64,000 nt of DNA from Spironucleus salmonicida (taxonomy: Eukaryota), in NCBI RefSeq assembly GCF_000497125.1, contig NC_090600.1, positions 558,001-622,000 on the forward strand, written 5' to 3'. Shown piece after piece: positions 1 to 64,000 of the stretch. How positions within the stretch are numbered: position 1 is the first letter of the stretch; each line of letters starts with the position of its first letter. Under the pieces are notes generated by a model. That model ran no database searches, had not been told where the DNA came from, and saw only the letters and a program-made list of their open reading frames with translations. A program made the position numbers and the translations under genes.

Positions 1-2
1 AT

Positions 3-1883
3 AAATAGATCATTGTATTATAATAAAATATTAATGATTTGGATGCTAGATTTGATAGTTTATAACAAATAAACAATTAACTATAAGAAAACTTCTCAGA
101 AAATTAAAAAAATACATCATAAAAAGACATTACAATATAAAATTATGCAAAGGATTTAACCAATCTTTAGTTTCAATATACAGAAGTATAAAAAAATTTA
201 GCTCACTGTTAAGCATCAATGAATTCTTTTAATATTGATTTATAAAATTATTAAGACGTAATTTTTTAAAAAGAAAAAGAAATTATTAGTTTGAAAAGTT
301 AAATTTTACAGATAGAATCGCACAATTCAAAACTATAAAAATAAGACACTACTGAATATACAAAATCACAATAATTATCATATTTAGCGGGACCTTCACC
401 AGACACTAAAATAGGTACCAATACCTACCCAGCTACAGAATAAAACGAAATTCCTACCAATTAACATATTGAATCTGATTAATCCAATACACCAGGACTC
501 GATAATACTTACTTAAAAACACAATCATCTCTCACTAACTGCAAATTATTGCAAGAACAAGTTTATGCCCTAAATATCGAAAATTTATAGCTTAAATCTG
601 AGCATTTTCAAGCGTAAAACCTTGCACAAACCACTGCTCAGGAAATTGAACTCCTGAAAAACTAAATAGAAATATTAACAAATACAGTGAACGATTTGAA
701 CAGACAAAACTCGTCTTTTACGTCATTTTTAGATACCTCACAAACTGCAGAGAACTCAAAAATCAATAAAATTTTAACCTCGAAAACCGCAGAACTCACT
801 GCCCTGCACACCGAAAACTCAAACCTCCAATCTCAGCTCCAAATTGCACTACACTAAAATCTTCAGCTCACGCAGCGAATCGAAGCATAAGAAATGGAAA
901 TTCAAAATCAAATTGAAAAAATATAATTTTTAACTCAAAATTTAAATTCTCTAAAACAGTCAGAAACTTCGTACATCGAAATTCTCTCAGAAAACAACCC
1001 CCAAGTGCTCAAATTCGAACTGAGCGAGGCCGAAAAGCGTCTCAAAAGCGAGAAGTTGCAGGCCCAGGAACTCCTCAAAATCGCCGAAAAATTGCAGGAA
1101 AAACTTGACGCCAAAAAGTCGAAAATCGAGATTCTGACGAGCGAAAATCGGCGTTTTTAGCTCTAAATTATCGACCTGGAGAACCAGATTCAGCTTGAAA
1201 AAATGGGTCAAAATGAAGCGGATTTCGGCGGTTTTCAGGCCAAAATTAAGCTCATCGAAGAAGCGAATTTAAGCGTCTAGAGGAGTTTGCTTGAAGGTGA
1301 TAAAGGGAGCGGAAATGAAATAGGAGTGGAAAGTTAAAATCTAAATGCTATTTAAAAAGAAATGGAAAATCAAATTGTAAGTCAATTTGAAACTGAAATA
1401 AACGACTTAAAGGCTGAAAATGAGAATTTGAAGTAGCAGATTGACCGTTTGGAGCAGGAAATCGAAGCCCTGAGGGCGCAGAACGCGGGACTTTTGCAGG
1501 CCGAAGAAAACGATTTCCAGAAGGGCGAAGCTCAGATTCAAACAGAGCAAAACTGGGAATTAAACACCGTGGAAAAGGCCCCCGAGGCCTCAATTTAGAG
1601 CAAAAACTCGCCCCCGGACGGCACGGACGAGGTCATCGAGTACTACCGGCAGCAGCTGCACGAGGCGCACAACATGCTCCGGGACCCGAAATACAGCATG
1701 TACAGGCTCGAAACGATGCGCCACGACCACAAAGTACTGGCCAGGCAGTTCGACGCTGTGAGCCAGCAGCTCGCCGCCGAAAGGGAGGCGCAGAAGCGGA
1801 TGGAGGCCGCGAACGAGGTGCTCCGGATCGAGGTGCTGAACTTAAGCTGCGGCCGCAAAACGCTTGAAAATGAGGCTGAGTGA
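3..1883 (+). CDS. Long coiled-coil protein, 5' end outside window
   Basis: Frame 3 reads KQIIVLQQNINDLDARFDSLQQ from base 3 (TAA/TAG=Gln) and is in frame with track ORF 1674..1883. E/Q/K/L-rich. Ends GAG-TGA. Confidence 0.8.
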
Positions 1884-2324
1884 GCGTTGGACTTAACGAA
1901 GGTGAAGCATTTCGGTGTCTGCGCTAGGTAATTGTGGGGGAAATTAAGTAGATAGTAAAGTAGGGCTATTGAGGTTTGCAGAGTAAAAACAGTGTGTCTA
2001 GCTGCTTTTAAGGCTTATAACGACTGCCTGGGAAAGAGCGGCTCTGAAAGGTGCGTAAAACACAGTTTTCGTTTTTAAACTGAATTTAAAGCGAAGCTCG
2101 CTAATGATTATTTAAATTTATTAAATAATTGCCATTTAGGTCGAATTTTTACCAGTTAGCGTTCTCAACGGCCCTCTTTCACGTTTCAATCAGAATAAAA
2201 ATCAAAAAAATCAACCCCCTCGTAAACACCCCTGCAACCACCCCACTGCCGCCTCCTGAATTCAATAGAAATCCCATTTCGCAAACCCGTAGAATTTGCT
2301 CCATTTATTTATCATATATAACCA

Positions 2325-2670
2325 TATAATAATATAATAATATAATAATATAATAATATAATAATATAATAAATAATATAATAATATAATAATATAATAA
2401 TATAATAATATAATAATATAATAATATAATAATATAATAATATAATAATATAATAATATAATAATATAATAATATAATAATATAATAATATAATAATATA
2501 ATAATATAATAATATAATAATATAATAATATAATAATATAATAATATAATAATATAATAATATAATAATATAATAATATAATAATATAATAATATAATAA
2601 TATAATAATATAATAATATAATAATATAATAATATAATAATATAATAATATAATAATATAATAATATAAT
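2325..2670. repeat. AT-only tandem repeat, 8-bp unit TATAATAA, about 43 copies, followed by (TAT)n
   Basis: Directly visible. One interruption near 2371. Confidence 0.95.
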
Positions 2671-2820
2671 TATTATTATTATTATTATCATAATATAATT
2701 ATATAATTATTATTATTATTATAATTATTATCATCATAATATAATAATATAATTATAACAATATAATAATACATTCCTCAACTCCCTTCCACTTACTCCA
2801 ATTTTATATAATAATACAAC

Positions 2821-3696
2821 TCACTCCATAACTTCTTTCCCTTCCACAAGCCAGTATTTTCGAACGGCCTGGCACTCGTCGATACTCGCGAATTCGAGCT
2901 GAACGGAGTGGCCAAAAGTGCGAGATTTCAAAGCGTTGAAACTGAGGGCCTTTTCGAGGTCTGCCTGGCCCTCGCAGGCCAAAGTGATCTTCTTTAGCTC
3001 AAATTCGGCCGATTTTAGCTCATTTTCGTTGATTAGGAAGATCTCGTACGTCTTATTTCCAAGCGAATTGATGGACTTGAACGCGTACCGCTCGCGCAGA
3101 ATCTTCATTGAACTGAAATCGCAAATTATCGAATTCGAAATTTCGATCGAAAAATCGGATTGCGAGAGATATTTTTTTTAGGAGTGGAAAGTCGAAATCA
3201 ATTTGGATTTTTTCAAAAATTCTGATTTGTCTACAAGTGCTATAAAGAGCTGCTTTTGGAGGTGGTAGAACTGGTCAATGGGGAGCAGCTGGTTGATGAG
3301 CTCGTTGACCTAGTCCGGCGGGATCTGGTTGATGAGCACCGCGTACTGCTGCTGGTTGAAAATGATGTAGTGCAGCACGTACAGCAGCTCCGTCTGAAAC
3401 TGCTTCTCGGGGATCGTTATCTGGACCGGATTCTGCTGAATTTTGGCGTTCACGAGCTGCGCGAACGCTTTCACAGCGTGCGTGAGCTGGCTCTGCTGGA
3501 TGATGATAGAGGGCGACAGGAGCTCCACGAACTGGATGCTCAGCTCGATCAGCTGCGATTTCAGCATCCGAAAGTGCTTGAACGACTGGCAGACGATTCT
3601 GAGAGGGTTCTTCTGCAGAATGAGCCCAAATGACGAGAAAATGGTGTCCACGTGCGCGTGCAGCAGTTGTGGGAGCTTGGCTATTTCGATCGTCAT
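2821..3696 (-). CDS. Hypothetical protein, 291 aa
   Basis: Track ORFs 3310..3696 and 2821..3108 share a frame with no TGA between them. C-rich tract before ATG. Ends GAG-TGA. Confidence 0.8.
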
Positions 3697-3999
3697 TTTA
3701 AAGTGGAGTTGTAGAGTGTAAATTGCATATTAGGATATAAAATTGTAAGCTGCTAGAAAGCTTAATTTGGGTATTTAGTATAGGGAGCGAAAGGGTAAAA
3801 TAACAAGTTTGCTCGTATAACGTATATAATAGTTCGTAGTGGAAATATTATATACTTGAAAGGAGAAACTCGAAAGATAACAATAGAATAATATATGATA
3901 TATAATATATAATAAAATTGTGATATGTAATAAATTTTTAAATATCAAGTAGATCCGTGAGTAAAGTTAATAATATTGTATATAAAAGAAAAGAATAGT

Positions 4000-4185
4000 T
4001 CACTTAACATTTTTAGGCTAAATATTAAACGTTTTCAAATCTAGAGCATTTATACTTTTAAAGATTTACAAATTCTAATATTAATCGCTATCAGATGCAT
4101 GATTATTATCTAGTTCATATGTGGATATCGGTGCCTCATTTGTAGGTAGCTTTTTAGTTGATCTGTTTTTAGATATTTTTTTCAT
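4000..4185 (-). CDS. Small hypothetical protein, 61 aa (MKKISKNRSTKKLPTNEAP...)
   Basis: ATG to AAG-TGA in code 6. Basic N-terminus, acidic middle. Confidence 0.45.
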
Positions 4186-5196
4186 TTTCCGGAAATAAAT
4201 ATATGTATTATTAATATGTGATTTAATAATGTTAATGAATAATTTTTGCTGTTATAATGTACGAAATATGCGAGTAGTAAAATCAAACAAACTAAAGTAA
4301 AAGAAACTAGTTTTTTAGTACTAACTAGAAATATAATTAGTTACTGTTTAATAATTATGTATCTACCAAAATCCTTAAAGGCCTTACATATACACTAATG
4401 TTTATGGAATAATATGATTATATTAAAAACACTTTAATATAAATTCTATATTCTTAGTAATAAATATTATATATAATCATTTTTTTAATATTAGGCAATT
4501 AGAATAAATTGTAAATCTACAGTTTGTTTTTTATATTTAATGCTATATTATATAATATTGATTATATAATAAATGTTAATAAATAAATTAATATAAATCA
4601 ATAAGTTAACATATTAAGTTTTAAAGTTATCTTCAAACTATTTGAACTAAATAGCTCTTTGTGTTAGATAGTTAAACTACGAATAATATTAGTACATTCA
4701 AAATTTACTTATTTTAGTCTGTTTTCATTGAAAAAGCAGTATTATTAGATCTACCTAAATTTATTCTTTAATATTTATTATCAGAATGATCTTAAAAATA
4801 TAATCGAAAAAAACTTTATGAATGTTTTTATGAATAATATATTTTTAATAAATTCACACACTAGAGAAACATATAACTTATTTTTATAATGAATGAGTAG
4901 TAAGGAGTTTATAGTGTGTAAAAAGCTTATACTAGTCTCTTATAAAAAACTCGATATATAAAGATTTTACACATAATTTATCTTACTCTAACAATATTAA
5001 TTAACATTTCTGTATGTTTCTAATATATATTGGTAATATTTACTCTTGATGTTAACTTAATTTTAGTTTTGTTTCTTATTTTTAATATCAGTCATATTAT
5101 ATTAATTAATAACGAATTTTATTTACGTTTGTCTATGTTTCCATACACTCCTGAATATAAACTATTATAATATTATTTTTCAACTGAAAAGTTAAA

Positions 5197-6378
5197 ATGA
5201 ATAAATTTTTGTCATTTGGTATCCGAGCAACCGCTGGTTATATATTAATTTTACTCAATTTTCCAATTGCTGCAGCCGTTTTTTATACCATATTTAGTAT
5301 TTGTTTATATAATCCTAAATAATTTTAGTAAATTTAAGATGTTGCAATATTTTGCTTAGGTGTAACTAATTTTTATTTTCATATTGTTGCCGCTTAAAAA
5401 ATGAAGTGGATAAAGCCATTAAATTACTGTGTTAAATATGTAATCGTCACAATAGTAGCCACGTCTATAACAGTTATTTTCTTCTATTTTGATGCAACTA
5501 TAATGATAAGGTGGCTATAGCAAAAAATTTACTCATTAGTAGTAAAAGACTTATATTTTGCCACAGTATGTTTCTTATCTTAGTATTTTATTTGGAATCT
5601 CCACTGGAGTACAAATTTTCCAATCTAACTATTAGTTTGGTACTTAATTGGATGGTTGGTTTACTTTATTGCGCATATGATGGTCCCAATTCATCTACTA
5701 TGCTGTGTTCTTTATACCTTAATAATGAAATAGAGCATATTTCGCTTCGTGACATAAGAAATATGGACTGTTACATTTAGAATAACATGTTTTTCTGTAA
5801 CATTTATAATAAATTTTAGTATATGTTCGGAAGTTGCTAAATATTTTTATCCTAAAGATCCTGTATAATACATAACCAATGTAATATTCTTCATGGGCCA
5901 TCTTCATATGGGATTTATCTACGTAAGCCTAACTTTTACTCTTGAAATTCAAAAAATTGTACTTAAAAATAGAATTATGATCTATCCTTATATTTGCTTT
6001 TGTTATTTTTGGGCACTATAATTAGCAGTTCTCAACTTTTATATTTATCGTAAGATTTTTGTACCATATTTTCTCCATAAATACATAGGTAAAGAAATAT
6101 TCCCTATTGATAATTTATATAACACGGCACCATCAGGGTTTATAGCAAGATTATTTTTTTGCTTGATATTCTCTGAAAAAAAGGAAACAAAAGTAAAAAA
6201 TAAACATAAAAAATAAACACACCAAGATATGTAAGTGAAGAATGATGAGATGGAGAGTAAGACTATTTTAGTAAAATCAGCTTAAGAATAATAGTAATAT
6301 AACTAAAATGTAGATAATTTAGACGATATTTAAATTAGTACTGATGCCATTAGCGGTATGACTAACTTAGTCGAGTGA
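5197..6378 (+). CDS. Multipass membrane protein of unknown family, 393 aa; AT-rich paralog of 41770 and 60682
   Basis: MNKFLSFGIRATAGYILILLNFPI...TNFYFHIVAAQKMKW...MGHLH...DNLYNTAPSGFIARLFFCLIFSEK aligns collinearly with the 399-aa track ORFs. Ends GAG-TGA. Confidence 0.9.
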
Positions 6379-6387
6379 AAATTAGCC

Positions 6388-7299
6388 TCACTCTACAATT
6401 TCTTCGTTCATTCCTTAAAATAATCCATCAACACTAAGATATCTCTCGCCTGAATCATTTATTATAGTTACCACGTCAACGCCCTCCTGCTCCGCTAACT
6501 GCTTAGCGGCGAAAATATTTGCACCACTGGAAATTCCGCATAAAATTCCGCATCTTGCGAGCTACTAAACCATGTTAATAGCATCGTCATCGTTAATTTA
6601 CCTAATTATGTCGGTTTTTTCGTAGTTGTCAGCCACAAAACCAGGAGCAATACCTTAGATTTTATGAGGTCCAGGCTTCCCACCAGAAAAAATTTGAGAG
6701 GTCTATGGCTCCAAAGTTACCGTTTTTATCGATGGAAATACGGTCTTGAGGTGCGACTGGACGCCCGAAATCGTGCCACCCGAGCCGACTCCTGCCAAAA
6801 AATAGGCAGGAGTGATATTATACTACGCACACTGTTTTTCGATCTCTGGGCCTGTGGTCAACTTGTGCGAAAGCGGGTTGCTAGGATTATCGAACTGCGA
6901 GATCTTGGTATAGCCCTAAGAGACCACCATCTGGTCTGCCAAAGCTATGCATCCTGGTATTCCTGTTTTGACAATAATTAACTTTGCACCGTAAGCTTGA
7001 ATCAGCTTTCTACGCTCGATCGACATGGTATGTGGCATGATAATGGTGAGGCTTAGCTTCAGTGCAGCACAGACCATTGCCAACCCAATTCCTGTATTTC
7101 CAGACGTTGGCTCCACTAGTTTTGATGTATTAGTTATCTTGCCGGATGCCAGAAGGTCGAGAATCATCTACTTAGCCGGGCGGTCTTTAATGGAGCCACC
7201 TGGGTTGTTTGACTCGAGCTTCGCAAAGACACGGCCTCTGCTGGTCACTGGAACTTCGATTAGTGGCGTGTTACCTATGAGGTCGATTATTTGAGCCAT
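6388..7299 (-). CDS. cysK: Cysteine synthase (O-acetylserine sulfhydrylase, CysK/CysM family), 303 aa
   Basis: IGNTPL, KLESNNPGGSIKDR (PLP lysine), EPTSGNTGIGLA, GVGSGGT, HKIQGIAPGF, GISSGAN, DSGERYLS. Confidence 0.95.
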
Positions 7300-7549
7300 T
7301 TTGTAAAGTGTAGATTTAGGGGATATTTTACTTAGTATAATTTACGGTATAAAAACTATTTTCAGATTTCTTAGCAACCTATAACTAGTCTTAAATAATA
7401 TAATAGGTAAATTGTAGCATAGGAACTTTTAGTATACAAATGTAGTATACGATTCAATAAATAAAATAAGCATGCATTACGCAAAATTCATCTAGTTTCT
7501 CATCTATCAACTTCTAGCATCAACTATAAGTTATTGAAAATACTTCATT

Positions 7550-9559
7550 TCATTGCTCTCCAACATTACTGTCTTCTCTACCCCTCCTTTTTTTAACACC
7601 TTCTAGTTACACTTATAAACTACCCATCTCACCTTTAATTTCACTTATTCCTATTTCCAATTAGCTTTCTACTCCTTCAATACGATCCTTCCAATCACTA
7701 AAATTTGTTTTAATTTTCTTAACATCGAATGTTAGTTCTGTCAAAATAGGCTCATTTTCTAACATTTATCCTGAGAATTATTCGGCTTTTTACTTATTTA
7801 GTTAATTTAATTTTTCATTAAACTCCATTCGTTCTTCTAGACCACGTAGTTCTTAGCCATTCTTTACCATATATTCATTGAATAGTTTCGAGTTTGACCC
7901 CAAAAATACTGAGCTAGCCGCCAAATCAGATTATTTTTGTTATATGTAATCTAATGCTTTAAAATTGTCCTATAATGTTAATTTTTAAGCATTCTAAACG
8001 TTTTCCATAGAATATAAAGAAATTTCAAATGCGTTATTTAATGAATTTTGAGTAAGCTAATTTTAGTCACGTAACTAAATCTAAGTTTAAATATATTCAT
8101 TTGTTTTTAACAAATTTATCTCTAATTCAGATATTGATTATTTGTGTGTATCTGTTTATGCTTAGTTTAAAGATAAAATATCATTTGCTTACGCCATTTA
8201 TGAATTAAGTGTAGCAATATCTTATTAGTTAGTTTATATAATAGTATTAAGTTCATTATACTAATGGGAAAATGCTTACTAAACGGTTTCAATATTATTA
8301 ATAAGATCTGTCTTCGCAGCAATTAGTGCGTTGTTTGCATCTTATGTCAAGGTAGTTAGTAAAATTTCTTAATTTGACAGGCTTTATAATGTTTTCTTTT
8401 CAAAACTGCTTAGTTAACTTTATTATTATGTAACTATTTGTTAAAGTTTTTAATTATACTCTTGATACTCTTATAATTACGACTTTAAAGCAGATATTTA
8501 ATGATCTGAATTTTATTACATAGCATCTTATTTCGTAACAATCTGACTTATCTATGCTTAATATTAGATTTACATGATATCTTGCTATTGTTAAATTTAT
8601 AATATCTAAGAATTCATGGACTAGTGCATATTATTTAACGTTGTTTCCTGTTCTGAAGAAATGTGTTGCATTCTTTAGTTGAAATTTTTTTCCTGCTATG
8701 TTAAAGCTTTTTATTATTGTTTTTTGTAATTTAACAATGCTTATTTTTGAAGTAATTAGTCCCTTTCTCTTATTGACTTATTCTATTCTTATAATTCTGC
8801 TATATTATTTTAGAATGAAAGTTACATTGTATCCAGTTTTAGTTCACTATTTTATCCTAAATTTTATATATGTTCTTACATCTATGAATGATTATTATCA
8901 AATAAGGTTTGAATATCAACTTTCGACTACACTTCCTGAGCAACGATCTTTTCAATGTTGTTAATTTTAATGTTAGAATCTATCTCTAATCTGCACTATT
9001 ACTCCATTAACTATTTAAGGACTTAAATTTGAAGAAATAACCCTTTATTAATCTCTTCATTACTAATAATTTTTTATATAAATTCTTAAAAACTATCTAA
9101 ATTCAATATTTGTTAAAAACTCAATTTTAAAGACTCTAATTCATTCCTATGTTCGGTTAGTACTGTCTAGCATGAGTTTATAGATTTATAATATACATCA
9201 TTTAATCGTAAAATTTAATTTTCTTAATCTGATGTTGCATTAAATGTTGAAAAAGAATCGGGAAAGAACCAATACGCTAATTCTTTACAGGCAGCTATAA
9301 TTTTATTTAGTTACAGTTGAAGGTCAGACTTTTGTAAAATTGACAGATTAATAGGAATTATAATTTCATTTAGCTGAGCAATATATTATTTTAATTATTT
9401 TTATTAAAATTCTAATGGAAGAGTATGAACAATTTATAGCTACGATATTATCTTATCAACAGTAAGTTTTATATCTAATAGTTTATAAATTTATGTTAAA
9501 TTTTTAAGATTATAAAGCTCAGTCTTAAGAAGCCTAAGTTGATGGCTATTCGAGTCCAT
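7550..9559 (-). CDS. Coiled-coil protein, about 669 aa
   Basis: MDSNSHQLRLLKTELYNL... Start, stop and spot-checked middle segments share one open frame. Q/E/K/L-rich. Confidence 0.75.
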
Positions 9560-9608
9560 TTAAAAATTTAAATATGTGTATTTATTATAATTAAATTTAA
9601 ATTTCAAA

Positions 9609-10055
9609 ATGGAGATTAATGACCTAATTTAAACAGCTAAGCAAAAGTATACTATGAAACATTAAGTTTGCCCATAATTAGATGAAGTAACTGAACTGAG
9701 GAAATCATTAACTAGCTCATAGCAGTCATCTGGTAAGTTATAAAATATTAATAATCTTATCTAGTTAAATCAGTAAAATCACTAGTCTCTTAGTTTGTAA
9801 ATTGAAATTGATGATTTTAAAAGTTATGTAAATGATAATATACTAGAAAATAAGAATATTCTAGTAGAATTAAAAGATAATTTAGAAATAAATTAAATCC
9901 CTATCTTAAAGCAAAGTACCGTTATTGATGAACCATCTATATTTAAAAAAATAGAGGACTTATCAAGAGCCCGAAAATTTTTAGAGAAACATTTAAAAAA
10001 TGATATTGATTCGGTTAATTCCGAAGTTAAGCAATTAATTCAAGAACTAAAGTGA
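9609..10055 (+). CDS. Hypothetical coiled-coil protein, 148 aa
   Basis: MEINDLIQTAKQK...KQLIQELK. Ends AAG-TGA. Divergent from the previous gene with 49 bp between ATGs. Confidence 0.75.
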
Positions 10056-10406
10056 TTTAAATAATATCAAATTTTGTGTTCCTCTAATATTAATATTTAC
10101 TACATAACTAATAGTTACCGTGAAATATAAGTAACTATGAACTTGTTTCAATTATGCCAAATTTTACTTGATCAAAAAATTATTCACACAAAGTTATCTA
10201 TAAAATTTAAATTTAAAATTAGATTTAAGTATTAATAGATAGAACATACAAATTAATGTTCTTAACGGACTTCAAGTTTAGTATGTGCCTACTTAAAATG
10301 AAAAACTGGTTACATGATTTGACTGAGATAATTAAACCATTCTATTATGTGATCTTAATACTATTTTAATAGAAACTCACACGTTCTGTAAATCTGTATT
10401 ATTTTA

Positions 10407-11045
10407 TCAAATCTCTGAGTCAGTCCTGCAAATTATTTTAAAAATTTCGCTAACACTAACTTTTGATTAATCTTTCTTAGAATATTTCCTATACAATTTT
10501 GATTATAACTATTATTATTTTATTAAATCTCTAGCGAGTTAAAATGCATGATTAGTATGCTCTCTATTTTTTAAAACATGTAGTAGAAAAGTCAAATCAA
10601 TAGCATCAATGTCTCTAAAAATAGGGATAATTGTGTATCCTTCTTTTGAACAACATAACTGATTTGTATATGGTTACGCATAATATTATATAATTTTTTC
10701 TAATACAAATGGCGCTAAATTAAATAAGTTTTTTGGGGTTATAAATTTTTTCTCATTTCTGTATGGAGTTGAGAATTAAAATATAATAGATTAAAATCTT
10801 AATTTTAATTAATAATTTGGTAGTATGTCTTATATTAGACTGATGAAAGGTCTAATAAATTAACTTTTATGTATAATTGTTATATTTTATAATGAAACAT
10901 GAGAATAATATGGTTAAAATGTGTATAGTTAAGATAAAGGTGGAGGAGCCTGTAATATTACTTATTTTTCGTTCAGTTGTTAATAATTAAGTGAGCATTG
11001 CTAAAATGATGGAGATTCTGATTGAGATAGGTTAATGTTGCTCAT
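10407..11045 (-). CDS. Hypothetical protein, 212 aa
   Basis: MSNINLSQSESPSF...CRTDSEI, open in code 6. Confidence 0.6.
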
Positions 11046-11099
11046 TAATATAGTTTAAAAAATAACCTACACTAATAATATATATTTTATACATTTATT

Positions 11100-11897
11100 T
11101 CACTAATCACTTTCTTCCATAATTTATATTTAAAATACATCTTTTCTAAATGTTCTCATTGGCGTTAAAACACTATTTTGATGTTCCCTATTTATTTTTT
11201 CAAAATGCTAGTTTGAGATTCCTTCAAATTTAACAGCAAAAAGATCTTTTATTGCAGTACTGAGTAGGATAGGATCAGCTAACATATTTAATCTAATATA
11301 ATCACCAAAAACCTAACCATCTAAGAAAAGTTCTGATGGATCATCAGTCGTACTAACTCTAAAATAGTCGCGTTAAACTTCTACCAAGTAAACACTAATT
11401 TTATCTTTTAACACCAAATATTAATTAAATTACGTAACCATTTCAAGACAACTATCAGAACTATCTAATGGAAACTGAAACTGTTAGTTTAGTCTTTTAA
11501 GACTATTCTTATATTGAGTAAGCACCCTATTCTCTAATGCTAACAAAAAATTTCCAAATGATGCTATCTATGACGTTTTAAAAAGAGGATTTTTCTAAGC
11601 ATTAACTATAACTGAATTAAAAAAACATACCCCAAATGGCCTTGAAACACAAGAGTTCACAGATTGAATTTATTCATAAGATAGCAAAAAAGATTGATTG
11701 TCTAAAAATCCAAAATATCTAGAGTCAAAATAAACGACTGAATATTATCTTGGAGTTTCGGTCGCAGATAATTCAATCTAGGTTTCGATTACTCTTAGAA
11801 GTTTGCCTTTAGATGAAAATACATAGCTTTTATTAGACTAATAAGCATAAAAATTGCTACCATTTCTATGTAAAAAATATAATTCAGCAAAGCTCAT
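11100..11897 (-). CDS. Hypothetical protein, 265 aa
   Basis: MSFAELYFLHRNGSNF...MEESDQ. Ends TAG-TGA. Confidence 0.7.
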
Positions 11898-12259
11898 TTC
11901 AATATTGCGATATAAATATATTATATATTATCATTTTATTACGGTGAAAATGAATTCTATGTTAAGTCAGTATCTATATACTATTCAAATATAATATTTA
12001 TAATGAAATAATAAAGTAAGAGCTATTCTAGTCTTTTTATGGATCAAGTTAAAAACTCAACTGATATTTAAATTTTTAATTATTATTCATATAGTCATAC
12101 CAAAATCTAGCAATTTATACTATTTTCTGCAAGTTATTATATCTGAATGATTCAAAAATTTATTTATACATATAGTTTGTTTGCTAAGATGAATTGTTCC
12201 CAAAACAAATAATAATACGATTTTCATTAAATAATACCATAAATAAAATATTCTCTGTA

Positions 12260-13339
12260 TCAATCTTCAATTATCTCTATATCCCCATCTTCTGTAAGAT
12301 TGATACCTAAAGCTTAAGCAAATTACTTTTATTCGTTAAAATCCCATTACTTCATCTTTTCATCTCTCCGTTCACTTAGTAAATAATAAGTCGCAGTAAC
12401 ATGGTTAAATTTGTTGCCATTAAGCATTTTAATAACTTTAACTGCATTCCATTCTGGAACTTAACTTATCATTGTATAAACTATTCGAAAATCTATAATT
12501 TCTGAAACATTAGGTTCAACTGGCTTTTTATATTAGTCAACAATATATTCGCTTGCTTAAAGTTATTTAATGCCCCATCTTTTTGATGCATCTCTATTTA
12601 AAAGACCTAACACACATTCATTTGCCATCTCTGGTATATCTTTCACCGGCTCAATTTTTTAAGTCAAAACTAGGTTTAGAACACTTTCAGAATCATCACC
12701 ACAAAAAGGTAGAACCCCATTTAATATAGCATAAAATACTACACCAAGTGCCCAAAAATCACATCTATCATGTTTAATTCTTTTAGAATTCAACAATTCT
12801 GGAGCTGCATAATTAGGTGAAACGATAGAAAAATCTCTTTCTAATACTTATCCAAGTCCAAAATCTACTATTTTAACATTATTTTAATTATCCAATAAAA
12901 TAGATTCTAGCTTTAAATCTCTATGTGCTATTTTTCTAGAGTGAGCATATTGAATAGCACTTGTAATTTAAGCGAATACTTAAGGTATGCTGAATTATTT
13001 TTATCTCATTAAGCAGGTAAAGAGATCATTGCCGTCAATAAACTCAGAAATTACGTAAATATGTCGTGGGGTATCAATAATATCTATTACTTTAACAATA
13101 GAAGGATGTTACACAAGCTTTAAGACCTAAAGCTTTCTAACAAGAAGTTTAAAATCAATTGATTCAAATTTAGCCTTTTCAATGATCTTCATACAGACTT
13201 TTGTACCATTAGTCATATGAACAGCTTGCTTAATTTCACCAAAACGTGATTTAGCTATAGTTTACCCAGTAATATAATTTGATACGCGCTTAACGCGTAC
13301 TTTTACTGTGGATGATGAGTCAGAGCTTCCATCGGACAT
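12260..13339 (-). CDS. CAMK-group (SNF1/MARK-like) Ser/Thr kinase with UBA-like tail, 359 aa; possible pseudokinase
   Basis: VCMKII, HPSIVKV, HRDLKLES, DFG, YAAPE, DFWALGV, NKFNHVTATYYLL. Confidence 0.9.
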
Positions 13340-13441
13340 GTCCTATTTCGGAGCGGAAATGAAAACCCTTTAAATATTATCATAAATTACAAGTAATTAT
13401 TCACACTACGTCATTTACTCAAATCGCTATTATATATTTTA

Positions 13442-14089
13442 TCACTAAAAAATTGCACTATAAATATTATTTATCAAAGAATCCTGAAGCAGATTTTACA
13501 AAAAAGTTTCATGAGCACTTATCTCCTTGATCTCAAAATTAATCTTAGAGCTATTAATCTAGATCCATTTGATTGCATATCTGACTCTCTCCTCCATTTG
13601 TGCATTCTCCTCTTTGATCCTAAGTAACTTGACCCTCAAGTTCTTGATTTCATCCCTAATTTCCCAAATCGAAATTATCTCCTCATGCTTAGCCTCCAGG
13701 CGGTTTTCAACAATTTCTGCATAATCAAGTTTCTCAACGTACCGTGCGACCTTTGCAACCTGTTCTCTGTACCTCCGCTCCGTCCTGAACTTGATTGTCT
13801 TCTTCTGGGGCCAAAATTGCTGCCGAATCTGATCTTAGCTGTCAATAAGCTGCTCTTGTTTTGCGATTTATAACATTTTAAGATGTTCAATTTTGTCACG
13901 GGACTGTTTGATAACCGACGAGTTTTGCTTTAATATCTATACTTAGTTGACCTAGAAAAGTATAAGGTGTGAAAGTTCATTTTTGAGATTAAATTTCATA
14001 GCTTCGATGCTTTCAACTGATGGTAGTGTTGGGTGGTTACTTTATTGCAGTTTTACTATTTTGTTCATTTTGCTAATTTGGTTTTACAT
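13442..14089 (-). CDS. Hypothetical coiled-coil protein, about 215 aa (alternative start 14068)
   Basis: Open frame ...EIRDEIKNLRVKLLRIKEENAQMEERVR... Ends TAG-TGA. Confidence 0.7.
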
Positions 14090-14104
14090 ATAATAACGTA
14101 ATAA

Positions 14105-14533
14105 TCAGAAAATGTCGTCATCCACATCATTAAATAAGTCACATATATTTTCAGAGCAGTTGTGCTGCGTACCTACTTGGTCGTCATCGAACAATGTCAG
14201 TGGATTGATAACAGTCTAGCTGATGCAGGATATAATTCTTGCAGGTTACTCTATTTTAACATTTTCATCGTTCGACTGGCTAGAGGATAGTTTGAACTAC
14301 GAAATACGCTAAATACTTGTCGATAGCTGCTATTTTGATTTCATATAAAGTTGAATATTGTCACAGCAAATTGGATGTAGGCTCAGATGTGATATTTGGT
14401 TCGACTTACTTATCATTGGCAGACAGACGAGGGGTTTAATCACCTACTAGCTCCTTGCTAGGTACTGATTCTGTGCGAGATTATCTAGTTTTTGTTGGGT
14501 TGAATGAATCATCGTAGTTTTATTATCTCGCAT
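14105..14533 (-). CDS. Hypothetical protein, 142 aa, acidic C-terminus (CDLFNDVDDDIF)
   Basis: ATG to TGA open in code 6. Confidence 0.6.
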
Positions 14534-14787
14534 TTAATTAAGATTTTTAATAAAAGTCAATTAGTTAAATATAGCTGAAAATGTATACATAAAATTCTAG
14601 ATTATTTACTCTAGCATAAAATATACTACATATTTTCCTATATTTTCATATGTCTTTCGGTAGAATAATATTTTATTATTTTATACGTTATTTTATAACT
14701 TTATAATATAAATATCCTAGGAAATAATTCTATTTCAGTTACCCTTATATAACAATATAATAATTAAACAAATTAAAAATACTGAAA

Positions 14788-16665
14788 TCAGAAGCATCCT
14801 TGCGGTGTATCTGGCACTCTAAACTTTTATTTTTCATTAGGCAATGAATTTTTAGTAATAATTAACTTGGGCCCCTTGTTCAAATATTTATTTACCAGAT
14901 CATCATCAATTTTAACCTTTTAGCACTTAAATTCGCTGTAATCTCTTTTACTGATATCAACCACCCCTTACTAACCCATTTATGCCTGCTCCGCCTTCTG
15001 CTCATTCGCACTCTAAACCACCTGATTCATCTGATCGAGCAGACTCGTTTTTTACGCAACTGGCTATTTCAGAATATTAACCTTCCTATCGACCTCCTTT
15101 TCGCTAAATTCGTAATCCGCGTCATTCACCTCAACTTTCTTCATCTCGAACCGCTTGTACCCCAAATCGACGTCCTAAGAGCAGTAAATCGCATTTTACG
15201 GCGATTCCGCGTCAAATTACTCGCCCTCCACCTCCACCTCCGGCCCAATTTCGCCCATAAACTCCCGAATGTGATCGCTCGCCCGCAGCACCTTCACGGA
15301 GTCGAAAAATACCTCCAAAAGCTGCTTCTGGCGCATGTTTTCGTGCCGCAAAACGTCTATTTCCATCTGCAGCGATTTAACGAGATTTTCGGTATTTGGC
15401 CCCTTATTTTGCTCCAAAAAAACCGAATTCGACCTATTAACATCATCATTATCATTAATATCATCATTTTCCTCATTTTCACCCTCAAAACTCTCCCCAA
15501 AATCGCCCTCATCCACAACCGTCAAATTGCACCCACAGCGCCCGCAGCAGCAGCGGACGTACCCAACAGCATTTTTGTCCTCTGCGACGAGCCCAAAACG
15601 GCCAAAAACCGTCATTTCGAGGCTGCCGTCGAAGGCGATTTTTTCGGGCTGCGAGGGGCCCTTATTTGCCCTCAAATTCGTCCTGATGGCCTTGCAGCGA
15701 TTGACGAAATTGAGGCTCGAAAAGCTCTCCTCGAAGTGCGCCTCGCAGGGGCCAATGTTGCCGAAAATCGTCGTTTTGGCGTTGCCCGAAAGGCTGTTTT
15801 GGAGCAGTTTCGTGAGCGTCGAATCGCGGAACGGGACGTGTTTTTTGCGGCTCGAAAGCGCCAAAACGACGTTCTGCAGGCACGAAAGCGACTGGTTTAT
15901 GCACTTCGCCTCTTCGAGCTGCAGACCGCGCGAATTCGTCTTCTGGACGCGCTCGGAACCCGCCAAATCGCAAAAAGTTAATGTGGAGTGGAAATTCGAA
16001 TTGAAAGTGAAATTCAAACTCAAAATTGTGTGCGAACGAGACGAATTTGCGTTCATTTGCGTCTGCGCGTTGACTCTTCGGGAGGCTGATGACGTTAGGA
16101 GCGCGATAATCGAATTTAGAGTGGAAATTTGAATTTAAAGTGAATTGTGGTTGAAAAGCGAGGTCTCATTCTGCTTTAATTTCAGCGGCGTGGGGTTCTT
16201 TTGCAGCAGGTCGTAGATGTTGTTATTATAGAGTTGGACGTATTGTAGCGTGCAGGTAAAATTCTGGCTCGGAAGCTGCTAGAAAATGCTTTACAGCAGC
16301 CGTGGGAGGATGCCGTCCGTCTATTCCGGGTAAAACTGATTTTTACCCGTCAGCAGAGGCGAAGATTCGCTGCCAAAGAGCGTGTATGTTTTTCCTGAAC
16401 TGGTCTGGCCATACGTCAGAATCGTTCGGTTGATGCCATTCTGAATATCAGATAGTATACCCTCTTGGATGTAGTCATACACTTGGGTCTACTGATCATT
16501 TTCGTCAAAAACTCTATCAAATGTGAACTCTCTGCGCTCATAATCGCCACGCTGAATTCGCACCTGCTAGTTAGAAATTTTTATCGCAGCATTATTTTTC
16601 TAGGAGAATTTCAAATCCTAGGAGATCGGTGGTCGGATTCTGATAACTGTCTGAATTTAAGTCAT
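14788..16665 (-). CDS. Kinesin motor domain protein, 625 aa
   Basis: VIRIRP, FTFDRVF, YGQTSSGKTYT, NANSSRSH, DLAGSER, HVPFRDSTLTKLL. Confidence 0.95.
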
Positions 16666-17469
16666 TTTAAATTTTGAAATATACCATATATTATACAAGT
16701 TATAAAATAAATTGATAAAATTTCAAGGTAATATTAAGTTTTTTTAATTTCAATAAAATATACCTGGTTATTATACTGTTTAATATTATCTGGATTTACA
16801 GCAGCTGATATACTTGTATGATAAAGTAAAAGGCTGAAGCTGTTATTTAGTGGACGTTTGAAACATATTTATTAATTTGAAAATGAAATTTTTCTTATTT
16901 TATAGTTTTCGCAATAACTAATATCTTGTAGTCTATAACTATTTGAAAAATTAAGTCATTGTATTGAAAATTTAGAGGAAGTAATATGCTTATATTTAAC
17001 TATAATTGCAGTTATATAAATGAGTATTTAAAATTTTTATAGATAAAGTAAAATCTATATTTTTTGTCTTATAAATATAATTACAATTTAGGTGAATCAT
17101 AAAGATTGTGCACTTGGTGGTATTATGTTTGATCAAAATAATATAAACATCCTATTAATAAGTAAATATTAATTTATTTTATATTATAAATAAAATTAAT
17201 TTAAAATCAGTACTTGATGAAATAAGTAAATTAAAAAAACTCAAACGTATGATTTATAAAATTATATATAAATATAAATCAAATATAATAGACGAATTAA
17301 TATTAATAAGCTTTATTATAAGTAAACAAAATAAAGCAATACATAATTTTTAATGCTATATGAACTTTATATCAACTGAAATTTGATCAGTTTTACTTGA
17401 ATATATCAATTTAGTATCTACATTATATATACCAGTAATAAATAATTATACTCAATATGTAATATTTAT

Positions 17470-17934
17470 TCACTAACAGATTTAGTATGAAAAACGTAAA
17501 ATAATTAAAAATAGATGCTGCCACCAAATTAATAATCTATAAATTTTGTAAAAGTAACTAACCCTACAGTTTAATATATACTCCTGTTAAATAAGAAATT
17601 CTGTGGTAATTAACTATATACTAGAAAAAATAAGGCGATATCTTCTTTTAATGCAAGAGTTTTTCCCAACCGTTAGTAAAACAATCGAACCAAGCTAAAA
17701 GACTATCTATGTAGACAGCTAGATCTCAATTTCAAAAGTCATCTGATACTTTGCCAAGCATGATTAATATGGTCGTATATTTATCTCTAAAAGTAGAAAT
17801 GTCAATTCAAAAATCATTAAAATAGCTAACCCGGAAGTATTCTGATTAACCATAATAGTCTTACTATTTAACTATTAGCTGTCTTATTTTTCAAAAGAGC
17901 ACGAACTTTGTGAAGGCATATCAAATAAATCCAT
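17470..17934 (-). CDS. Hypothetical, probably membrane protein, 154 aa
   Basis: MDLFDMPSQSSCSFEK... with hydrophobic stretches. Ends TAG-TGA. The opposite strand is also long open. Confidence 0.5.
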
Positions 17935-18502
17935 CTCTGTTTTTGATATTAAGAAAGTAATAACATAAAGATATTTATTAGAGTAATTTTATTTTTATTT
18001 TACATTTTATTATAATTTATGGTTTAAATAATTTTATAATTATCATTAGACTAATATAAATTCAAAGAAACAACCATGTAGTAGTTACTGAAGAGAATTG
18101 TATCACAATTTTTGTATATTTATCTGAATAATGCGAATAACTATTGTAAGTACTTTTGAACCAAATTTAAGATTAAATATTGTTAATTATATTTAATATA
18201 TGTGTAAAATAATTTACTTAGTCTTAGAAAAACAAAACCTCTGGTTTTCTTTGAAACTCACAATTACAGTTTAATATATTAGTAAATTATATTTTAAAAA
18301 TAAATTATCACCATGGTTTTACGTTGATAAATTATACTTGTAGTAACAACAAACGATTATGAATCTTAATTAGTAAAGTTTATGTTTTCTCTATTTTTCG
18401 AGACAAGGTAGATAATATGATGCAATGACAATACACTAGAGTAAATTTATTATAAACACTAAATAAGTATATAAGTAAAGATAAGAATACATTCAGAGTG
18501 AC

Positions 18503-19111
18503 TCAAATCTAATGTGTATTGCTTATAAGATGGGTATTTTCATCGCTATTATCATCACAGCAAATAGTAAATATTTTAAAGCATTTACAACCACAGAATC
18601 CATCACAACATAACCAAATACTCAATGTAACAAATATCATCACGATGAGGAATACAATAGCTGAAATAATAAGAATCATGTTTAGTTTTTAAAATATTGC
18701 ACTATCCTTCAGATGGTCATAAGAATCTTAGTCAACACAAACAATATCATAAGGCTTCAGAAAATCTAGTTATTCTTTGACTGGATGATATTTAGATGGG
18801 AGTTATGAAAGGGTTTTTGTTACGTGTACATCATATACAAGACATTATTCCCCAGTGAGTAAAGTTGCGATTTGTGTTACACCAGGAAGCTGAAACTTAA
18901 AATAATATGTTTCCAATCTAATAGGATCAGATAATTCAGTGAACTGTGAATCTATTTATTAAGAAAGGAAAGAATCTTAGGTAAGATTTGTTGTAACAAG
19001 AAGTGTATCCGCAATAAGTAAAGTACATACTGCTAATATTAAACTGATAAAAATTGTATAAATAAATCTAGAAGCTAAATTACTTATATATGAACAAAAG
19101 TTGCAACGCAT
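18503..19111 (-). CDS. Two-TM membrane protein with Cys-rich juxtamembrane tail, 202 aa
   Basis: Hydrophobic FIYTIFISLILAVCTLLIA and MILIISAIVFLIVMIFVTLSIWL, then CCDGFCGCKC. Confidence 0.7.
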
Positions 19112-19307
19112 TTAATAAAGATAGAAAGTTATATATTATCATTATTTTATAGTAAATAGTAATAATAATTTTTTCTATAAACATTAATCAGATAATTAAT
19201 TAAACTTATTTGTTAATAACAACTTTTTATATTTAATTCTTTATTTAATTTACAAAGACAATAAAATTAACTATAATATATATTAACTAGTATGATAACC
19301 TTTTAAA

Positions 19308-20516
19308 ATGCTTCTTATTTTATGCTAATGTGATTATCGATTCGCAGTATTTGAGAATGAAAACAACCTTTTTTATCCTACAGTTACTGCTAGAAACGAA
19401 GCAAAGCTATTTTTTTGTCAGAAATATTCTTAAGCACCGTTTAACATACAAACGAATTGCTTAACACCAGACTCACCATTTTATGCTAGTTTTTCCTCCA
19501 TTTACGATCCATTATTCGCACCATTTATAGTGAAAAATGTGAGAAATTCCCTAATGCTTTTCGAGCACTCCTTAGTCCATAACTCGATAAACCAGGGTCT
19601 ATGCGGGTCCTGCTACGCTATTCCAGCTAAGTTCATTTTGGAGGCCATTTTATACCAAAACTCCTCATTCAATAAGTCCAGACAAATATCTGTCTAGTAG
19701 CTCATTTCCGGTTCAACGTCCGGTGTGAACCGCTACTGTTATGGCGGCCATTTCCAGTTTATCATCCAAGACTTAATACAACAGAAGTTCAACCTAAGCT
19801 TCGATAACCCTTACATAGCCATGTTTTCTAAGTTTACAGCACGTCCACAACCTGCTAAATTATCGAATTTTCCGAGTAAAATATTTCAGATTTTCGAGGT
19901 AAAAGATTGCCAGAAAGCAGTGTTTAGTATTCAAAATGAGACATAATGGAACGATTTTTAGATTCAGTTGATTAAAAATGTGCTAAACCGCGGACTACCG
20001 CTTTCTGGTTAAATGAATACTGGAAGCGGAAAATCGAGTTCAAAATTAAATTCTTACAAAGATGGGATTTTAAATGGTAGGTGCAGCGGGCAGTTTTCAA
20101 ATCACCAGATTCTGCTAGTTGGGTACGGGAAGTACAAGGGGGAAGATATTTGGGTTTTTTAGAACTCGTGGGGCACAAAATGGGGCGTGAATGGTCTATT
20201 TTTCGTGAAAATTGGGAGTAATGCATATTGTACTGAGCGGGAGGTAATGGGTGTCTTCGCTTAGCTATATAACTTTTCAATATCGCAAACCGATTTAGAG
20301 ACCGAATGGGCAAGTGTGAAGCGAGGTTAGAATGGGGTTGATAGAGAGGATGGAAGTTACGAAAAATAGGGTATGGTATTCTGTTTAACGGTTGTATACT
20401 GGTTACTTTGTTTCAGCTGTGTAGGGAGTTTAATTTTCGTAGTAAACTGGGCATTTAATCCAGAATATCCAGATAATCAGTGGATATTAGTGTCATATGA
20501 TGAAAAATATGAATGA
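19308..20516 (+). CDS. Papain-family (C1A, cathepsin-like) cysteine protease with C-terminal TM helix, 402 aa
   Basis: NQGLCGSCYA (catalytic Cys), CYGG, NHQILLVGYG (His), QNSWGTKWGVNG (Asn). C-terminal hydrophobic segment. Confidence 0.92.
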
Positions 20517-20953
20517 TTGTGAAATATAATAAATGAGGTTGGTTAGTTGATTGTAAGGTTGCGGGTAACAAACTGTAATTCAGAAAAGTAAGATGAATAT
20601 TTAAGATTTATAGTTATTATATTGTTATCGAGATTAAAAAGTATCCATCAGCAACAAAGTTTAAGATATACTATAATTGTTTATAAAATCAGTTTCATAA
20701 TATGTAGATGAGATTATGTTATTTTACAATAGTTTATGTGTAAATTAAAAATATATGCATTGTGCATTATTTATCTTAGTTAATATCAAGCTTAGTATTA
20801 GAAAAAAGAAGAGTATTATGTTTCATATTTTTTGTAATTAAAATATATTATTGAAATTATTTTATATATTATTGTAGTTAGGTAAATTTAGACAATTAAA
20901 ATATATTAGTTTTAATATAACTAATATTAGTAATTATCACCCTTTCCTAGAAA

Positions 20954-23900
20954 ATGTCAAGGTATTCATAACTTTCAGACTTGTAGACATCCTATTAAAC
21001 TCTTATTTCTCCTATTCCACATACTTAGCTTATAGAATAGTTTTACCCTTCAATAAATATCAATTAACTAATTTTTAAACTTGCAGCATTGTAAACGACG
21101 TAATTGGTTCATTATTCTTTTGAAACAAATCCTTTACCAGCGAACCCTTTAATAGGTTAAGTACGTAGAAAACTAGAATAGAATGTGGGCGTTGGATTAA
21201 GTAATAACTGCTTAACGACTTTAGATTTAGATATGCCTTTAACAATTGTTTCAAACTTTTCTCATGAAGCACTAGAAGTTAAGACGTTACCATCATTTTC
21301 AGCGCATGGGATTCCATTTGCAGTTAGTTCGGGTCATAATTTAGGGACGCTCAATTAATTTTTAATATATGAAATCAAATAAAAACATGATTAGTTAATA
21401 AATAATCATTAAACAAAAATTTAGACTCTTAGATAGTTATCTCAGATTATTATCAATAAAAAATCTAAATAATCAACTCGAAATACTCCAGTCTACAATT
21501 TAATATTATAAACTTAAAAATCTTTACAGGATACTTTAACTTGTTCGTCCTTACTTACGTCTCTAGTCACTTCAAACTCAAAGGCAAAAAATATACTTTC
21601 TAAACTTATTCTTTCTTTTCAAAAAACTAAAAAATCAACAAATTTAAGTGAAACTTTACGAAATATAGATAAAAAACGATAGAAAGGTGTTTTAAACGAT
21701 ATAGTATAAATTTTACCATTTTCAACAACGACACAAAAGTTAGCTACAGTTCTACCAAATAACAGACCTTATGAAAAGTATGCTATTCTTGCTGCTCTTT
21801 CAGCGCTTAGACTCAAAGAAAAAGCTGCAGTCCTTCCAATTTAAGACCCATAAAGTGCTAATTTTCTCATTAATCAGTTTTGCTAATTTAGTAATAAGAA
21901 AACTGCGCTTTTAATTTCATCATAATAACACATCAAATAGCTACCAAACGAACTATCAAAAAATGTTAGAATTTTTGCGTGGAACAAATTCCACTCAGTA
22001 AAGAAGTCATAGTCGCACGAAATGTTTAGTTTCGGTTGGGAAAAACTGCGAATGAATTTTTTTGGCGAGTAAAAAGTCGAGCAGAACTTCGACCTTATTG
22101 ATTTGGATTTAGTTACTGTGGATTTTGATTCGCTTATTAGTAAAAAAATTGACTTTTCTCCAGTTTTACGAGAACTTAATGTAAAATAATTCGATTTTGC
22201 TATAATTAATAGATTTGATGTTTTTCTAACATAGAAAAAGCTGAGATTTCATAATATTTGTGATATTCCAACGGATTTCAAATTAATTGTAAGCGGAGAA
22301 AATGGTAAGTTTAAATGGTTTAATTAAGCTTTTTTAATGTAGAAAATAGATTAAGAATTGCTTGATTCATTTAAACCTGAATTTTTAACAAACGATGATG
22401 ACGTACTACTATTTCAGCTAGAGAGTGCTGCAAAAAGCTCTATTGAATACTGTCTTATTGAATAGGATAATGTGATAAAAGAGAGAGAAATAGAAGTATA
22501 AGAAATAGTTTTCCAAGAAAACTAAATTAGTTAAAATGAAATTATTTGTAAAATGAGAGAGTTTTTCGATTCATAGGAAGATGATGACATTGTTACATAA
22601 CTAGAAACTTAAATAGGTATACGAACAAAGATAAGCTAGAATGAAAATTAAAGCTAAATGATATAAGTTATTAGGAATGGAGTGCTTGGTTATGATTTTG
22701 AAAAAAATAATTGCGAAAATGTTGCCGAATGTCTTAAAAGTGATATTACGGAACCTTGTGCAAAAGATTTACTAATTTGGATATAAAACTTAGAAAATGA
22801 TAATAAAATTGGTGTGAAAACGTAACCTGATTCTGAGTTTGGGATATAATAATAATTACGATGTTTTGAATTAGTTTAAAAATTAATATAACAACCAGAA
22901 TATGATGAATAAGATGATTAATTTTTGAATTTAAGTTGTTAGCTTTAACTTAATTTTGATTGTATTTTAGATTTTGATGGATTATATGAGTTCAAAACTG
23001 AAGATGTACCTAATTCTATTAAAAATATATATAATGGCCCAGTTTCTTAATTTGGCAAATCTTTAGGATTGGTCTTAGCAAATTCCCGAATATCATCAAT
23101 ATCTTAGCTCCATAATTCAACAAAATAATATCATATCATGAAATAATATATGAAAAGAATAATTAAGTAAAATAGTTAGAGTATTAAATTTAATGCAAAA
23201 TTCTTGGAAGAATATATTAGGTCAGAAATAGAAAGTATAAATTTACCTAATACAACTAATTCTATTATCTAAAATTTAAGTTACTTTAAATTTGATAATT
23301 ATTTTAAGTTAAATATTTAGAAGGATATATTTAGCTAAACATATAGTTTTTATACTCCAGATACTGAATTTTCTATACCAAACTCTTTATTTAGATCTCC
23401 ACTTCAAAAACCCATACTTTTTCCACATCCAACTGGTATGGCAAAGTAAATTTTATAATTGTTAAATCTGAAAAATTCTAGAAGTAAATATTTAATACTT
23501 ACTGACAATGATTAATAAATAGATTAGTTACAACATTAGTTATAAAAATATTCTCATTAAATTTCTATTTCTCCAGATTTAACAGATTTAAATTTTTCAG
23601 AAGTAGTAGTTTTACCTCATGAAAATTCCTAAAAAGCAATAGAAAATCTTAAAAAGATACCTTCGAAAATTACAAAAATTTATTAAGTAAAATAACCACA
23701 TAAACTAAATTTTAAGCAGATTAATCCTATTATTTCTTGTTGTAAGCTAATTGAAGACTAACTTCCTTAGGCAACTTTTGATAAAATCAACTCATTCTAA
23801 CTGATAAAAGAAGCAGATAAGCAAATAGTTTCATAAATTGAAACAGTAGATTTGAAGGAGCGCACAATAGCTGATGAATACTTTAAACTTTGCTACGGTG

Positions 23901-25192
23901 GACGCATTACACCAATTTCACGGAAATTCATAAGAACAATATTTGGCTTATAGGAACAACAACCAATTATCGAATTTACAAGCTACTCTTATACAAATTA
24001 TACACTCTTTGTGAACTCTCTAATAAATTTTCCGTTATTTTCGACGGTTACGACAAATTTGAAGCTTATAGGTTTTTCTTAACGCTAAGTTTAGTAACAA
24101 TTCTCCACGCCTAATACAATAATTATACAAAATAAAATACCTCATTTTCGCTCTCTTCCAACTTCAATTTTCTTACGATTTCGTAAAAACTTGAACTTTT
24201 TGGCCCAAAAGACCATTGTAGCAAATGATGCCCGTAGGGATACTTACTAGGCGAATATTTGTGTGCCAATTTTTATTGATTAGAACCCGTTTAAGAGGTT
24301 TCTATGTCCAAAGTGTTGCGTGGTGAACGAGTAATTGAACTCTTGCCTATCAATTATTTAAGCATGTGCAAGATCAGCGTTATCATAATCTCGTTGTACA
24401 GCGCAGGGAAATTTCCTTTTCCCAGATATTTATTTTTACAATAGTTATATGCAGTTATATCACGGAATATACCGAAGCTTCGTCCATCAAGACATCAGTA
24501 GCATTATTTTAACACTTTAAATCAACAAATAAAATCGTGATTATGTGTAGCATGTTCTTACTGAACGACTTCTAAACTTAATTTACGCATAATTTGCTGA
24601 GCCTAATAGCCAGACTTTCTCCGTAAATGTGTCGTAGACAAAGGACGCAATTCATCGGTTGGCACTTCAAAATTCGACTACCAGTGTCGATTTTACTAGC
24701 CTAAAATTACCGAAAAACATACCGTTGAAGGTGGTTTGGCAGGCATGTAGGTTTATCAAGGGATTTTAATTCCAAAACCTGCGTGGGAACGCTATTCTAC
24801 AAAATTTGGAGCATCACGAGGCTAAAATTAGCCTTGGACGACTTAGTAGGACACAAGAAGGCATTCGACATCCTAGGTTCGAACCCGGTACTAACAGTGT
24901 TTCGTTACTGAGCCATATGGTGCGAAGATTTGGTGGTCGGGAGAATTAGCAGCTGGTGGAGTACGCGGCGGTGTGCAGCTGCATCCCAGCGTGGGTGGTG
25001 AGCCTGAATGTGAAGATCTGCGACAGTGGCTTCGGTGTACGACGCCGCTGCGAGTTTCCGGTGGTGCTGGAGGTGCTGCTGAAAAACTGCGGTGGGCGCG
25101 TAATCCTTCAGCGGATTAAGGAGCATGAGGCTGTGTTCGAGGTGCCGCTGACGGAGGGATGGGAGCGCGAGGTCGAGTGCGACGTGCTGTGA
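20954..25192 (+). CDS. Large hypothetical protein, 1412 aa; last 252 bp lie inside the palindrome arm
   Basis: Read through in one frame from MSRYSQLSDLQ to track ORF 24956..25192 with no TGA. No motif recognised. Confidence 0.8.
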
Positions 25193-25252
25193 GAGAGTGA
25201 ATCATAATATTTTTGGTGACTACCAGGCGGGTTGTTTTACAAAAACTATCGG

Positions 25253-25441
25253 ATGAGAGTATGTTGCCAATTTACTATATTGTATCATTATTCAGACGAG
25301 ACCTAGATAGTTCTTAGCAAAATGAGGAGTGTAAAAATAATGCACAGGCAGGGCCGGGAGCAGCGAGACACACACCTGCACTCCGTAGAGACATAGGAGA
25401 TAAGCGAGTAGGACCTATCGCTATTGTTCCAATACTTTTGA
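25253..25441 (+). CDS. Putative microprotein, 62 aa (alternative start 25322), copy 1
   Basis: ...MRSVKIMHRQGREQRDTHLHSVETQEISEQDLSLLFQYF. TGA followed by GTGA. Confidence 0.4.
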
Positions 25442-25459
25442 GTGATTTTTGCGAATATC

Positions 25460-25891
25460 TCACTAAAGTGCATCGATCCCCATATCCCGACACCGTTTCC
25501 AGATCTACTGCGACGTCCTGGTTGTTAAAACCTTAGATGCAACCCGACAGCTTAGTTGCTAGTCCGTTATGAGCATTTTTAGCATATGGTCCTCTTCTTA
25601 GCTCCACCGCCCTTTCACAATTCCAGGCTAGATTACACGTGTCCAATGCTGCTAGCACTACTTTGCAGTAAAAGTAGACTAGGTTTACTCGTTGATGTGT
25701 TATGCTAACTGCCCGTAGCTAAGAAGATGGGTCTGCTTGAGGTAATGGAGCATTTCATCCTGTTACTTGGTCCAGAATTGCTTTGTTGGATGCGTACTCT
25801 TCGCATGGAGGAGTTCTCCTAGTAATTAACCCTTGAAGCATGCCTCAATTCTGCGCAGTATCTCAAGTGATTCCTTTTCCGCTTTCTCCAT
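25460..25891 (-). CDS. Myb-like DNA-binding protein with two repeats, 143 aa, copy 1
   Basis: FWTKQQDEML...KQCQQHWTRVIQPGIVKGRWSQEEDHML...RTSQQIWKR. Ends TAG-TGA. Confidence 0.88.
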
Positions 25892-26397
25892 TTAAATTTA
25901 AGGTTAACGAATACAAGATACGAGATATATGATATATTACGGCTCATACCAAGTTACCATGATTGTGGGTCGATGTAAATATCATAATGTATAATATATT
26001 TGTATAATAAATTATTTTTACTTTATGATAGTATACACCCTTAATGAGACGTATACATGAATAAAAGTTAAATTATAATATATATGATAATATTACTTGT
26101 TACTAAGTCCTGCTATTATATTGATAATAAGAGGTATTATGTTTTCCACAATTACACTATCATAATAATTATCGTAATACTTTCTAATGGAAACGGAAAC
26201 TGTGAATTTTACCATGTAATATATTTGTGATATTTTATTCGGTTTAAGAATAAATTTATAACTATTTCGAAGTTCCACAATTCAATAAAGTATACAAAGT
26301 TCTATTGTTAGACCATCAGTCCAGTTTCGTATTATTTTTATTTCAATAATAGATAAATCAAATTATTATAAACTACTTAAGTTTATAAATATCAGAA

Positions 26398-26649
26398 ATG
26401 AAGACTAGGCCATCACAGATCCAATCATCAAAAACACATAGTCTCCACAATCTACTAGCCAGAAGAACTATCAAAGAATAAATACCACCTGAATCTCCTT
26501 GTTAACATTTTTAATAAGCATTTCCTTTAAAAAACATAGGAACAGATAACTAAACTCTAGAACTATCAAGTGATATATTTGAAAAAGATGAGACAATATT
26601 GGCACAAAAGATGATTATAGATTTCAGCCTGCTTGAGCTGTAATTGTGA
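26398..26649 (+). CDS. Microprotein, 83 aa, copy 1
   Basis: MKTRPSQIQSSKTHSLHNLLARRTIKEQIPPESPCQHF... resembles 33361..33552. Confidence 0.6.
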
Positions 26650-26903
26650 TATAGTGTATATATTTTATATTGTTTTTATTTGTTAATGATTTAGAACGTG
26701 TCATATAAATACTTTGTGTGTCATCTTCGTTGTAGATTTAAAATATTATTATATATTCTAAATAATTTATTATAAGATTCTATTATGAAAATCAAATAAT
26801 AAGAATACATTTAATACTTTAATGTATTCAGATGAGTAAACAGGAATTATAATGTATATTATATAATATTATATATGTTTGATGGTAAAAATAAACTTTT
26901 TAA

Positions 26904-27137
26904 ATGGGTTGCGGTAATGTAAAATAAATTGTGTTAGCATAAGATTAAGATAATACATCCTAACTGAAGGTAGATACTGTAAGGTTATCAACCTCGTAAT
27001 AAAATTATTAGTTAGATGAGATGTTAGCGTAAAAATCATAATAAAAACTTCCTAAAGAAGAACCATAAGAACCAGAAACATCTGATCTAAATATGAAACC
27101 TGGAGATAAAATTGAAGAATATGATAGTGATCTTTGA
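26904..27137 (+). CDS. Microprotein, 77 aa, N-terminal MGCG dual-acylation motif, in palindrome spacer
   Basis: MGCGNVKQIV...KIEEYDSDL, open in code 6. Confidence 0.65.
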
Positions 27138-27592
27138 TGTGTAGTTATTATAGATATCATTATATTTTAAATTCTGAATTATGTAATGGTTTACTTATTC
27201 TATATTATAAATTAGCATATTTTATTCAAGTTAATATATAACTTAGCTCCTTTAGTATACATAATGTTTAAATAGCCACGGGTTGATATTTAAGTTAAAC
27301 GTGATTTAGTAATATTAGTTATAAAAATGGATGAATATCCTTTAAATATCTGGTTCAAACTTGTGTTTAAATACATAATAGAGTAATAATTATAATTCCT
27401 GTTTACTCATCTGAATACATTAAAGTATTAAATGTATTCTTATTATTTGATTTTCATAATAGAATCTTATAATAAATTATTTAGAATATATAATAATATT
27501 TTAAATCTACAACGAAGATGACACACAAAGTATTTATATGACACGTTCTAAATCATTAACAAATAAAAACAATATAAAATATATACACTATA

Positions 27593-27844
27593 TCACAATT
27601 ACAGCTCAAGCAGGCTGAAATCTATAATCATCTTTTGTGCCAATATTGTCTCATCTTTTTCAAATATATCACTTGATAGTTCTAGAGTTTAGTTATCTGT
27701 TCCTATGTTTTTTAAAGGAAATGCTTATTAAAAATGTTAACAAGGAGATTCAGGTGGTATTTATTCTTTGATAGTTCTTCTGGCTAGTAGATTGTGGAGA
27801 CTATGTGTTTTTGATGATTGGATCTGTGATGGCCTAGTCTTCAT
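27593..27844 (-). CDS. Microprotein, 83 aa, copy 2
   Basis: Mirror of 26398..26649. Confidence 0.6.
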
Positions 27845-28350
27845 TTCTGATATTTATAAACTTAAGTAGTTTATAATAATTTGATTTATCTATTATTGAA
27901 ATAAAAATAATACGAAACTGGACTGATGGTCTAACAATAGAACTTTGTATACTTTATTGAATTGTGGAACTTCGAAATAGTTATAAATTTATTCTTAAAC
28001 CGAATAAAATATCACAAATATATTACATGGTAAAATTCACAGTTTCCGTTTCCATTAGAAAGTATTACGATAATTATTATGATAGTGTAATTGTGGAAAA
28101 CATAATACCTCTTATTATCAATATAATAGCAGGACTTAGTAACAAGTAATATTATCATATATATTATAATTTAACTTTTATTCATGTATACGTCTCATTA
28201 AGGGTGTATACTATCATAAAGTAAAAATAATTTATTATACAAATATATTATACATTATGATATTTACATCGACCCACAATCATGGTAACTTGGTATGAGC
28301 CGTAATATATCATATATCTCGTATCTTGTATTCGTTAACCTTAAATTTAA

Positions 28351-28782
28351 ATGGAGAAAGCGGAAAAGGAATCACTTGAGATACTGCGCAGAATTGAGGC
28401 ATGCTTCAAGGGTTAATTACTAGGAGAACTCCTCCATGCGAAGAGTACGCATCCAACAAAGCAATTCTGGACCAAGTAACAGGATGAAATGCTCCATTAC
28501 CTCAAGCAGACCCATCTTCTTAGCTACGGGCAGTTAGCATAACACATCAACGAGTAAACCTAGTCTACTTTTACTGCAAAGTAGTGCTAGCAGCATTGGA
28601 CACGTGTAATCTAGCCTGGAATTGTGAAAGGGCGGTGGAGCTAAGAAGAGGACCATATGCTAAAAATGCTCATAACGGACTAGCAACTAAGCTGTCGGGT
28701 TGCATCTAAGGTTTTAACAACCAGGACGTCGCAGTAGATCTGGAAACGGTGTCGGGATATGGGGATCGATGCACTTTAGTGA
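28351..28782 (+). CDS. Myb-like DNA-binding protein, 143 aa, copy 2
   Basis: MEKAEKESLEILRR... Mirror of 25460..25891. Confidence 0.88.
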
Positions 28783-28800
28783 GATATTCGCAAAAATCAC

Positions 28801-28989
28801 TCAAAAGTATTGGAACAATAGCGATAGGTCCTACTCGCTTATCTCCTATGTCTCTACGGAGTGCAGGTGTGTGTCTCGCTGCTCCCGGCCCTGCCTGTGC
28901 ATTATTTTTACACTCCTCATTTTGCTAAGAACTATCTAGGTCTCGTCTGAATAATGATACAATATAGTAAATTGGCAACATACTCTCAT
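28801..28989 (-). CDS. Putative microprotein, 62 aa, copy 2
   Basis: Mirror of 25253..25441. Confidence 0.4.
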
Positions 28990-29049
28990 CCGATAGTTTT
29001 TGTAAAACAACCCGCCTGGTAGTCACCAAAAATATTATGATTCACTCTC

Positions 29050-29301
29050 TCACAGCACGTCGCACTCGACCTCGCGCTCCCATCCCTCCGTCAGCGGCAC
29101 CTCGAACACAGCCTCATGCTCCTTAATCCGCTGAAGGATTACGCGCCCACCGCAGTTTTTCAGCAGCACCTCCAGCACCACCGGAAACTCGCAGCGGCGT
29201 CGTACACCGAAGCCACTGTCGCAGATCTTCACATTCAGGCTCACCACCCACGCTGGGATGCAGCTGCACACCGCCGCGTACTCCACCAGCTGCTAATTCT
29301 C
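29050..29301 (-). pseudogene. Duplicated 3' fragment of the 1412-aa gene
   Basis: Mirror of 24941..25192. No in-frame ATG between it and the upstream in-frame TGA. Confidence 0.7.
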
Positions 29302-29418
29302 ATTCCTTACAAGTTATAAGCTCCATTTTTCAAAATAGTTTTCACATAATCATAAATTTTATGAAAAACTATATATTATTATATCATAATATCATATCCC
29401 TAACCCACTCCACATTTA

Positions 29419-30264
29419 ATGAACTTTTTCGAAGAGCTGCTCTAAGATAATCCTGATTCTATCTCTGGACTTATAAATTCTGGAACTACATCTCTTATAT
29501 CACCAATTTTCCCTTTTACGCACGCTCTAAATTTTGCAGCTTATCACAACCTCCTTAATGTGATTCCCTTGCTAACGCCTTTAAATTTTCCCCAAACAAA
29601 CCTGTCCGCGATCCACTACGCCGCATTAACAGACTCATTTTAAGTACTTCCGTTAATTACCTTGAATGCATCTCCAATTCAACTTTCAACTCCAATTTCT
29701 CCACTCCACATAGCGGCAATTTACAACGCCGTGAATTGTGCCCGTTTACTATTAGATTTTGCAAATGTCAACACAAAATATGAGTTCATGGGGCTCGAAT
29801 CGGGCCTCAATGCCCTTGAAATAGCCATAAAATTCCGCTCGAAAAAAGTAGTTGAACTTCTGTTTTTAATCGAAAAAACGGACGATTAAGCGCTTTTGGA
29901 GTGTTTAGATTTTGAAGGATAATTTGGAGTGGAAAATCGAATTAAAATTGACTTTTTAAACTTGCGCGTTGTGGGTGATTATGTTTAGTATAATTGCCAA
30001 TAGTAGCCTTTGGAATACGAACCAGTTTTCGATAACGGTGTTGAATAGACGCCCAATCAGGATACACAGGTCATCACTAGCGAGTTAGACGGTACGTTTT
30101 TAGTTGAGGATTTTAGGAGCGAAAACGAACAGTTAAGGTAGGAAAACGTGCGCTTAATTGCTGAAAATGAAGCATTGCGAGCACAAAATTAGCATTCTGC
30201 TGAAAAACTCATAGCCAGGCGAACTCCGCTCTAAAAGGGGCGCATGCAGGGGAGGAAAAAGTGA
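29419..30264 (+). CDS. Ankyrin-repeat protein with C-terminal coiled coil, 281 aa
   Basis: SAIHYAA, SPLHIAAIYNAVNCARLLL, NALEIAIKFRSKKVVELL. Ends AAG-TGA. Confidence 0.85.
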
Positions 30265-30318
30265 TAATAATTATATATTATTATATGCGAATTGTATGAA
30301 TTATATTTTACAGAATTC

Positions 30319-32682
30319 ATGTCCAATGTCCGCGTTTTCATAAGGGAGCGACCGTCCGCGGAACCACCAATATACACCTTTCAGCAAAACGATGGATGCG
30401 TAAAGCTGTCGACTAACAATGCCAAAACCACTCACCATTACACCCTAGACGGCGTTTTGCTGCCAAACGCGTCCTAAACAGATGTACTGAATTAGATAGG
30501 ACTACCTGCCGTCAAGCATTTGATGCAGTCTTATAACTCGTCGATTATCTGCTACGGGGCCACGTTCACGGGAAAGTCCTACACTGCCATCGGGGACGAG
30601 ACGAATCCAGGCCTCGCTCCGCAGGTTTTAGAGCAGATTTTCAAGAGCCTCGAGGCGCGCCAGAGCATTGCGAACTCCACGGTTTACATCTCGCTGCTAG
30701 AGCTGTACTTCGACAAGCCGACAGATTTGATCAACAACCAGCCGCTGAACATTCGCCAGAACGAGCAAGGATTTTTCTGTGACAATTTGACGACCGTCGA
30801 AATCAGCTCTGCTGAGCAGGGAATTTAGATCCTAAACAAGGCCATCTAGAACCGAATTGTGGGCTCAAATTACGCGAATGAGAAGTCGTCCCGGAGCCAC
30901 GTTTTGATCAATTTCGGTGTTCGGTAGATTAGCCGAGGTGACTAGGAGAGCACAGCGTCTGTACTCACGATTGTTGATCTGGCAGGCAGCGAGAGCATTC
31001 GAAAAGGAAATTCGGAGGGAATCAGACTGGCAGAGGCTTAAAGCATCAACAAGACACTGAGTACTTTGTGTCAGGTCGTGAATGCGCTTTCGACCCGAAA
31101 AGAGCATATTCCGTATAGAGACAGCAAGCTCACTAAGCTTTTAAGCTAGAGTCTCGGCGGAAACAGCTATACAAGCATTATCTGCACGATCGACTCATCG
31201 CAAGAAGATGAAAGCATCCAAAGCATCCAGTTCGCAAATCGCTGCAGAAATGTCGTCAACAACCCAAATATTCAGTACACAGACGTAGAAAAAATAGGTC
31301 AAACGCACCTAATCAAAAAGCTCCAGGAGGAGAATTTGTAGCTCAAAATTGAGCTAGAAGACACCAAAAAGCAAAAATAAACATTAGAAGAAACCATATA
31401 GCAATCTGAAGCACCATTTAACTGGAGCCAAGATGATATAAGCAAAACAGAGACGCTAAGCACCAAACAAACCTCGTTCAGACCAAAAAGCTCAGAAAAC
31501 ACATAATTTATCAAAAACTCTCAAATTTCTTAATTGCCCCAAAATGCACCCCAGACGTCCCAAATCGCCCCCCAAAAAGACTCAATTTCGGTCCTGCGCC
31601 AAAAATTAATCGCGAAAAACGACCAATTCCAGCAGGTTTCCAAGGAGCTCAGCTACCTTAAAGGCCAGAACCGCCAGCAGACGTCGGATTTCAAGGCAAA
31701 AATCGAAGATTTGACCGCTCAAATCGCGCAAAATTCGCAGCTTTTCGAGCTCAAAATGCGCGAAAAAGACGCCCAGAAACTCGACGCCGTCCGCAAAATC
31801 GCGCAGGGCGCAGATTCGCTCCTAAAAACTCAAATTTCGCTTCAAAATTCTACATTTTCCGCTCCTTTAGCGCCCGGAAACGCCGAAATCGACGCCCTGA
31901 TCGAGGACGAACGCGCGCAAATTCAGAGCGCAATGGACGTCCAAAATATGCAATTTAGAGAGCAAATCGACCGGAAATGGCAGTTTCAGCTCGACGAACT
32001 TGAACAAAAATTAGGAGTGAAAAGTCAAATTCAAAGTGAAATTTTGGAAAGTGTCCAAAATGCAAATTTTCAGCTCCAGGAGGCTGTGAAATGGCTCGTT
32101 TCGAGCTACAAGGCGGTCTCGAGCACGCTGCATCTGGCCCGCGAGGGGAAGCTGGACTCGTTCATTGTGAACGAATCGCAGGTGCTGCAGTACCTGCTCT
32201 CCCAGCAGAGCCCCGCAAAGCAGCTTTCTAAGCACCGGAAATCGATTCACACGTGTTTGATTCTGAGCGACGCCCAAATACCGAAATAATTACCTGGAAA
32301 AATTGCAAATATAATTCAATTTTTCACTCCTTTTTAAGGAGTGGAAAGCAAAAATGGAAATTGTAAAAAGCAAACTGGGATGTCGTTTACGAGGCCGAGT
32401 TCTGCGTGTTCTACGGCGAGCAGCGGGCTCAATCAGCCGCATCTGAAGACGGGTTTCGTGAAGCCGAAGCCGGCGGCGATTCACCTGAACATGAACGTGC
32501 ACATTTCGCCGCGGCCTCAGAGCGGCACGCTGTCGCGCCACAGCACCGCGCAGGAAATCTCGTCCGGGAGGCCGAATTCGGGGTTCCAGAGCAGGCCTGG
32601 TAGCGGTTTCGGGACGAACACTGGGAGCTGCCAGGGGACGGCCGAGCTCTCTAAAAAAGCGTATTAGCAGTGGGGGTTCTGA
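30319..32682 (+). CDS. Kinesin motor domain protein with coiled-coil stalk, 787 aa
   Basis: VRVFIRERP, YGATFTGKSYT, NEKSSRSH, VDLAGSE, HIPYRDSKLTKLL. Joins four track ORFs in one frame. Confidence 0.93.
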
Positions 32683-32915
32683 GGTGAAAATATTATTTAT
32701 ATTAATATATAATAAATATATGTATGTAAAAATCAGAAACCGTAGAAATAAGTAAATAGTATATTATAATTATTATATAAATAATAAGTAGTTTGAGTAC
32801 ATAGAAACCACACATTGACGAATAATAATTAATTTGTATAATAATCGTTTTGTAGAGTAATATTTTTGTTAGTAAAACTATACAAAAGATAGATTATTTA
32901 TAGTTTTCAGATAAA

Positions 32916-33185
32916 ATGCTACCGAAGCTCGCAGACGGGTACTACAAAGTGAAGATCGGCCCCATGGAATATCTGCACTTGCGGCACCCGCCAATGGCTG
33001 TAAACTCAAGAAATATATTCATTCGGCCAAAAACGGTTCAGAAAAGTCGATCGCCGATAAAGCAGTTTTCCTCGACTGACAGCTGCATCCAGAGCCCCGC
33101 CAGGAACCAGCTTCAGAGCATCAAGACGCACATCCGAAAACCCGCAGTTGGGAGGCCAATGCCTTGGGAAAAGCACATATAATGA
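32916..33185 (+). CDS. Small basic hypothetical protein, 89 aa
   Basis: Track ORF extended through TAA (Gln) to TGA. Confidence 0.65.
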
Positions 33186-33360
33186 ATTTTTAGAGATTTC
33201 ACTCAACTTATAGAATAATCTCTGCGGCTTATTTTTAAGCTTGTATGCGAACAGCCAAAATATATAGAGGCGGTTACTGGCACTATGTAGACCTCTACAA
33301 AATGTTTTTGATATACGAAGCCAAACATCGCTAGTACTGAAAAACTACTTTCACTACGAA

Positions 33361-33552
33361 ATGGATGCACCTGTCCTGTCCTTGATCAAGAAGAACCTGC
33401 ACTCTTCGAGATGCTTCAACTACGAAATGGAAGCTTTGCCGAACTCCCCTTATTCCTACGCGCATACCAACTTCCCCACACAAATAATTCAAGAAAAGGA
33501 ACCCCTCGAGAGCAGCGAGGACGCCTTCGCCAGCTCGTATCTGCTGATGTGA
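33361..33552 (+). CDS. Microprotein, 63 aa
   Basis: Track ORF. Similar to 26398..26649. Confidence 0.6.
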   Translation: MDAPVLSLIKKNLHSSRCFNYEMEALPNSPYSYAHTNFPTQIIQEKEPLESSEDAFASSYLLM

Positions 33553-33561
33553 GCCAATAAA

Positions 33562-34779
33562 TCACTCATAAATTTCTTCCGCTGCCTGCGGCTTGACCTC
33601 CTGTTGCCGCCTGTAATACAGGTACCACAAGACCACACAGAAGACCAGAACGATCGCCACCGCCATCACCCCGAAAACGACCAGAACCTCGCTGAACCGC
33701 TAACTCAGAAACGCAACCTAGATATCATACGCCAAAAATTCGCTGTTCTGGCTCATCTGGAAGGTTGCAAAACTCCCCACAAATGTCCGTACGACGTAGA
33801 CGCCGTCGACCACACCCGTTATGACCCCTGACACCAAGTGCTCGCAAGCCAAGTTTACCTCTACGATCCCGCTGTGGTAGAGCCCAAAATCGGCTGGAGC
33901 GCAGAAACTCACCAAAAGTGGGCCCGCGCGCGCCTTTTCGGGCACCTGCGCCGGCGGCACACGCCTCGCAGTCCGTAGGATTCCAAAACTGTCTGTGAAT
34001 GCATCTGCATCGCACGCGCCTTCGAGCGCCAAGTACGTGCCTCCTAAGGGAAGATGCCCGCTGCGCGAAGCGAGAAATCGCAGGATCTCGTCAAGGTCTG
34101 AGTGTGCGCAGCCGAACTGCCGAAGCGTGAAAACGCAGTTTACGAACGCCTACGCAGAGTAAGTTACTGATTGATTCTACGCTGCTGCACTCAGGGAAAG
34201 AGCGAGTGCGAGTGCCTACTCGGTCGAGGAGTTGCAAAAAAGTTGTTGCTGGGGTCCAGCTGTGGAGTTTGTTTGCGGTGTATTTGTGGCAGAAATGCTA
34301 AAGATTTTTGCTGTGAACGCGAGCTCGAATCTGTCATAATATACGACGTAGCTGCCATAGGACTGACGGAAAATCGGATCCAGGCCGACGATTTCGTACT
34401 TTTTTGGGATATTTCCGTGGAAAGTGATCGTCTCAGTTTAGGTTTAGTGGATATTGAACTGGCCGGTCTTGGGAGGATAGGACGAATTCTTCTGGAAAAT
34501 CTGCACGTTACCGTTGCTAGAAATGAGCTGAAAACCGGAGAGATCAGTTGGATAGAGGACTGGTGTGTAGGAAGTTTGTTCGACGATCTCGTCGGTGCGG
34601 TTTATTTTGATGAACTCCACGACCATGAGGCCATTTTCGTAGGTTAATAGCTTAGTGCTAGAAATTAGTATTTTCGTTATGTATTTTGACGATGTGACGT
34701 TTAGCGTGGTTGAAAAGTTCGTATCGGGGCTCGCGATGGTACCGTTGAAAGAATAAGCTAGGTTGAGAATTATTAGCAT
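33562..34779 (-). CDS. Type I membrane/surface protein, 405 aa
   Basis: Short hydrophobic N-terminus, Cys-containing ectodomain, TM VLVVFGVMAVAIVLVFCVVLWYLYY. Ends GAG-TGA. Confidence 0.8.
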
Positions 34780-34880
34780 TAAAGGTTAAGTTTCATATAA
34801 TGAAAAATAATACTAACTATACTTTCAAACGAATAGATAATTTTTTCATATAATAAACATATTATTAAATGCAGCTCATG

Positions 34881-35150
34881 TCAATCATCATAATTTTCAT
34901 CTATTGTCGTCAGATTCTCAATATCATCCTCTTCATCTATTAGTATTACAACTTTTGGCTCAATTGGATCTAAATCGTAATAGTTTTTGTGGGATGAAGA
35001 TAAACATTGGTCAGGATCATCTAAAGGTGTCTCCTCATAGAATGATGATTGTGTAAAAGATTATGTTTTAAATGCCTCCGATACAGATGACTCCTACGTT
35101 AGCTTGGGATAATGCTCTACTGACAGTGGTGAAGAATTTTCTATTTCCAT
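34881..35150 (-). CDS. Small acidic hypothetical protein, 89 aa
   Basis: MEIENSSPLSVEH...IDENYDD. Confidence 0.55.
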
Positions 35151-35427
35151 TTTTATTATTCTCAAATATAATATATATCAATTAATATAAATAATTTATT
35201 TTACAATTCCGTACCTCTCCACTGTAGCTGCTATCCTATAAATACTGAAACCAAACATTAAATAATCCACATCATTTCCACTAATATGAATTATTTTGGA
35301 TATAAGTTCACTATTTCAATCTTTTAAACAATGATTTTACTTGCTAATATTTTATCCTAGATTCCATAAAAACTGAAGAAACCCGAATATTAGGATGCAC
35401 AAAACCGTTCACTGACCGCATCCGCCC

Positions 35428-36069
35428 TCAAAATACGATCTCGACACAGGAAGCTTCTTCTACCTCTACATCTCCTGCCTACAATGTTTTCTGGACGCAA
35501 ACCGATTCCACGATCGCTGGCTGATATTCCCGCTAACCGTCGCTGTCATCGACCTACTCCGCGCGCATTTCTTGCGCCAAAATGTCCATTTCTGCGTCCA
35601 AATCTGTGATTACACCAAGTCCGCCAATTTCACCGAACGCTTCCGCGCACTTCTCGAGCACGAACTGGTTCTGCGCCGCAACTTTTAAAGCATCTTGTGA
35701 TTATTATACGATATCGTAATCTAATTCCACTGCCCTCAAAAGTGCAGCGCTCGCACCAGCAGTTTGGTAGCCACGCATGGCCATGAGCTGCCGCTGGCAT
35801 GCGCCAATCTGACCGCCGAGAAAAGTTTCCTCATTCTACAGAATCTTGCGCCGCTGCAGGATAGCTTTTGCACCGCTTTCGTTCGCCTGTAGGAGCGCGT
35901 TCCGGGCATCGGAGCGGAGAGCCGAAATCGAGCCTTGGAGCATCACTACCCTTTGCTCGAGTCGTTCTATGTGAAGTTTAAGATTTAGAATAACCATGTC
36001 GGAATCATTGTTTACTTGTGGTGGTGAGACTGTGTTAGACCGCGAAAACAGCTTTCTTAGATAGTTCAT
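35428..36069 (-). CDS. Snf7-family (ESCRT-III/CHMP-like) protein, 213 aa
   Basis: Basic helical N-terminus (ILNLKLHIERLEQR...AKAILQRRK) and acidic C-terminus (DLDAEMDIL). Size fits the family. Confidence 0.7.
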
Positions 36070-36362
36070 ATTTATGTGATGGAAAGGTTAATTTACTATA
36101 TTATAAAGTATAATAATAGTAAAATATGAAGGAAAAATTATTAAAATTTAGATAGGAAATTGCTGAAATAGAAATACATATTAAATGAACATGTCTACTC
36201 TATAATAAATAAAATGAAGTAACTTTAAAATATATAAACGGGGAGTAATCAATGGTATTGACTCGGTTAAAAATTATCATTTATAGACAATTTCACAGCT
36301 GATTAATACCCACATACACAGAATATATCACAAAATATAAATAAATTTAAATGACATAAAGC

Positions 36363-39300
36363 TCACTAAAGCCTCGGGAGCCCGCTGCCGCTCCCCGCCT
36401 TCGTTTTCCCGCTCTTCAGTGGCGTGGCACCATTGCTGATCGTCTTCGTGGCCGCCTGAAGACCGCCGCTAAAGCTGTCGTTTTTGGCCTGCGCCTTCAG
36501 CATCGCCTCGGCTGGAACGCCTGGAATTTGCATCGTACCGACTTTTGATGATTTGTCAGAAAACCTCTTATTGTAGCTCTCCTCTCTGTCCAATAACTGC
36601 CGCTTGTACCATTCTGTCTGTTTCGCGATATTCTTCAGCTCCTGCTCGCGCACTTGCACCATTTCCGACAACTTTTTGATGCGCTCCAAATCTTCAGGCC
36701 GCGACGGCCTGTTGTCAAACTGCGCGTGAAGGTCGCGAATCTTGTTTTTGAACTCCTGGAGCTCCTCCTGGTGCACTAATTTCAACTGTTCCTACTGCGT
36801 TTTCTGCTCCTCGAGCTGCTGCGCGTACTCGTTTTGCTGCTCTTTCAGCTCGTTTTTGAACAGTTTTTTCTGTCTTTCTAGGTCAACCACGTGCTCACGC
36901 TTCAGCTCCTTGATCTTTTCGTTAAAGATCTCGTTCTAGCTAGAAATTTGAGAGTTCAATTTCGCGATTTCGTCGGTTAATTGTGAGATTTTCGACTATT
37001 TCGACTGAGTTTCGGCCTGCGAATCGCTCAATTGGTGCTGCGTCTCTTGGAGTGATTTTTCAAGCATTTTTACCTTGGTTATTATTTCCTGGTTTTTGAA
37101 ATTATTTTTCTCTTTAATTTGCGTTATTTCGGCCGTCAGGTCCAAAATCTACTTGTTTAGCGCAGTTATAGCGGTTTTTAGCCCCAGAACCTCATCGGTG
37201 CTGCTCTTATTCGTTTTTTTGGCCATTTCGAGCTCCAAACGCAGCTTTTCCATTTCCTTGGACTGCTCAAAATACGCCTCCTCAAACTTCTTTTTCTCGG
37301 CGTTAAATAGCTCCTCCATCTGCTTTTGCTGCAGCTCGTTCTTCGAGACAACATTTTTGAGTTTCGATTCCGCTTCTTATTTTATTTGTTATATATCATT
37401 ATTATATGTAATCTATTATTATTAAAATTAATTCTACAGTTTCTCAATTTATTGATTTTTGTCGCTAAGTTCCGCCGAAAATCTCGCGAGTTAGCTCTTC
37501 AGATCCTCAATTATTGAGGATTGGTCGCCAGAATCGGTTTGAATTTGCGTTATTTGGCGTTTTAAAGCCAAAATTTCAGTTTCTGCCGTTTTGAGCGAAT
37601 TCGAAATTTCTAAAATTTTGCTGCTCAAATTCTCAATTTCTAGCGATTTTTGGACGAAAATTTTGTCTTTTTCGCTCATTTCGGATTTTAAATTTGAAAT
37701 TTCCAGCAAAAGTTGCGATTTCACGTCGTTCAAAGCGCCGCTTGAGCCATTTTGAGCCCTAATTATGTAATCGCTCACACCCTCCAAAAGCAAGTTTTCC
37801 ACGCTTTGCAAATCGACCTTTTTGAGCTCCTGATCCAGCAGCGTTTTCAGGCTCAAAATTTGGTCTTTTAGCTCCTTTATGCTGCTATTTGTCCGGCCTT
37901 AAATCTCTGAAATTAGAGCGTTTAGAGCACTTTTTAGGGCCTGAATTTCCGCCCTGGAGTCGCCCTGCGCCTCTAGAAGCTTCGCATTCAACTGCGTCAG
38001 TTCGTCGCTCAGCGAGAGTTTCTGGCCGTTTAGCGATGAAATTTGAGCGTTTTACTGAGAAATTTGGAGCTTCAAGGCCGAAATTTCGGCTTTTAGGTCA
38101 GTTATTAATACAGAAAGCTGCTTCTCCTAGCTTCCTGCGTTCTCAGCTCTGCTTTGGAGGTCTTTTTTGAGCTTTTCAATTTCGCATTTCAGCTCCGAAG
38201 TTTCGGTCATGTAGGCGGATTTCAGCATTTCTAGCTCCTAAACCGACGCTTTCAACTGCTCCATAACGGTTTTCATTTGGTCAGTCGTCTGAATTAGGTT
38301 CTTCTTCAGCTCCTCGCCAGACTTCTCCAAATTCTTTATTTAGGCCTTTAAAGCCTCTAATTCGGTTTTTAAAACGTTTTTAGCCAGTTTCTCATCACCT
38401 AACAATTTCGTCAGATTTTGATTTTCCACTCCCTCCTTTTCAAGTTTCTCCCTAAAGAATTAAGCCTCCTTGCGCGCGTTTTCGAGCGCCAATTGGAGCT
38501 TCCGCTCGTTCTCGGACGTCGAGCCCAAATTCGCACGCTCCTGCTCGAGCTAACTGAGCAGCTCCTGCAGCTCTTTCGTGAGGGTCTGAATTTTGCCCTC
38601 AGCGGCCGAAATGACCTCATTTTGACTATTTATCACGTTCTGCGACTGCTGATTTTACAGATTTAATTTGTCAATTTCGCCGAAAATTCGCTAATTTTCG
38701 GCCGTCAACTGTTATATCACATCTTTATTTTCCTAAATCTCGGTCCTGGCCTTCGCCTCCGAGCTCTTCAAAACTGCAATTTACGCTTCAAACTGCGCAG
38801 AAACGCGCCCGAATTGCGCGATTTCGGCCTTCAGTTTCTCGACTGTTTCGAGCAGCCGCGTGACGTTCGCCTGCGCCTGCTGGGCCTGCTCTGAGAGCTC
38901 CCGGAGGCGCCTCTCCGCCTCCGCCTGCAGCCGCTCCGAAGTCTGGACTGCCACGATCCGGTCCTGCCGCGCAACGCGCAAATCGGACTGAAGAGTCGAA
39001 ATTTGGGAGTGGAAAGTCGCAATTTCAGCCGAAAATTCAGAATTTTAGCGTTCAAGTTTCTGCAATTTCGCCTGAAGATCCGTGTTTTCCGCGGTGAGCT
39101 TGCTGCGCAGAGCCTCCAGCTCGGCGCCCTGCGCGCTGCGGGCGAGGCTGATCGAGTTTTGGGAGTCGCGCCGGATCTGCTCCACTTCGCTAACTAGCTG
39201 CTCGACGCGCATCCGCACGGCCTCCTTCTGCTTCTGGGAGCGCGCCTCTTACTCCTTTTTGAAGGTTTGGAACTTCTCAAGAAATTGCGTTTTTTCTGTC

Positions 39301-39551
39301 TCAAGGCCCTTGATTTTGGCCAGCGCGGCCTGGATTTCGATAGTTTGTTGTCCAGCTCGCTGCTTTGTAGACTCCTGAAACTGGCCTAGCCGCTGCTCGC
39401 AGCCGCGCGCGAGCGCGTCCAGCTCCGACTCGTACGTCTTCGTCAGCAGGTTCAGATCCAGGTCACGATCCTCCTGTCGGCAGTTCAGCTGGTAGACCAC
39501 TTTGGTAAGCTGCGCCACCTTCTTGCACAGTAGCGAGTGTAGGTTCTCCAT
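36363..39551 (-). CDS. FAM184-like coiled-coil protein, 1062 aa
   Basis: N-terminal KKVAQLTKVVYQLN and C-terminal SRPEDL...REESYNKRF match FAM184A/B signature segments as I recall them. Four track ORFs share the frame. Ends TAG-TGA. Confidence 0.8.
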
Positions 39552-39718
39552 TCTAAAATTTTTGGTACTATATTATTTAATAGATAATAATATATGTCTG
39601 GTGAAAGGAGTGGAAAATTGAGGATTGTAAAATTTCGAAGATTCAGTTCGTAGATATTTGAACCGTTTGGGTGGCTAATTGGTCTATTTTATCATAGCGA
39701 CATAAATAAATCTTGTTT

Positions 39719-40039
39719 TCAGCAGCTAACGAGGAGCCTGGGGCACCGTTACTGCGTGTGAGTAAATGCTTCATTCCTGCGATTGGCAAAAATTTTTATC
39801 TAGGAAATTACCAGTAACGGTCTTTAGCGCGTAGTTTTCAGCTACTTATTGCTAGACGGCTGCAAATACCTGAAATAGGAACTTATGGCTGTAGTAGTTA
39901 TTGGGCTCTTTTACGCAGAATGGCTGCGTCGTAATTTTTCGATGATGTGCTTATCGATAAATTAGGTTATGAAGTCCTTCTAATACCCTGTATTACTAGT
40001 GACAGAGCCTGTGCTGCTAACTTTTTAGGTTTGTTCCAT
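39719..40039 (-). CDS. Possible hypothetical protein, 106 aa
   Basis: MEQTQKVSSTGSV...PRLLVSC. A competing + strand frame is also open. Confidence 0.3.
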
Positions 40040-40335
40040 CTTTAGGTAGACTTTTCAGAGACTACGGGTGTATTAGGTAACTGTGGAGGATGCCAGAGTG
40101 CGTCAAAGGCTTCAAGGCTTAGACGTACGCTTAGCGCGGCCTCGTTACCGAATTTAGGGGTAATTTTTCATTTTGGTAGTAGGAATTTTGTTATCAATGC
40201 GTCATTACTCATTTACAATTATTTAATGTGCAGGATATGCGAATCTCAAATGCGTCCGATAATATTTTTTCGTATTCAAAGAAAAACTGATTGTGAAATA
40301 TAATATTATTATATAGTGTAATATATAGATATAAA

Positions 40336-41064
40336 ATGATCTCCTGCCTATGTGCGATCCTTGCAAAGCTGAAATCGGAGACATAGTACCGGGTGCAGCC
40401 CGCCTACACGTTCGCCTCACAAAGTAACCCTATTTTTATGCTCCAGTTCACCGATGGTACTGCCTGTGGGCCGCTAACTGCCTAATTCGACATTGAATTA
40501 GAGTTTTCATGCGAAACGCTCGAACTCAGGCCGATGCTCAGGCATACTGATAGTAACACGTTCATGATCGGGGGAATGCCCATCCTCTCGGTCCTTACAC
40601 TCCCTGGACCTCCAGCGACTGCAACCTCCTCGATCGTAGCACCATAGCCCTTCACAACACGTTCACAGCTCCAAATTGTGATCGCCGACGCGGCTGGAAA
40701 TCCGCTGCCGCAATTCTGCTCTGTTGACGCGATCCAGCTACTGGCGCGCGTGATTGTCGTTCCTGTGAGCGCAGTCTTCGACACTATCTGCCTTGTGGAG
40801 ATCAGTTTCCAAACCTACAGTTTCAACGAGCACATAGATATGTCTGGGACCGTATTCGGGACGCCCATCGGCGCCGTGACACTCGCGTTCCAATTCGGTG
40901 GCCGAAGCCACGTAGCGATCGACTTGACTGTAGCGGTGACACTTATAGTCACTAGTGCTGCGATTTGCGTCTGGATCGGCGTGAAGAAGCTCACTGGCCG
41001 CCGGCAGGCGCCGCATGCGTGTTTAGGGGAGGAGAGTTGTGGTGTGGCTGTGGGTGGAGTATGA
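40336..41064 (+). CDS. Type I membrane protein, 242 aa
   Basis: MISCLCAILA... in frame with track ORF 40678..41064. C-terminal TM followed by KK. Confidence 0.75.
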
Positions 41065-41761
41065 GTTGCTTGGGAAGAGGAAGTGCAGAGGTGCATACCA
41101 AAACAAGCTACTGGGTAGGTGGATTTGGGCATAAAAAATGTGAATAAGGAGATTAGATGTTATATGCGTTTGGTTGTATAAACGCGCAGTTTTAATAACA
41201 TAATCGAGCTTTAAAATCAAAAAGCAGGGTTTAAGAATTTATCAGTTTCTGGTAGTATGGAAAATTAAGCAGATAGTTGTCTAGTTAATTTTATTTGAAA
41301 ATCTCAGTTAAAAATAGTAGGTAATGATAGTATTTAAAATTAGCAAAATTTAGTGATTTATTACGCTCAAAATCCTATTCAGTGAATTAGAATAATATAT
41401 CCAGGATGAATTTATGGAATGTTTTCAACGAAGTATAGTGTTAAATTTTTGCTGTCAGGAAGTTACTTACTCAAAATTGCTGATGAATTATTTAATCAAG
41501 GATGTATGGGGAATTATAGGGGTAGTCTTACTCCTTAGAGTAAGTAATAATATTTCAAGGTATTAAATAGTTTTATAAAATCGGTAAAATTTCTTAAAGT
41601 AATAAGTTTTTCTACGTTTCTGTAGAAATAAGACAGTACAAAATATATCAAATTATAATTCGCAATTTGGTAGAATTAATAATAAAAGAATTATTATTTT
41701 GTTACCTGTAGTTTAGTAAATCATATTATATAAGTAATTCAAATAATATTCATTATTATCC

Positions 41762-42953
41762 GTCTTTAAATGAATAAGTGGCTCTCGTTCTTTGTGCGGG
41801 CCGTGGCGGGGTACGTGCTGACGCTGCTGAACTTCCCCATCTCCGCTGCCGTGTTCTACATCATATTTGCGATATGCAACTACAACGCTAAGCAGTTCCA
41901 GGAGATCCAGGACGTGGCCATCATCACCCTGGGCATCACCAATTTTTACTTCCACATCGTGGCGGCGCAGAAGATGAAGTGGCTCAAGTCCGTCAACTAC
42001 TTCCTGAAGTACCTCATCCTGACCGTGATCACGGCCTCGCTCACCGTGGTGATCTTCTACGTGGACTCCACGATCATGATCCGCTGGCTGCACCAGAAGA
42101 TGCTCATGCTCACCCTCAAGGACCTCTACTTCGCGACCGTGGCCTTCGCCTCGCAGTACTTCATCTGGAACCTGCACTGGAGCCAGGACTTCCCTATCCA
42201 GCTCCTCGTCTGGTACCTCGCGGGTTGGCTGGTGTACTTCCTGGCCAGTGTGCTGATCCCGATCCATCTGCTCGGCTGCATCCTCTACACGCTCGTCATG
42301 AAGCAGACCATCTTCCGCTTCGTCACGCTCGAGATCTGGACGCCGCGCTTCCGCATCGCCTGCTTCGCCGTGACCCTGTTCATCAACTTCATGGTCTGCT
42401 CGGAGATGGCTCGCTACTTCTACGTGCGCGACCCGGCGGGCTACCTGATGAACGTGATCTTCTACATGGGCCACCTGCACATCGGGCTCACCTATGTCAG
42501 TCTGAGCTTCACGCTGGAGATCCAGAAGTGGGTGCTCAAGAACCGCCTCATGATCGTGCCCTACATCTGCTTCTGCTACTTTTGGGGCATCCAGCTCGCC
42601 TTCCTCAACTTCTTCCTCTACCGCAAGGTCTTCGTCCCGTACTTCCTGCACAAGTTTATCGGGCCCAACGTCCTCCCCGTGGACAACCTCTACAACACCG
42701 TCCCCTCGGGCTACATCGCGCGGCTCTTCTTCTGCCTCATCTTCTCCGAGAAGCGGGAGGAGAAGCGCTGCCGCGTCGTCCGGACCAAGATAGCCAAGTT
42801 CCGCGAGAGCCGGCGCTGCAACAAGCAGATCCCGAACCGCTCCGACGACTCCATCGCGAACGACGTCGACGACGCGAAGTTCATCCAGGAGCAGGTCCAG
42901 GACGTCCTCGCCGTCCACCCCGACATGCTGCAGCAGTTTGACGGAACAGTGGA
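41762..42953. repeat. Inverted duplication, copy A (pairs with 59499..60690)
   Basis: About 1.19 kb. Four synonymous differences seen by eye. Confidence 0.95.
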
Positions 42954-43068
42954 TCTTATAAATTTCTAAAAATTCGGCGAACCTATAATTAAATACTCTA
43001 ATAGGAACGAGTATAATGTTGAGAAAATAAACGACCCAATATAATAAAAAGTTTTATACAAAGTATGA
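41770..43068 (+). CDS. Multipass membrane protein of unknown family, 432 aa, GC-rich copy A
   Basis: 399-aa track ORF read through TAA (Gln) to TGA at 43066-43068. Confidence 0.9.
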
Positions 43069-43081
43069 AAAATACAGTCAC

Positions 43082-44755
43082 TCACAATTCATCAATATCA
43101 TTTACTACTGGTATCTTTTTCGATTTTTTCGTATTAGGCTTAATATTTTAGCTAAAGAATATTACATAAATACCATAAATTAGTGATAAAGTAACAGAAA
43201 TCCCAATAATAATGAATCCATAAAAATAAATATCGTTATAGTTATCATTGTACTTCTATTAAATATTTAATATGTCAAAAATCGTCCCATCTTCTTAGAA
43301 AATATGGAAAAATATATTTTCTTGTTAACACATAGAAATATACATCAAGCAATCTGGTTCGCATTTTAAAATCATTGATTTAATATTGAAATCATAATAT
43401 TGTTGCGATTTCATTAAGGTTATTTAGGACTGATTTTTAAAATGTACTCTTAATTCTAATATAGCATTAAAACCTGGAATATTAGGGCAAGATGCTTTTT
43501 ACGGGTTAATTTCAAAATTAATTTAAAATTAATCATACATAACGAGTTGTATATTACCTATGCAAGAAATAATAACACGTGTAGATGGTTACGTTATTAA
43601 ATGAACTACTTTATTACTACTCATAAGATATATTTCTTACGTAATATACATTTCAGATAATGGAGTATCAAAAAGTACTTTTAAACTTTATAAACATAAA
43701 GAATTATCAATTTAACTAATCTAACAGCTATAAAGAGTTTAAATTCTATGAAAGAATTAGAAATTTTCAATTTCGTATTCAAATGTTAAGATTTAATCTT
43801 AGTGTTATCCTCCTCTTGGATAAATCAGTAACCTAGCTTATACTTTATCTATTTTTTCATCTACTAGCTGTTAATTAAATTAGTCTAAATCGGTTTGTTC
43901 TAATATTGAGGATAAGCTGACCTCTACAACACTAAATAAAAATTTAACTGTAATATTTTAATATGCTGAATACCATTTCTCAACAAATAAATAAAATGAA
44001 GTATCATATACTGGTGTAATTATATCTTACAATGAATAACTGTATCTAACTTAAGCAGATAAAAATATATTGTCATAAATTGTCTTAAATATATTATCAG
44101 CTTAGAAACATAATTAATGAAGATTAATGCCATCTGAACTTATTCTTTCAAATTTAAATGGTTAGTTTTTAGTCTTAAAAACCATAGTTTTATTGTTTTA
44201 GAACTAGACAGTTAAAATTGCGCTTTCAATATTCTCTTTTTCATCAACTTATTAACAAAATCCAGTGTTAACTGATTAAAAACAAACATAATTAGTATCA
44301 AATCGAACTAAACTAGACATTTTAGTTTAAAGTTTATCAGAATGACTGTAACAGGCGGAATAATTTGTATTCTCTCGAATTATAAGCCCGATAGGAATTA
44401 AGGAAAATTGATGCATATTTTAGATTGTCATATAAGCCAATGTTGTAAGTTCTATCTTTTGACAGGCATTTATGTCAAGAGTGGAATTGCAGAAAAAGCA
44501 GACCTATTTAGTGAGGTTAGAGTCGAAATTATTTAGCGTCTCATTAAGTTAATACGACAGAGTGTCAGATCTAAACTAAAATTGCACTCCTTTCTCGAAA
44601 TTACAGTCAGATGGAGCATATGTCATTCTAGATAAAAATACACAAAATTTTCTTTATTTCTACGAAATTTCAAGACTAGTTCTCTGATCATAGCAGTTAA
44701 AAATTTATGACTTCGAATTTATAGGCATAGATAAAATTGATAATACTGAAAGCAT
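43082..44755 (-). CDS. Type I membrane/surface protein with Cys-containing ectodomain, about 557 aa
   Basis: MLSVLSILSM...IFNCYD... and C-terminal TM FYGFIIIGISVTLSLIYGIYVIFF. Both ends and sampled middle share a frame. Confidence 0.75.
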
Positions 44756-45031
44756 TTTACTGCAAATATAATCCTGTTTATAGATATATAAAGATATAGT
44801 AACTTAATTAATTTTGCATTAAAAACTTAAAATATTTATTGATTTTATATATTTATATGAATATGTACATTTCAGGACAAATCTAATCATTATAGTATAG
44901 TTAAACAATATATTATAAGTTTTGGAAATCAATCAAATCACTATAATGTTGCATAATTTTAATATGGAATTTCCGTATAACCGGTTATGCAAGTTATTCC
45001 ATACGAGAAACCAAAAGGAATGAGAATAAGT

Positions 45032-45586
45032 TCACATAATTTTTACCATCTCCAAGACGTCAATTTCTGATACTCCTCTTCCAGTCTTTCTCCAATCCTC
45101 ACATATACTAATTAAAACATCGCTTTCCCCATCAAAAAGAGTCCAATTTTCTACCTATCCAAAACATTTTTTTAGCTTGTTACGATATTTTTAAAGATGT
45201 GAAGAAATGGATGCAATTGGCATTTCTGGAATAAATTTTTAAATCTATAATGGTTTAACTTGTGAAATACCTAATGAATGTACAATGACTTTAAAAATAA
45301 ATTCTGAATGCGAATCCCATGTGATATGATTTTTGTGGTCTCTTAGAGGTATTACTGGTTGAAGATCTGCTAACTAATAGAAATGATCCAACTCAACTTT
45401 AGCGAATAAAACAGTTTCTTCTGAGTGATGTAAAAGATCATCAACAGTAACATACAATTTGTTATCTATTATTGAAAAATTTGGATGAAATGGTATAAGA
45501 GACTCTTCATCTTCATGTAATGTATCACAAGATGCAATATCTATTCCTGCTAAGTCGCAAAATGATAATTCATCATACTCAGACAT
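45032..45586 (-). CDS. GARP/SHAQKYF-class Myb-like transcription factor, 184 aa
   Basis: ITWDSHSEFIFKVIVHSLGISQVKPLQI...ISSHLQKYR. Acidic N-terminus. Confidence 0.88.
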
Positions 45587-45733
45587 TTAACAAAGTGAGT
45601 AAATTTATAATAAGAAGTATTATATATTATTAAAAAAAATTAGCTGTAAAAGAAAGTTTTCACTCGCAGATATATTATTACCAGGTTCTTTGGTGTAATA
45701 TTTTTTGATTATATACTGTACTGTAAAATTGTC

Positions 45734-46438
45734 ATGGAAACTGTCATAAAGTTATGCGGATTTTTATTAAACACAATTAGTATCTATTAGGAAGGATTTA
45801 CAAATATCGTTCTTAGCAACATCGTACAGAAATAGCACTATACAGAGTATGTTAAAATCAATATTAAATTATAACGGATCGAGTTAACATTACTATTATT
45901 TTCTTAACAAGTAAATTGTAAATAATTATTCCACAATTTTATAAAAATATTATATTAATTAAATTATTATTATTAATTTAGATAAGCAAAATAGTATTTA
46001 TTATATATAAATAAATAGTTTCAATAAATAAATCGAATGTCGATGATAACTGAGTAAGCTATTTTCATTGAAGGATAGTCATGTCTCGAATCAGCGACAA
46101 TTACATTAGGAGATGCAGTATTTATCAATCATGAATAAGTTACAGATTATAATATAGTCGAATATGGATAATTAAATTATTTACACGTTTGTAGTAAGAA
46201 AATAATTATTGGAGAATATTATACTATCTCTATTCACAATCATTTAGTTGATATTGTTGAATAGCCTGTAAATTAAGATTAAAAAATTATTATTATTTCA
46301 TGCATAGTTTTATTTTCACTATTAGCTATTATTGGCATTATAATTGTAGTATAATTTATTAAATATAAAAAGCTTTAATCAAAAGGATTAAAAGACTCCA
46401 ATGATCAAGGTCTTCTTGACAGCTAAAACCTGCAATGA
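45734..46438 (+). CDS. Single-TM hypothetical protein (start uncertain; alternative 46037)
   Basis: Open frame with TM IIIISCIVLFSLLAIIGIIIVV followed by KYKK. Confidence 0.5.
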
Positions 46439-46506
46439 AATTTATTTTCTAATATACATTATTATATAAATTAATAAATATTAAGTTCCATTTGAATTCC
46501 GCAAAA

Positions 46507-46704
46507 ATGACTGATTATATTACTGGTAAACAGTACGATGACATAGAAATCTAAGAATACATATCTTCACAAAATATTAACAAATATCTTATTGAAGGTT
46601 GCATTGAGCTAGCTAAAGCTCGTCCTGAAAAGCCTTTACTATGGTTAGGATAGTGGATGGTTAAAAATAATAAGAGAAAGCCATAAGTTACATTTAACGA
46701 GTGA
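46507..46704 (+). CDS. Dpy-30 motif protein, 65 aa
   Basis: YLIEGCIELAKARPEKPLLWLGQWMVKNN. Ends GAG-TGA. Confidence 0.8.
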
Positions 46705-46843
46705 AGTTTATTAATTGCACGTTTTAATTCGTATTTAACGCAGTTACCGATTTAATAAGTATAATATCCCTGAATAACTAATTTACTATAATGATATAAT
46801 AATCCACTAACGAAGAAAAACTTACCACTTCATATATTTAAAG

Positions 46844-48979
46844 ATGGCACCAAAATAGCGAACGCCACCAGAAGACACTCAGACTACAGATCAATCTGTT
46901 GATAAAGTCACATAAGAAGCATTATCTTAAATACCTAAAAAGATCTCTTTGCACTCCTAATTACCAAATTTCAAAGATGTTTCAAAGTAATAGCAGACTG
47001 TTCTATTTATATCAAAACTGCGACAGTGCAACAAGCTTGTACGTGTGGATGACGCGGAACTAAGAAAACTTAAGCACCTAGTTTTATATCAGCTGTTAGA
47101 TTTTGTAAATGCTCAGAATAATAATTTTCCACTAGAGTCTATTCCTGACTTTTTCAACACCGTTTCTATTAATATATTCCGTTAAGCACCTAAGCCTTAG
47201 GCCGAAGATGAAGACGTTTATGACCCAGAGGAAGACGAGCCAACAGTTGATTAACATTGGTACCATTTACAATTTGTATACGAAATGCTACTGCGTTTCG
47301 TCTATTCTTCGTAAAACTAATAACCTGAATACCAGAAACTAGTTAAAAAGCACATTGACGGCGATTTTGTCATCAGACTAATGCAGCTTTTCAATTAGTC
47401 GGACCCTAGAGAGCGCGATTATATCAAAACAATTTTACACAGAGTTTACGCCAATTTCATGGGCCTTAGGGCTTATATTCGCTCAGCACTCAAATCAGAA
47501 CTCCAGCAGTTCATTTGCGGCGCGCAGCAGCATTCTGGAATTTGCGACATCCTAGAAATCCTCGGCTCCATCATAAACGGTTATGCCACGCCCCTAAAGC
47601 AAGAGCATACGCTCTTCTTGACGCAGTGCCTAATTCCGCTCCACAAAGTCCAATTTATCAAGCAAATCCTTCCACAATTATCTTATTGCGTTTCCAAGTA
47701 CATCGAAAAAGACAGTTCGATCTCTGCCTACATAATCCACCAAATTCTAGGCTATTTCCCGAGACTGAACTCGCTCAAAGAGGTCTCATTTTTGACTGAA
47801 ATCGAAGAGTTGCTAGAGCTAATTCCGTCGAAATAGCTCTATATCGACGCCGAGCCTAGAACGGTGCCGCTGCAAACAGCCGGAAACGAACTCTGGCTGT
47901 TCGCACAGCTTTTCGAAATCGTCGCTCAGTCGATCTGCTCGATGCATTTCCAGGTCGCTGAGAAGGCGATTAACATCCTCAGCAACTCGAAATTCATCTA
48001 GCATATTTAATTCGCGAATTAAGAATTCAATTCGAAATTCAATTTCCTCTCCACTTCGATCAAACCGGCACTCTCGAAAATCGGAGAGAACACGAGTCAT
48101 CAGGTTTCGCCGCAGGACTTGAAGTATTCGCCCATTTTCACGCTCGCGAAGGCGCTCCGAGCGAACTGCACGAGCCACTGGAACAGCAACATCAGAGCTC
48201 TCTCTGAGCAGGCGCTGAAGTAGGTCCTCGCGCTGCAGGAGCAGGAATTTCAGAATTTGGACCAGAAGATCGTCCAGGAAATCGTTTTACGCGAAGTGCA
48301 GCGCCAGACGCGCGATTCGACCTGGAATTAGATCGCGTAAATGGCCCACGGGCGCGTTAAGGGCTTTTCGGACTATTTCGAGGTCGTTGAGGAAATTGAA
48401 TAAAAGGGGCGCTTTTTGACTGCCCTGCAACTGAAATAAGGCTTCGTTCCGGGCTACGAATCGGAGCAGATCGGTGAGATCGCGATCTAGGCCGCCGAGG
48501 TGCCCGAGGACCCACTTTTCTGCAGAATTGAGGAGCTCTGCATCGGGCACGTGCAGCTGACACCAGAGCTGCTCACGGGCGTGATCGATGGCTTCTTCCT
48601 GAGCTACCAGGGCGTCGGGAAGGCGCTGAATCGGGCGCAGTACAAAATCGACGAAAACGAGACGCCAGCGGACTACCTGCTCAAAAAGGGTTTCAACCTG
48701 AACAACTAGGAGATGCAGGCGGACGTCTGTAAGCGCATTTATGAGCTCCTGCTGGAGAAGCAGATCGTGAAGTGCAACCGCGTCACCATTGCGGAGGGCG
48801 TGAAAACGATCCAGCAGCGGCTCCCCGGGAAGCGGCTCGCGAACCGGCGCGCCAGCGCGGGCATCCCCGTCGCGCTCGGCATCCGCAGGAAGTCTGTCAC
48901 GCCGATGAGCATGGCGCAGGCGCAGGCCGCCGCGGAGCTCAAGGGCTTCGAGAAGCACAACATCAACGAGAAGAAATGA
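46844..48979 (+). CDS. Protein phosphatase 2A regulatory subunit B' (B56), 711 aa
   Basis: DPEEDEP, WYHLQFVYE, DPRERDYIKTILHRVY, LEILGSIINGYATPLKQEH, HFQVAEKA, HWN, RRKS. Confidence 0.95.
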
Positions 48980-48990
48980 GGGTTCATTTT

Positions 48991-49070
48991 GAGAGATTTG
49001 AGTGATTCGAAACTGCTATTAGAACCACTTGCAGACGCATCCTGTACTACTCGGGTTGGTGGCGTCTCTC
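48991..49070. ncRNA. Candidate structured RNA element (two hairpins), class unknown
   Basis: GAGTGATTC/GAACCACTT and AGACGC/GCGTCT stems, flanked by GAGAGA/TCTCTC, in an intergenic gap. Confidence 0.3.
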
Positions 49071-49147
49071 CCTTCCTCTTTTAAATTTTACCCGAAAATT
49101 ATATTATCATTATTATACGCTATATTATAAAATCCTTTTAAATCAAA

Positions 49148-51181
49148 ATGCACTTCTCCAAATTGCTGAACTAGGCACCCCCGTGCGCTGCGGACCTGTA
49201 GGCGCAGAATCGCGCGCTGCGCTCCCAGCTGAAGCTCTCCGCGCTGCAGCCGCAGCTGGCGCTCGAGGCAGCTAAATACGCGTACACGACGCGGCTGCTG
49301 AGCCAGCGAAATCTGCGGCCTGTGGGCCCAAAACGCGCAGACGTCGGACCTGCTCTCTGCGCTTTGCAGGAGCTCCGGGGCGAGCTGGCGGCGCTGAAGG
49401 CGTTCGTTCTGGAGGCGCACGACGGCGCGAAGAAGACGCTCATTTTCGCGTTTTCGGGGCTCGTGCGGCGCGCGAATTCTGGCGTCATCGCGCAGGAGCG
49501 CCAGGAATGGGCCTTTGACGCGCAGTGCCGGGCGCAGTTCTTCGAGCGGCAGAACTCGGCGCTAACGAAGCAGCTGGAGGCGCAAAACGCGCAGATGCAA
49601 AAATTTCGAGAAACGTAACCTGACAGCACCCTGCTGCAAAATGTATAATCACTATAAACGTAGAATCAGCAGCTTTTGCAGAGTGAAAAAGTACTAAAGA
49701 GCCAAGTTGCAAATGTTTAATCAGAAATTGAGAAACTGATTTTTCTGCAGGCCGAATATGCTAATCGGTATGAAGAAAAAACCGTAGAAAACGAAGAGCT
49801 GCTAAACCGCACGAACGCTCTTGCGCGGCAGCTCGTAATTATGGAGCTGCGCGCGCGAAATTCCGCTAAAAATTGCAGTTTGTCCGGGTTAATTCCGGAT
49901 ATTGGGGCGCAAATTCAATCGAAATCTGAAGGTTATGCGCTGAAAATTGCTCACAATGAAGCTGAATTGCGTACCTTGTAGACGGAAAATAAGCAGCTCT
50001 CTGAAGCGAACGCCGAGCTGTAGGAAACAGTCAACAAAATTCGTCATAAATCGAAATTTCTCTCTGAAAAATTCACGCAAATCGAAATTTTCCCCTCAAA
50101 AGACCAAATCCGTCCTGCCGAATCAGCTTAAAAAACTACTCAAGAAGTTGTTATAAAGCAATTTGATGAGTGCGAAAATTCGTTATATCAGTAGCTTAAT
50201 ACTCAGTGCGAAAAAGAAGTGGAATTATTAGAATAGGAAAGGTTAAATGCAGCATAAGAACATTTGGCGATAACTGAAGAAAACGCGAAATTTGCACTAA
50301 AATAAACCAAATTAGAACTCGAAAAGTTGCAGTAATTGAGCTTATATCACGTGCAGCTTATCGAAAATTAAGGTCAAGAAATCGAAGGTTTAGTGGAATA
50401 AAATGGGCAAAATTAAGACGAACTGAGTCGAATTAAGCGCTAAAATGACGATTTTGAGGTGATATAATAAGATAGTAAAAAAATTATTTTGGACCTGAGC
50501 TAGAAAGTTGCTGAAGCGTAAGAAAGGAATAGGTAGCTGGCTGAGTAGAATAAAGATGTTGTTTCGTAATAATAAAAGTAATTAAAAGAAGCGTATGCTG
50601 TTAAGATTTTATGTAAAGAAAAGGACTAAAATGAGTAATAGTGCTTAAAGCGAGTAGGTTAATTAGAATATGCATTGGAAACGCTAGAAACACAGTTTTC
50701 TGAGTTAAATCATTAATTTTAGGAGCAAAATGGTAAACTTACTAGTGCTACGGACGAAATGCGCGTTTTAACGGCTGAAAAAGACATATTATCGAGTTAA
50801 AATAATGATGCTTCGCGGATTATCAAGTAATTAAAAATAGACAAATAAAGATAGGTTGAGGAGTGTAAATAAGCTCATAGTAATAAATTTTGTTAGTTTG
50901 CCTAGCAAGTGAATAGCTGTCTAGGATAGTTAGATTAATAGAGTTAGTTGAATGATAATTAATTAGAAAAATTAGAGTTTTAAATATCTACTCTAGACTA
51001 GTTTAATTATAAAATAGATTTTAATGGTATTCTTAGCGATATCAAGAGCGAAGTCGTTAATAATTCATTGTTATTACACTAGAAAGTGTAAACGCTAAGT
51101 TATCTGACTTCATAATATGAATAAAACGAAACTAAATAAGAAGAACTAATATAGATACTTTAAGAGTAAATAGGAATGTGA
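49148..51181 (+). CDS. Coiled-coil protein, about 677 aa
   Basis: MHFSKLLNQ... in frame with track ORF 49322 and with the TGA at 51179. Confidence 0.8.
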
Positions 51182-51282
51182 ACGAATACTTATATAATAT
51201 AGGATATCCCGATAATGTGTCAGTTTCTAGTAAAACTAATTTATATTATATTTTATAGAATACCATATTATAGTTGTTAATA

Positions 51283-51984
51283 ATGAAAAAAAAATAGAAC
51301 TCTATTTTGTTACAGAGTGTACGATCAGTAAAAAAAAACTTCTTCTCTGCCGCTAATTTAACTACTATAAAGTAATTAAACTTATCTAAACTTGATGATT
51401 TTACTATACCATAATTAGAAATGGTAAATTTGTGCTCATCAGACGACTAAAATGAATAATAACGGGAACGTAATATAGTTTCCGTATTTGATGTAAAGAT
51501 AAGTAAGAAACTAAAATTTAAACCAATTTAATAGCTTTGTGAAGTATTTACATAATATAGAGAAGTATCAACGTATAAGGAGATCTAACAGGTTATTTTT
51601 AATGACATTACTAATGTAAAAATTAACTTATAATAACTTTTACCTTTGATATCAAAGTAGTTCAGGATATTTAAGAAAGAATGTAAAGGTATAATATTAA
51701 AGGAAGATGTAAAATATTTTGATATAGTTCATTATTACACGCCTTAGAGCTAAATTTTTAAGACATAAGAACATGTTATAGAAGAAAAAGTAGCAGATTA
51801 TTTTAATAAATAAAGGATGAATATAGATATGATGTTTGGTATACAGTAAAATATGATGCGATACATTTATTTATTAAAATGGTAAAAAAATATACATGCA
51901 AAGGCAATTATCTATGTCAATGAACCGTTTCCTGTCAAAGAAATAATGAAGATGGCAGATGCTGCTTTTACAAAATCTAAATGA
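51283..51984 (+). CDS. Hypothetical protein, 233 aa
   Basis: Fully read open frame in code 6. Confidence 0.65.
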
Positions 51985-51988
51985 ATTA

Positions 51989-52414
51989 TCACTTCCCATT
52001 TCTTTTAATTTCTTCAATTTTCCATTCAAGCTATCTAATTCTTTGATCTAATTCCTTGAATTGTTTTTATCCATTATTATCTTTTCTCCTTTCTAATTCT
52101 TCGCTAACTTCTATTAATGCTCTCGCATTTACTTCTCCAATTTCTTTCATTCTAAATCGAAGATCTTAAATTTCAGATCTTAATAGATTAAAATTTGTGG
52201 TCTAGATAGTATTCTACTGGGCTATTGATTAGGGCTTTTACTATAACTTCAGCTCAGTATTATTAATCCGCTCTGCGATTCCATCGAAAATTTATGTTTT
52301 AAGCGAATCTGCAAATGCAATTGCTAGCTTAGAAACATATTATTCTAGCTATATCTTTATTTCATCTACAAATAGGTTGATATTATCTTATATTTACTCT
52401 ATTAAAATATCCAT
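51989..52414 (-). CDS. Small coiled-coil protein, 141 aa
   Basis: MDILIEQIQDNI...EEIKRNGK. Ends AAG-TGA. Confidence 0.7.
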
Positions 52415-52518
52415 TTTTTAAAAATTGATTATACTATTTTAATAATATAAAATTTATATTACATATTTATATATAATTTTTATACTATATAATAATTATA
52501 TTTTTGGGAAAAACTGTA

Positions 52519-52881
52519 ATGTCAGATAGCACAGTCTTTTCTTAAATGATATTCTTATGCATGTAAATTGGTTTATCTCCGGAGTCTATACAAAAATATA
52601 CTAGATTGTAATGGAGTAGAATCACCTAATTAATGTAAAGTTGTTAAAAGTAAAATATAATTAATAGGATGTTATAAAATGAAATTATTTTGTATTCAGG
52701 GCTATCAGATAAAGATTAAGCTATATTTCCTTCAGCATATAAAGATTATCTTTAGTAATTTATTAATTAAACTATAATAAGACTTGAATAATTATGCAAT
52801 GAATTAAAATAAAGAGAAATTTCACATTCCTTAGCTTATAGTCTCAGTTTGAAATCTCGACCAAAATTCAAAGTATAATGA
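52519..52881 (+). CDS. Hypothetical protein, 120 aa
   Basis: MSDSTVFSQMIF...RPKFKVQ. Confidence 0.45.
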
Positions 52882-53623
52882 AAATGTTTGCTTTATTATC
52901 ATATATAGTAAATTTGAATATTTTTTATTTAGTAATTTTAGAATTCGAACGGATTTAAAGTCATTTAAACATATTTAATATCAATTTTATTGACACTACA
53001 TATGGTATTATTGATAAATATTTAGAATAATGCCATGATTATACTGAATTTTATCAAAGATTCATGAAAACTATTAAGAGGGAAAATTGGTTTAGTTTTA
53101 ACTGAATTTTGAAATAGAATATTAAAGAGCTCATATTATGATTTAATTGGTCCAATAACTAAGTGTTAAGAGTTTTTTACATACAATATATTTCAGTTAA
53201 AAGTTGTTATTGTACGTTTATATTATTTAATTAATAAATATAGAATATTAATATCCATGATTTATTAGTCTTTTAAGAAATTTGCAAGTAATTGATTATT
53301 TATGCAATACTTATCTTTATACTTATACTAAAATTTACCTATACTTACTTAAATTTGTGATTTGCTAATAAAATCTATACATCTATAATGTTATTATTAT
53401 TAATTTATTACTTTTGTTTAATTTTGTCAAAATAAAGTTAGATATATTAGAGTATGTTCTTATTTTTATAAATTTGAATACAACAAATTTCATAAAGCAA
53501 AAGTATAATTATATAATTATCTATATAATAAATATAATATATCAGTCAAAATAAAAATAGATAATTATATATCTTTATAATATATAAATTCAATATATTT
53601 ATTCTTCCATTCCTCAATCCCAC

Positions 53624-54661
53624 ATGGAACATTCCGACACTAATTCTATCCTAACAACCTTTGATGCTAAGCATGGTAAAGTCGTTATTACATATGGTAC
53701 TACAATGAAGCATCTAGGCCCTCAAATCATAGAGTCATTAGGTTTTGAAGAAAACTTCATTGCCTTACGAACTAAAAAATTTATGGATACTGAGATTTGC
53801 TTAGACTTTGAATCTAGCGTTAGAGGATCAGATTTATTTATTATTTAGTCTATCTGTGGACCTGAAGTCAATGATGCATTTATGGAAACACTTTTGGCTA
53901 TTGATGCCGCGCGTCGCGCATCCGCGCATAGAATTACTTTAGTTATGCCATATTATGGATATGCTCGTTAGGATCGTGTTGCATACCCTCGTTAACCACT
54001 TTCTGCTAAAGTTATAGCTGACTGTCTTCAGACTGTGGGTATCGATAGAATTATTGTGTGCGATATCCATGTACCTTAAATATAAGGATTTTTCTCATCT
54101 AGAACTTCCTTTGATCATGTTCGTGGCAAGCATATTTTTATATCCAGGTTAGCTGAATTGCACAAGGATTTAAAGTTTATAGTCTCCTCAACTGATGCTG
54201 GCGGTGCGTGTAGATGTAGAGAGCTCGCATAACTATTAAGTACCAATTTAGTCATATTAGATAAGAGGCGTTATGCCGACAATTAGGCTGAAGTAATGAA
54301 CGTTATTGGTGATGTTACTGGTGCTAATGTTATTCTTTATGATGACATTTGTGATACGGCTGGGTCTCTTGTCCATGCAGGTGATGCTCTTTTAAAGGCT
54401 GGAGCTAACAAAATATTTGCAGCAATCACACATCCAGTATTAAGTGGTCCTGCTGTTGAAAGGCTTATGAACTCTAAATTCGAGAAGTTATTTTTCTCGG
54501 ACTCTATCCCAATTAGTGAAGAAAAAGCACAGAAACTGGGCAAAAGATTAGAAATAATCAGCTGCAAGGACGCTGTAGCTAATGTTATTAAATGCATTCA
54601 TGAAGATATCAGCATTGGAGATTATTGGAACTAAGTGGAATAAAGTTTCCAGGTAAAGTGA
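53624..54661 (+). CDS. prs: Ribose-phosphate pyrophosphokinase (PRPP synthetase), 345 aa
   Basis: [47 protein letters not shown]. Confidence 0.96.
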
Positions 54662-54676
54662 TCATTATTTTCACTG

Positions 54677-54997
54677 TCAATAACTTCCTCTGAATTAAGT
54701 GCTAGCACTTCTAAGTTTTCTTCTGACGTCGTCCAAAGTATTGAAAAACGGTTCATTAAATGATGGTGTCATCTGCCTACTAGGTAATGATCTATTCAGT
54801 TTCTCACCTAGAAACATGATTCTTTGTTATCTATCAGTCTAAAGAGCAAAATTAACACCTTGCTTAAGACTTGGCAACATCATTTTATTTATTTGCTGTC
54901 TAGATAAAGTCATATCGTTAATAACTCTAATTTTGTTGTATTATGTGCACGGTAACGTCGAAATCATGTAATTCTTAGAACCTGGACAATCGCACAT
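54677..54997 (-). CDS. Hypothetical protein, 106 aa
   Basis: MCDCPGSKNYM...QFRGSY. AGTGA lies just after the stop. Confidence 0.55.
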
Positions 54998-55182
54998 TGA
55001 TAAAGGAATGAGAAATATATGTATATTTATGTATAAAATTGATAATATTGAATTTAAAAAAACTAATATTTTATCATAGTTAAATAAAATACTACTAAAA
55101 TTTATATCAGCAAAATCCTGATTTAAGGACATAAAAAATTCGAATTTTGCCCAAATCGAGTCAGCTTGACGAAACGACAAAC

Positions 55183-55410
55183 TCACTCAGCGCCCTCGCC
55201 AAGCAGCTGCTTTAGTAATACCATTTAGTCAGCTGTAGACGCATCTAGTTATATCAGTTCCTCCAAAATTCCGTACGCCTATTAGTAGTCTTTTATTTAC
55301 AAAAGCTCCGTGTAGAGCTATCTATATGCCAAAATTAGCTCATCTTGCTACTAAGGAATGTTGTTTGCCTTCAGTACGTTGATCTGCTTAGTGAGAGAAT
55401 TGAGATTCAT
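55183..55410 (-). CDS. Small helical (TPR-like) protein, 75 aa
   Basis: ...KDYQQAYGILEELIQLD... Ends GAG-TGA. Confidence 0.6.
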
Positions 55411-55471
55411 TTTCAATTAGTGGATTATATTTGTATATTAAGCATAAGATATAATTATACTTTCCTTTTAA

Positions 55472-56119
55472 ATGAAACTTTTCATGTACGATTACGAGCA
55501 GTGCGACCCCAAAAGATGCTCAGGTCAGCGTCTCTACAAGCGTAATTTACTTGAGAAAATACCAATTACGCGCCCATTTGCTGGAATCCTGCTGTCTTCA
55601 GAGGGAACATTTTATTTGTCTCAGGCGGACATCGCACTTGCAGCCCAAAGAGGGTTAGGTGTAGTTGATTGTTCCTGGAACGAAATTTTGAATCATAACT
55701 CTGTCCCTGTAAAGTCACTGAAATGCAGAAATCATAGGCGACTTCCATTCCTAGTGGCAGCAAACACCGTGAATTACGGAAAACCAATGCATCTCAACTG
55801 TGCAGAAGCACTTATTGCTGGGTTGTACATGCTAGACTAAGTGGAAATGGCTCAAAAATTAAGCAATGAAATAGAGTATGGAGCAGAGTTTCTACGAATA
55901 AATTTTGATAGTTTAGAAAGGTATAAAGGATGCGTAGATAGCATTTAAGTAGAAAAGGCAGAGAAGTATGTGATAGAGCATATGGGTGACAAAGATGTCG
56001 TCGATCAGGAGCAAGAAGAGGAGTTTGCAGAGCAAGAAGAAGTAGACTATGATGCAATATGGGCCAGAGTTGACTAAAAAAGAAGATTAGGGGATAATAT
56101 TGAAGGGGAATCATAATGA
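55472..56119 (+). CDS. TSR3: 18S rRNA aminocarboxypropyltransferase Tsr3, 215 aa
   Basis: QCDPKRCSG, VVDCSW, RRLPFLVAANTVNYGKP, LNCAEA. Acidic tail. Confidence 0.93.
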
Positions 56120-56220
56120 TGGGTATCTAAATCACTAATCTAGTAAACTGTTGGTAATTTATAATTTTAATAACATTAAACTAAGTACTAAGATTAATTA
56201 CATATTGATGAGTAAAACAG

Positions 56221-56445
56221 TCATAAAAATAAATCAAACAATGATGGGTCTACGTTCTACTCGGAACTACTTTATACACTTTCTGTCATCTCAAATAGTG
56301 AATCATTATAACTATGATATACACGTGGCCCAGCTAATAGTCTTAAAAAAGGAGGAGTAGGTGGCAATTTAAGTTTTGTACTATATCTACTATTTATAAT
56401 AGATAATAGATTGGCCTTTCTTTTGGTAAAGCTAGTATCATGCAT
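56221..56445 (-). CDS. Microprotein, 74 aa
   Basis: MHDTSFTKRKANLL...LPPTPPF...DPSLFDLFL. Confidence 0.5.
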
Positions 56446-57098
56446 TAATTAATTTTTAATTTAATAATTCTTAAATACAATAATAAAATATCCATATTTT
56501 AAAAATAAATTCGAAGACTTAACTTATTATCATATTAATATGTATATTATATTTTATGGCAAATATAACAAGAGTGGTAATTTAGGATTCTTTATTCATA
56601 TTTTATAAAACTATCAATAATTTTATTAACAACTAATGTATGTAGTAAATAATTAATATAGGAAAGAATAATTGTATTCAAAACAAATATATATATTTAT
56701 TTATTTAAACTAATTAAAAAAATATTGTATACTGTAAACACTACAGAACAATTTATTTCTAAATTCTAAAATTTATGTCAAAGCTTTTACCGTGTGAGTC
56801 AATATAATAAAAATCGTAGACACTCAAAAATGACGAAAGAATAATTTAATACTTATATAAATAAATATCAAATGTGTATCTTTTAAGTTTATTTGCTAAA
56901 CTATAATCATAACTATAGTTTCCACACATTAATAATTGTTGATTATGAAATTTATATTTGATGTTATATTTTGGATATAATTAATTACTTATCAGTAGAA
57001 ATATATTCTTTTAAATATAATAAAATACTGCTATAGTTTATAGTATAAACAGAGTTTCAGGAGGGTTATGATACTTTAACTAGAAAATATGAGTCTTA

Positions 57099-57557
57099 TC
57101 ACTCATAAACATGGCAATCAGCAGTTTTAGTATAAACAGCCAATTCTTCATTTTTGAACCATAAGGCTACTTCTCTAGCAGCATCCTCAGGGTTGGCAGA
57201 ACCATGAATGACGTTTCTACCACAGTCGATACCAAAATCACCTCTGATAGTACCAGGTGCGCTTTCAGCAGGCTTGGTAACACCCATCATAGTTCTAGCA
57301 ATTTTGATAACATCATTACCTTCCCAAACCATGGCACAAACTGGACCAGAGGTAAGGAAGTTAACAAGAGCTGGGAAGAAAGGGCGCTGTCTGTGTTCAT
57401 CATAATGAGTTTCAGCGAGATCCTTGCTAGGGGTAAGTACTTTCATAGCAATAAGTTTGAATCCACGTTTTTCAAAACGAGAGATGATTTCACCAACAAG
57501 TCCACGTTGCACACCGTCAGGTTTTACCATTAAATATGAGCGTTGTCTAGCCTCCAT
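57099..57557 (-). CDS. ndk: Nucleoside diphosphate kinase, 152 aa
   Basis: [25 protein letters not shown]. Confidence 0.97.
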
Positions 57558-57786
57558 CTACTTGATGGAATGGAGAGCAAGATTTATTCTGATTTTATCA
57601 GATTATAATACCTAGAATATAATCTTTCATAATAAGAAAATATATTCATGCTGTTATATTATATAATATCAGTATGTTTTTGTTTTAAAGTAATTACCTG
57701 ATTATTCGTTTCACGTAACTATTGCTACTATAATTGTGTTTTTATATTTTATATACTTTAAATATATAAATAAAGATTTAGTAAAA

Positions 57787-59406
57787 ATGAGATCTTTCAA
57801 TGAAGTAATAAAATTTAATAAGCAGCATGATTAAAATATTCAGTAATTAGTACCAGCCGCTTAATTAGATTTTAAACCACCACTTTTTAACAAGAAAAAT
57901 AAAACACCTGTAAATTCCCTTAGCTCTAAAATATTTTTTGTGATCCTAGTCGGATCTATTCCATAGTTTTTATATACATTTACAAACTCGTCGCTATACT
58001 CATTCACTGTATTTTATTCTAACTACTATAATGTAACCATACCATAAATTTAATTAGTACAACATGCTGAAGTTATTATTATAACATCAATCGGGCTATT
58101 TTCCTCAAAAATACACAAATTTTTAACTATCCCTAACGGCTTTCTTATTTTTTCATTCTTTATAGGTCTCTTCAATATTTTGATTTATTTTAATAAAACA
58201 TTTGAGTATTTGATTGTTATGAGAATTTTTGGTGCTATTGGATATACTGTAATTTATACATCAACTGCACCTTTAATGAATCAATTTGTATATCCTGGTA
58301 ATCTTACGGCAGCTATGACTATCAATGATTTGTTAATTCCATTTGGGGAACTTTTAGGAATTATTATTAATATTTTAATTTTAGACTACGATCCATAACT
58401 TTTATTTTTAATTGCAGGTATTTTAGGTATGATTCACTTCCTATACTGTGCATTTTGCATTCCTAGGCTTCCTTTTAATAAAAAAGTAAAATTTAACCTT
58501 ATTCTAATTTTACTATCAATTTCAGGAATGTCGTTAATAGTTGTTTCATTCGCTCTTTTAGCTATTAATACTGAAATTTACATATATATTCTAACCTTTA
58601 TATTTGGAACCATTCTAATATCTGGCTTCTTCTATTTAAACTATAAATCCAAAATCCAAACCCTTCCTAGCGAAATATTCAATAAAAATACGATTGTGTT
58701 CATAATATTGAACTTTTTAATGTCATTTTCGCAGCAAACTATCAACTGGTTCATCCCTTTGATTTGGCGTATTGAATTCAAATTCACATTTTTAGAATCA
58801 GGATTTTACCAGGGCTTTAACCATATCATTGCATGTTGCTTCGTAGTGCTTATCCTCCTTATACAGAAAAAAGTAACATACAGACGAATTCTATTCTGCA
58901 GTAATTTATTCCATTGTTTGGTTTATTTCTGCCTAGTTTTCACATTTTAGTTCTTCTAAAACTAATATTTTATTCAGTTTCTTGCATTACTTTTAGAGGT
59001 AAATTTCACACTATTTTTGGTCTCTATTTAAGTCTTCAATATTCTAGCGTCCCCGAAGCGCTTCGGTTTCATTTCAGGCTCGATAGTGGCCATTGCAGCA
59101 AAATTAGGATGGTCAGTCGGAACTTCTATTTTCACTGCAATTTCGAGGGCTTTCACTTCGTACTTTCAGAGCGCACAAATCTGTGCCATTCTGAGTCTAA
59201 TTATCAACTTTTTTGGAATGTGCCTGAGCTACTTCATAGGGGTTTTTGCCTGGGAAAGGGGTAAGTTTGGCTTTACAGAAGCGCTAGCGGCCCACAGCAT
59301 CGCGTTCGTTGAGGACACTTTCATTGGAACCGCAGAGGTCGCGCTGGCGGAGCAGGATCCCGGGCTTTACGTAGGATGGGGGCGCATGGATGAAATACTG
59401 ATTTGA
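57787..59406 (+). CDS. Major facilitator superfamily transporter (drug:H+ antiporter-like), 539 aa
   Basis: Track ORFs 58180, 58429 and 59086 share one frame. Many TM segments. LIVMRIFGAIG resembles MFS motif B. Confidence 0.8.
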
Positions 59407-59410
59407 CTTT

Positions 59411-60682
59411 TCACTCGTGGTGAGACTCCTGAAGGGACTCTCCGGTCGCGATTGGCGGCGTTTCGAGTGCAATTTAGATATTCTAATGGTTTTCTAGGTC
59501 CACCGTTCCGTCAAACTGCTGCAGCATGTCGGGGTGGACGGCGAGGACGTCCTGGACCTGCTCCTGGATGAACTTCGCGTCGTCGACGTCGTTCGCGATG
59601 GAGTCGTCGGAGCGGTTCGGGATCTGCTTGTTGCAGCGCCGGCTCTCGCGGAACTTGGCTATCTTGGTCCGGACGACGCGGCAGCGCTTCTCCTCCCGCT
59701 TCTCGGAGAAGATGAGGCAGAAGAAGAGCCGCGCGATGTAGCCCGAGGGGACGGTGTTGTAGAGGTTGTCCACGGGGAGGACGTTGGGCCCGATAAACTT
59801 GTGCAGGAAGTACGGGACGAAGACCTTGCGGTAGAGGAAGAAGTTGAGGAAGGCGAGCTGGATGCCCCAAAAGTAGCAGAAGCAGATGTAGGGCACGATC
59901 ATGAGGCGGTTCTTGAGCACCCACTTCTGGATCTCCAGCGTGAAGCTCAGACTGACGTAGGTGAGCCCGATGTGCAGGTGGCCCATGTAGAAGATCACGT
60001 TCATCAGGTAGCCCGCCGGGTCGCGCACGTAGAAGTAGCGAGCCATCTCCGAGCAGACCATGAAGTTGATGAACAGGGTCACGGCGAAGCAGGCGATGCG
60101 GAAGCGCGGCGTCCAGATCTCGAGCGTGACGAAGCGGAAGATGGTCTGCTTCATGACGAGCGTGTAGAGGATGCAGCCGAGCAGATGGATCGGGATCAGC
60201 ACACTGGCCAGGAAGTACACCAGCCAACCCGCGAGGTACCAGACGAGGAGCTGGATGGGGAAGTCCTGGCTCCAGTGCAGGTTCCAGATGAAGTACTGCG
60301 AGGCGAAGGCCACGGTCGCGAAGTAGAGGTCCTTGAGGGTGAGCATGAGCATCTTCTGGTGCAGCCAGCGGATCATGATCGTGGAGTCCACGTAGAAGAT
60401 CACCACGGTGAGCGAGGCCGTGATCACGGTCAGGATGAGGTACTTCAGGAAGTAGTTGACGGACTTGAGCCACTTCATCTTCTGCGCCGCCACGATGTGG
60501 AAGTAAAAATTGGTGATGCCCAGGGTGATGATGGCCACGTCCTGGATCTCCTGGAACTGCTTAGCGTTGTAGTTGCATATCGCAAATATGATGTAGAATA
60601 CGGCAGCGGAGATGGGGAAGTTCAGCAGCGTCAGCACGTACCCCGCCACGGCCCGCACAAAGAACGAGAGCCACTTATTCAT
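59411..60682 (-). CDS. Multipass membrane protein of unknown family, 423 aa, GC-rich copy B
   Basis: Identical to copy A up to GTVDL, then a different tail. Ends GAG-TGA. Confidence 0.9.
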
Positions 60683-60690
60683 TTAAAGAC
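59499..60690. repeat. Inverted duplication, copy B (pairs with 41762..42953)
   Basis: Coordinate sum 102452. Confidence 0.95.
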
Positions 60691-61322
60691 AGACTGAAAA
60701 TAAATTTTATTTATTTGAAATATAGTATAAATTTATTTGTTCAATAACATTCTTGTTAATTTATATATTATATTGTGATAGAAATTTTACGATAATTACA
60801 ACCAATTTTACTTAAAACAAACCAAATTATTCCTAAATTATATCTAATTCAGACTATTTGATTATTTCATAAGGATAATAAGACGTAATTTATATCAATG
60901 GTTATTGATGATAAATATTCTTTAAAGATAGTTATCAAATAAATTAATTGTTAAAGCAAATAATTACAAAACATATAATATATCACTGATTACTCACCCA
61001 AGCAAATTTTAATAGTTAGTTTCATTTATTACAATACTGATTCAACATAATGGAATTATAAATTTATTTATAATTTATATTTTTAACGATACATCGAAAT
61101 ACAGAATAATATACAGAACCCTAAGATTTATTCTATAGAGTTCAAAAAAATTGATAAAACTTTAATATTTAATCTACTTATAAGGATAGATTAACAATCA
61201 AAATTGCACTAACGAAATCATTTAACAAAAACTCATGGTTGTTTATTAAACATGTTAGCAATATATTGAATAAATATGTTTATTATTATTTTATGATACC
61301 TATATAATAATTTATTTCTAAT

Positions 61323-61907
61323 ATGAGAATTACCTCAACTAAGCTTGAGCTTTCAGGAAAGTCTCTTTAGTTCACAATTTTTTAAACTCCAGATACTCTT
61401 TAAGTGCATATTGAAAATCTCAGTACACTAAGGCGTATTGTCACAACGTTGACACCATAAATAGTGCAAAAAATAACTTCAAAAGCGGGAGTTACGAGAA
61501 ACTTCGAGTAATTTTCGCAACTGGTTAGAAAAGCTGTGGAATCCCCATAAACAGACGAATTGAAATTGAAATTGGTTTTTCCATCTGTATTTTTGACTTT
61601 AAATTCAAGCTATGAAAATGTGACTTATCAGATCGATTTTTCTGAAGTCTAGCGTCAGGACTCAGACTATTACTACATAATGTACCGGAACCAAGTCAGG
61701 GAAAACGAAGCTTTGACTTCAAAAATTCAATAGTTCTAGATTGATTCTGCTATAAAAGTTTGCGAAAAATGTGATAAACTCCAAAGAAAGCTTTAACGGT
61801 TGGAGCGCAAATTGCAATAACGGGAATATGAAAATTTAGTGCTCGCTGAGAAGCTGGAGATGTACTAAGATCAAAGTTAACCATTTGACGCGGCTGAAGA
61901 GTTTTGA
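61323..61907 (+). CDS. CCDC61/VFL3-like protein (SAS-6/XRCC4-type head plus coiled coil), 194 aa
   Basis: Beta-rich head with VQKITSKAGVTRNFEQFSQLVRKAV, then a coiled coil. Family call from remembered motif resemblance. Confidence 0.6.
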
Positions 61908-62457
61908 GCACAGATTCACGTTAAATCATAACTTATATAACGCATTACAGTAGCAATTTTTAGAGCAATTACTTCGCTTTGCTACCCTACCGCAAAATCA
62001 ACTCAACGTTGTATCAGCTAACCCCACGAAAATCCGAATGCTTTGGAAGTCCATGAGGCCAAAGTCGAGTGTTACGCCCTCTAGCCGATACCAATAAAAA
62101 GCTGCCAAACCGCCACTCAAGATGCGATAGCGCACGCTCTATCGCAGGGAAATTCCGTGTTGCAGTTTCGACGTTTTGCGGCCAGCGCAATTCCGGTACA
62201 ATCAGATGGCCTTGGATTCCACGTTAACGGCTTTTCGTGTTTAATTCGTTCTAATTTGACCAGAATTTTGCATCCCACAAAATGCCCAAATCTTCATATT
62301 TGTCTATTAATATATTGCCAGCATCTCGCGGCGAGTGATGTTTTGATAATTCCAGCTAGTGATTTTTGGTTATGCAGAAAACGGCGAAACATTTGTGGAT
62401 TATGTGCTTTTGAGCGTATTTGATATAAACACAAATATCTTTTTCACCCTTCCACAA

Positions 62458-64000
62458 ATGCAATCATCGGATTTGCAGGACAACCTGATGATGACGGGGC
62501 TGTCGAACAGCATCAACGACAACTCGCTCATCACATCGCAGAAATAGGCGCTAGATCAGCAGTACTGTCTCATCAAGGAGCTGCAGGCTGCGCTGATGAA
62601 ATAAACATCGACCGGCCAGGATGACGACTATGAGATATTGCTGGGTAAGTACAAAGAGGTGCAGGGTTAACTTTTAGAGCAAAAGCGTATATCCTCTTAG
62701 TTCAGTTACACGGCAGCTGAATCAGCTCATTCGGCAGCTAACTTTAAAACGTAGTTAGATCAACTGTAACCTGAACACCAAAAGTTAACAATGCAGTTCA
62801 ATAATACGTCGCAAGCGTTATTTAAAACACAAGCAGATTTCAATACAATGAAATTAGAAAACTCATCATTGGTAAATGAAACTTTAATTTTAAGACAATC
62901 CAATGACGAGTTTATTACTAATATTTCTGAATTAACAGACTCTCAAACATTAATAGGGCAGTAGAATTTCGACTTAAAGAATAAAATTTCGGTATAGAAA
63001 GAAAAATTAACTGCAGTTACGTAAGCTAATGAAAATGCTTAGGTAAAAATAGAATATATTGAGTAAAATAAATAACAGCTTTAAAAACTGAATGACCAAC
63101 TCAGTGAAAATCTTTCAACAACCTATGAAAACGTTAAGAATCTTCAAATTAAACTATCATAGGTAGATAATGAACTATTACATACGCGCACTGAAAATAC
63201 AACTTTAACTCAGGCATTGTAAAAATTATAGCAGTAATCTTCTAGGAATGAAGAAGTTAACGGAGAAAAACTGAGCATTTTATTGGCAGAGCATGAAGAT
63301 TTAAAGCATAGATTTTCAGCTCTCAAAACTACTAATGATCAAGTATAAGATGAAATGACCTTAAAAACCAATGAAAATTAAATTTTAACCTTAAAGCTAG
63401 AAGAATTATAAATTAAGTTTGCTGATCTAAGTTCGTCAAATGCAAACATGTATTAAAAGCATTAAACTTTAATTAAAGAAAATGAAAAGGGATAGATTTT
63501 ATTAAATCAGCAATCATTAAATATTACTAAACTTACTACTCAAAATGATGATAAAACAAATTAAATTCAGGCATTAAAAACTGAAAACGAGCTTGCCTTA
63601 AAGAGTTAAAAGGATATTAATATTCAGCTTTAAAAAGTGTAAAATGAGTTGAATAATGTTCAACTTTCATCATAAAAAGAAGTATCTAGTTTAGAAAACT
63701 CCATTTCAAAGTAACATACTATAGTAGCTTAAAAGACGTAAGAAATTAAAGCTTTAAAATAAAATCAAGATACCCTAAAGGCTAATATTCAAACATAAAA
63801 TAATGAATTTTCAGATCTTTAAAAAGCGATGCAAACTTAACAAAATTCTAATTTCCTAGAGATCAAAAAGCTGGAAGATGCCATCAATGAAAAATTATAG
63901 GAGATTTCCGCATTAAATTTAACTATTTCTCGTTTGTAGATTTAAACAGAAAATATGGCTTAAAATACTGATAATTTAAACTCTAACTACGCAAAACTTC
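62458..64000 (+). CDS. Long coiled-coil protein, 3' end outside window
   Basis: C-rich tract then MQSSDLQDNL... Q/E/N/K/L-rich open frame. Confidence 0.8.

Follow-up and report, generated by a model that had tools for sequence, protein, structure and literature searches.

The decamer GGAG[T/C]GGAAA is strongly enriched in a 64,000-nucleotide stretch of the Spironucleus salmonicida genome (NC_090600.1, positions 558,001 to 622,000; referred to here as the window). It is constrained at the level of the DNA, belongs to an extended consensus, sits in a local AT-rich trough, and resembles the C-rich boxes that precede genes. A tentative explanation, largely inferred from these properties, is that the motif is a promoter-like, putative factor-binding module embedded in coding DNA. 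If so, a probable protein-binding signal is overlaid on the protein code in unrelated genes of a small protist genome.

Motif copies and their host genes

Searching the window recovered all 11 exact copies listed in the first-pass annotation and no further exact copy. The T-form, GGAGTGGAAA, is present on the plus strand at 1323, 3181, 15985, 29926, 32338, 39006, and 39607 and on the minus strand at 38423, and the C-form, GGAGCGGAAA, on the plus strand at 1306 and 13350 and on the minus strand at 31856. The four one-mismatch variants named earlier were also present (16118, AGAGTGGAAA; 32014, GGAGTGAAAA; 32321 in reverse complement, GGAGTGAAAA; 48043 in reverse complement, GGAGAGGAAA), with 12 one-mismatch copies beyond these for a total of 16 relative to the T-form. 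Dinucleotide shuffles of the whole window yielded a mean of 0.18 exact copies (largest value 1; 11 reached in 0 of 100), and shuffles within blocks of 200, 500, and 1000 nt, which preserve local GC, yielded means of 0.21, 0.20, and 0.20 (maximum 2, 500 shuffles each). Compared with 300 shuffles, the T-form was observed 8 times versus 0.08 expected without mismatch, 16 versus 2.84 (maximum 8) with one mismatch, 67 versus 41 (maximum 62) with two, and 364 versus 348 with three; the enrichment therefore peaks sharply at the exact word. GGAGTGGAAA is the most frequent 10-mer among those with a GC content of at least 0.3 (8 copies; runner-up, 5), and the commonest such 10-mer in 100 local shuffles had only 4 to 6 copies. 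The copies group in four clusters spaced 7 to 14 kb apart (1.3-3.2, 13.4-16.1, 29.7-32.3, and 38.4-39.6 kb), and the window has no exact copy across 40-64 kb. Of the exact copies, nine share one chromosome strand and two are on the other, irrespective of gene strand, a split that is not significant alone (two-sided binomial, approximately 0.07).

In gene models that use genetic code 6, TAA and TAG are read as glutamine, and nine of the copies therefore fall within real open reading frames (ORFs) of this nearly intron-free genome. The code and the scarcity of introns mark the host as a hexamitid diplomonad. Kinesins and coiled-coil proteins, with many E, N, Q, S, and I residues, make up most of the host gene products. 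The AT-rich stretches of the window are likewise coding; neither this nor the sense reading of TAA and TAG was noticed earlier.

Two copies are sense in a coiled-coil ORF (3..1880, +): the C-form at 1306..1315 (+), divided as GG-AGC-GGA-AA and read SGN, and the T-form at 1323..1332 (+), read GVE, with the flank GTTAAAATC (subfamily B, one mismatch). The T-form with its extension GTCGAAATC (3181..3199, +) is antisense in ORF 2824..3696 (-), where it is read FHS. Kinesin A (14791..16665, -) contains two antisense copies that head a 26-mer, one with the exact T-form and no mismatch at 23 specified positions (15985..16010, +; FNSNFHS) in a variable loop of the motor domain, and one with the one-mismatch core AGAGTGGAAA and two mismatches overall (16118..16143, +) in a different codon register (SLQIQISTL). 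The other exact T-form heading a 26-mer with no mismatches (29926..29951, +) is sense in an ankyrin-repeat ORF (29419..30261, +), read GVENRIKID, and has 19 to 28 nt in common with other genome loci. In kinesin B (30319..32679, +), the C-rich strand of the C-form at 31856..31865 (-) is the sense strand, read FSAP. The same gene contains a 26-mer with two mismatches headed by the one-mismatch core GGAGTGAAAA (32014..32039, +; sense, GVKSQIQSE) and, in its C-terminal tail and within its RNA-like contig, an inverted pair (32321..32347) made up of TTTTCACTCC (minus orientation, one mismatch), 7 nt, and an exact GGAGTGGAAA at 32338. A coiled-coil ORF of 1062 amino acids (36366..39551, -) includes a sense T-form at 38423..38432 (-; GVENQN) with the extension ATCAAAATC (38414..38432), to whose GGAG end matches from other loci run, and an antisense T-form at 39006..39015 (+; TFHSQ).

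Constraint on DNA rather than protein

The GGAG[T/C]GGAAA constraint acts on the DNA and is neither an artefact of codon usage nor a protein motif. Local dicodon usage, an explanation named in the first-pass annotation as able to overturn its reading, does not produce the nine copies in the coding sequences of the window (dicodon-preserving shuffle mean 0.79; 9 reached in 0 of 300). Permuting codons gave a mean of 0.14, and synonymous shuffles gave 0.89 in 100-codon blocks and 1.6 in 50-codon blocks (0 of 1000 for each); the largest value across all codon-aware shuffles was 6. The sense GVE and antisense FHS readings hold in the gene models, and their codons match the motif: four of six GVE tripeptides are encoded by GGAGTGGAA (codon-usage expectation, 0.036 per occurrence) and three of four FHS tripeptides by TTCCACTCC (0.022). 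One 26-mer is read in four ways, as FNSNFHS and SLQIQISTL in different antisense registers and as GVENRIKID and GVKSQIQSE in sense. That the word arises from codon or dicodon usage, or from a peptide recurring in coiled-coil proteins, might have been anticipated from the composition of the host proteins, and GNN/NNC periodicity favors the observed register. However, the four codon-aware null models all fall 6- to 60-fold too low, synonymous codons are fixed, unrelated peptides (GVE, FHS, SGN, FSAP, and SLQIQISTL) derive from the same DNA, and two exact copies are intergenic. This explanation is contradicted within the window, and we consider it extremely improbable.

An extended element in a local AT-rich trough

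The decamer is the sharp 5' core of an asymmetric element, GGAGTGGAAA-N-TYRAAWT, of 18 to 26 nt. TYRAAWT is found at +2..+8 in five of seven intragenic T-form copies, compared with 11 of 676 background sites that follow GAAAN. In one subfamily of four copies the element extends to the 26-mer GGAGTGGAAANTCGAATTNAAANTGA; over its 23 specified positions, two copies are perfect, two have two mismatches, and one has three. Contigs of other loci have 19 to 28 nt in common with the element, starting precisely at the GGAG end. In the kinesin A motor the element occupies the variable loop with the same length as in the Hexamita orthologue (NFHS versus NYQS) and no insertion relative to orthologues, and it appears to have arisen in place. 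The longer element had been overlooked in the first pass, which described the core only.

Around every exact copy, about 40 nt to either side form a local AT-rich trough within GC-richer surroundings (40-nt flank GC 0.30 versus 0.47 locally, in 11 of 11 copies), and the depth of the trough declines with mismatch number from -0.18 to -0.115, -0.064, and -0.014 for zero to three mismatches. The association with GC-rich islands proposed earlier stands in one direction. Ten of 11 copies have a GC content of at least 0.40 within +-500 nt, a level reached at 33% of positions, but no copy occurs in 10 of 15 islands, and the strongest islands (41.9-42.9, 47.9-49.8, and 59.2-60.6 kb) are without an exact copy. 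Mean GC is 0.44 to 0.48 within +-500 nt of the copies, 0.32 to 0.41 at 600 to 1,400 nt, and again 0.41 to 0.43 about 1,600 to 2,400 nt downstream. No consistent GC step was found across the copies, and exact copies are absent from the AT-rich genes of the window. The GC patches disregard gene borders, such that a single gene may have AT-rich and GC-rich halves. An AT-rich paralogue (5197..6375) of GC-rich duplicate genes is also present.

Resemblance to promoter boxes

The suggested kinship with a C-rich promoter element is supported. Boxes like TTTCC[A/G]CTCC (three mismatches or fewer, sense, starting at -26..-16) are present in 10 of 26 upstream regions, compared with 0 of 26 in antisense, 3 of 26 far upstream, and a shuffle mean of 3.1 (10 reached in 0 of 1000). 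An unbiased k-mer count in the same regions overlaps this result only partly (TTCC in seven genes; TTTCC and TTCCA in four each). The annotated position of two copies 5' of ATGs is correct in substance and wrong in strand, because it is the reverse complements of 13350 and 39607 that precede minus-strand ATGs. The intergenic C-form at 13350..13359 (+) occupies the position of a C-rich promoter box, its reverse complement TTTCCGCTCC being at -20..-11 of a protein-kinase ATG (13339, -), and is the only exact copy in the canonical -10/-20 place. The T-form at 39607..39616 (+), whose reverse complement is at -65..-56, lies in a 95-nt gap between the coiled-coil ATG (39551, -) and a transcript-like contig (39646). 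Perfect copies are commoner in coding sequence than at promoters, no ATG is near enough, reading in the C-rich direction, to any of the nine intragenic exact copies, and by our reading the TYRAAWT extension is absent from the promoter boxes of the window. Promoters of S. salmonicida have been described as a TATA/AT peak, a C-rich dip near -10, and an A-rich initiator, with an 11-nt C-rich box (PMC3916229). The promoter-like context in the window matches this architecture, and identity with the published motif is judged solely from the 26 upstream regions of the window.

RNA-like contigs, which come from one study and whose kind (RNA) is a guess, provide weak hints. The one-mismatch member at 48043..48052 (-), within the B56 ORF, reads TTTCCTCTCC on the plus strand and follows a 50-nt AT-rich tract; a contig whose left end bears an adapter begins 19 nt past it, inside the same ORF (48071..49016; depth 2546 versus 171 upstream). 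The B56 gene's own box, TTACCACTTC (46822-46831), is 19 to 29 nt ahead of its contig starts (46850-46860). A deep, abundant, and unannotated contig that lacks a convincing ORF begins 30 nt past the 39607 copy, at 39646, on the G-rich side of that copy, in the orientation opposite to promoter boxes. RNA-like contigs run unbroken through the copies at 29926, 31856, 32338, 38423, and 39006, and such contigs cannot speak for or against internal starts.

The motif is most likely bound by a protein of this diplomonad that recognizes DNA sequence-specifically. Its reverse complement, TTTCCRCTCC, would be the perfect form of a C-rich box located approximately 10 to 20 nt before start codons, beside the initiation site. 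The intragenic copies may be promoter-like modules, with an AT-rich tract and a C-rich box, overlaid on coding sequence on either strand. We infer that they recruit the same factor as the promoter boxes and may open chromatin or initiate transcripts that are internal, antisense, or bidirectional, and that the encoded protein accommodates the module by placing GVE or FHS where they are tolerated. A general promoter role leaves the copy-free AT-rich genes and GC islands unexplained.

Alternative explanations

The element might instead be a functionless dispersed short repeat, spread by copy-and-paste (short-patch ectopic gene conversion or templated repair) and tolerated where the residues are harmless. 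Such spread would be expected in GC-richer, conversion-active DNA, where most copies do occur, and S. salmonicida duplicated regions are reported to be GC-richer (44.7% versus 30.7%; PMC9509377), a hint that conversion shapes GC. The near-identical 26-mers, the sharp boundary of the sequence common to other loci, and the shared chromosome strand of nine copies are consistent with copying, and the register bias needs no function (Trp- and Pro-coding registers excluded, seven of seven in one; p approximately 0.13). However, the core is far better preserved than the tail, and an enrichment of 100-fold at zero mismatches versus 5.6-fold at one looks like site selection rather than decay of copies. 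The kinesin loop has no length change, neither target duplications nor paired ends were observed, the trough extends far past the shared 18 to 26 nt, and the core doubles as the consensus of the promoter boxes, correctly placed and oriented. We regard this origin as rather unlikely, if still a serious candidate.

Less probable is the hotspot put forward in the first-pass annotation, in which a bound factor would open chromatin and attract recombination-initiating breaks, with GC-biased repair building the GC patches. Yeast break hotspots lie in nucleosome-free, promoter-like gaps inside GC-rich domains, as the troughs do within GC-richer DNA, and GC patches crossing gene borders, together with the AT-rich paralogue, fit a regional, non-coding cause. 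The GC profile does not bear the proposal out: GC is only mildly raised near the copies, with no step and with most islands copy-free, and a word of 50% GC is in any case more easily retained in GC-richer DNA. Only three sequence differences were seen, each of them within the duplicated gene. A factor-bound landmark that serves the chromosome in some other way, for instance as a replication origin, as a site for cohesin or a boundary, or as an architectural signal with strand orientation, could account for the long asymmetric element with its AT-rich flank, the spacing of the clusters, and the strand bias. We consider it improbable, given the marginal bias, the copy-free 40-64 kb, and the promoter-box likeness that it leaves unexplained.

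Comparison with known systems

Transcription factor sites that double as recombination hotspots include M26/CRE and oligo-C in fission yeast, alongside the PRDM9 motifs of mammals. The motif is likewise a short, specific, putatively factor-bound word that may work within coding sequence and might be associated with GC-biased repair tracts; unlike those systems, most GC islands here lack the word, and diplomonads are not known to have a PRDM9-like system. Chi, KOPS, and uptake sequences are over-represented, oriented bacterial words that overlap coding sequence. They share with the motif a length of 8 to 12 nt, a frequency far above chance in genes in several frames, fixed synonymous choices, and strand bias, but they are prokaryotic and serve known machines (RecBCD, FtsK, and uptake receptors), whereas the word described here has a eukaryotic host, a weak strand bias (9:2), and a match to a promoter box. 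The Giardia and Spironucleus polyadenylation signal AGTRAA/AGTGA, described as overlapping the TGA stop (PMC3916229), has the letters AGTG in common, and AGTGA is contained in the GGAGTGAAAA variants (32014 and 32321) and carried by 10 of the 25 stop codons in the window; the exact word, in contrast, has AGTGG, sits away from gene ends, and occurs on both strands.

The closest counterpart is the C-rich motif of Xu et al. 2014 (PMC3916229), for which the available text describes a search of upstream regions alone and reports nothing intragenic. Unlike that motif, 9 of 11 exact copies are in ORFs, on either strand, without a start codon behind them, and unlike the promoter boxes of the window, the intragenic copies are far more uniform and have an extra conserved tail of 8 to 16 nt. 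The published motif is similarly C-rich, approximately 10 to 11 nt long, and located immediately before the start codon, where it follows an AT-rich/TATA tract; one exact copy in the window is such a box, and the intragenic copies share its AT-rich flank.

An overrepresented 10-mer

The 10-mer GGAG[T/C]GGAAA is present at 11 sites in the window (1306, 1323, 3181, 13350, 15985, 29926, 32338, 39006, and 39607 on the plus strand; 31856 and 38423 on the minus strand), and a search of the window returned every coordinate and strand listed in the first-pass annotation. The four one-mismatch copies named there (16118, 32014, 32321 rc, and 48043 rc) are present as well. Random occurrence does not yield 11 copies. 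Dinucleotide shuffles of the whole window contained 0.18 copies on average (maximum 1; 0 of 100 reached 11), and shuffles confined to blocks of 200, 500, or 1000 nt, which preserve the patchy local GC content, averaged 0.21, 0.20, and 0.20 copies, respectively (maximum 2; 500 shuffles each). The excess of the T-form (GGAGTGGAAA) is concentrated sharply on the exact word: 8 copies were observed against 0.08 expected without mismatches, 16 against 2.84 with one mismatch, 67 against 41 with two, and 364 against 348 with three, the maxima in 300 shuffles being 1, 8, 62, and 402, respectively. After masking of one tandem array and one arm per inverted duplication, GGAGTGGAAA is the top 10-mer with a GC content of at least 0.3 (8 copies vs 5 for the runner-up); the top 10-mer of this kind in 100 local shuffles had 4 copies 62 times, 5 copies 35 times, and 6 copies 3 times.

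Other frequent 9- to 10-mers, for example GAAATTTCG and AGTGCAATTT, were set aside because their copies have no context in common. Paired AGTGRAA boxes with fixed spacing were also dropped, being limited to two cases, at 19 nt.

Genetic code and gene content

Few long ORFs are present in the window under the standard or bacterial code. Under genetic code 6 (TAA/TAG = Gln, TGA the sole stop) the window resolves into full-length, intron-free genes, at least 12 of them supported by Pfam. The gene content includes cysteine synthase, a protein kinase, two kinesins with complete motor domains, a papain-type protease, an ankyrin protein, a B56 phosphatase subunit, PRPP synthetase, a Tsr3-like protein, nucleoside diphosphate kinase (NDK), an MFS transporter, and several long coiled-coil proteins. 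AGTGA overlaps the stop codon in 10 of 25 genes, AAA precedes the ATG in 10 of 25, and no joints were seen in RNA-like contigs across the window. The accessible text of the S. salmonicida genome paper describes a 12.9 Mb genome with 33.4% GC and 3 introns, TGA as the sole stop overlapped by an AGTGA poly(A) signal, and start codons preceded by a TATA tract, a C-rich box, and an A-rich initiator (PMC3916229). Judged by its sequence, the window appears to match hexamitid diplomonad DNA of this kind. The best non-self matches of kinesin A (14791..16665, minus strand) are from Hexamita inflata (37% identity) and Giardia muris (40%); no relatives were found among metagenome contigs. A ciliate origin, with which the code would agree, was rejected because the genes lack introns and the closest proteins are those of diplomonads. 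Searches of the window found no tRNA genes and no Rfam families at gathering score.

It follows from the code 6 gene models that the AT-rich stretches of the first-pass annotation are largely coding too, and that 9 of the 11 exact copies lie within real ORFs. Their hosts are kinesins, coiled-coil, ankyrin, and unknown proteins.

Constraint on DNA rather than on codons or protein

The nulls for coding sequence were built on 26 CDS models (37,893 nt; the second copy of a duplicated gene was left out), which contain nine exact copies. Permutation of codons in 50- or 100-codon blocks gave a mean of 0.14 copies (0 of 1000 reached 9 for each block size), and a dicodon-preserving Euler shuffle per gene gave 0.79 (0 of 300). 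Synonymous shuffles that keep the proteins gave means of 0.89 in 100-codon blocks and 1.6 in 50-codon blocks (0 of 1000 each). None of the 4300 codon-aware shuffles reached 9, and the highest single value was 6. An artefact of codon or dicodon usage was rejected, since shuffles keeping codons, dicodons, or amino acids do not reproduce the counts; dicodon usage had been named in the first-pass annotation as the refutation test, and the finding survives it (9 observed vs 0.14 to 1.6 expected).

As that annotation had described, the motif is read as GVE in some genes and antisense as FHS in others, with four sense GVE and three antisense FHS copies of the T-form. There are six GVE tripeptides in the CDS set, of which GGAGTGGAA encodes four and GGAGTAGAA a fifth, with a codon-usage expectation of 0.036 per occurrence; three of the four FHS tripeptides are encoded by TTCCACTCC (expectation 0.022 per occurrence). 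The C-rich strand, TTTCC[A/G]CTCC, is sense in four and antisense in five of the nine exact copies inside ORFs. The proposed constraint at the DNA rather than the protein level is thus borne out, both by the shortfall of the codon-aware nulls and by the fixed GVE and FHS codons, and codon or peptide bias, which is contradicted in the window, is hardly credible as the source of the motif.

All seven T-form copies in the CDS set lie in one codon register, GGA-GTG-GAA-A. The prior share of this register from codon frequencies is 0.39, giving p ~0.001 for seven of seven, a value that rises to ~0.13 if registers coding for Trp (EWK) and Pro (FPL) are counted as not tolerated. This suggests that the register lock reflects how the protein filters an element written in the DNA. 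As a separate puzzle it was discarded, because codon usage and avoidance of the Trp- and Pro-coding registers largely account for it.

An extended and dispersed element

The core is followed by N-TYRAAWT in five of the seven intragenic T-form copies, compared with 11 of 676 occurrences of GAAAN in the background, those five included; the TYRAAWT pattern was set post hoc, after inspection, and the margin is large. A 26-mer, GGAGTGGAAANTCGAATTNAAANTGA, with 23 specified positions, is common to four copies, those at 15985 and 29926 (no mismatches) and those at 16118 and 32014 (2 mismatches); the copy at 3181 matches it with 3 mismatches. The second flavour, GGAGTGGAAArTCrAAATC, is found at 3181 and 38423 without mismatches and at 1323 with one. 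The 26 nt are translated as FNSNFHS (antisense) in kinesin A, as SLQIQISTL (antisense, in a different register) 133 nt away in the same gene, as GVENRIKID (sense) in the ankyrin gene (29419..30261, plus strand), and as GVKSQIQSE (sense) in kinesin B (30319..32679, plus strand).

Contigs of the same genome from other loci match the window solely over 29924-29951 (3 mismatches), from 29925 on, or up to 29943, 38432, or 38439. These matches span the core and its tail with a sharp boundary at the GGAG end; the element is thus dispersed beyond the window. The kinesin A copy occupies a variable loop, flanked by SSRSH and DLAGSE, that is equal in length to that of the Hexamita orthologue (SNFHS vs NNYQS); here the element evolved in situ rather than being inserted. 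Similarity among the copies stops at the GGAG end and, on the other side, tapers off beyond 18-26 nt, and the host ORFs stay open. A mobile element or fragment of one (MITE, SINE, or LINE tail) was therefore rejected, given the unchanged loop length, the short homology, and the open ORFs.

The plus strand holds 9 of the 11 exact copies and most members of the extended family, irrespective of the strand of the host gene. In the opposite-orientation pairs at 29684-29935, 31856-32347, and 38423-39015, TTTCC..CTCC always comes first and GGAG..GAAA second, an order in which the C-rich (promoter-like) directions converge on the enclosed 7-580 nt. The arms at 32321-32347 are separated by 7 nt and could form a 10-bp hairpin.

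Base composition around the copies

Mean GC content in the 40 nt 3' of the core is 0.30, compared with 0.47 in the surrounding 520 nt (11 of 11 copies; Wilcoxon p = 0.001), and the 40 nt 5' of T-form copies are also low in GC. The difference between the 3' flank and the local background is -0.18 for exact copies and -0.115, -0.064, and -0.014 at one, two, and three mismatches, respectively.

The first-pass annotation had the copies tracking GC-rich islands, a claim that holds for the setting of the copies and not for the islands. GC content within +-500 nt is at least 0.40 at 10 of 11 copies, compared with 33% of all window positions, and is mildly raised within this distance of copies in the 64-kb window. 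However, when islands are defined as positions with a GC content of at least 0.45 within +-250 nt, only 5 of the 15 contain copies (9 of the 11 copies), and the strongest are among the 10 that contain none. GC patches cross gene borders, and the two ends of a single ORF can differ, one being AT-rich and the other GC-rich. No GC step across copies was seen in the window, and the motif as an edge of GC patches was discarded on this ground.

The window also contains a 99% inverted duplication (41759-42956 and 59496-60693) of a GC-rich (0.58) multi-pass membrane protein gene without a Pfam family, together with an AT-rich paralogue of the same protein at 5197-6375. According to the available text of PMC9509377, duplicated regions of S. 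salmonicida are GC-richer, which this duplicate fits. Sequence differences among runs are found solely at 41853, 42195, and 42495, all within it. A perfect inverted repeat of 1,927 nt (24941-26867 and 27375-29301; 100% complementary) has a 507-nt spacer and GC-rich outer ends, and no protein families were found in its ORFs. A tandem array of 58 units of ATATAATA lies between two genes at 2316-2771.

Boxes upstream of start codons

In the 90 nt before 26 start codons, many regions have a C/T-rich box at about -25..-8. Examples are TTTCCGCTCC at -20..-11 of the kinase, which is the exact copy 13350 on the opposite strand, and the boxes of PRPP synthetase (CTTCCATTCC), NDK (TCTCCATTCC), B56 (TTACCACTTC), and ankyrin (AACCCACTCC). 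With up to 3 mismatches, TTTCC[A/G]CTCC occurs in the sense orientation within -45..-1 of 10 of the 26 genes, every match starting within -26..-16, compared with 0 of 26 in antisense and 3 of 26 in -145..-100. Mononucleotide shuffles of the same 45-mers gave a mean of 3.1 genes, and 0 of 1000 reached 10. An unbiased k-mer count over -35..-4 of the 26 genes is dominated by TATA-like words, followed among C-containing k-mers by TTCC (7 genes), CCTTT (5), TTTCC (4), and TTCCA (4), which overlap just the TTTCCA half of the motif. The link to the upstream boxes of the window is real but not tight: the relation to the C-rich promoter element raised in the first-pass annotation holds for box position and orientation, and in the unbiased count it extends to half of the word. 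The intergenic copy 39607 occupies -65..-56 relative to the ATG of the coiled-coil gene (36366..39551, minus strand), in a 95-nt gap to a deep transcript-like contig.

RNA-like contigs near family members

RNA-like contigs, tentatively taken to be RNA, came from the runs of one study (four runs, X5, X6, and X8 among them). These are contig-level data without internal starts, strands, or levels, and unbroken contigs at intragenic copies are uninformative. The contigs correspond to genes one by one at depths of 2 to 2,500, and several end in sequencing adapters, whose type we take, from the adapter layout, to mark the RNA strand. This reading is correct at two known genes, at the B56 5' end (46852) and at the 3' end of a minus-strand gene (35454). 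The B56 promoter box ends at 46831 and contigs start at 46850-46860; since contigs start at or after the ATG in the five genes checked, the true transcript starts lie some nucleotides further upstream.

Contig 48071..49016, which starts within the B56 ORF (46844-48976, plus strand), carries adapters at both ends, 5'-type on the left and 3'-type on the right, and reaches a depth of 2546, compared with 171 for the upstream B56 contig (X5), about 15-fold. It starts 19 nt past TTTCCTCTCC (48043-48052), a diverged family member that follows a 50-nt AT-rich tract, both within the ORF. No stop codon separates B56 from a 212-aa extension of the ORF, for which there is no Pfam family; the first ATG of the extension is at 48341, with none in the preceding 270 nt. 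The deeper contig points to a transcription unit internal to the ORF or to a stable 3' fragment. A deep plus-strand contig, 39646..40261, begins 30 nt after copy 39607, on its G-rich side, with a depth of 273 in X6 compared with ~58 for its neighbours and adapter-marked left ends at 39646 and 39653. Neither a convincing ORF in this contig nor an Rfam hit (E <= 1, region 39560-40340) was found, and the contig may represent an abundant ~600-nt non-coding RNA. These observations weakly hint that family members can adjoin RNA 5' ends, and they give no proof for the other eight intragenic copies.

Interpretation of the element

We tentatively read the motif as a DNA element bound by a factor, its core being the consensus of the C-rich core promoter box; together with its AT-rich flank, the element would form promoter-like modules in ORFs. 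This reading builds on the enrichment of the word, the constraint on DNA, the extended consensus, the AT trough, and the resemblance to promoter boxes in both position and orientation, all established here. A candidate factor would bind the element, and transcription would initiate at the intragenic modules. A broader version is possible, though on balance doubtful: an 18-26 bp factor-binding element kept in coding DNA genome-wide, in any frame and strand, that bends proteins to its sequence (GVE, FHS, synonymous codons), serves as an intragenic, possibly bidirectional, initiation site or open-chromatin landmark, and perhaps seeds GC-rich islands.

The subfamilies with long identity and the GC-rich setting of the copies are also consistent with a functionless copy-paste repeat spread through short-patch conversion, an explanation that we consider unlikely. 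We give less weight to the recombination or GC-biased conversion hotspot proposed in the first-pass annotation: GC is mildly raised near copies, 10 of the 15 islands lack a copy, and GC does not step where copies occur. Another role as a chromosomal landmark is less likely still. The polyadenylation signal AGTGA, which overlaps the TGA stop on the sense strand about 14 nt before the poly(A) site, was rejected, as the word reads AGTGG, is on both strands, and has no exact copy at a stop codon. A target or source of small RNAs, such as the 26-nt class of Giardia, is disfavoured because mRNAs carry copies in both orientations. Dicer, Argonaute, and RdRP are reported absent from S. salmonicida in the accessible text of PMC3916229, an absence that counts here provided the window comes from that species.

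Diplomonad genomes are ~72% coding with intergenic gaps of ~400 bp, according to the same text (PMC3916229), which frames the question of where their regulatory information sits. If the factor-binding reading is true, diplomonad coding sequence would carry cis-regulatory or chromosomal signals, a second, regulatory code over the coding one in a eukaryote genome that is among the most compact and intron-poor. Some apparently single ORFs would then contain concealed transcription units, with the B56 ORF and its deeper 3' sub-transcript as a candidate; such sites would have to be masked when codon usage and selection are analysed in these genomes; and the element would be an 18-26-bp bait for a binding factor among the many Myb-like and zinc-finger proteins reported for the species. 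Should the motif prove a neutral copy-paste repeat, it would be evidence of short-patch conversion of an unusual kind in a protist that is putatively asexual. The generality of these statements is that of one 64-kb window.

The promoter box itself is already known, and its perfect extended form inside coding DNA, on both strands, is not reported in the literature searched. The word did not turn up in the literature searched on diplomonad promoters and antisense transcription, a search for "Spironucleus" with "C-rich motif" matches just the 2014 genome paper (PMC3916229), and among the matches listed for four 10-mers the texts are on unrelated subjects, none on diplomonads. As given in the accessible text of that paper, the S. 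salmonicida C-rich motif is 11 nt long, lies ~10 bp before the ATG behind a TATA tract, and is present in 16.7% of genes (PMC3916229). TTTCCRCTCC is C/T-rich and resembles the upstream boxes of 10 of the 26 genes of this window, by which it may correspond to the published motif. Among the exact copies, that at 13350 (-20..-11) is the one with the position of the promoter motif, nine others being inside ORFs, and all 11 have an AT-rich flank corresponding to its AT-rich or TATA tract.
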